Positions 1 through 47,815 of a DNA stretch of 47,815 nt are shown here, one piece after another (within the stretch, counting starts at the first letter, position 1; each line of letters opens with the position of its first letter). Where the stretch lies: the NCBI GenBank assembly GCA_038087875.1, contig JAXLNO010001955.1, positions 124,001 to 171,815 of the forward strand. The letters run 5' to 3'. Made by a program: the position numbers and the translations under genes. The notes under the pieces are model-generated. The model worked only from the letters and a program-made list of their open reading frames with translations, had not been told where the DNA came from and did not search any database. This stretch comes from Malacoraja senta (lineage: Eukaryota).

Positions 1-204
1 GTGTGTATGTATGTCTGTGTGGATGGGTGGGTGGACTGTTGCACTGTCATTCACCAGCACGCCATTATCATAAGTAATTCACTCATTGTTTAAATAATTT
101 GACCAAATAAACAGTGAAACGATGGACATAAAATAAAACTTTATATAATCATTTATTTCCCCGATTTATTTGTTTCTTGGTCCTCCAAAATATTCCAAAT
201 TGGA

Positions 205-471
205 ATTTAAACTGGATCTTATCTTCATCTGAATATTCTTCATCAGATTCCAAGTCTTTTGCAGTAATAGAGTTTCTGCAGTCAACACACTGACATAAAT
301 CTGTACATGGCTCACCATGCTGTTGACATGAGCATCTTCCTTCCCTGTACTTGATTTCTCACAGTTTGTTTTCTTGCATGAACAGTATGTTAATTCTAGC
401 AAGGTGCTTGGGGCTGGAGGCAGATCACCCTAGTCAATGTCCAATTCACCACCTACAATTTTCCACCCATG
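205..471 (-). mobile_element. Decayed Cys-rich C-terminus of a transposase-like protein, Academ-like
   Basis: Minus strand reads HGWKIVGGELDID*GDLPPAPSTLLELTYCSCKKTNCEKSSTG, then after one frameshift GRCSCQQHGEPCTDLCQCVDCRN, followed by an acidic tail. This resembles the C-terminal Cys zinc finger of Academ transposases. No termini identified. Confidence 0.55.
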
Positions 472-1149
472 TTCATGTTTGTTGACCATCACTTGTCATG
501 GATCGAAGCAGTCTCTTTGGGGCCGTCTCATCTGCTTCACCATCAGGAACTGCCTCTTGAGGTGATTCACCTGCTTCAGGCTTTTCAGCGTCTTGAACTC
601 AATTGAACGAGGAAAAAGAAAACAAAAAAGGAATGAAAAGTAAAATAAATCAACATCTTCAAATATATCTTTTCATGTTGTTTGAGTCCCGATTTAGCTC
701 GATTTATTGTTATGTTGCAGAAGTGATGATAGCACTCTGCATGATAACCCGGGATACACTGCTGCCTCCTAATAATAGAAGATAAAATGTGTCGGGGAGT
801 ATTTTACATCTTTTCATGTTTTATATTAGGTAAGACAATATCAACATATCAATGGGGAAATTATACATGTACGAATGTCCAGGTAGATGGGATGGCAAAT
901 CTGCAAATGATCAAATTAGTGTTCATTATGGCACTTTTGTGTGGACAGCCTCTGAAGAGTGGAGGGGTAGAAGCTGCAGGAAAACAAATCTCATAGTATT
1001 TAGGTCTGCATGGACTTCAATTCATGGACTTCAATTCATAAAATGTCAATCTCTTCTTAATGTCAATGAGACTTACACTGTAATTTACTGCCATAGATAA
1101 GTTAGTTCAAGTTCAAGTGGAGGGGCAGAGGCTGCAGAATAGCTAGAGA

Positions 1150-1790
1150 AAGAAACATATCATAGTACCCGCTCCCCCTGGATAAGGTGAGGGGGTGATT
1201 GTGGAGTAAGTGACAAAGACTAGAGATGTAAAGGTGAGAATGTTTCAGAAGGAGAGGAGGTGCGAAATGTAAAGTTTGAAGGAGGTATACGAGTGTAATG
1301 GGACAGGGTGGGGGTGAAGGGGGTAAAAGGGAAATATGGGACTCTGAGAGGGAGATGAGCATACTGATGGAAACTCCCGTCTTACCCTGCACCCCCACCC
1401 TGGTGTCCACACTTCCCCAAAACCTCAGTCACTGCTCCTACCCCTCTGTATGCTCATCACTCATCCCTGAGTTATATTTTCCTCCTACCCCTTGCACCCA
1501 TATCCATCCCTCTGGCTTTACATTTCAATGCTCTCATCTCCTTATCTGACAACCTTTGTCTCCTTTTCACCTCCAGCCTTTTGTCACTTACTCCATCCAT
1601 CTGACAACCTCCCGCTCACCTGTATCCACATATCACTCGCCAGGCTTTGTCCTGCTCCCTTCTCTCTCCCCACTTTCTCTGCCCTACTCCATCAGTGTGA
1701 AGAAGGTTCCTGACCCAAAATGTCTGTCCATTTACTTTGTGTTCAGACAGATGGTGCCTGACCCACTGAGTACCTCCAGTACTGTTTAGA
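1150..1790. repeat. Two diverged copies of a purine/pyrimidine-rich Penelope-associated repeat in inverted orientation
   Basis: About 1195-1352 is a diverged reverse complement of about 1445-1600 (GGAGTAAGTGACAAA...GAAATGTAAAG...GATGAGCATAC). The + copy runs into the GAAGAAGG...GATGGTGCCTGACCCACTGAG tail. Confidence 0.6.
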
Positions 1791-1907
1791 CCTAGTTATA
1801 TTCACTGGTTAAATTAGTGCTAAAGTTAGAGTTTAATATTCATGGCCTTTATTTTATGCCAATTACAATTTATTAATCCAGCCCATTCCAGTAGTCCGTA
1901 GTTTGGA

Positions 1908-2153
1908 AAGATATCATGGAAATGGGCCCTTTGGCCCACTGAGTCCATGCTGACCAGCAATCACCCGTTCCCTAACTACACTAGGGACAATTTACAGATG
2001 CCGACTAACTTACAAACCTGCACAGCTTTGGTATGTGGGAGGAAATCTCTGTGGTCGCAGAGAGAGCATACAAACTCTGCAGACAGCACCAGAGATCAGG
2101 ATCAAACACGGGTTTCTGCTACTGTAAGACAGTAACTCTACTACTGTGCCACC
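1908..2153 (-). mobile_element. tRNA-derived V-SINE/HE1-like SINE
   Basis: Matches the reverse complement of the family at 13618 and 20942 (head GGTGGGCACAGTAGTAG, body TTTCCTCCCACA, tail GGGCCAAAGGGCCCATTTCC). Confidence 0.75.
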
Positions 2154-2295
2154 CATATTTTAGTTGGTCTTAATGTATTTCTTTTAGTACAATGTGAAGA
2201 AGGGTCCTGACCCGAAACGTCACCTGTCCATGTTCTGCAGAGATGCTGCCTGACCCGCTGAGTTACTCCAGCACTCTGTGAAACGTCACCTATCC

Positions 2296-2508
2296 ATCGA
2301 ATGGTATGTTAGCATTCATAGCAAAAGGATTTGAGTATAGGAACAGGGAGGTTCTACTGCAGTTGTACAGGGTCTTGGTGAGACCACACCTGGAGTATTG
2401 CGTACAGTTTTGGTCTCCAAATCTGAGGAAAGACATTCTTGCCATAGAGGGAGTACAGAGAAGGTTCACCAGACTGATTCCTGGTATGTCAGGACTTTCA
2501 TATGAAGA
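2296..2508 (+). mobile_element. CR1 LINE RT C-terminal fragment
   Basis: LAFIAKGFEYRNREVLLQLYRVLVRPHLEYCVQFWSPNLRKDILAIEGVQRRFTRLIPG. Confidence 0.9.
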
Positions 2509-2570
2509 AACCCTCGGGCTCATCGTCCTCCTGTTTCCTTTCTTCTCCCCGCCTCCTCCCACCCCCTATC

Positions 2571-2604
2571 AGTCTGAAGAAGGGTTTCGGCCCGAAACGT
2601 TGCC
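2571..2604 (+). ncRNA. Minimal type I hammerhead ribozyme motif (best-preserved copy of the dispersed Penelope-tail repeat)
   Basis: CTGAAGA (2574-2580), extra A, helix II GGGT-TTCG-GCCC, GAAAC, GTT cleavage triplet; palindromic ACGT helix III. Activity not testable here. Confidence 0.7.
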
Positions 2605-3167
2605 TATCTCCTTCGCTCCATAGATGCTGCCGCACCCACTGAGTTTCTCCAGCATTGATAAAGAAAACAAACGTGAAGCTTACACAGTTCCCAGTATTAT
2701 GCCTTCAACTAACGACCACGTAACCTATTTTACTTTATTACACTTTTATATCAGAGAACTCCAACATTCCTGTGAATGAAATCACACGGCAAAGAAACTC
2801 TAAGAATATAATAAACATTTTGCACAATTTCAAGCTTTGTCGGGTTGTAATAGGTTCTTTAATTTTGGTAATGTCACTGTTCTAATGATTTCTTACTGGT
2901 TAGAAATGTTCAATGCATTCTCAAACAAGGAGGTCAGACCTCAGGGTGAAAGAGGGGCAGCAGAGCAGGAAGGAGATGGAGCACTGATTTAGCTCAGAGA
3001 TTGGGTGAGGGAGAGGGATGCCAGTCTGAGCAGTGAACTGGGAATCACTGCTTTTCAGTTAGCTTTGAGCTGTTTCTTTATCAAAAAGAAACTTTATGTT
3101 TCTGTACAATGTTTACATATTCTGTTGTGCTGCAGCCAGTAAGAATTTCAATGTTCTATCTGGGACA

Positions 3168-3778
3168 TCTATCTTCTTCTACACTATTACTAAAACTCTC
3201 ACCTTGACCACTGCGTTGTAGACTAAGGTATCCTATATCGCTAGGGTTTTTAAGCCACCTTACTCACCGTTCTCTTCTGCTCCAAGCGCACCAAGTTTTG
3301 TTCCGATCGGTGAAATATGAGGAAAGTTATTGGTCTGTTATTCGCCAGGACGGCAACGCCCCTTCCGGCTCCTGCTGTCAATCACTGGCCACGAGAATAA
3401 CGCTGAAGGAGCGGGGTCTGTGTTCTGTGAGCGGGGGCCCACACTGCCCCCTCCCACATACACCCCCTCCCCGCACAAGCCCCACCACACCCCCATCCCC
3501 TCACCCCCACCCTCCCCTCACCCACTCCTCTCCCACACATTACTCCACACTCCCCTCCCCCACACTACCCCCACCACACACACCACCCCCTCCAAAATAC
3601 ACCCCTTTCCGCATGCACCCCCTCCCCTACCCGCACAACTCCGCCCCCCAGGCCCCCTCCCCCTGCTACAGAACGCTCCCGTCGTTGAGTTGGGGGAACA
3701 GGTGAGTGGTGGAATATTGCGTTGGGGGACCAGCCCTCCCGTGTGAACATGGGACCCAACGGGTCCCACTTAGTCTAG
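3168..3778 (+). mobile_element. Non-autonomous Helitron
   Basis: Starts TC and ends CTAG, with hairpin GGGACCC-AAC-GGGTCCC at 3751-3767. Inserted between A and T with no TSD. Removing it restores CTGGGACA|TATGACAATAAAAC, the LINE tail seen intact in reverse at about 13361-13390. Confidence 0.85.
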
Positions 3779-4005
3779 TATGACAATAAAACTCTCTTGA
3801 CTCTTGACTTGATGACTGATTAGACTGCAAAATAATTCAACTACAAACAATTTGTAATAAAAACAGAGCATTCAGGAGATACCCAGCAAGTCAGGCAGCA
3901 TCTGTGCAGGATAAAACACAGCTCACATTTCAGGATGATCTTTCAGCAACAAATATTATCAAACCTGCTGAGTATTTTCCATGATTAACTATTGGAGTCA
4001 CTTAC

Positions 4006-4277
4006 CACCCATGAATACCCACTGACAGCAGCTTCTTCTTCACTTGAAACCTCTCCTTCATAGGGTCCAAAATGAACGCCCCTGGGAATAACCTTCCCTT
4101 CATTCCAGACGCCAAGACCAGCTTTACAAATTTTGGACGTGGCAATGCTGAGACCCTCTGGAAGAGTTAAACGTGCTCTATCTGGGTGATTGGAATCAAC
4201 GACAGTGTCCTTCATAAAGACTGGTGGGCCGTGCACAGGGCATTCTTCAATAAAAAAATTCTCTCAGGCTTCACAAA
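4006..4277 (-). pseudogene. PRDM9: PRDM9-like exon (zinc knuckle plus N-half of PR/SET domain) with in-frame TGA
   Basis: Acceptor TTTTCTGTTTCAG|, donor |GTAAGT. Encodes CEA*ENFFIEECPVHGPPVFMKDTVVDSNHPDRARLTLPEGLSIATSKICKAGLGVWNEGKVIPRGVHFGPYEGEVSSEEEAAVSGYSWV, colinear with PRDM9 CEMCQNFFIDSCAAHGPP...LHFGPYEG...GYSWL. TGA at 4264-4266. No other exon found in the window. Confidence 0.85.
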
Positions 4278-4770
4278 CTGAAACAGAAAATGCAAAATTA
4301 AGAACTAATCAGGGTGTTGGCATTATTGAAAGTGGCTGGACTTTGTACTGAAAATGCTCAATGATCCACAAAAGATGTTATCTTTTTAGAAGTATCTCAG
4401 AATATAATACTACCAGAAGATTACTCTTCTGAGGAAGCATTCAAAATGTGAGAGGTTAATAGTGGCCAATCTGTAAAGAATCCCTTCATGATGTCTGTCT
4501 GTCACCATGAATATCTTGGGGGGAAGATGCCGCTATTTAATTCCAAATGGCAGCTGTGTTGAACTATATGGATATTGATAAACATCAAGAGAAAAATCCT
4601 GACCACAGAGTATAATTTTAAATATAGTAATAACAAGCATGATGTAATGCAGAGAGTATGTTTCACGGTAACATGGGTACATGGTGTCAACTCCAAGAAA
4701 TGTGTGTTGAAGGATAAAAGTCTATTATGTGAACTAATGAAGCATTTGTAACCAGGCAGATGAATTAAGA

Positions 4771-7700
4771 CCATAGACATAGACAATAGGTGCAGGAGTA
4801 GGCCACTTGGCCCTTCGAGACATTCAATGTGATCAAGGGTGATCATCCACAATCACTATCCCGTTCCTGCCTTCTCCCCGTATCCCTTGTCTCCGCTAGC
4901 CCTCAGAGCTCTATTTAACTCTCTCTTGAATGCATCCAGTGAATCGCCCGCCACTGCCTTCTGAGGAAGAGAATTCCATAAATTCACAACTCTGGGTGAA
5001 AATGTTTTTCCTCATCTCAGTTCTAAATAGCCTACCCCTTGTTCTTAAACTGTGGCCCCTGGTTCAGGACTCCCTGAACATTCTCAAATTAGGAGAGCAA
5101 AATGGCACACAATACTCCAGGTGTGGTCTCAACATGGACATTTATAACTACAGAAGGACCTCTTTGCCACTATACTCAAATCCTCTCGGCAGGAAACATG
5201 TTCCCGATATTCGGGGAGTCCAGATCCAGTTTAAGAATAAGGGGTAGAACATTTAGAATGGAGATGAGGAAAAACTTTTTAGACAATACACAATAGGTGC
5301 AGGAGTAGGCCATTCGGCCCTTCGAGCCAGCACCGCCATTCAATGTGATCATGGCTGATCATCCCCAATCAGTACCCCGTTCCTGCCTTCTCCCCATATC
5401 CCGACCGCTATTTTTAAGAGCACTATCTAGCTCTCTCTTGAAAGCATCCAGAGAACCTGCCTCCACCGCCCTCTGAGGCAGAGAATTCCACAGACTCACC
5501 ACTCTGTGAGAAAAAAATGTTTCCTCGTCTCCGTTCTAAATGGCTTACTCCTTATGCTTAAACTGTGGCCCCTGGTTCTGGACTCCCCCAACATCGGGAA
5601 CATGTTTCCTGCCTCTAGCGTGTCCAAGCCCTTAACAATCTTATATGTTTCAATGAGATGCCCTCTCATCCTTCTAAACTCCAGAGTGTACAAGCCCAGT
5701 TGCTCCATTCTCTCAGCATATGACAGTCCCGCCATCCCGGGAATTAACCTTGTAAACCTACGCTGCACTCACTCAATAGCAAGAATGTCCTTCCTCAAAT
5801 TAGGGGACCAAAACTGCACACAATACTCCAGGTGTGGTCTCACTAGGGCTCTGTACAACAGCAGAAGGACCTCTTTACTCCTATATTCGATTCCTCTTGT
5901 TATAAAGGCCAACATGCCGTTTGCTTTCTTCACTGCCTGCTGTACCTGCATGCTTACTTTCATAGACTAATGTACAAGGACCCCCAGATCCCGTTGTACT
6001 TCCCCTTTTCCCAACTTGACGCCATTTAGATAGTAATCTGCCTTCCTGTTTTTGCTACCATAGTGGATAACCTCACATTTATCCGCATTAAACTTATCAC
6101 ACAGTGAATTGTAAATCTGGAATTCTCTGCCTCAGAAGGCAGTGGCGGCCGAGTCTCTGGATGCTCTCAAGAGAGAGTTAGATAAAACTCTTAAAGATAG
6201 CGGATTCAAGGGATATGGGGAGAAGGCAGGAATGGGGTACTGATTGTGGATGATCAGCCATGATCACATTGAATGGCGGTGCTGGCTCGAAGGGTCGAAT
6301 GGCCTACTCCTGCACCTATTGTCTATCCTCCGAGTTCGAAAGAGGAAAACTCGGGAGAACTCGTGAATTACCTCGTACAGTGGGACAGGGGCTTAATGTT
6401 ACTTTTAATTCCTTCATATAAATCATTAGATTCAATTTCTTTCAGTTCCTCCATCACCCTACATCCTCTGTCCCCTAGTACTTCTGGAAGATTGTTTGTG
6501 TCTTCCTTAGTGAAGACAGAATCAAAGTACCTGTTCGTCTGCCATTTCCTTGTTCCCCATAATAAATTCACCTGTTTCTGCCTTCAAGGGACCCACATTT
6601 GTCTTAACTAATCTTTTCCTCTTCACATACCTACAGAAATTTTACTATCCTCCTTTATATTCTTGGCTAGCTTACATTCATACTTCATCTTTTCTTCCTG
6701 CATTGCCTTTTAAATTACCTTCTGTTCTTTAAAAGTATCCCAATCCTGTTGCTTCCTGTTCATCTTTGCTATGTTATATGTCTTCTCTTTTAGACTTCCC
6801 TTGTCAGCCACGGTCGCCTCTTACTCCCCTTAGAATCTTTCTTCCTCTTTGGAATGAAATGATCCTGCATCTTCTGGATTATTCCCAGAAATTCCTGCCA
6901 TTGCTGTTGCACCGTCATCCCTGCTAGCATCCCTTTCCAGCCAACTTTGGCCAGCTCCTCCCTCATGCCTCATAGTCCCCTTTGTTCAACTGCAATAGCG
7001 ACAGTTCTGATTTTACCTTCTCCCTCTCAAATTGCAGATTAAAACGTATCATATTATGGGTCACTACCTCCAAATGGTTCCTTTACCTTGAGTTCCATTA
7101 TCAAATCCGGTTCATTCCATAACACTAAATCCAGAATTGCCTTCTCCTTGTCGGCTCCAGTACAAGCTGCTCTAAGAATCCATCACGGAGGCACTCTACA
7201 AACTCCCTTTCTTGGGGTCCAGTGCCAACCTGATTTTCCCAGTCCACCTGCATATTGAAATCTCCCATAACCACCGTAGCATTACTTTTGTTACATGCCA
7301 ATTTTAACTCCTGATGCAACTTGCACCCTATAACCGGGCAAAGAGACAAGAGATTTAATAAAGTAGACCATACAGAAAAGTAAGTGCATGGTTTGTATCT
7401 AAACTGAACTTTATCAATTGCAAGACAAGGTTGACAATAGACAATAGGTGCAGGAGTAGTCCATTTGGCCATTCAAGCCAGCACTGCCATTCAATGTGAT
7501 CATGGCTGATCATCCACAATCAGTACCCCGTTCCTGCCTTCTTCCCATATCCCCTGACTCCACTATCTATAAGAGCTCTATCTAGCTCTCTCTATAAAGT
7601 TTCCAGAGAACCTGCCTCCACCGCCCTCTGAGACAGAGAATTCCACTGACTCACAACTCTCCGTAAAAAAAAAGTGTTTCCTCATCTCCGTTCGAAATGG

Positions 7701-7810
7701 CTTACCCCTTATTCTTAAACTGTGGCCCCAGGTTCTGGACTCCCCCAACATCGGGAACATGTTTCCTGCCTCCAGCGTGTCCAAACCCTCAATAATCTTA
7801 TATGTTTTAA
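4771..7810. mobile_element. Cluster of CR1 LINE fragments (mostly minus strand; short plus pieces at about 5186-5280 and 6098-6325)
   Basis: Repeated CR1 3' ends (GGCCTACTCCTGCACCTATTGTCT) and RT C-terminal peptides (QRRFTRLIPGMAGLSY, VRPHLEYCVQFWSP); endonuclease-region peptide VVMGDFN at about 7260. Confidence 0.9.
6327..6393. mobile_element. One end of a PIF/Harbinger-type MITE
   Basis: Ends GTGGGACAGGGGCT followed by TAA, like the terminus of the MITE at 30370. Other end not found. Confidence 0.45.
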
Positions 7811-7819
7811 TAAGATCTC

Positions 7820-9885
7820 ATAGAAATATAGAAAAATAGAAAATAGGTGCAGGAGGAGGCCATTCGGCCCTTCAAGCCAGCACCGCCATTCATTGTGATC
7901 ATGGCTGATCGTCCCTTATCAATAACCCGTGCCTGCCTTCTCCCCTAGCCCCTAGAGCTCTATGTAGCTCTCTCTTAAATCCACCCAGTGACGACCTCCA
8001 CTGCCCTCTGTGGCAGGGAATTCCATAAATTCACAACTCTCTGGGTGAAAAGGTTTTTTCTCACCTCAGTCTTAAATGACCTCCCCTTTATTCTAAGATT
8101 GTGGCCCCTGGTTCTGGGCTCGCCCAACATTGGGAACATTTTTCCTGCATCTAGCTTGTCCAGTCCTTTTATAATTTTATCTGTTTCTATAAGATCGCCC
8201 CTCATCCTTCTAAACTCCAGTGAATACAAGCCTAGTCTTTTCAATCTTTCCTCATATGACAGTCCCGCCATCCCAGGGATCAATCTCGTGAACCTACGCT
8301 GCACCGCTTCAATCACAAGGATGTCCTTCCTCAAATTAGGAGACCAAAACTGTACACAATACTCCAGATGTGGTCTCACCAGAGCCCTATACAACTTCAG
8401 AAGAACCTCTTTACTCCTATACTGAAATCCTCTTGTTATGAAGGCCAACATCCCATTAGCTTTCTTCACTGCCTGCTGTACCTGTAAGCCAACTTTCAGT
8501 GATCGGTGTACAAGGACGCCCAGGTCTCGCTGCACCCCCCCTTACCTAACCTAACCCCATTGAGATAATAATCTGCCCCCTTGTTTTTGCCGCCAAAGTA
8601 GATAACCTCACATTTATCTATATTATACTGCATCTGCCCACTCACTCAACCTGTCCAGGTCACCCTGCAACCTCCCAACATCCTCTTCACAGTTCACACT
8701 GCCACCCAGCTTTGTGTCATCCGCAAACTTAGTAGTGTTGCTCCTAATTCCCTCTTCCAAATCATTAATATATATGGTAAACAGTTGCGGCCCCAACACC
8801 GAGCCTTGCGGCACTCCACTCGCCACTGCCTGCCATTTTGAAAAGGACCTACTCTTTGCTTCCGGTCTGCCAACCAATTTTCTATCCATGTCAACACCCT
8901 ACCCACAATACCATGTGCTCTAATTTTAGTCACCAGTCTCCCGTGCGGGACCTTATCAAAGGCTTTCTGAAAGTCTAGATACACTACATCCACTGGCACC
9001 CCTTCATCCATTTTACTTGTCACATCCTCAAAAAATTCCAGAAGATTAGTCAAGCATGATTTCCCTTTCATGAATCCATGTTGACTTGGACTAATCCTTT
9101 TACTGCTATCCAAATACCCCATTATTACCTCTTTAATAATTGACTCCAGCATCTTTCCCACCACCAAAGTCAGGCTAACTGGTCTGTAATTCCCTGTTTT
9201 CTCTCTCGCTCATTTCTTGAAAAGTGGGATAACATTAGCTATCGTCCAATCCTGAATCTATTGAACATTGGAAAATGAGCACCAATGCGTCCACTATTTC
9301 TAGAGCCACCTCCCTGAGGACCCTGGGATGCAGACCATCAGGCCCAGGGGATTTATCATCCTTCAGTCCCATTAGCCTACCCAATACTATTTCTCGCCTA
9401 ATGAACATTTCTTTCAGTTCCTCTACCCCCTTAGATCCTCTGTCCTCCAGTACATCTGGGAGATTGTTTGTGTCTTCCTTAGTGAAGACAGATCCGAAGT
9501 ACCTATTCAACTCTTCTGCCATTTCCTTGTTGCCCATAATAATTTCACCCGTGTTTGCCTTCAAGGGACCCACATTTGACTTTTCTACTCTTTTTCCCTT
9601 AACATATCTAAAGAAGCTTTTACTGTCCTTCTTTATATTCCTGGCCAGCTTCCCTTCGTACTTCATCTTTTCAGCCCGTATTGCCCGTTTTGTTTCCTTC
9701 TGTTGTCCTATGAAAGTTTCCCAATCCTCTGGCTTCCAGCTACTCTTTGCTGTGTTATACATCTTTTCTTTTAGTTTTATTCTATCCATAACTTCTCTTG
9801 TCAGCCACGGTTGCCTCCTACTCCCCTTAGAATCTTTCTCCCTTTTTGGAATGAAATGATCCTGCGTCTTCCGGATTATGCCCAG
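7820..9885 (-). mobile_element. 5'-truncated CR1 LINE (tether, RT and 3' tail)
   Basis: ORFs 9235-9936, 8694-9167 (QHGFMKGKSCLTNLLEFF, YLDFQKAFDKVPH), 8623-8889 (GVPQGSVLGP, KFADDTKLG) and 7975-8535; small internal deletion near 9250. Confidence 0.95.
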
Positions 9886-9989
9886 ATTACGCCCAGTGGA
9901 AGGCAGGAGGCAGAGAAGGGAAGCACTCGGACCCAAAATGTAGGGGAGAAAGAAGAAAAAGATAATAAACAGAGAATAAGTGGTGGTGG

Positions 9990-11455
9990 GTATCTTAAAT
10001 GTGTATATTTTAATGCTAGGAGCATTGTAAGAAAGGTGGATGAGCTTAGAGTCTGGATTGACACTTGGAAGTATGATGTTGTGGCGATCAGTGAAACATG
10101 GTTGCAGGAGGGCTGTGATTGGAAACTAAATATTCCAGGATTTCGTTGCTTCAGGGGTGATAGAATTGGAGGGACAAGAGGTGGGGGTGTTGCATTGCTT
10201 GTCAAGGAAGATATTACAGCAGTGCTTTGGCAGGATAGATTAGAGGGCTCGTCTAGGGAGGCTATTTGGGTGGGACTGAGAAATGGGGAAGGTGTAGCAA
10301 CACTTATAGGGGTGTATTATAGACCGCCAAATGGGGAGCGAGAATTGGAAGAGCAAATATGTAAGGAGATAGCAGATATTAGTAGTAAGCACAAGGTAGT
10401 GATTGTGGGAGATTTCAATTTTCCACACATAGACTGGGAAACACATTCTGTAAAAGGGCTGGATGGTTTGGAGTTTGTAAAATGTGTGCAGGATAGTTTT
10501 TTGCAGCAATACATAGAGGTACCTACTAAAGAAGGGGCAGTGCTGGACCTCCTGTTAGGAAATGAGACAGGGCAGGTGGCAGAGGTATGCGTTGGGGAGC
10601 ACTTCAGGTCCAGTGATCACAATACCATTAGTTTCAATATAATTATGGAGAGGGTCAGAACTGGACCAAGGGTTGAGATTTTTGATTGGAGAAAGGCTAA
10701 CTTTGAGGAGATGCGAAAGGATTTAAAAGGAGTGAATTGGGACATGTTGTTTTATGGGAAGAATGTAGTAGAGAATTGGAGGACATTTAAAGGTGAAATT
10801 TTAAGAGTACAGAATCTTTATGCCCCTGTTCGGTTGAAAGGAAATAGTAAAAAATTGGAAAGAGCCATGGTTTTCAAGGGAAATTGGACACTTGGTTTGG
10901 AAAAAGAGAGAGATCTACAATAATTATAGGCAGCATGGAGTAAATGAGGTGCTTGAGGAGTATAAAGAATGTAAAAGAATATTAAGAAAGAAATTAGAAA
11001 AGCTAAAAGAAGATATGAGGTTGCTTTGGCAAGTAAGGTGAAAGTAAATCCAAAGCGTTTCTACAGCTATATTAATAGCAAAAGGATAACAAGGAATAAA
11101 ATTGGTCCATTAGAGAGTCAGAGTGGACAGCTATCTGCAGAGCCAAAAGAGATGGGGGAGATATTGAACAATGTCTTTTCTTCGGTATTCACCAAGGAGA
11201 AGGATATGGAATTATGTGAGGTAAGGGAAACAAGTAGAGTAGCTATGGAAACTATGAGATACACAGAAGAGGAGGTGCGGACACTTTTGAAAAATATGAA
11301 AACGAATAAGCCTCCAGGTCCTGACAGGATATTCCCTAGGACATTGAGGGAAGTTAGTGTAGAAATAGCAGGGGCTTTGACAGAAATATTTCAAATGTCA
11401 TTAGAAACGGCGTACTACGCATGTTGTTCCGTTGTTTAAAAAGGGTTCTAAGAGT
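9990..11455 (+). mobile_element. CR1 LINE ORF2 APE endonuclease and tether (different subfamily from the adjacent copy)
   Basis: CVYFNARSI, VVAISETWL, GVYYRPP, VIVGDFNFPHIDW, LDLLL, SDHN motifs; ends near IFQMSL. Confidence 0.95.
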
Positions 11456-11518
11456 AAAGCTGGAAGAGAGGAGGGGCAGAACAAAGTATGGCAGATGATA
11501 GGTGATAGATACCAAAAT

Positions 11519-11735
11519 GAGAGAGCAGTCCTGAACTACTATCTGCATCATTGGTGACCCTCGGACTTTCTTTGATCGGACTTTACTGGCTTTACCTTGC
11601 ACTAAATGTTATTCCCTCATCATGTATCTCTACACTGTAAATGGTTAGTTTGTAATCATGTATTGTCTTTACGCTGACTGGTTAGCAGGTAACAAAAGCT
11701 TTTCACTGTACCTCGGTACACGTAACAATAAACTA
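11519..11735 (+). mobile_element. LINE 3' UTR fragment (Rex1-type tail)
   Basis: Ends TTTCACTGTACCTCGGTACACGTAACAATAAACTAAACTAAA, the TGACAATAAA-type tail seen at other Rex1-like ends in the window. Confidence 0.55.
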
Positions 11736-11869
11736 AACTAAAATGTTGCAGAGAGGATTTTCCGACAACAAAGGCCAGAGATGAAAAGACAAAAGGAATT
11801 AAAGAATGGTGAATTGTGAAAATAGAGGAATGGATGAACGGGACGGGGGAGGGCAGAAATAGATGCAAG

Positions 11870-12810
11870 TCCAGATGGGGCACAGGGGAGGGGAAGAAAT
11901 GGGGGGGGTAGGTTACCTAAAATTCTCATCACTTCCCACACAAACCATGGCATCCCAGGTAATCTCCCCTGCAACTGCAGATGTAACATCTGTTCCTTTA
12001 CCTCCTCTGTGGTCTGCCTCGAGGGACCATAGCAGTCCTTCTAGGTGAGACAAGAGATTCATGTACACCTTCTCTAAACTGATCTATTGCATCCGGTGTT
12101 CCCAATGTGGCCTCCTGTATATCGACGAGACCAAGCATTGACTCCACGACCATTTCGCCGAAAATATGCACTGGATCTGCCATGGACTTCTGCACTGGAT
12201 CTCCTGGTTGCTAACCATTTGAACTTCCTTTCCCATTGCCATATTGACCTTTCTGTCTTGGGTCTCCTCCATTGCCAGTGTGAGGTCACATGCAAACAGC
12301 CCCTAATATTCTTCTTGGGTAGCTTTCAACCTGATGGTGTGAATATTGAACTCGCCAATTTTAGGAAACCTAAGCCCTACTCTCCTCCTCCTCCCCTTTC
12401 TCCCCCACACCCATATTTCTCCCCACCGTTGCCCCCCTCCCCTGTAGCCCACCTGGACTAGCAGCTATTTCCTTCCTCTCCGCCTTCCTTCCAAATTTGC
12501 CATTTGCAACTTTTCAATTATTTTGTTGCGCACCTTCTGTATTTTTATCTCTGGCCCTTGTCCAATAATCTCCCTATCAACTCCCCCCATTACCGCCTCC
12601 TCACCTATGTTCACCTATTACCTGCCCTGCCTTTCATCCAGTTTCCTTCATCTCCCCCTCCCCCTCCCCCTCTACAATGCCCATACCACCCCCCCCCCCA
12701 ACCTCCCACAATGAGTCTGAAGAAGGATCCTGTTCCACAACACCACATATCCATGTTTTCCAGTGATACTGCCTGACCCGTCGAGTTGTCCCAGCACTTT
12801 GTGTCTTTTT
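11870..12810 (+). mobile_element. Decayed Penelope-like element (GIY-YIG endonuclease C-terminus plus tail)
   Basis: Frameshifted LIYCIRCSQCGLLYIDETK...DLSVLGLLHCQ...GVNIE, homologous to 38398-39195. Confidence 0.8.
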
Positions 12811-13617
12811 CTAGGAGGAAAAAAAGAAGCATGTTAAGCTGCAGGAAGTGTGGGGGAGGGAGAATGTCTTTCAATGATAGACACAGAAAGCTGGAGTAAC
12901 TCAGCGGGACAGGCAGCATCTCTGGAGAGAAGGAATGGGTGACGTTTCGGGTCGAGACCCCTTTTCAGACTTTCCAAGCCTTATCTGAGAGAATTTAATG
13001 TGATAGACATCTGTTTGTGGTCGAATGCATTATCGGAAAGCTGAATGTAAATTGTACTGTTAAGGCTTTACAATACGTCATTGGTAAAAATGTGCATGGA
13101 TTGAGCATTAATTGTCCTCCTTTGAATGGAAGCTCACAGCATGTCTCAATTACATGTCAACCTAGTATCATAAAAACAACTGCTGTAGGAACTCAGGTGG
13201 TAGAGGAATATCTTTGTAAGAAGGAACTGCAGATGCTGGTTTACACTGAAGATAGACACAAAATGCTGGAGTAACTCAGTGGGTCATGCAGCATTTCTGG
13301 CAAAAAGAAATAGGTGACATTTCAGGTTGAGACCCTTCCTCACATCTTCAAGAGTCAAGAGTATTTTATTGTCATATGTCCTAGATAGGACAATGAAATT
13401 CTTACTTGCTGCACAACAGAAGGGAATGTAATTTGGAGGGAATTAAATTTTTCACAATGATTTTTAACTGGTATAGTAAGTCACTTCTATTATTCATAAA
13501 CCATTGTAGTAATATTTTCAAAACAATATTTGAAATGGCATAAGACCAAGACTGCATGAGAAGTCATCTTCTGATACAGTTTAGGATTTGGCAGGAAATG
13601 CTAAAAAATATGGTTCA

Positions 13618-13900
13618 GCACGGTGGTGCAGCGGCAGAGCTGCAGCCTTACAGCGCAAAGGGACCCGGGTTTGATCCTGACTACGGTTTCTCTCTGCATG
13701 GAGTTTGTACGTACTTCCCATGACAGGCGCAGGTTTCCTCCGGGTGCTCCGGATTCCTCCCACATTCCAATGACATACCAATTGGCTTAGTAAAATTCTA
13801 AATTCTCCCAAGTGTGCATAGAATAGTGATGGTGTGCGGGGATCGCTGGTCGGCGAGGATTCAGTGGCCTGTTTCTGCACTATCTCTAAATTAAACTAAA
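13618..13900 (+). mobile_element. tRNA-derived V-SINE/HE1-like SINE, full length
   Basis: A-box-like TGGTGCAGCGG, B-box-like GGTTTGATCC, central GGTTTCCTCCGGGTGCTCCGG, tail CTATCTCTAAATTAAACTAAA. Confidence 0.85.
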
Positions 13901-14523
13901 TACCCAGAAAGCAAGGAAAAGTTCAAGCTTAAGGAGAGGAAATCTGAATTCACATTCTAGACCTTCATCATTTAATTTGGCAACTAAAATGTTGCAACTC
14001 TATTTACCTCCACAGATGCTGTTGGATCATTTCCAACATGTTATATTTCTGTGTCAAGTTTATAGCACCATGTCATTATTTTACCTTATTTTCCACTGAA
14101 AATGGAAAGGTTGTTTGATAGATTTGTAATGTAATCATAGCCTAGAACATGGGTCCTTTGCTGATTAATATTGAGTCGAGTCCAGCAATACATTCCTCAG
14201 GGCTTGAGCAATTGTGCTCTTGACCTGCTGTGAATTTATCAGAGAGTAGAGTAAGGATGTGTAAAAGTGTAGTTATGCCGGCTGAAGTATGTACATTTTT
14301 GAGATGGTAGAGAAAATGGGAAGATGAATCACTTCTGTTCAGAAGACATTTAACAAGGTTACACTTAAAGTGTTTATAAACATTTGTGAGGTAGGATCAG
14401 GTTATTTGACTGGAAGGTAATTTTCCCCAAGTGAATGTGGGTGGTGGGAAAATTGAGAGAGGAGATTAATTGGAATGTGAGATTTACATGGAAACATAAA
14501 ATACTGTAGGTGCAGGAGTAGGC

Positions 14524-15014
14524 ACGTAAGCCAGACCCGTTTAACCACCTGGAGATGGTCTGTAGTGATACCTTCTAACGAGGTTTTATGTAACTAACAA
14601 TATTGCTAGTTCAGAGTCTATAAGGCTCTTAGGGACCTTAACATTCTGGTGTAGATGTGTGACCCCACACAACCCAAGGTCCATGGGATATGCAAACATC
14701 TAGTTTGACCTTATGCCCCTGGTCTACTCTGCTTGACTAAGTCATAAACATAAAACCTTATTATTGCCCGCAGATCTTCCTATCCAGTGTTAACTTATGC
14801 AATGACTGGACCCGTTGCGCTGAACTCAGCGCCATGAGCATAATCACGAGTAAGTGAGTTTGACCAAGGACAGGGATGTAGCTGGAGCCCACCGGCGAAT
14901 TGACGTAGCACAATGTTAACAACCCATATCTCTACGTCCCTAGGCCTGGGAGGTTTTGAGTTGAAGATACCCTTCATAATCTAGATGTCAGAGGGTGAAG
15001 ACCGCGCCAGCACG
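14524..15014 (-). mobile_element. DIRS-type tyrosine recombinase fragment embedded in a CR1 3' end
   Basis: Across frameshifts: HPLTSR-MKGIFNSKPPRPR..IWVVNIVL / WAPATSLSLVKLT / MLMALSSAQRVQSLHKLTLD / VYDLVKQSRPG / KVSLQTISRWL. Confidence 0.8.
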
Positions 15015-15240
15015 CATGCTGATCATCCAAAATCTGTACCCCGTTCCTGCTTTTTACCCATATCCTTGATTCCATTAGCCCTAAGAGCTAAATCTAACTC
15101 TATCTTGAAAACATCCAGTGAATTGGCCTCCACTGCCTTCTGTGGCAGAGAATACCACAGATATACAACTCTCTGGGTGAAAACGGTTTTCCTTATCTCA
15201 CTCCTAAATGGCCTATCCCTTATTTTTAAACTATGACGCA
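15015..15240 (-). mobile_element. CR1 3' fragment (its extreme tail lies at about 14490-14523)
   Basis: SLKIRDRPFRSEIRKTVFTQRVVYLWYSLPQKAVEA. Confidence 0.85.
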
Positions 15241-15294
15241 AGTTTCTGTGTTCGATGACTTTATTCTCCTCAGTGATTTGATACACACGTTAAT

Positions 15295-15603
15295 AGTTTA
15301 GTTTAGAGATATAGAGCAGAAACTGGCCCTTTGGCCCACCGAGTCTGCACCGGACAGCGATTCACGCACCTTAACGCTACCCTACACACAAACTTGGGAA
15401 TATTTAATATTTACACCAAGCCCATTAACCTATAAACATGTACGTCTTTGAAGTGTGGGAGAAAATCGATGGTCTTGGAGAAAACCCATGCAGGTCACAG
15501 GGAGAACGTACAAACTCCATACAGACAGCACCTATAGTTAGGATCGAACCCGGGTCTCTGGCACTGTGAGGCAGTCACTCTACCTCTACTGCACCGTGCC
15601 ACC
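15295..15603 (-). mobile_element. V-SINE/HE1-like SINE
   Basis: Reverse complement of the family at 13618. Confidence 0.8.
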
Positions 15604-15619
15604 CATAATAGTGCTGCCC

Positions 15620-16555
15620 AAAAGTCAAGAGAGTTTTATTGTCATGTGTCCCAGATAGGACAATGAATTCTTGTTTGCTGCAGCACAACAGAATATGTAA
15701 ACATAATACAGAGATAAAAGTTCAGTGTGTCTATATACCATAGACCATATATATACACAATAAATAAACATATAACGTGCAATAGGCTGTTATTGTTCAG
15801 AGTTTGTTTGATGTCGTGTTTAATAGCCTGATGTCTGTGGGGAAGAAGCTGTTCTTGAACCTGGATGTTCCAGATTTCAAGCTCCTGCACCTTCTTCCCG
15901 ATGGCAATGGAGAGATGAGTGTGTGGCCAGGACGGTATGGGTCTTTGATGATGTTGGCAGCCATTTTGAGGCAGCGACTGCGATGGATCCCTTCGATGGT
16001 GGGGAGGTCAGAGCCGAAGATGGACTGAGCAGTGTTTACAACTTTCTTCATTCTTTTCCGCTCCTGGACGATCAAGTTGCCGAACCAAGCCACGATGCAA
16101 CCAGTCAGTTTGCTCTCTACTGTGCACATGTAGAATTTCGAGAGAGTCCACCATGACATACCATCTCTCCGTAATCTTCTCAGGAAGTAGAGGAGCTGAT
16201 GTGCCTTCTTTATAATTGCATCAGTGTGCTGGGACCTGGAAAGATCTTTGGAAATATGCACCCTCAGGAATTTGAAGTTCTTGACCCTTTCCACCATATA
16301 AATTTGATATAAATGGGATTGTGAGTCCCTATCCTACCCCTTCCAAAGTCCACAATCAGTTCCTTGGTTTTACTGGTGTTGAGGGCCAGGTTATTGTGCT
16401 GGCACCATTTGGTCAATCGGTCGATCTCACTAATATACTCTGACTCATCACCATCAGTGATTCGTCACACAACAGTGGTGTTGTCGGCGAACGATGATGG
16501 AGTTCGGACTATGTCTGGCTACGCAGTCATGAGTATAGAGTGAGTACAGTAGAAC
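15620..16555 (-). mobile_element. Rex1/Babar-clade LINE 3' part
   Basis: YTHDC...FADNTTVV, KTKELIVDF, IKKAHQLLYFLRRL, PLPSGRRCRS, SRFKNSFFP..RLLN, then a 3' UTR ending TGACAATAAAACTCTC. Confidence 0.9.
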
Positions 16556-17689
16556 AGTTTTCTTGTTTTTCAGTCATCAATATTCTCACTAGAATGGGCC
16601 ATAAAAAGTACTTCCTGTGGAAAAAGTTCAGTAACTTGGGGGGAAAAAAGATTTAAACTAATTGGTCAACTAAATTGTAAAAGACAATGTGAAAAGAATA
16701 CAAATGTGATCTATGAACTAGTTCAAAGAGCTGCCTTGCCTCAGGCACCATCCACTGAATGCTGCCGAGTGGTGTATTTGTGGAATACTTTGTAGGATTG
16801 CATGGAATAAAAATATACATCAATCATAATTAATTTAAATGGCACAGAGGATGCCAGGTTTTATTTACACTCTATTTGGAGACACAGAACAATGCTGCAC
16901 AAGGCAGGATGTACAGGAAGGAACTGCTGATGCTGGTTAAAACTCTCCAGTGAGTCCCTCAGCACGTACTCCTGCAGTCTGGAATGGACAGACAATGGTT
17001 TGGGTCAGACACTTCTTCAGACTGATTGTAATAGAAAGCTGAAAAAGAGATGTGGGGCTGGGACAAAGCCTGGCAAGTGATACAGGTGATAAGACACAAA
17101 AAGCTGGAGTAACTCAGCGGGACAGGCAGGATCTCTGGAGAGAAGGAAAGGGTGATGTTTCGGGTCGAGACCCTTCTTCAGACCCTTTGTCACCTTTTCA
17201 CCTCTAGCCATTGCCACTTACTCCACCCGTCTATTTATCAAAATCTGTTCTCTAGTCGCACCAGCTTCTCGTTTTCACCCAACAAATAGCTTACAATGGC
17301 CTGTTTCCTTTATCATCGTTACTTTTTTGCATATCTTTCATTCATTGTTCTTTATCTCTCTACATCATTGTCTATATCTCTTGTTTCCCTGATCTCTAAC
17401 TAGTCTGAAGAAGAATCTCGACCTGAAAAGTCACCCATTCCTTCTCTCCAGAGATGCTGCCTGTCCCACTGAGTTACTCCAGCATTTTATGTCTTATCAC
17501 CTGGACACTGAGAATGGCAGAAAAGTTTTTTGCCCTGTTCTTGTTTTGTATATATTTCATTATTCTGAATAATGTTTATTTTTGGATGGGATAAAATCCC
17601 TCCAAATATTACCTGACCTGCTGAGTCTCTGCAGCCCTTTGTGTTTTGCAGTGAATAGTATATATGATGTGGATATGAATATTGGTGGT

Positions 17690-19620
17690 TTGATTAGTAG
17701 GTTTGCAGATGACATGTACATTGAAGAAGGTTGTCTATGGATCCAGTGGGATACAGATTAGCTAGAGAGCTGGATGGAGCAATAACAGAAGGAATGTAAT
17801 CCAGACATGTGTGAAGTTGTGCGTGTCGGCATGTCATGTTCTGGTAGGACATAAACGGTAAGAACCTGAGCGGTGTTAATATACAGCGAGTCCTTGGGTT
17901 GCAAGTTCATAGTTACCTGAAAACGCCGACAAGGGTAGACAGGAAAGCAAAAAATGCACTTTGGCATGTTTGTCCACTTAGACATAGAAACATATAAAAT
18001 TGGTGCAGGAGTAGGCCATTTGGCCCTTCAAGCCAGCACCACCATTCAATATGGTCATGGCTGATCAACCAGAATCAGTACCCTGTTCCTGCTTTCTCCC
18101 CATATCCCTTGATTCCGTTAACCCTAAGAGCTAACTCTCTCTTGAATACATTCAGTGAATTGGTCTCCGCTGCCTTCTGTGGCAGAGAATTCCACAGATT
18201 CACAACACTCTGGGTGAAAAGGTTTTTCCCCATCTCAATCCTAAATGGCCTACCCCTTATTCGTAAACTGTGACCCCTGGTTCTGGACTCCCCCAACATT
18301 GAGAATATTTTTCCTGCATCTAGTCTGTCAAATCCCTTATTAGTTTTCTGTTTCTATCTGATCCCCTCTCATCCTTCTGAATTCCAGTGAATATAAGCCC
18401 AGTCGATTCATTCTTGTATCATATGTCAGTCCTGCCATCCCGGGAATTAACCTGTTGAACTTTACTGCACTCCTTCAATAGCAAGAATGTCCTTCTTCAA
18501 ACTAGGTGACCAAGACTGCACAAAATACTCCAGGTGCAGTCTCACCAAGGCCCTGTATAACTGAATAGACTCTGGCATCAAGTATAAGAGTTGAGAAATC
18601 AAACAAAACATTGGTTAGGCTGCACATGGAGTATTGTGTAGAGTTCTGGTCGCTCCTCTACTAACATTACTGTGCGGGGATCACTGGTCGGCGTGGGCCG
18701 AAGGGCCTGTTTCTGCAATGTATCTCTAAACTAAAAAGGATGTGATGGCATCAAAAGTAGTGCAGAAGGGTTTTGCGAGGTTGTTGCCTGGAATAGAGGT
18801 CTGGTGTTATGTGAAGAGATTGGATAGGCTGCATTTATTCTCACTAGAATGCAGGAGTGAAATAATGAGGGCTATAGATAGTGTCAGAAGGAACTGCAGA
18901 TGCTGGTTTAAACAGAAGAAAGACACAAAAAGCTGGAGTAACTCAGTGAGACAGGAAGCATCACTGGAGAGAAGGAATATGTGATATTTTGGGTTGAGTC
19001 CCTTCTTCAGGAAGGATCTACAGATGCTGGTTTACACCGAAGACAGATGTAAAATGCTGGAGTAACTCAGTGGGACAGGCAGCATCACTGGAGAGAAGGA
19101 ATGGGTGACATTTCGGGTCGACATCCTTCTTCAGGAAGGATTAACAGATGTTGGTTTACACCGAAGACAGACATAAAATGCTGGAGTAACTCAGCAGGAC
19201 AGGCAGCATCTTTGGAGGGAAGGAATGAGTGACGTTTCTAAACATCATCCATTCCTTCTCTCCAGAAATACTGCCTGCCCTGCTGAGTTACTCCAGCATT
19301 TTGTGTCTATCTTTGGGGTATAGATAGGATAGAGAGTAACTGTCTCTTTTCCAGGGCAGTGGAGACTAGAACTGGAGGTTTAAGGTGATGGGAGAGAAAT
19401 GTCAAGGGGATCTGAGCAGACGTTTCTCACTGCAGTAGTTATCTGGAATGAGCTGCAGGGGAGATGGTAGAGGCAGATATAATCACAATGTCTATAAAGC
19501 ATTTGGACTTTTGGTAGGAAAGTCAGGGAGGGATATGTGCGTAATTCATGTAATTGTAGATAAACATCTCGGTCAGCATAAACAAGTTTGGGCAAATGGG
19601 CCTGTTTATATGCTGCAGGA
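17690..19620 (+). mobile_element. Old CR1 LINE interrupted by a younger minus-strand CR1 (about 17980-18565), a SINE tail (about 18660-18735) and a hammerhead-repeat array (18882-19318)
   Basis: TTTGCAGATGAC (FADD) at about 17702. CR1 C-terminal sequence resumes after each insertion. Confidence 0.7.
18882..19318. repeat. Three tandem 124-bp hammerhead-motif units plus one inverted arm, flanked by direct repeat TATAGATAG
   Basis: CAGATG(C/T)TGGTTTA recurs at 18897, 19021 and 19145. Inverted arm about 19243-19318. TATAGATAG at 18873-18881 and 19319-19327. Confidence 0.8.
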
Positions 19621-19763
19621 TTCAGTTTATTTTAAGATTCTTTCTGTGGTTTTCATGTTGCTATCTCTATTAGCCAGAATAAGCACTGAAAATGGCTCAA
19701 GCAGTCTACACCAGAGAGAACACTGCGTGAACCAAAGAAAGTGAGATATGTAAAATAGGTTCT

Positions 19764-20085
19764 TTAGTTTTTTAATTTAGATACACAGCGCGGAAACAGG
19801 CCTTTCGGCCCACCAAGTCTGCACCGACCAGCGACTAACCCGCACACCAACACTATCCTATGCACACGAGGGACAATTTGACACATGCATCAATCCAATT
19901 AACCTACATTCCTGCACGTCTTTGGAGTGTGGGAGGAAATCGAAGATCTCAGCGAAAATCCACGCAGGTCACGGGGATAACGTACTAACTCCGTACAGAC
20001 AGCACCCATAGTCAGGATTGAAACCGGGTCTCTGGCACTGCAAACACTGTAAGGCAGCAACTCTACCACTGTGCCACTGTGCCGC
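19764..20085 (-). mobile_element. V-SINE/HE1-like SINE
   Basis: Reverse complement of the family at 13618 and 20942. Confidence 0.85.
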
Positions 20086-20941
20086 CCTTATTGGTAACTT
20101 TGTGTGATCTTATTTTGTTAGGATGCAAATTCTATGGGAACGCTTTCTCAAAGAGATAGATAATGATGTAGAAACAATGAACTGCAGATGCTTGTTTGTA
20201 CCAAAGAGAGTCACAAAGTGCTGGAGTAACTCAACGGGTCAGATGTGTTCTACAGCATCTCTGTAGATAAAGGATGGGTGATGCTGGGTGAAGCTTCAGG
20301 TTGGGATCCTTCTTCAGACTGATGTATCGGGTTGGGACCCTTCTTCAGACTAACCCTGCTTGAGACTGAAGTAGGGTCCCGACACGAAGTGTCATCCAGC
20401 CTTTTTCTCCAGAGATGCTGCCAGTCTCGCTGAGTTACTTTAGCACTCTGTGTCTAAGGTTGATAATGAGTTGTTCAATCCTGATTTTTTTGTGATGTTA
20501 ATTTCTGCATGTTCACAGGGCAGACTGTGAGAGTAAACAGTTGAAAAACTAGTCTAGCAGGAAATGTGTGGTATTTGAGTAAGTGTGAATGTGGGGCCTC
20601 TCCAGTGAGACGATAGGGGAACTCCCTGACAAAGGGAGATGTGGTGAACAAGTCACCAGGAGGTCATATCAAAGCAGAAGTTAAATGTTACATTGATATT
20701 TTTAGAGTCTGCTCTTGATGTACTGGCATGATGCAATCCGATTTGGACAACTTACTGTATATTGCAGCTCAAAATGATATAGAGATATAGCATTGGAACA
20801 GTGTTTAAGAAGGAACTGCAGATGCTGGAAAATCAAAGGTACACAAAAATACTGGAGAAACTCAGCGGGTGCAGCAGCATCTATGGAGCGAAGGAAATAG
20901 GCAAAGTTTCGGGCCGAAACCCTTCTTCAGACTTCAGTCAC

Positions 20942-21234
20942 GGCACGGTGGGGCAGCGGTAGAGTTGCTGCCTTAAAGTGTCAGAGCCCCGGGTCCGATC
21001 CTGACTATGGCTGCTGTCTGTACGGAGTTTGTACATTCTCCCCATGACCAGTGGGTTTTCGCCAAGATCTTCGGTTTCCTCCCACACTCCAAAGACGTAC
21101 AGGTTTGTAGGTTAATAGGCTTGATATAAATGTAAATTGTCCTTCGTGTGTAGGATAGTGTTAATGTGCGGGGATCTGTGCCGACTCGTGCTGAAGGGCC
21201 TGTTTCCACACTGTATCTCTAAACTAAACTAAAA
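20942..21234 (+). mobile_element. V-SINE/HE1-like SINE
   Basis: GGCACGGTGGGGCAGCGGTAGAG...GGTCCGATCC...CTGTATCTCTAAACTAAACTAAA. Confidence 0.85.
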
Positions 21235-21609
21235 TAATCTAAGTAAGCTTGACATCTAGAATAATGTACAGCATAGAAACAGGCCCTTCAGCCCAGCTTA
21301 TCTATGCCAGCCAAGATGCCCCATCTACCCTTGACCCACCTATCTATATTTTAGCTTAGTTTAATTTATTATTAATGTCACGTGTACTGTTTTGCAGTGA
21401 AAATGTTTCTTGTGTGCTATCCAGTCAGTGAAAAGACTACATTACAATGAAGCCGTCATTGTAATGTTATCTATAGATACAGGGTAAATGATATCATGTT
21501 TAGTGCAATGTAAATCCGATTGGTGCTTTGCCGATTTCCCTCCAAACCTTTCCTATCCATAGAAATGTCTATTACTTGACAATAATTGTATTATTGTCTT
21601 TGTGTCTAG

Positions 21610-21870
21610 AGCCTCACACACTGATCTACTACTACACCCTGAACCACGGGAGTACTCATCTACCAGAATATAGTGTTGTGGGTGTTCTGGACGGTTGTGA
21701 GATACAGTATTATGACAAAAACATGGTCATTACAGTTCCAAGACAGAAATGGATGGCGGCTGCATTTGACAGGAATTACTGGGTAACAAATACGGTCTCT
21801 GAAACTGGTTTCCATGGAATCATCAAAGGGCAAGTCGATGAATGGATGCAGAGGCAGAACGAAACAGCAA
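21610..21870 (+). CDS. MHC class I-like heavy chain, alpha1 domain exon (261 bp, phase 1-1)
   Basis: TTGTCTTTGTGTCTAG| ... |GTTAGT. (E)PHTLIYYYTLNHGSTHLPEYSVVGVLDGCEIQYYDKNMVITVPRQKWMAAAFDRNYWVTNTVSETGFHGIIKGQVDEWMQRQNETA. Class I hallmarks H3, Y7, T10, G26, D29, P..KW, Y59-W60, N86 sequon. Confidence 0.92.
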
Positions 21871-22750
21871 GTTAGTTCATTCATTTCAATACAATTGGAG
21901 TGTGATCAATGTTCATAAAAAAACATCTCAAAGAAATTTCTCGCTGTGCCAGAGACCCAGGTTTGATCCCGACTACATGTTCTCCCTGTGAACACAGATA
22001 TTTCCTCCAGGTGCTCCGGTTTCATCCCATATCTTGAAAACGTGAGAGTTTGTAGGTTAATTGGGCTCTGTAAATTACTCTTGTGTGCTGAGAATGGGTG
22101 AGGAAAGTGGGATTACATAGATGTGTAGGAAGGAACTGAAGATGCTGGTTTACAGCAAAGATAGGCACAATGTGCTGGAGTAACTCAGCGGGACAGGCAG
22201 CATCTTTGGATACAAGGAATGGATGACTTTTCAGGTCAAGACCCTTCCTCAGACAGAGTGTTTCCCCTGACTTACTCCAGCATTTTGTGTCCATTTTGGG
22301 ATAACATAGAACTAGTGTGAAAGATGATCGATGGTTGGCATGGAATTGGTGGGCAGAATGGCCCGTTTCCATGCTGAGTTACTAACCTAAGAACTGCAGA
22401 TGCTGCAAATGTGAAATAAAAACCAAAAATGCCATTGTCTGATGGCTTCATTGTCAGTTTATCACCATGGAAACCTGTCATTACCGTATTAGTGATACCC
22501 GCTATGTCCAACCATGCCTCCCACTCCTGTCTGTAACTTACACATTCTCACAATTCTGAAGCATTAATTTTGTTTCTCTTTCCATAGGTTCTGTTGAACC
22601 TGCTGTGTGTTCCAGCATTTTACAAATCATTAAAATGTTGGTGGCTTTTTGAATGGTTAAAATCCCTTGCGTACCTCACCAATTGTTTTTACTTTTATTG
22701 ACAAATTTTGAATGAAATGTTGTGTGAAATATTTAAAGGATAACCTAAAT

Positions 22751-22970
22751 GGCATTGTGGTTCAGCCGTAGTGTTGCTGCCGTAGTGCCAGAGACCCAGG
22801 GTTGATCCTGGCCTCAGGTGCTGTCTGTACATAGTTTGTACGTACTCCCCGTGACCTGCGTGGGATTTCCCCGGATGCTCCAGTTTCCTCCCACACTCCA
22901 AGCCTGTATGCCAAAGGGGATCACTGGTCACTGTGGACTCTAAGGGCTGTTTTCGTGCTATATCTCTAAA
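22751..22970 (+). mobile_element. V-SINE/HE1-like SINE (internally deleted)
   Basis: GGCATTGTGGTTCAGCCGTAG...GGTTGATCC...TATCTCTAAA. Confidence 0.7.
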
Positions 22971-23669
22971 TTATCTTGGGCACCAATTGTAAAGTAAGCT
23001 GTCCAAATCCATCTGCACCACACTTGTATATCCATATAAGTTGCAATTGGACATGTTTTATATTGTAAATCAATAAGTCCTATCACCATTACTGTGTTAA
23101 TTCAATGACATTCGTAGTGTACCATTGAACAAAGCAGGACCAGGCGTGGGGGAACCATGGTGAGGTGGGGGACAAAGGAGGACCTGGTGTGGGAGACTTT
23201 ATAACTTTGTCGGTGCCCTTTATGTGAAGAATCTTGACATACGTTGGGTTTACAAAACAAAGACTTTCACTGTGACTTGTCACATGTCACAATAAAGTAT
23301 CATTCATTCATGATTAATTATTGCTGAAAACATTGCTTTTTGTTACCTCTTCGGTTACACATTAAACACATTATATTATTAATCTTTAAATGGACTAAAA
23401 CAGGGTGAGGGTACAAACAGGGAACAATACATCAAAATATTATGCACTGGGCATAATTTCTATCAATTTTCCACATCTTGCAATATTTATTATTATTTTC
23501 AAATTATATGTGAATACATGTGAATGACATTTATTAGATTATCATCTGATTCATTGAACCATGTTTATTGAATCATATTGCCTTCAAAAATAATTTTTAT
23601 ATTTGCATTATTTATGGTGCGCTTATTATCTGCAACATTGTTATGTTTATGAGATTTATGAGCATATTG

Positions 23670-24600
23670 TCGGGGCTCAAGGGTGGGAACAAGAGGGAGA
23701 GATTGGGCAAGCCAGGGCTTTATTCCATGGAGCACAGGAGGCTGAGGGGTGATCATATAGGGGTGCTTAAAATCATGAGGGGAATTGATAGAGTGTATGC
23801 CCAGAGCCTTTTACCCAGAGAAGGAGAATCAAATAACCAGAGGACATGGGTTTAATGTGAGAGGGGGAAGATTTAATTGGAACTTGGGACAATCTTTGTG
23901 CTCAGAGAGTGGTCAGCATATGGAATGACCTGCCAGAGAATGGAGTTGCGGCAGGTACAATAACAATATTTAATAGACACATGGACAGGGACATGCATAG
24001 GTAGATATAAATGCTGGAGAAACTCAGCGGGTGAGGCAGCATCTCTGGAGCGAAGGAAATAGGCAACGTTTAGGGCCGAAAACCCTTCTTCAGACTGATG
24101 TGAGGGTGGGGGGAATGGGGGGGGGCAGGAAGAAGAAAGGAAGAGGTGGAGTCAGTGGGCTGAGGGAGAGCTGAGAAGGGGAGGAGAAAGTAGGGACTAC
24201 CTGAAATTAGAGGTCAATGTTCATACCGCTGGGGTGTAAACTGCCCAAGCGAAATATGAGGTGCTGCTCCTCCAATTTACGGCGGTCCTCACTCTGGCCA
24301 TGGAGGAGGCCGAGGGTAGAAAGGTCGGATTTGGAATGGGAGGGGGGAGTTGAAGTGCTGATCCACAGGGAGATGAGGTTGGTTGTTGCGAACCGAGCGG
24401 AGGCGTTTGGCGAAACGATCGCCAAGCCTGCGCTTGGTCTCACCGATGTAGAGCAGCTGACATCTAGAGAGAAACGTTTTGAATGATGTCTACCGATTCC
24501 AGGGTAAATGGGACTAGCTTAAATGGGGTATCTTGATTAGCATGGACAAGTTGGGCCAAAGGGCTTGTTTCCCTGCTGTGTGACTCTCTATGACTGCTTT
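23670..24600 (+). mobile_element. Old CR1 3' fragment interrupted by a minus-strand Penelope fragment (about 24010-24470)
   Basis: CR1: LGKPGLYSMEHRRLRGDHIGVLKIMRGIDRV. Penelope: SHSKSDLSTLGLLHGQSEDRRKLEEQHLIFRLGSLHPSGMNID. Confidence 0.8.
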
Positions 24601-24839
24601 ATAGCAAAGAGCGCTGCTGCCTCACAGCGCCAGTGATCCGGGTTCAATCATCTCCAGTGCAGTCTGTGTGGAGTATAAGCATTCTCCCTGTGACAATGTT
24701 TGTTCTCCAGTTTCCTCCCACATACCAAAATGTGCTGAATTAGTAGATTAAGCCACCGCTGCAAATAGAGGTGGATTTGTGGCATTGATAGAAATGAGGA
24801 AGATCCGTTTTGGGGCAAATTAGTGTTGGAATAATTTTG

Positions 24840-24946
24840 TTCTCTGGGTAAAAGGCTCTGGGCATACACTCTATCAATTCCCCTCATGATTTTAAGCACC
24901 CCTATATGATCACCCCTCAGCCTCCTGAGTGGGCTCAGGAGGCTGA
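24840..24946 (-). repeat. 88-bp perfect inverted copy of 23735-23822 followed by a 13-bp snap-back hairpin
   Basis: 24840-24927 is the exact reverse complement of 23735-23822. 24917-24946 = TCAGCCTCCTGAG-TGGG-CTCAGGAGGCTGA. Confidence 0.9.
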
Positions 24947-26672
24947 AAGACCTCTTTCTCTGTCACATGGAATTATGGGCAGTTATTTATCCTTGAATTG
25001 CCTTCTTTCTCATTTTAGTCAACAATGTAAAATTGAACTAATTGTCTGGATTGAACTATTTAACAATTGTAGATGAAAGGAAGAGCAGAGGCTGCTTTCC
25101 TCCAGACACAAAGTGCTGAGGAACTCAACGGGTCAAGCGGCATCTTTGGAGAACATGGGAAGGCAGATATTTCGGGTGAGGATCCTACTTCAGACTGAAG
25201 TTGGGTCACATTAGAACATGCTTTGTACTCACACTCGCAGTCCAGTGTTAGTTTTCAAGGATTTTTTGTTATTCACAGCTTGTAGTTGTTACATATTCAG
25301 CAGAGAGAAGACGAGACAAACTAAAGCACCTGCAAAACTCAACTAAAAGACCGCAGAAAGAAGCTTGAAAAGAAGGCTCTTATCTAAACAACGTACTTTC
25401 AAGAGAGAGTTAGATTTAGCTCTTAAGGCTAAAGGAATCAAGGGATATGGGGGAAAAGATTAGTTAAAACAAATGTAGGTCCCTTGCAGTCAGAAACAGG
25501 TGAATTGATCATGGAGAACAAGGACATGGCAGACCAATTGAATAACTACTTTGGTTCTGTCTTCACTAAGGAAGACTTAATTAACTGCCGGAAATAGCAG
25601 GGGACCGGGGGTCAAATGAGATGGAGGAACTGAGTGAAATCCAGGTAGCCGGGAAGTGGTGTTAGGTAAATTGAATGGATTAAAGGCCGATAAATCCCCA
25701 GGGCCAGATAGGCTGCATCCCAGAGTACTTAAGGAAGTAGCCCCAGAAATAGTGGATGCATTAGTGATAATTTTTCAAAACTCTTTAGATTCTGGAGTAG
25801 TTCCTGAGGATTGGAGGGTAGCTAATGTAACCCCGCTTTTTAAAAAGGGAGGGAGAGAGAAAACGGGGATTACAGGCCAGTTAGTCTAACATCGGTAGTG
25901 GGGAAACTGCTAGAGTCAGTTATTAAAGATGGGATAGCAGCACATTAGGAAAATGGTGAAATCATTGGACAAAGTCAGCATGGATTTATGAAAGGTAAAT
26001 CATGTCTGACGAATCTTATAGAATTTTTCGAGGATGTAACTAGTAGAGGGAGAACCAGTGGATGTGTTATATCTGGACTTTCAGAAGACTTTCGACAAGG
26101 TCCCACATTAGAGATTAATATACAAACTTAAAGCACACGGTTATGGGGGTTCAGTATTGATGTGGATAGAGAACTGGCTGGCAGACAGGAAGCAAAGAGT
26201 AGGAGTAAACGCGTCCTTTTCAGAATGGCAGTCAGTGACTAGTGGGGCACCGCAAGGCTGAGTGCTGGGACCCCAGCTATTTACAATATATATTAATGAT
26301 TTGGACGAGGGAATCGAATGCAACATCTCCAAGTTTGCGGATGACACGAAGCTGGGGGGCAGTGTTAGCTGTGAGGAGGGTGCTAGGAGGCTGCAAGGTG
26401 ACTTGGATAGGCTGGGTGAGTGGGCAAATGCAAGGCAGGTGCAGTATAATGTTGATAAATGTGTCCACTTTGGTGGCAAAAACAGGAAAGTAGACTATTA
26501 CCTGAATGGTGGCCGATTAGGAAAAGGGGAGATGCAACGAGACCTGGGTGTCATGGTACACCAGTCATTGAAAGTAGGCATGCAGGTTCAGCAGGCAGTG
26601 AAGAAAGCGAATGGTATGTTAGCATTCATAGCAAAAGGATTTGAGTATAGGAGCAGGGAGGTTCTACTGCAG

Positions 26673-26770
26673 GTACACAAAATTGCTGGAGAAACTCAGC
26701 GGGTGCAGCAGCATCTATGGAGCGAAGGAAATAGGCAACGTTTCAGGCCGAAACCCTTCTTCAGACTGCA
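26673..26770 (-). mobile_element. Single hammerhead-motif repeat unit with 12-bp target-site duplication
   Basis: GTTCTACTGCAG at 26661-26672 and 26771-26782; the uninterrupted CR1 at about 2351 has one copy. Insert (minus strand) contains CTGAAGA-A-GGGT-TTCG-GCCT-GAAAC-GTT. Confidence 0.85.
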
Positions 26771-27200
26771 GTTCTACTGCAGTTGTTCAGGGTCTTGGTG
26801 AGACCACACCTGGAGTATTGTCTACAGTTTTGGTCTCCTAATCTGAGGAAGGACATTCTTGCCATAGAGGGAGTACAGAGAAGGTTCACCAGACTGGTTC
26901 CTGGGATGTCAGGACTTTCATATGAAGAAAGACTGGATAGACTCGGCTTGTACTCGCTAGAATTTAGAAGATTGAGGGGGGATCTTATAGAAACTTACAA
27001 AATTCTTAAGGGGTTGGACAGGCTAGATGCAGGAAGATTGTTCCCGATGTTGGGGAAGTCCAGAACAAGGGGTCACAGTTTAAGGATAAAGGGGAAATCT
27101 TTTAGGACTGAGATGAGAAAAACATTTTTTACACAGAGAGTGGTGAATCTCTGGAATTCTCTGCCACAGAATGTAGTTGAGGCCAGTTCATTGGCTATAT

Positions 27201-28911
27201 ATATTTTTTATTTTTTTATTTTTTATTTATTTTTTAGAAGTATTTTACATTACAGTAATCTGCAATAACGTAAATTTATACAGTTCTTGTACCACTTCTG
27301 TTTTTCAACTTTAATAGAAAAGAAGAATAGAAAGAACTAGCAAGGACAGTCAGTGAGTGAATGAAAAAGTGGTCCAGGAACACACATGTGAACCTAAACC
27401 ACAAGAAATAGTTAAAGAAGAAAAGAAAAAAAGAGAAAAAAGAAAATAAGATAGGACAATATGAAAGGGATGTGCCTTTTTCTTATCTGTACTCACCCCT
27501 CGCCAGGACCTAAAACCATTTATTATCAACATTTTGTTGCACCCTATGTTTGTAATAGGTCGATATATGGAGACCAAATCTTTTGGAATTGGTCTTGTTT
27601 ACCTGCTAGGAGGAATCTCATATCTTCTAGATGTAACAATTCCGACATATTAGAAGTCCACATTTTTATTGTTGGCGTAGGAGCATTTTTCCAAAATTTC
27701 AGTATTAATTTTTTTTGCCGTTATTAAGCCATAACTAAGAAAACTCCTTTGAAACAAAGTCAGCTCCAAACTTGCTTCTATTGTTCCAAAAATAATCAGT
27801 TCTGCATTCGGTTTCAGTTTTATTTAAAATAATTTAGTGAAAATTTCAAAAATTTCATTCCAAAATTTTTGAACTTTTATACAAAAAACAAAAGAATGTG
27901 CTGTAGTTGATTCTTGGACTAGGCATTTATCACAGTTTGCAGAGGTATTTGGGTAAAATTTACTTAATTTAGCTTTTGAATAATATAATCTATGTAAAAT
28001 TTTAAATTGAATCAGAGTATGTCTTACGTTAATCGAACATTTATGCACATATAATAGATGTTTATCCCAACTCTCTTTCGAGATTTTTATAGCTAGTTCC
28101 TGTTTCCATTCTCTTCTGATCCCGTCCGATGATGGAATTTCTATATTTAAAATGGAATTATATAGGTATGATATTAAATTAGCTGATTCCGCTTTTATAT
28201 TCATTATCCCATCTAATAAGTCAGGAGAGATATTTTGATATTCCCGTGTATACTTTTTCAAATAGTCACGTAGTTGGAAATATTTAAAATATTGATTATT
28301 ATTCAAGTTATATTTAAGTTGTAATTGGTGAAATGTTAAAAAACTTCCGTTATCATACATATCTCCAAACGTTTTAATTCCTGCTCTTTCCCAATTTATA
28401 AAAGCTCTATCTATCATAGAAGGTTTAAACGAAGGATTATTCATTATAGGTGAAAGAAGTGATAGATTTCTTAATTTTAACAATAATTTTATTTGTTTCC
28501 AAATTCTAATTGTACTGTGAATAATTGGATTTTTACTATATATTGTATTCTTTATTTTTGTTGGTGAGAGAAGGATCGCTCCTATGTTAAAAGGGGAGCA
28601 GTCCTCTCTCTCCATTACTATCCAATCCATCTGCTGGGCCGAATTGTCCAACAGGTGAATCATATTTTTGACATTTGTGGCCCAGTAATAATATAAAAAA
28701 TTGGGGAGTGATAATCCACCAAATTCCTTAGGTTTACACAAATGTTTTCTTTGGATTCTGTGGGATTTATAGTCCCATATAAAATTTATAATATCAGCAT
28801 CCAATTTTTTAAAAAACATTTTGGGTAAGTATATCGGTATTGACTGGAATAGATATAAAATTTGTGGTAAAAAGATCATTTTTATAGCATTTATTCAGCC
28901 TATAAGAGACA
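27201..28911 (-). mobile_element. 5'-truncated L1-clade LINE (ORF2 C-terminus, 3' UTR, A-rich tail)
   Basis: ORF 27824-28879 with LPQILYLFQSIP, GGLSLPNF, and CDKC..HSFVFC zinc knuckle. 13-bp TSD TCATTGGCTATAT at 27188-27200 and 28912-28924. Confidence 0.93.
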
Positions 28912-29696
28912 TCATTGGCTATATTTAAGAGGGATTTAGATGTGGCCCTTGTGGCTAAAGGGATCAGGGGGTATGGAGAGAAGGGAGGTACAGGATACTG
29001 AGTTGGATGGTCAGCCATGATCATATTGAATGGCGGTGCAGGCTCGAAGGGCCGAATGGCCTACTCCTGCACCTATTTTCTGTGTGTCTATGTTTCTAAA
29101 AGCAGGAATGGGGTACTGATTCTAGATGCAGGCATGATCATATTGAATGGCGGTGCTGGCTCGAATGGCCGAATGGCCTACTCCTGTGCCTATTTTTCTA
29201 TGTTTCTATAATTAGTATACATTCGGCTATTTGTGGTGTTTCTTGAAAACACGAAGACGAGAGAATGTAAAGGATCTGCAGAACAACTAAAAGACTGCAG
29301 AAAGCAGCTTGAAAAGGAGGCTCTTCATCGATACAACATAATTATGTTTTATTCAGCTATCATTGTTTGTAGAGTTTCTTATTGGAATGAAAACATCATC
29401 CAAGTTTTGACCTTTCCTTATTACTCCTGGTCCCAGGGGCATGGTTGGCATTAGCTCATTACCTTCATCCTAATAAAGGGTTGTTGTTCACAGTTGTGCC
29501 TAGATTTTTATCAATTATAACCTTGAGTTCACAAACTGTTCTTTGTCTCTGGGCTAAAGTTCACAGACTCTCCTTTTCAAGGAGTGAGCAGTTTTAAGCA
29601 AACTGACTTCAGCAAATCCTTACAAATTCCATCAACCCCCCCCCCCCCCACTTTGATTCATCAATCAATGCCAGAGGGAATGAATCATCTAAGTAA

Positions 29697-30370
29697 AGGG
29701 GCCTGTCCCACTTACGTGTCCTTGGAACGCAAATTACGCGTTGAGCCGCGATGGTCTGACGAAGGTCGGGCGCGATTACATGCGTACGCACAGCCGTCTG
29801 GAGCGTGTGACACATTATTTGAAGATGGACACAAAGCTGGAGTAAGCCAGTGGGACCGGCAGCATCTCTGGAGAGAAGCAATGGGTGACGTTTCATGTCG
29901 AGACTCTTCTTCAGTCTGAAAAGAAGGGTCTTGACCCGAAACGTCACCCATTGCTTCTCTCCAGAGATGCTGCCGGTCCCGCTGACATTTTGTGTCTATC
30001 TTCAATTTTCTTGGCCCCGCTCTGGGAGTAGAAGTGGGGGCGGATCCGGACCTCAACGGCCGTGAGCCCCAGGCCGAGTTCGGCGATCGTTTGCCTGCTT
30101 CTGCTCCTGTTGAAAGTGAGACTTTGCGTCGCGCCAGGGTCTTGGGCCTGTCCCACTTTGGCCGTCAGTTCCGCGACAGGCCGTTGGCGCGCGAAGATTT
30201 AGTTCACTACAAAATTATCGGAGCCCCGCGCGATGTCGCGCACAACTCCATACCCCTCCGCGCTTCCAAGTGGGACCGGCCCCGCGCGGCCATACGATGC
30301 CCGTGCGCCTCAACGTGACCACAAGGTCGCATAATTTGTGTGCCAAGGACACGTAAGTGGGACAGGCCCT
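29697..30370. mobile_element. PIF/Harbinger-type MITE
   Basis: TIRs AGGG(G)CCTGTCCCACTTACGTGTCCTTGG at both ends; TAA on both flanks (29694-29696, 30371-30373); CpG-rich body. Confidence 0.85.
29819..30005. repeat. 187-bp fold-back of two back-to-back hammerhead-repeat units
   Basis: TTGAAGATGGACACAAA ... TTTGTGTCTATCTTCAA, symmetry centre TCAG-T-CTGA near 29915. Confidence 0.9.
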
Positions 30371-30734
30371 TAAAAATATCAAGGAAAGGTAGCGCAGCTA
30401 CACATCACTGGATATCTTTAACCTGTTCAATGCCACCGCCGAGTACACTAGGGGTCATGGCCAATAGTGAAAAATAAACTTGGCAGTGAACAGCTTAATG
30501 GTCTCCATATTTTAGAGAAAGCCTTCAATGCCCATGAGGGGTGAGCCTTATTATATCTATGTTTCTCTAAATATAGGAAGCACTTTTGTGGTAAAAGATG
30601 GGTCAGCTCGGGCCTCGAAAAGATCCAACCTTATGTGCAGCTTTATATTTGTTTATATGCAATAAGCAAAAAGAACACAATAGAAGATAAAACATGATAA
30701 TAACTATAAGCAAAGCCAAGAGATCGTGGCCTTA

Positions 30735-30926
30735 CACGAGTTGCTGCCTTGCAGCACCAGAGACCCTGGTTTGAACCTGACTACGAGTGGTGACTGTACG
30801 GAGTTTGCATGTTCTCCCCGTAACCTGTGTGGCTTTTCTCTGAGATGTAGGTAAATTGGCTTGGTGTAAATGTAAATTGTCCCTAGTATGGGCTGAAGGG
30901 CCTGTTTCAGCACTGTATCTCCAAAG
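30735..30926 (+). mobile_element. V-SINE/HE1-like SINE whose tail is split by the hAT element
   Basis: Ends ...GCACTGTATCTCCAAAG; the tail resumes CTCTAAAGCTTAAAACTAAA at 35551. Confidence 0.75.
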
Positions 30927-31360
30927 CAGTGGGGGGGTCGTGACCCCCAAGGGGGTCGTTTGGGGTTTTCCGGGGGTCATGAAGGGGTTGTAAAGAACAT
31001 CAATTTGTTGAGCCCATTTTTAGGAACCTAACAAAGGTACATACCACACACAGTTTTTTATTCACGTATGCGCGTACGTATACACGGGGCCTATGAGAGG
31101 GGGGTGCAGGGGGTACATCGTACCCGGGCTCGGAGTCCAAAAGGGGCCCGGGAGCTGAAGGAAGGGGGGGGGGGGCGGGAATTTCCTGAAATCTCAGAAA
31201 TTTTTTGCATATATTTTGTGAAGACTAGCATTCACATTTTGTGCCTTCAGAGTTTTATATATCGTAATTCGTAGAAATTGTGATCCATAATAAAGCAGGG
31301 AATTTTCACAAGCGGATGTGTGGTCGGGGTAACCTGATTAAAAGAGGGGGAAGGGGAAGA

Positions 31361-31960
31361 CCCATCACTACTGATGGATCCTCCCTGTAGGAGGAGGGAG
31401 AGCACTAGGACCCAGCAGAGTCATCACTACTGATGGGTCTTCTGTGTAGGTGGGGGGGAGCACTAGGACCCAACAGAGTCATCACTACTGATGGATCCTC
31501 CCTGTAGGAGGAGGGAGAGCACTAGGACCCAGCAGAGTCATCATTACTGATGGATCCTCCCTGTAGGAGGAGGGAGAGCACTAGGACCCAACAGAGTCAT
31601 CACTACTGATGGATCCTCCCTGTAGGAGGAGGGAGAGCACTAGGACCCAGCAGAGTCATCACTACTGATGGGTCTTCCGTGTGGGGGGGCAGGGGGGGGG
31701 AGCACTAGGACCCAGCAGTCATCACTACTGATGGGTCTTCCCTGCAGGAGGGGGGAGAGCACTAGGACCCAGCAGAGTCATCACTACTGATGGGTCTTCC
31801 CTGCAGGAGTAGGGGGAGAGCACTAGGACACAGCAGAGTCATCAATACTGATGGGTCTTCCCTGCAGGAGGGGGGGGGAGAGCACTAGGACACAGCAGAG
31901 TCATCAATACTGATGGGTCTTCCCTGCAGGAGGGGGGGGGGGGGAGCACTAGGAACCAGC
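31361..31960. repeat. Minisatellite, 10 units of about 59 bp
   Basis: Unit AGAGTCATCACTACTGATGG(A/G)TC(C/T)TCCCTG(T/C)AGGAGGAGGGAGAGCACTAGGACCCAGC. CACTAGGA occurs 10 times; the G tract varies in length. Confidence 0.95.
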
Positions 31961-32574
31961 AATCAGACCATGTGCTGTCTGCATGGTTTAGGTTGTGGGC
32001 CTGGTGCTATGCCGGGAACTCTGGTGAGGTGATGGCTCTGGCCCGCTGGTGGCCGGTGGAGAGGCGAGGGTCGGCAGAGTCGCTGGTGGAGGCCCGTGGG
32101 GAGCTGGAGTAGAGATATGGGCAGCAGCATCATTGGCTTTCTGAAGACAGTGAAGGTCGGCGACAGTGGCTGCGGTGGCCTCGCCCGGGGAGGTGGTGAG
32201 AGTCAGGAGCCGCGGCTGTTTCAGTGGTCCGGGCCTGGGTTTGGGTCAGTGTGTGGATGGGTGGGTGTGAGTGAGTGGGTGAGGGTGTGTGTGTGTGTGT
32301 GTGGATGTGTGTGGGTGTAGGTGAGTGAGTGTGTGTCTGAGTGTATGTGTGTGTTAGTGGGAGGGTGAATTTTATAAATGAAGTTAAAACCATTAGATCT
32401 GTTGAACTTGTTAACAGACTATTGACTTGGTAACCTGTTTCCAAATGTTTGTGTTAGCTTCAGAATACTATTAACAATTCCAGCAACAGTAGCTTCTGCA
32501 GAGGTCATTTAGCAAACTCAAGCTGATTAAGGTCGACAATGTCTCATGAACGTCTTGTGGATTTGGCCAGGCTA

Positions 32575-33055
32575 AGTATTCAAAGTCAGTTTTATTCATC
32601 ACATACACCCGAAGGTGCAGTGAAGTGAATTTGCCAGCAGTGATACACGTAAAAAGAACACACAATACACAATAAAATTGAACACAAACATCCACTACAG
32701 CATTCTTCACTGTGGTGGAAGGCAACAAGTTTCAGCCAGTCCTCCTCCTTTGTTCACCTGTGTTCGGGGCCATAACCCCTCCGTAGTCGCATCTAGGGAC
32801 GGACCAATGTACAAGGCCCTCTCGTCGGGATGATCCAAACTCTGACGTTGGGACGGACAAACACACTCTGCGGCTTGGAGGTCCCGACTCGGCACTTTCC
32901 TAGTGGAGACCGCAGCTTCAGGATGTTATAGGCCGCAGGCCAGCGGTTCGAGCTCGTCTCTGGTGATCCCCGGCAAGGGATCCCAGGATCCGGATGGTAA
33001 GTCCACGCCACGCCCGCGGCTAGAAGCTCCGCAGACCACAGCTCCACGGTGTCAA
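32575..33055 (-). mobile_element. Unclassified CpG-rich non-autonomous retroposon, copy 1 (inside the hAT)
   Basis: Shares ACTGTG(G/A)TGGAAGGC and GATGGTAAGTCC with copies 2 and 3, and GCGGCTTGGAG with copy 2; similar A-rich LINE-like tail. Confidence 0.55.
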
Positions 33056-33677
33056 CGTATTGAATCAATAGTATTGAATCATACATTGCCAGAACAATAC
33101 ATTTTCATGCTGTGATTTGACATTTTTCACACAAAAAAGGCCAGGAAAGCTCTTTATATAAAGTAAATTTATATAATAAAAGTAAAACTTTTACTTTTTA
33201 CTAATAATTATGTATTTTGATGATATGATCTGCATTGAAACATAAAAGGATGTTTCAATGTGAATTCTTTCTCCTTATCTGTATTGTAGCATAAACAAAG
33301 ATGTTCACAACAAAGGTAGATAAAATGCTGGAGAAACTCAACGGGTGAGGCAGCATCTATAGAGTGAAGGAAAACAAATGTGCTTGCTGATCCTTTTATG
33401 TTATTTATACTTATTTATATTTATCATGGAGGGTGTATAGGGACATAAGGCCTCAAATGCAGAAAATCAACAGAGCGCCCCATTCCACCCCTCTCTCATC
33501 TTCCGTACCCCTTTTTGCCGTGCAGGCTACAGCTCATGGCATAAAACTGTAGCATAGTGGATAAAAACAGGATGACTAATGGAGAAGGGAAGGGGGCCCA
33601 AAATAAACTTTGTACCCACTGATAAAATTCCTCTGAGGCCCTGCGTATACACGCACAAACAGTGTGTGTTGTGAACC

Positions 33678-35426
33678 ATGTCTTCCAAGACGCGCATGTA
33701 TAGTGAAACATTTCACAAGTTGGGCTTCACAAGCATTGTTCCAAATCCGTGGTCAAGCTGCGATGTGTTCTCTGTGCCAAGGTGTTGAGTCACGAGAGCA
33801 TGAAGCCCAGCAAACTGAAGATCCATTTGGAGTCTTGTCACAGCAACCTGGCGGGGAAGAGCGTGGACTATTTCAAACGAAAAGAAGCCATAACTCAAGG
33901 GATCCCGCATCTATTCAACGGGTCACTGTGCTCATCAAAATGAAGCAGCGTTGGAGGCTTCATACCGGATTGCTTATCGAATCGCACAGACTAAGAAACC
34001 TCACAGCATCGGTGAAGAGCTTATCAAGCCATGCCTTCTCGAAACAGCGAAGTTGGCGCTGGGGGAAGAGCAGTCAAACAAGTTCAGGCAGATTTCCCTT
34101 TTGAATGACACAGTCAAAAGTAGAATCTCGGATATGAGTAATGATATTCTGCTGCAAGTAGTGAGGGCTGTGACGAGCAGTCCAGTGTATTCACTGCAAC
34201 TGGGCGAGTCAACAGATGTTGCCTCATGTTCCCAACTGCTAGTCTACATTCGTTACCTCGATGGAGTAGCCATGACGGAGGAGTACATGTTCTCGGAGCC
34301 ATTGGCTACTACCACTCGGGGAGAAGATGTGTTCAGAATGCTGGAAGCCTTCCTCATCAAACATGAGCTTGGCTGGAAATGCCTTGTTGGGATGTGTACA
34401 GATGGGGCACCTTCCATGGTCGGTTGCAGATCCGGTTTCCAAGACTTCGTGAATGATGTCGCTCCACATGTCTCCTTCCCCCACTGCATGATACATCGCT
34501 ATGCTTTAGCGATGAAGACTCTCCCTCTTGGTCTTCGAGAAGTGCTTTCAGATGTGGTGAAGATTGTGAACCACATCCGAGAGAGTGCAACAAACTCAAG
34601 AATCTTCAAGCGATGTGTGAAGAAATGGGCATCGATTTCACTATTCTGTTATTCCACACAGAGGTGCGCTGGCTTTTGCGTGGTAAAGTTCTCAATCATG
34701 TGATTCAACGTTGAGAGGAAATAGTGTTGTTCTTGGAGAGAAGGGGTACTGAGAAGGAGAATCAGCTTCATGAAAAGATGCAAGTTGAACTGTTCGTGAT
34801 GAAGGTTGCTTACTTGGTTGACTTCTTCGCTGAGGTGAATTCCTTGAACCTGTCGCTTCAAGGAATCCTCCCAATGGCATTCAGGAGGAACCTTTACCAG
34901 AGAACAGACGGTGACATGGCTATCTTCCCTGAGATGACGACTCTCCTGGATGCTACGCCTGATGCTGAATGCCACTTCCACGAGGAGATCTCAACCCACC
35001 TTCTGGCAATTAGTGAACCCATCGAACGTTACTTCCCCAGACTGGACGACCGCTCTCGTGATGAGTGGATGCTCTGACCCTTTTCCGTTGAAGACGGTGG
35101 CATCAGCGATACTGACGTGACCGAAGGTTGAATTTTACTGAATTCGTGAAGATGCGCAACTCAAGAGTGACTTCATGGAACAAGAGCTCGCCACGTTTTG
35201 GCTGAAAGTGAAGGAATGTCCTGCTCTTTCGAAGAGGGCCCTGACCCTATTGGTCCATTCCCCCTCAACCTCTCACTGTGAGGGTGGATTCTCAACTATG
35301 GTAACTCTGAAAACGAAGGTACGCAATAGGCTTGTGATCGACACTGACATGAGGTGCTGCCTGTCGAGCATTCGTCCACGTTTTGATTGCCTGATGACTG
35401 CGAAGCAATTTCAGCCATCCCATTGA
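33678..35426 (+). pseudogene. hAT transposase (ZBED5/SCAND3/Buster-like), frameshifted
   Basis: MSSKTRMYSETFHKLGFT, BED finger CVLCAKVLSHESMKPSKLKIHL, SLQLGESTD (first catalytic D appears as G), CTDGAPSM, HCMIH, TEVRWL, CEGGFS, ending KQFQPSH*. Confidence 0.92.
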
Positions 35427-35635
35427 CTGAGCAATGGCAGACATGTTTTAATAAATCGGGCTGTTTTTTTTCAAATTTTGTTTCAGAGGTCACGGTACTG
35501 ATCAAGAATGCCTGATGGGGTCGTGGGGCCAAAAAGGTTAAGAACCACTGCTCTAAAGCTTAAAACTAAAGGGGCTAATAAAGGCCACAAAGTGGCTTTA
35601 GTGAGTCGGATTACAGAAAATCCCACATCTTTTTC

Positions 35636-38300
35636 ATGGTTTCATGGTTAGTTTATTGTCACATATACCAATTAAGGTACATTGAAATGCAGACTACCAT
35701 ACACCATACTAAAAAAAAGCAACAAGACACACAATAACATAAAAGTTAACATAAACATCCACAACAGAGGAGCCCGCACGTTCCTTACTGTGATGGAAGG
35801 CAATAAAGTCTAATCTCCTTCCTCTTTATCTCCCGCAGTCGGGGCAATCAAACAATCTGCAGTCGGTGGTCGAAACCCCCCGTTGAGGAATCGAAACTCC
35901 CACGTCGGAGCGGTCGAAACTCTTGCGGCTTGGAGATCCCGGATGTCGGTCTCGACCGTAGACCACGGGCTCCGCGATGTTAAAGTCTTGCAGGCTCTCA
36001 CAGTTGGAGCCCTAAAGTCGATCCCCGACAGGGATCGCGAGCTCCATGATGGTAAGTCCACAGGCTCCTGCGATGGATCTCCCGGTCGATCTCTAGCAAA
36101 GGCCGCCATTCATCAATGTTAGGCCGCATTGTGGACGGAGATACGATACAGAAAATATCGCATCTACGTCGAGGTAAGAGATTAGGAAAAGTTTCCCACA
36201 ACTCCCCCAACCCCCACCCCCAAAACAAGCTAAAGAACACTAAAGACTAAACCAAAAGACTCAACACATCTCAGGAAATTCCCTTTTAAAATAGCTATGG
36301 AAAAATTCAAATATTTAGGAATTGAGATTACTAGAAATTACCATGATATGTTTAAAGCTAATTATAATCCCCTACTTAAGAAATTAAATAATCTGATTAA
36401 ATTTTGGAAAACACTTCCGATGTCCTTAATAGGTAGGATAAATGCTATAAAAATGATTTTCTTACCACAAATCAATTACCTATTTCAATCAATACCTATA
36501 TATCTCCCAAAAAAGTTTTTCAAAAAACTGGACTCAGACATTACAAATTTTATATGGGATTACAAATCCCACAGAATACAAAGAACACACCTTAACAAAC
36601 GAAAAGAGTTGGGGGGTCTAGCGCTCCCTAACTTTATGTATTATAACTGGGCAGTAAATATTAAAAATATGATTCACCTGCTGGACAATTCTGCCCAGCA
36701 GGTGGACTGGATTATAATGGAAAAAGGGGATTGCTCCCCGAATAATATAGGAGCGATTATTCTCTCTCCAATAAATTTGAATAATAAAAATTATAATAAA
36801 AATCCAATTATATATAGCACTATTAGAACATGGAAGCAAATAAAACAGAATCTAAAATTAAGAAACCTATCTCTCTTAATACCAATAGTCAATAACCCAT
36901 CGTTTAAACCTTCAATCATAGATAAAGCATTTATACAATGGGAAAGAATGGGAATTAAAACGCTCGAAGATCTGTATGAATTAGAAAAATTACTATCATT
37001 CCAACAACTACAACTGAAATATAATTTGAAAAATAATCAATATTTTAAATATCTACAAATCTGTGACTATTTGAAAACACACACAAAAGATTATTATAAT
37101 ATGCCTTCCGACTTACTAGATGAAGCAATGAAGACAAAGGCGGAATCAGTTAATTTAATATCATACTTATATAATATCATCTTAAATATAGAAATACCCA
37201 CAACAGATGGAATTAGAAGAGATTGGGAACAAGATCTAGGTATAAAAATTTCAAAAGAGAGTTGGGATAATCATTTATTACAGGTGCATAAATGCTCGAT
37301 CAACGTACGACATACGCTTATCCAATTTAAAACATTACATAGATTATATTATTCAAAAACCAAACTAAATAAAATCTTTCCTAACGTCTCACCAATCTGT
37401 GATAAATGTATATGTCAAGAAGCTACCATAGCACATTCTTTTGTTTTTTGTACAAAAATCCAAAAATTCTGGTTTGAAATATTTGATATTTTTTCAAAAT
37501 TAATCAAAATAAAACTGGTACCAAAACCAGAATGGATTATTTTTGGAATATCGGAAGGTATTCCTGAATTAAACGTGTATCAGAAGAATTTACTCAATTA
37601 TGGGCTAATAATGGGAAAAAAGCTTATACTTAAATTCTGGAAAAATGCGCCCACACCAACAATAAAAATGTGGACATCAAATATGTTGGAAACATTACAT
37701 CTGGAAGAGATGAGATTCCTCCTAGTAGGCAAAGTAGATCAATTTCAAAAGACGTGGTCTACGTTTTTGGACCTATTACAAGTATGAGGTGCAATAGTAA
37801 TTTAGAAAAACAAATAAATAAATAAAAGGTATCTGGACCTGGTAATGGGAGGTAAAATAAAAACAGACTTGGTTGGTAGTTCCTTCTCTATGAAGTATGG
37901 TATAAGAGTTATAATAGAGCGATTGTTCCTTCTTTCTTTCTCTTTTTTTTTCTAGGGTCTATTTTCTAACTTTACTTCCTTCTCTAACTTCTTTTCTAAG
38001 GGGCTTTCTTTTCCCAACACTCTTTTGCACTTCACAACCTTTGCGCACTTTCTTCACTTTTCTTACTTCTTTCTTTTTCTTTCTTAAAGTTTAAAAAAGT
38101 GAAGCGGTACAAAAAATGTATTAATATATACGTGTTGTACATTACTGTAATCTACCGTACTTCTAAAAAATAAAAAAAATAAAAAAAAATTAAAAAAAAA
38201 GAACACTAAAGAATATACATTTAACACGTACAAAACAGACACAAAGAAGGAAGGGACAGACGACTTTTGGCGAGGCAACCATTGCAGCAAAAGGTGGATT
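35636..38300 (-). mobile_element. Unclassified CpG-rich retroposon, copy 2, split by the L1 at 36247-38197
   Basis: Tail TATGTGACAATAAACTAACCATG on the minus strand; same conserved blocks as copies 1 and 3. Confidence 0.55.
36247..38197 (+). mobile_element. 5'-truncated L1-clade LINE with 496-codon uninterrupted ORF2 C-terminus
   Basis: FKYLGI, SLIGRINAIKMIFLP, GGLALPNF, CDKC..HSFVFC; A-rich tail. 15-bp TSD AAAGAACACTAAAGA at 36232-36246 and 38198-38212. Confidence 0.95.
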
Positions 38301-38397
38301 GCTTAAGGATATAGAAGGGAATATGTGCTTGGAGTTTGGCGAGGTTTGGTTTCACCAAGGAAGACATGTAGAATAGTAAGGACCATTAATAGTAAGT

Positions 38398-39195
38398 ACA
38401 TCATAAAATCCTCCAACATTTTTGCCACCTCCAACGGGATCCCACTACTGATCACATCTTCCCATCTCCACCCGTTTCTGCTTTCCGCAGAGACCGTTCC
38501 CTCCGAAACTCCCTGGTCAACTCGTCCCTTCACACCCAAACCACCCGCTCCCCGGATACTTTCTCCTGCAACTGCAGGAGATGCAACACCTGTCCCTTTA
38601 TGTCCCCCCCTCGACTCCGTCCAAGGACCTAAAGTCTTTCCAGGTGAGGCAGAAGTTCACTTGCACCTCTTCCAACCTCATCTACTGTATCCGCTGTTTC
38701 AGTTGTCAACTTCTCTACATCAGTGAGACCAAGCGCAGGCTCGGCGATCGTTTTGTTGAACACTTCCCCTCAGTCCGTCTTACCCTACCCGATCTCCCGG
38801 TGGCTCAGCACTTCAACTCCCCCTCCCATTCCCAATCTGACCTTTCTGTCCTGGGCCTCCTCCATTGTCAGAGTGAGGCCCAGCCCAAATTGGAGGAACA
38901 GCACCTCATATTTTGCTTGGGTAGTGTATACTCCAGCGGTATGAACATTGACTTCTATTACTTTCGATAGCCCTTGATTTCTCTCTCCATCCCCTCCCCC
39001 TTCCCAATTCTGCCACCAGTCTTACTGTCTCCGCCGACATTCTATCTTTGTCCCTCCCCTGACATCAGTCTGAAGAAGGGTCTCGACCCAAAACAATGCC
39101 CATTCCTTCTCTCCAGGGAAGCTGCCTGACCCGCTGAGTTACGCCAGCATTTTGTGTCTCTACGATTTTAACATCTGCAGCATCTGCAGTTCTTT
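38398..39195 (+). mobile_element. Penelope-like element 3' part (linker, GIY-YIG endonuclease, tail with degenerate hammerhead motif)
   Basis: SAFRRDRSLRNSLV, CNCRRCNTC, FTCTSSNLIYCIRCFSCQLLYISETKRRLGDRFVEH, LEEQHLIF, GMNIDF. Tail CAGTCTGAAGAAGGGTCTCGACCC at about 39067. Confidence 0.9.
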
Positions 39196-39319
39196 CTTAC
39201 ACATGGAGAATCAATGTGGAGAATGCTAACATGCAGGGACACTTTGAAGTTAAGCAAGAAGGAGATGTTGGATCACTTGAAGAGAAATGTGGATAAATCC
39301 CCAGGATAGAGGGGTGTAG

Positions 39320-39800
39320 TGGATGATAATAATAATCGTTGAAAACATTAGTGCCGTGCTGGTTTCCGATGGGCACGGTGACGGACGCACCACACATCTC
39401 TCCTCCATGCAACTGGCAAGCTCCTCTTTTATCTCTACACATGCGTCTTCCATCAACGTCTTCTGCATCATCTTGATTGGCCGTCCTGGGTCAAGTCTTC
39501 CATGGGTGGGTTCCCACAGCACAACCTTGTTTGCTGGCATTTCTGGGTGGCGGAGCCAGTGACCTGCGAGCCTCATCCTTCTCAACGTGATCTTCTCGGT
39601 CAGAGGTGGATTCTCCCCATAGAGCTGGGCGTTGGTGATGTGGTCCCTCCATCTGACATTTTGAACTTTTCCGAGCATTCGGGTGTAGGTACCATCGAGA
39701 GACTAGGACAGTGCTGGAGTGAGAGTCCATGCCTCACACCCGTACAATAATATGGTCTCTACAGTTGTACGGAAGGCCAAATATTCAGGCTGTAGTTCAG
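39320..39800 (-). mobile_element. RTE-clade LINE 3' fragment
   Basis: ILLYGCEAWTL, LDGTYTRML, WRDHITN, RRMRLAGH, WEPTHG..GRP; short ATT/ATC repeat tail. Confidence 0.85.
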
Positions 39801-39936
39801 TGACAAGTAGAGTTCTGCAGGGATCTGTGCTGTGACCCTTGCTACTTGTGACATATATAAATGACTTGGACCCTGGTGTTCAGAAATTACCCAGTCATAA
39901 CAATTAATCAAATAATGATTTTTATTTTTATTTCAG

Positions 39937-40210
39937 ATTATCACTACGTTCAAGGACAGTTTGGTTGTGAGGTGAACGATCACAGTCCCACTGTAGGGAT
40001 ATTGAAGTTGGCTTTTGATGGAAGATATGCATTTAGTTTTGATAAGGACAAACTAAAGTGGACGGTGCATGATCCAATAGCTGAGCTTCAAAGAGAAATG
40101 GGACAAGAATGAAAAAATGAACCGTTATTTCAAGAGCTTGTTAGAACATGACTGTGTGGATCTATGGCTTACATACTATGCAATTGGAAAGACATACCTG
40201 ACCAGAAAAG
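39937..40210 (+). pseudogene. MHC class I-like alpha2 domain exon (274 bp, frameshifted)
   Basis: TTTTATTTCAG| ... AAAAG|GTGAGT. YHYVQGQFGCEVNDHSPTVGILKLAFDGRYAFSFDKDKLKWTVHDPIAE, then after a shift near 40086-40089 FKEKWDKNEKMNRYFKSLLEHDCVDLWLTYYAIGKTYLTRK. C101/C164 pair present. Confidence 0.9.
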
Positions 40211-40524
40211 GTGAGTTCAGAACAAAGGATGTTGTTTTGTGATGGTAGGCAATGAGTAATATTTCACTCTGAGGCAATGAGTAATATTATCTCTGACCCA
40301 ATCATGACAGAGGGAAAGGTCATTCGGCCCATTGATTCTATGCTAGTTTTCTATGCAATGTCGACAAACTGTTCCACAGCTCTCTCTCACAACTTGCACT
40401 CAGCTCCCTCGGATTCTCCTTGCATTCAGCTCTACGACGGATAATTTGCAATGTCCAACTAACTCACCGGCACGTCTTTGGTATACGGGACAAAACTGGA
40501 GCACATGGAGGAAGCCAACTGAGT

Positions 40525-42510
40525 CATAAGGTCATAAGTGATGGGTGCAGCATTAGAACATTCGGCCCATCAAGTCGACTTCGCCAGTCAATCATGGCTG
40601 ATCTATCTCTCCCTCCTAACCCCATTCTCCTGCCTTCTCCCCATAACCCCTGACGTGCATACTAATCAAGAATTAAAAATATCCATTGACGGACTCCACA
40701 GCCTTCTGTGGTAAATAATTCCACAGAATCACCACCCTCTGACAAAATAAATTCCTCCTCATCTCTTTCCTAAAGGAATGTCCTTTAATATTGAGACTAT
40801 GACCTCTCGTCATAGACTCTCCCACCATTGGAGACATCCTCTCCACATCCACATCTATCCAAGCCTTTCACTATTTGTTTGTTTTTAAAATATTTTTATT
40901 AGAAGCATGTGCATATCATACTACAAACATTTCTTATATATCAATCCTACTTAGCTAATAGGTGGGAGTCCAGCTATCAAAATAATAGTGGTCCTCCTTT
41001 ATCAATTGTATATTAAATCTGCTTCTATTTAGTTTTTTTTTATAGATAGAAAGTGAGAAATTAAAAAAAAAAGGCATGAAAAAGAAGAATGGAATAATTT
41101 ACCAATAATACAACTTTGGAGATAGGTCCGTAGGTTATAAAGCATAACTATTCATCTAATCCTGAGCTTGGATTTCAGTCAGATTCCTATGCTGAACCAA
41201 TTTACCCTTTCAAAAAATCAATAAATGGAGACCATATTCTATTAAATAATTCATGTTTTTCAATTAAGACAAGTCTAGTTCTTTCCAAATGTAAGGTCTC
41301 CGACATTTCCATAATCCACATTTTAATTGTGGGGGTTATAGGACCTTTCCAAAATTTTAATATTAATTTTTTCCCAATTATTATACTATAATCAAGAAAG
41401 TTTCTTTGGTTTATTGTAAGTCTTAGGCTTTGTTCTGATATTCCTAATATTATTATGAGTCGGGATCCAATTGGGTATTGACTAATTCAGAAATTATTCT
41501 GAAAATGTCCGTCCAGAAATTTTTGATTTTTATACAATTTACAAAGGTATGAGTTAAGTTAGCCTCTAAATGCTGGCATTTATCACAAATAGGAGAGATA
41601 TGTGGGAAGATTCTATTTAATTTTGTTTTAGAATAATGTCATCTATGTAATACTTTAAATTGTATTAAGGCATGTCTGGCATTTAATGAGCATTGATGTA
41701 TATATTGTAGACTTTCGTCCCAAATATCTTTCGTTATGGGTTGGCCTAATTCATGTTCCCATGTGTGTCTATATAAATCCGTCGGCGGGACCTCACTATC
41801 TAAGAGGGTATTATAAATATGAGATATTAATTTTTCTGTATTAGGATGTTTATTCAAACATTCATCAAGGATTTCTGGTTCCCTAGTTCTGTAATCTTGT
41901 GTATTTGATTTAATGTAATCTCTAATTTGTAAATATCTAAAAAAGTTATTTGAGTGTGGTCCGTAAATCTGTTGTAACCCCTGAAATTACAGAAAAGTGC
42001 CTTTCCTATAAAGATGTCCCATCTTTTTAATTCCATAATTTTTCCATTGTGTAAAGCCTTTATCCAACATGGAAGGTTTGAATAAAGGGTTGTTTATAAT
42101 GGGGAGACAGTGACAATTATCCAATTTTAAAGTCCTTTTTAATTGTTTCCAAATTCGTATACCACTATATATTATAGGATTTTCACTATAGGTGTTTTAA
42201 TGCAATTTTGTGGGAGCAAACATAATCGAACCAATTTCAAAAGGCAAACAGTCTTTCACTATTTTGTATGATTCAATGAGGTCCCCCCTTATTCTTCTAA
42301 ACCCCAGCAAGTACAGGCCCACTGCCATCAAATGGTCATCATATGTTAACCCATTCAATCCTGGGATCATTCTTGTACACCTCCTCTGGACCCTCTCCAG
42401 AGCCAGCACATCCTTCCTCAGATATGGTGCCCAAAATTGCTCACAATGCTCCAAATGTGGCTTGACCGGCGCCTTATAGAACCTCAGCATTACATCCCTG
42501 TTTGACAGGG
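40525..42510 (-). mobile_element. CR1 3' fragment split by an L1 insertion
   Basis: HLEHCEQFWAPYLRKDVLALERVQRR...RGDLIESYKIVK at 42253-42510; the rest of the CR1 tail lies at 40525-40876. Confidence 0.85.
40877..42252 (-). mobile_element. 5'-truncated, decayed L1-clade LINE
   Basis: DCLPFEIGS..NPIIYSGIRIWKQ, CSLNARHALIQFKVLHR, homologous to the other two L1s. 12-bp TSD CTTTCACTATTT at 40865-40876 and 42253-42264. Confidence 0.88.
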
Positions 42511-42825
42511 AGAAAGTGTAATTGATGTCTTTCATATTAGTTAACCATGGATTTTCTTGACCACAGTTGACAGCCCCTAATGGGATTGCATGTCTATCAC
42601 ACGTCTCTATAGAGCACAGCGTTAAGCTTCGAAGGGCAAAATTTACACGAGATGTGCAGGTCAAGTGTTTTTTTGCACAGAGAGAGCTTGATACCTAGAA
42701 TGCGCTACCAGGAGTGGTGGTAGAGGAAGACATGATAATGGTGCTTAAGAAAGTTTTGGACAGGCTCGTGGGTATGCAGGGAATACAAGGATATGGAACA
42801 CATGCAGGCAGTGGAGATGAGTTTT

Positions 42826-43120
42826 GGTTTAGTTTAGAGATAGAGTATGGAAACAGGATCTTTGGGCCACTGAGTCTGCACTGACCAGCAATTGCCCATT
42901 CACTATTTTTGTCCTACAAGCTAGGGACAATTTACAGAAGCCAATTAACCTACAAACCTGCACGTCTTTTGTATTTGGGAGGAAACCGGAGCCCCCAGAG
43001 AAAACCCACAAGGTGACAGAGAGAACGTACAAACTCCGTCCAGACAGCACTCTAGTCAGGATCGAACCCGGGTCTCTAATGCTGTAAGACAGCCACTCTA
43101 TCACTGCGCCACTGTTTTGC
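42826..43120 (-). mobile_element. V-SINE/HE1-like SINE
   Basis: B-box GGTTCGATCC on the minus strand; family tail. Confidence 0.85.
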
Positions 43121-43429
43121 CTTAGTTTAACTTGGTATCCTGTTCGACATGGACATTGCAGGCTGAAAGTCCTGTTCTTGTACTGTTCTATGTTCTATAT
43201 ATTCTCATTGGACATGGCAGAGTTTTCCACTCCTCCAGCCTCCATGTTGAATACTTACTCCCAGTTTAAATCTGATTCAATTAGTCAATCCATTTCTCCC
43301 TCCCCTCCTGCCCTGATCCCCATTCTATATTTTGAAATAGTCATTCCCTTTTTCACTCCCTGGTCTGTCTACTATCCCCACAACTTTCCTCTACTTTCCT
43401 GTCTTGGTGCATGCAACATCTATCCATTT

Positions 43430-43790
43430 ACCTCTTCCCTTCCCACTGTCCATAGACCCAGGTAGTTCTTCAAAGTGAAACAGCGTGAAACACTTGCACT
43501 TCCAGTCAAATCTACTGCATATGGTTTTCATGACGTAATCTTCCACATCGCATCAATGAAACAAATTGAATGGCTGCTTTCTGGAGAACCTGCATTCAAT
43601 CTATGGGACTTTCTAAGATTCCTAATTCCTGCCACTTTAATTCTCCATTCAACACCCACCATGATCCATCCATCTGTACCTCTTACACTAGGATAACAAG
43701 GGTGACAGTAACCTTGAGGACCAACAACTCAGCTTCTGTCAGGACATGTTGCAGCCTTTCACACTCCATTCCACATTCAACGAGTTGTAT
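43430..43790 (+). mobile_element. Highly decayed Penelope GIY-YIG fragment
   Basis: Weak nucleotide similarity to 38620-38900 (TTCAAAGTGAAACAG...TGCACTTCCAGTCAAATCTACTGCAT...CATTTTAATTCT-like blocks). Confidence 0.45.
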
Positions 43791-43814
43791 TCCCTGTCAA
43801 TAAAAGAACTGGTC

Positions 43815-44300
43815 ATTTCATAAGTTCATGTTCATTTATTGTCACATACACCAATTGGTGTAGTAAAATTCACTGGCCAGGTCAGTCATACAATTTTAAA
43901 AAGCAACAGACTCAAAAACACATTTTGACATAAACATCCATCATAGTGACTCCTACACATTCCTCACTGTGATGGAAGGCGAAAATAAAGTTCCAAGTCC
44001 TTCCCTTGTTGTTCTTCCTTGGTCGGGGGCCTCGAGCCCCCCGTTGAATGGACGGTCTTGAGTCCCGTAGCCGGCGGCGTTCGGGCCCTCCGCGTCGAGG
44101 TGATCAGCTCCCGCATCGGGGGATTGTCAGCTCCCCTGCGCCGGGCGATCGAACCTCGCGTCGGGGCTGGACGAACCTTCTGTGGCATTGGAGCTCCCGA
44201 CTAGCCTCTCCCGAGACTGGGAGCCCTTGATGGTAAGTCCGCAGGCAAGGGATCTGCTCCGATTGTAAGTCCACACCCCGTGGTGGGGCTCACGACAGTC
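43815..44300 (-). mobile_element. Unclassified CpG-rich retroposon, copy 3
   Basis: CACTGTGATGGAAGGC, GATGGTAAGTCC; tail TATGTGACAATAAATGAAC on the minus strand. Confidence 0.55.
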
Positions 44301-45100
44301 CTTTTCAACTGTTAAGTTGAAGTCAGAAAGAACAGATGCAAGAAGTATGAAGAAGGACACCAAGCTGAAACATTACGTAACCATGTCTTCCAGATGCTGC
44401 CTGAGCCACTGAGTTACACCTGCACGTTTTTGTGTTTTTTAATTACAGTTAAGTTATCCAGCTGCAAAATCAGGACAGCCTGACCTACTTGAGTACTGCA
44501 GTATGTGCTGCATTTTATATAACTCTGTTTAGTTTCATGCATGCAGAGATCCAGTGAAATGGTTTGGATGGAACAGCAGATGCTGGACACCCCGTCCCTT
44601 CTCTCCAGAGATGCTGCCTGTCCCGCTGAGTTACTCCATCTTTTTGTGTCTATCTGCAGTGAAATGGTTGTTCTGCATTCTCCCCAGTCAAGTCATACTG
44701 TACATAAGTACAATTCGTCCTCTTCTGGAACAGCACGCAGTGATCCACCACATTCCAGGACTATCTTGCAGCTTCCAAGTCTCTGAGAAGTCTGATTTTG
44801 CCCTAAGGAAATACCCAATTTCACATTTTCTCATGTTAAAGCCCAGTGCCATAACAGCACTGAATTGATGAAGTAGAGGCACGTGCCTCAGTTTAAGTTT
44901 TTCTGTTTCAAGATTGTGATCAAACCCTCGTCACTGGAACTGTGTCGCAGTGCCACCCATTACGTATCAGTCCCAATTATCTTTCAACATGCTGGAATCA
45001 CTTGTTTTTTAATCCTTTTTAGACTTTTTTTCATGAATTGTTCTGCATAAACAGTTATGCTACAACAAAGTTAAGCGCAGCTACCACTTAGTTCCAGAGA

Positions 45101-45233
45101 CGTAACAACACAAGAGATAGTGTTGGAAGAATGATCAAACTCACACATAGTGGTTAGAATCCATAGTCTTTTATTAGTAACTCTGCAGAGGAAACACAAG
45201 GTGCTTTCTTCTCAGCTTGCTTACTACCAGTCT

Positions 45234-45279
<46 letters not shown>

Positions 45280-45328
45280 TCTAATAAGCCTGTGGGCGGA
45301 GCCACAGTATGAGTGACACTAATCTACA
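45101..45328 (-). mobile_element. Probable solo LTR containing an (AG)n microsatellite
   Basis: Minus strand starts TGTAG and ends GTTACG (CA changed to CG); AATAAA near the 3' end; GC box GGGCGGAGC; flanks GAGA/GATA could be a 4-bp TSD with one mismatch. Confidence 0.5.
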
Positions 45329-45390
45329 GATAGGCACAGGGATAAGTTTCGGTTTATTATTGTCACGTTTAGTTTCGAGGTACAGCATGA

Positions 45391-45660
45391 AAATAGGCCT
45401 TTTGGCCCACTGAACCTGTGCTGACTAACGACCACCCAAACATTAGTTCTATCCTACACACTAGGGACAATTTACAGAAGCCCAAAAACTTACAAACCTG
45501 CACGTCTTTGAATGTGACGGAACTGTAGCACCCGGAGATAACTCACATGGTCACAGGGAGAATGTATGAACTCTATATAGACAGCACCCATTGTCAGGAT
45601 TGAACTTTGGTCTGTGGTACTGTAAGGCAGCAACTTTCCCTCTGCGCCACTGTGCTGCCC
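45391..45660 (-). mobile_element. V-SINE/HE1-like SINE
   Basis: Reverse complement of the family at 13618. Confidence 0.8.
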
Positions 45661-46449
45661 ATGTACTGAGGTAGTGTGTAAAGCTTTGTTTTGCATGCTA
45701 TCCAATTGGATGAGGTAACAAAATACATATATATGATCATCAAACTCAAGAACTGTAGGTAGAGCAAAGGGGAAGGTGCAGAGTGTGGCATGTAGTTCTC
45801 AGCAATGTAGCACAGCAGTTCCATTAGATAAGTGTTTCGACACGAAACGTAACACATTCCTTCTCTCCAGAGATGCTGCCTGACCCGTTGAGTTACTCTA
45901 GCATTTTGTGTCTATCTGCGGTTTAAACCAGCATCTACAGTTCCTTCCTGCATAGTTCTATAAACAAAGTCCACTGTCTGTAATGGGGTAGTGGTCAATT
46001 GGACAGTACCGTAGCTTATGGAACGATCATTCAGAAGCCTGATTTTCTCCTCGGTTATCAAGTTTCCGAGTAAGCCATTTGGTCCTCTAACCTGCCCACC
46101 ATTCAATATGACCATGGCTGACGTTCCTCAGGCATCAACTCCTGTTCGATGTCAGTTCCTCATTGCACTCAGTTCTCCAATTTAAGTTTAATTAAGTTAA
46201 CTACCGCCACATTAAATGCTTCCAATGATTTTGTCTTCACAAATCTCTGGCGCCAGAGAATGACCACACTCTGCAAAAAGAGATTTTGTAAACAAATGAC
46301 TGGTCTCTTTTATCTCTTATTGAAGAGGAGTGAAAATACTGCCAATTTTAAGCTTGTCCCCTCCCCAATTGACCCTCATTTCGTAACTTGTCAATTATTT
46401 ATTATTGTCAATAATATGCCCTAGTGAAAAGATTTGCCGTTGGTATTAG

Positions 46450-46775
46450 TTTATTATTGTCACATGAACTGTGATATAGTCAAAAGTTTGTCTGTGTGTT
46501 ATCCAATCAGATCATACTACACATGTGCAATCAAGCCATCCACAAGTAGAACAGTGCAAAGAGAAAAATTCTCAGAGTGCAGAATATCGGGTTACAATAT
46601 CATAGCATTACAGTTACAGAGAAAGTGCAGATCAAAAAGAGTTGCAAGGATCACAATGAGATTGGTTGGAAGATCAGGGCAACATCTTATCTTACATGAG
46701 AACCATTCAGTAGTCCAATAACAGTGGGGAAGAAGCTGTTCCTGAATTTAATGGTACGTACTTTCAAACTTTCTT
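46450..46775 (-). mobile_element. Rex1-type LINE 3' end
   Basis: GGGAAGAAGCTGTTC block shared with 15840-15855; tail TGTGACAATAATAAAC. Confidence 0.65.
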
Positions 46776-46963
46776 GTGTACTGTCTTAACAGGGAGCGTG
46801 CGATCCCTTTTAAACCACGTGGTTGGTTGATGGTGACGAAAGAGGCAAAATGGGGCAGATGTGGACAGTAACTTGGTTGTTGTAGTGGACTGAAGAATAT
46901 TTTGTGGTGGGTGACTGTGCAAGTTTTACTGAAGATGAAAATAACCATCTTACTGTCTTGTAG

Positions 46964-47230
46964 TTTCCCCTGAGGTCACTCTCGCTGCCCGCCCTGATGA
47001 TCATTCAGTCCTGTACTGCACTGTGTTTGGATTTTACCCACCGGCCATCAATGTCAGCTGGTTGCAGAATGGTCAACATGTCTCTGAGACAAAATCTTCT
47101 GGGGTCACACCCAACAACGATGGAACATATCATCTAAGGTCTGTCCTTGAGTATGATCCGTATGATGGGAAACAGTATTCCTGTCATGTCGATCACAGCA
47201 GCCTGCCCGGTGGGAAGACCATCATCTGGG
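46964..47230 (+). CDS. MHC class I-like alpha3 (Ig C1-set) domain exon (267 bp, phase 1-1)
   Basis: CTGTCTTGTAG| ... TGGG|GTAAGA. (V)SPEVTLAARPDDHSVLYCTVFGFYPPAINVSWLQNGQHVSETKSSGVTPNNDGTYHLRSVLEYDPYDGKQYSCHVDHSSLPGGKTIIW. C1-set motifs C..FGFYP..I.VSW, P..DGTY, YSCHV.H. Confidence 0.95.
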
Positions 47231-47584
47231 GTAAGAACGTTAAATATTCTTTCATAGATAATCATTATCTTCTGTTGTTTCCATTTTAATCATCATGAAT
47301 ACATCCCATATTCCAAGATGCTTAAACTTTCTTTGTTTAGTGGTGTTGCTCTAAGTAATCACGTAATCAGCACCCACTCTCCACATGAGCAGAAGACTTT
47401 GTCAACAGAACATTTATTAAAAGTAAATAAATAACTAATATATAAGGAAGGAGTATTTGAGATTCTCAGTGGTGGAACTGAAATCTATGAAAGGTATGTT
47501 TAAATAAAAAATGAATCTTTCCTCATGATGTGATTAACAGCAAGGCACTGGGGGAGTACATGCCCCAATCCAAATCAATGGTCC

Positions 47585-47815
47585 GAAGTGGAAATGATTG
47601 AGAGCTTCATGTTCCTTGGCATGAATTTATCCAATATTCGGTCATGGACTGGCCACATAGCCAAGGAGGCACACCGACACCTCTACTTCCTCAGGAGACT
47701 GAGAATATTCATCATGTCTCTGGTGACTCTAGCAAACATCTATAGATGCTGCTAGAGAAAGCATGTTGTTGGGTTGCATCACATCTTGATTTGGGAACTG
47801 CACTGCCCAAGACTG
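47585..47815 (+). mobile_element. Rex1/Babar LINE fragment (runs off the window)
   Basis: VEMIESFMFLG...AKEAHRHLYFLRRLR, homologous to 15797-16297. Confidence 0.8.

What the first reader, a model, noticed from the sequence alone, without database searches (positions are those of the whole stretch)
21610..47230. Divergent non-classical MHC class I gene with a predicted hydrophobic groove
Manual alignment to HLA numbering: Y7, Y59, R84, K146, W147 and Y171 are kept, but T143 is F, Y159 is L, Y123 is A, W167 is L and D122 is Y. Groove-facing positions are largely hydrophobic or aromatic (Y9, V24, F70, I73, I74, W81, F99, L114, L116, M152, Y155, F156). Several beta2-microglobulin contacts (Q96, D119, G120, P235, D238) and the N86 glycan remain. 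This points to a beta2m-associated molecule binding a non-peptide or very hydrophobic ligand. Cartilaginous fish have several named class I lineages (UAA, UBA, UCA, UDA, UEA and others). I cannot assign this sequence to one, so it may be a poorly described or new lineage.
Basis: partly seen in the sequence, partly recalled or inferred. Interest (0 to 1): 0.8.

Follow-up and report, generated by a model that had tools for sequence, protein, structure and literature searches.

The report
Broken skate copy of UGA gene
The three exons are real, but they are a frameshifted, incomplete copy of UGA, a shark-and-ray MHC class I-like gene already named, crystallised and described as a CD1-like lipid binder; it is not a new lineage, though skates carry dozens of copies.

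Summary
Three phase-1 exons with AG/GT borders (21610-21870, 39937-40210, 46964-47230, + strand) encode the alpha1, alpha2 and alpha3 domains of an MHC class I-like chain.

The lineage is not new. It is UGA, found in all sharks and rays searched. A shark UGA structure is deposited as PDB 9CH4 ("shark nonclassical MHC class I, UGA", released 2026-03-18). A 2025 review calls UFA and UGA CD1-like lipid binders.

This copy is broken. Its alpha2 exon lacks 2 bases (CC, after 40085) that 40 sister exons keep, which gives a stop at 40110-40112. Thirteen other copies share the deletion, and short-read unitigs show both forms. No leader exon was found, and the contig ends 585 bp after alpha3, so the membrane and tail exons are missing.

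One thing is less expected. This skate genome holds at least 54-110 UGA exon copies, although UGA is described as single- or low-copy. A conserved neighbour gene, possibly UFA, is amplified with it.

This scan had already called other copies in this genome "frameshifted skate UGA".

The parts
21610..21870 (+). alpha1 exon (261 nt, 87 codons, phase 1 at both ends). Open, and 93% identical to Amblyraja radiata UGA.
   Evidence: phmmer best hit 2e-44.
21871..39936 (+). Intron of 18.07 kb between alpha1 and alpha2, filled with LINE fragments (RT and zf-RVT ORFs at 26262-27268, 27824-28879 on the minus strand, and 36297-37787).
39937..40210 (+). alpha2 exon, 274 nt here against 276 nt in intact sister copies. 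The reading frame changes inside it.
40085..40086 (+). Site of the 2-bp deletion: GAG|CTTC here, GAG-CC-CTTC in 40 other copies. It removes the codon for the residue before F143.
   Evidence: Alignment of 30 copies. Pattern counts of 14 deleted and 40 intact. Both forms appear in short-read unitigs.
40110..40112 (+). Premature TGA, 8 codons after the deletion and 98 nt before the exon's donor site.
40211..46963 (+). Intron of 6.75 kb between alpha2 and alpha3, with repeat-derived ORFs.
46964..47230 (+). alpha3 exon (267 nt). Ig C1-set domain with both cysteines. Open.
   Evidence: Pfam C1-set 4.8e-20..
47231..47289 (+). Read-through of the alpha3 donor (..W GKNVKYSFIDNHYLLLFPF stop). The same tail ends a Leucoraja RefSeq model (P0157). 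It may be an intron-retention isoform or an annotation artefact.
47290..47815 (.). Last 526 bases of the contig. The transmembrane and cytoplasmic exons are not on it; in sister copies the TM exon lies about 10 kb after alpha2.
   Evidence: Contig C1955 has 171815 bases, which is the window's end.

Best explanation
The window holds the alpha1-alpha3 part of one copy of UGA. UGA is an MHC-linked, non-classical class I lineage kept in sharks, rays and skates since before they split.

Intact members encode a membrane-bound class I-like chain. Two peptide-end anchors (T143, Y159) are replaced by F and L, and the groove-lining motif GFHG(I/L)IKGQ is nearly invariant. By the deposited shark structure and specialists' statements, such a molecule holds lipids in the manner of CD1 (inferred for skates). 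Pairing with beta2-microglobulin is presumed from the class I fold and was not tested. Orthologues carry a YxxI tail suited to endosomal sorting.

This copy cannot make that protein. A 2-bp deletion in alpha2 shifts the frame and gives a stop 8 codons later. No leader exon was found on the contig. The assembly breaks before the membrane exon.

The deletion is inherited. It is shared by 14 copies that differ elsewhere, so this is a pseudogene subfamily spread by segmental duplication within a large skate-specific UGA array.
For: Lineage:
- Closest proteins are skate, sawfish, ray and shark 'class I-like' models at 54-94% identity.
- The Stegostoma orthologue hits PDB 9CH4 at 6.7e-170, with about 88% of aligned residues identical.
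- 9CH4 is titled 'Crystal structure of shark nonclassical MHC CLASS I, UGA'.
- In the tree the UGA clade has 100/100 support, the skate clade 100/99, and the window copy has a 0.014 end branch.

Function of the lineage: PMC12562908 and PMC10751288. Anchor changes.

Breakage:
- The exon is 274 nt against 276 nt in intact copies.
- Counts are 14 deleted and 40 intact.
- Deleted copies differ in alpha1 (97-100% amino-acid identity) and at other alpha2 sites.
- Run X2 holds both forms as separate unitigs (depth 1321 and 1087), and run X1 holds a 556-nt contig identical to the window.
- None of the 72 leader matches lies on C1955, and none lies within 31.6 kb upstream.
- The contig ends at the window's end.

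MHC linkage of the lineage: the Pristis orthologue P0167 lies at 14.02 Mb of the chromosome that Verissimo et al. tabulate. There it is marked MHC-Ib, between TRIM39-like genes and COL11A2/RXRB.
Against: - Lipid binding is taken from a review's personal communication and a PDB title. No paper on the structure was found in the library.
- The leader could lie further upstream. In Amblyraja it is 32 kb before alpha1, and I could read only 31.6 kb.
- Runs X1 and X2 may come from the very animal that was assembled. They exclude an assembly slip, not a somatic or individual-specific variant.
- No RNA run was found for this species, so silence of this copy is inferred.
- My AlphaFold model is only middling (pLDDT 70.5, with the alpha1 helix below 50). 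It says nothing about the groove.
Confidence: 0.85

Rival explanations
1. It is a working gene, and the missing CC is an assembly or homopolymer error (CCC read as C).
For: The site is a short C run. The other exons are open. Contig-level assemblies of repeated arrays are error-prone.
Against: Fourteen copies on fourteen contigs share exactly this deletion, although they differ at other sites. Short-read unitigs of run X2 carry both forms at similar depth, and X1 carries the deleted form.
Confidence: 0.04
2. It belongs to a new or undescribed cartilaginous-fish class I lineage.
For: No database record carries a U-lineage name. All are automatic 'F10 alpha chain-like' or 'MR1-like' names. Pfam does not recognise alpha1 alone.
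Against: PDB 9CH4 names its shark orthologue UGA. The review PMC12562908 lists UGA among known lineages. The tree gives one well-supported clade.
Confidence: 0.02
3. The large copy number is an assembly artefact (uncollapsed haplotigs or duplicated contigs), and the skate really has only a few UGA genes.
For: Three other contigs are 100.00% identical to the window over 3.26 kb, and five more are 99.7-99.85% identical. Most copies sit on small unplaced contigs that break inside the unit.
Against: Other copies differ by 2-15% in the flanks and 2-6% in alpha1 protein. The alpha2 unitig depth in run X2 is about 2400, and the intron flanks are equally deep. That would need dozens of copies at any usual coverage, but the depth was not calibrated. 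Rhinoraja longicauda has 10 listed proteins (11 accessions) of one 90% cluster on one chromosome.
Confidence: 0.1
4. The deleted copies still matter. They could act as sequence donors for gene conversion among the intact copies, or yield a truncated alpha1-only product.
For: The alpha1 and alpha3 exons of the deleted copies remain open and nearly unchanged.
Against: Those copies are so young (flanks 99.7-100% identical) that open exons need no selection. The stop lies 98 nt before the next splice junction, which by the usual rule (stop more than ~50 nt upstream of a junction) would mark the transcript for nonsense-mediated decay (inference).
Confidence: 0.05

Closest known systems
UGA, shark and ray non-classical MHC class I (PDB 9CH4; named in PMC12562908)
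   Same: Same lineage. The Amblyraja protein that is 94% identical to the window copy is 56-58% identical to 9CH4. The clade follows the species tree. F143 and L159 are shared. The lineage is MHC-linked in sawfish.
   Different: This copy is frameshifted and incomplete. UGA is described as single- or low-copy, yet here it has 54 or more alpha2 exons and about 110 membrane exons.
CD1 (lipid-presenting class I-like molecules of tetrapods)
   Same: Specialists describe UGA as CD1-like in groove and ligands. Orthologues carry a YxxI tail like CD1b (P0154 and P0156 end ..DYQNI..).
   Different: By sequence and fold ranking UGA is no nearer to CD1 than to MR1 or classical class I. MR1 and fish or bird class I lead the list, and chicken CD1-1 appears only at rank 49. 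Orthology is untested.
UFA, the second CD1-like elasmobranch lineage
   Same: A conserved paralogue (P0006-like, 39-44% identical to UGA) lies 50-70 kb upstream of UGA copies here. It is on the same chromosome or contig as UGA in Pristis, Heptranchias, Stegostoma, Cetorhinus and Mustelus. That fits what is said of UFA.
   Different: No UFA sequence or structure was available, so this is a guess. That gene is not in the window.
Expanded class Ib families (shark UEA and UBA, Xenopus XNC)
   Same: A multigene class Ib family with many pseudogenes.
   Different: The skate copies are nearly identical to each other (alpha1 94-100%), not split into old sublineages. The lineage is a different one.

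Membership tests
UGA lineage | Sequence orthology with the solved shark UGA chain | tested here: met
   9CH4 is the best PDB match. The UGA clade has 100/100 support with the window inside the skate branch.
UGA lineage | Class I chain layout: alpha1, alpha2 and C1-set alpha3 on phase-1 exons | tested here: met
UGA lineage | Peptide-end anchors partly lost and replaced by hydrophobic residues | tested here: met
   F143 and L159 are present. L159 is in every UGA orthologue aligned. Position 143 is F in most and L in the lamniform sharks. Position 143 is F, L or S in the wider set.
UGA lineage | MHC linkage | tested here: inconclusive
   The window's contig is unplaced and carries no marker gene. 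A Pfam class II search of the genome found nothing anywhere. The Pristis orthologue is in the MHC-Ib cluster next to COL11A2/RXRB.
UGA lineage | Single or low copy number | tested here: not met
   About 72 full alpha1 exons, 54 alpha2 exons and about 110 TM exons in this genome. Other elasmobranchs have 1-3.
UGA lineage | Lipid in the groove | not testable with these tools
   Rests only on the statement in PMC12562908 and on the PDB title.
UGA lineage | Tyrosine sorting tail (YxxI) | not testable with these tools
   The tail exon is beyond the contig end. It is present in P0154 and P0156.
Functional gene (any lineage) | Open frame through all coding exons | tested here: not met
   2-bp deletion and TGA at 40110-40112. 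The leader was not found.
Classical class I (UAA-like) | Full set of invariant peptide-terminus anchors | tested here: not met
   T143 is F and Y159 is L.
CD1 family | Closer in sequence or fold to CD1 than to other class I-like groups | tested here: not met
   MR1 and classical class I outrank CD1.

The most novel reading that the evidence does not exclude
Skates have blown up the CD1-like UGA gene, together with its conserved neighbour (perhaps UFA). Other sharks and rays have 1-3 copies; this skate would have an array of some 50-100 units of roughly 85-115 kb, in both tandem and head-to-head arrangement, probably at the end of one chromosome. About three quarters of the alpha2 exons are intact at the deletion site. 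Comparing the window's alpha1 with sister copies gives few amino-acid changes (dN about 0.005-0.012 against dS about 0.03-0.08). That would be an unusually large family of a lipid-presenting-type molecule, and it would contradict its description as single- or low-copy.
Probability: 0.45. Interest if true: 0.55.

Novelty: new member of a known kind. Interest (0 to 1): 0.3.

Why it matters
UGA and UFA bear on whether lipid presentation of the CD1 type is as old as peptide presentation. One more broken copy adds nothing to that question. What may interest specialists is the scale of the skate amplification and its many pseudogenes. It is at odds with the 'single- or low-copy' description. It also offers a natural set of near-identical variants for asking which copies are expressed and what they bind.

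Tried and rejected
- A word-index search with the 86-residue alpha1 piece found nothing, because that tool only returns proteins of similar length. phmmer against representatives then worked.
- Pfam does not see alpha1 or the alpha2 C-half alone.
- The two primary papers on shark class Ib lineages (PMC8454915, PMC7002201) are not held.
- Searching the literature for '9CH4' gave only chance strings. No paper on the UGA or UFA structure was found.
- The supplement of PMC10751288 labels genes only 'MHC-Ib', without lineage names.
- A Pfam MHC_II_beta search of the genome found nothing, also in the controls, so it says nothing about linkage.
- No run on record as RNA holds the exons, so expression in this species is untested. 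Complete 334-residue UGA proteins sit on Logan contigs of 1.4-3.5 kb. That is far shorter than the spliced-out gene, so they are probably transcripts of a closely related skate. This is inference.
- The unitig depth of about 2400 in run X2 could not be calibrated against a single-copy gene, because only one read-laying run is allowed.
- The AlphaFold model of the Amblyraja ectodomain was too weak in the alpha1 helix to judge the groove. It served only to retrieve the PDB titles.
Full report
WHAT IS THERE

- alpha1: 21610-21870, 261 nt.
- alpha2: 39937-40210, 274 nt.
- alpha3: 46964-47230, 267 nt.

All are in phase 1, as in class I genes. The introns are 18.1 kb and 6.75 kb and are full of LINE debris. 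Alpha3 is a C1-set Ig domain (4.8e-20). The alpha2 N-half matches Pfam MHC_I below its cut-off. Alpha1 alone is not recognised by Pfam, but phmmer finds class I proteins with a best E of 2e-44.

I aligned the window copy with its orthologues and with a sturgeon protein named 'MHC class I alpha antigen' that carries the usual anchors. The window copy keeps Y7, Y59, R84, K146, W147 and Y171. It has F at 143 and L at 159.

From Y59 to the end of alpha1 there is no gap, so F70, I73, I74, W81 and the N86-E-T sequon follow directly. F99, L114, L116, D119, G120, Y122 and A123 follow from the GC and DG landmarks.

WHICH LINEAGE

The nearest proteins are automatic 'class I F10 alpha chain-like' models.
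- Skates: Amblyraja (94% over the three domains), Rhinoraja, Leucoraja.
- Further out, at 54-69%: sawfish, stingrays, manta, and sharks of seven orders.

The Stegostoma member matches PDB chain 9CH4_A at 6.7e-170. That entry is titled 'Crystal structure of shark nonclassical MHC CLASS I, UGA' and was released 2026-03-18.

A maximum-likelihood tree gives one clade for all these sequences (100/100). Its branching follows the split between sharks and batoids. The window copy sits inside the skate branch (100/99) on a very short end branch.

Two papers bear on the lineage.
[quoted passage not shown] It adds that crystal structure and mass spectrometry suggest lipids like those of human CD1d, citing a personal communication (PMC12562908).
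- A 2023 paper had announced UFA as CD1-like (PMC10751288).

The lineage is not new.

By sequence and fold ranking UGA is not closer to CD1 than to MR1 or classical class I. 'Works like CD1' and 'is a CD1' must therefore be kept apart.

LINKAGE

The window's contig (C1955, 171,815 bases) is unplaced and ends with the window.

The sawfish orthologue P0167 lies at 14.02-14.06 Mb of the 19.9-Mb chromosome. This is LOC127585887 in the gene table of PMC10751288. There it is marked MHC-Ib, in a row of four class Ib genes between TRIM39-like genes and COL11A2/RXRB. The lineage is therefore MHC-linked in that species. For this contig, linkage is untested.

THIS COPY IS BROKEN

Of 30 alpha2 exons fetched from the genome, 18 are 276 nt and open. 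Twelve, including the window's, are 274 nt. The difference is CC missing after 40085 (GAG-CC-CTTC in intact copies). The frame then runs into TGA at 40110-40112.

Exact-pattern counts over the genome give 14 deleted and 40 intact exons. The deleted copies differ from one another in alpha1 (97-100% amino-acid identity) and at another alpha2 site. So the deletion arose once and was copied.

Short-read data agree.
- Run X2 holds both forms as separate short unitigs, at depth 1321 without CC and 1087 with CC. The flanking unitig is at about 2400.
- Run X1 holds a 556-nt contig identical to the window.
- A related species (X4) has the intact form.

The deletion is therefore not an assembly slip, although X1 and X2 may come from the assembled animal.

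None of the 72 leader-exon matches in the genome lies on this contig. The leader region of sister copies has no counterpart within 31.6 kb upstream of alpha1. This point stays open, because in Amblyraja the leader is 32 kb upstream and I could not read further.

The membrane and tail exons lie beyond the contig end. In the sister contigs closest to the window the TM exon is about 10 kb after alpha2.

THE FAMILY

The genome holds:
- about 72 full-length alpha1 exons at 94-100% protein identity;
- 54 alpha2 exons;
- about 110 TM exons;
- 72 leader exons, about twenty of them with a TGA stop inside.

Most lie on small unplaced contigs. One set lies at 40.58-40.63 Mb of contig C9.

About 45 copies of a second gene, 43-44% identical in alpha1, lie 50-70 kb upstream on the same strand. 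That gene (P0006-like) is itself conserved across sharks and rays at 54-72%. It shares the chromosome or contig with UGA in several species (in sawfish it is probably LOC127585976, just upstream). It is sister to UGA in the tree (100/99). It may be UFA, which I could not test.

Two UGA copies on one contig lie 84-114 kb apart in tandem. Others lie head to head with leaders 17-22 kb apart.

Part of the count is redundancy. Three contigs are identical to the window over 3.26 kb, and five more are 99.7-99.85% identical. Other copies differ by 2-15% in the flanks.

Comparing the window's alpha1 with sister copies gives dN of about 0.005-0.012 against dS of about 0.03-0.08, on small counts. This suggests constraint on many copies.

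Rhinoraja longicauda has 10 listed proteins (11 accessions) of one 90% cluster on one chromosome. Sharks and rays have one to three. The amplification looks skate-specific and does not fit 'single- or low-copy'. Its true size needs calibrated read depth.

EARLIER NOTES OF THIS SCAN

Other copies in this genome were already reported as 'skate UGA'. Two of them were reported as frameshifted by a 2-base deletion. I had reached 9CH4 independently and then verified the name from the PDB title.

VERDICT

This is a real observation and a sound functional guess. The lineage is known and this copy is dead. Interest is low for the finding itself and moderate for the amplification.

Noticed in passing
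not in the window; e.g. G000:C4831:46555-46800, C9:40516877-40517122, C831:99106-99351: A second class I-like gene, 43-44% identical in alpha1, lies 50-70 kb upstream of UGA copies, with about 45 copies. Its orthologues are conserved at 54-72% across sharks and rays and are linked to UGA. It may be UFA.
   Followed up: partly
G000 leader exons, e.g. C1097:151078-151155, C1275:190688-190765, C5151:179679-179756: About twenty UGA leader exons carry a TGA stop inside the signal peptide. Most score alike, which suggests a second inherited pseudogene subfamily.
   Followed up: no
G000:C2638 (leaders at 92641 minus and 110608 plus), C1840, C311, C2421: Some UGA copies are arranged head to head, with leader exons only 17-22 kb apart. 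The array therefore contains inverted as well as tandem duplications.
   Followed up: no
window 20112-23369 versus L002 (C1895), L006 (C4286), L008 (C5981): Three other contigs are 100.00% identical to the window over 3.26 kb around alpha1. They are either very young duplicates or the same locus assembled several times.
   Followed up: partly
Leucoraja erinacea models P0151, P0152, P0168: RefSeq models of LOC129716032 join UGA exons to a 7TM receptor domain (PF00001), or are named 'G-protein coupled receptor 139' while clustering at 90% with UGA. These are probably chimeric gene models in the repeated array.
   Followed up: no
window 47231-47289: Reading through the alpha3 donor gives a 19-residue tail identical to the end of a Leucoraja RefSeq protein (P0157). 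It could be a soluble intron-retention isoform or an annotation artefact.
   Followed up: no
window 33951-35426: A run of ORFs (250, 117 and 83 aa) has no Pfam match and lies inside the 18-kb intron. It looks like a decayed transposase-type gene.
   Followed up: partly
window 7975-10923: LINE remains on both strands upstream of the gene: an APE endonuclease ORF on the + strand (Exo_endo_phos 7e-16) and LINE-like ORFs on the minus strand, not searched against Pfam.
   Followed up: partly
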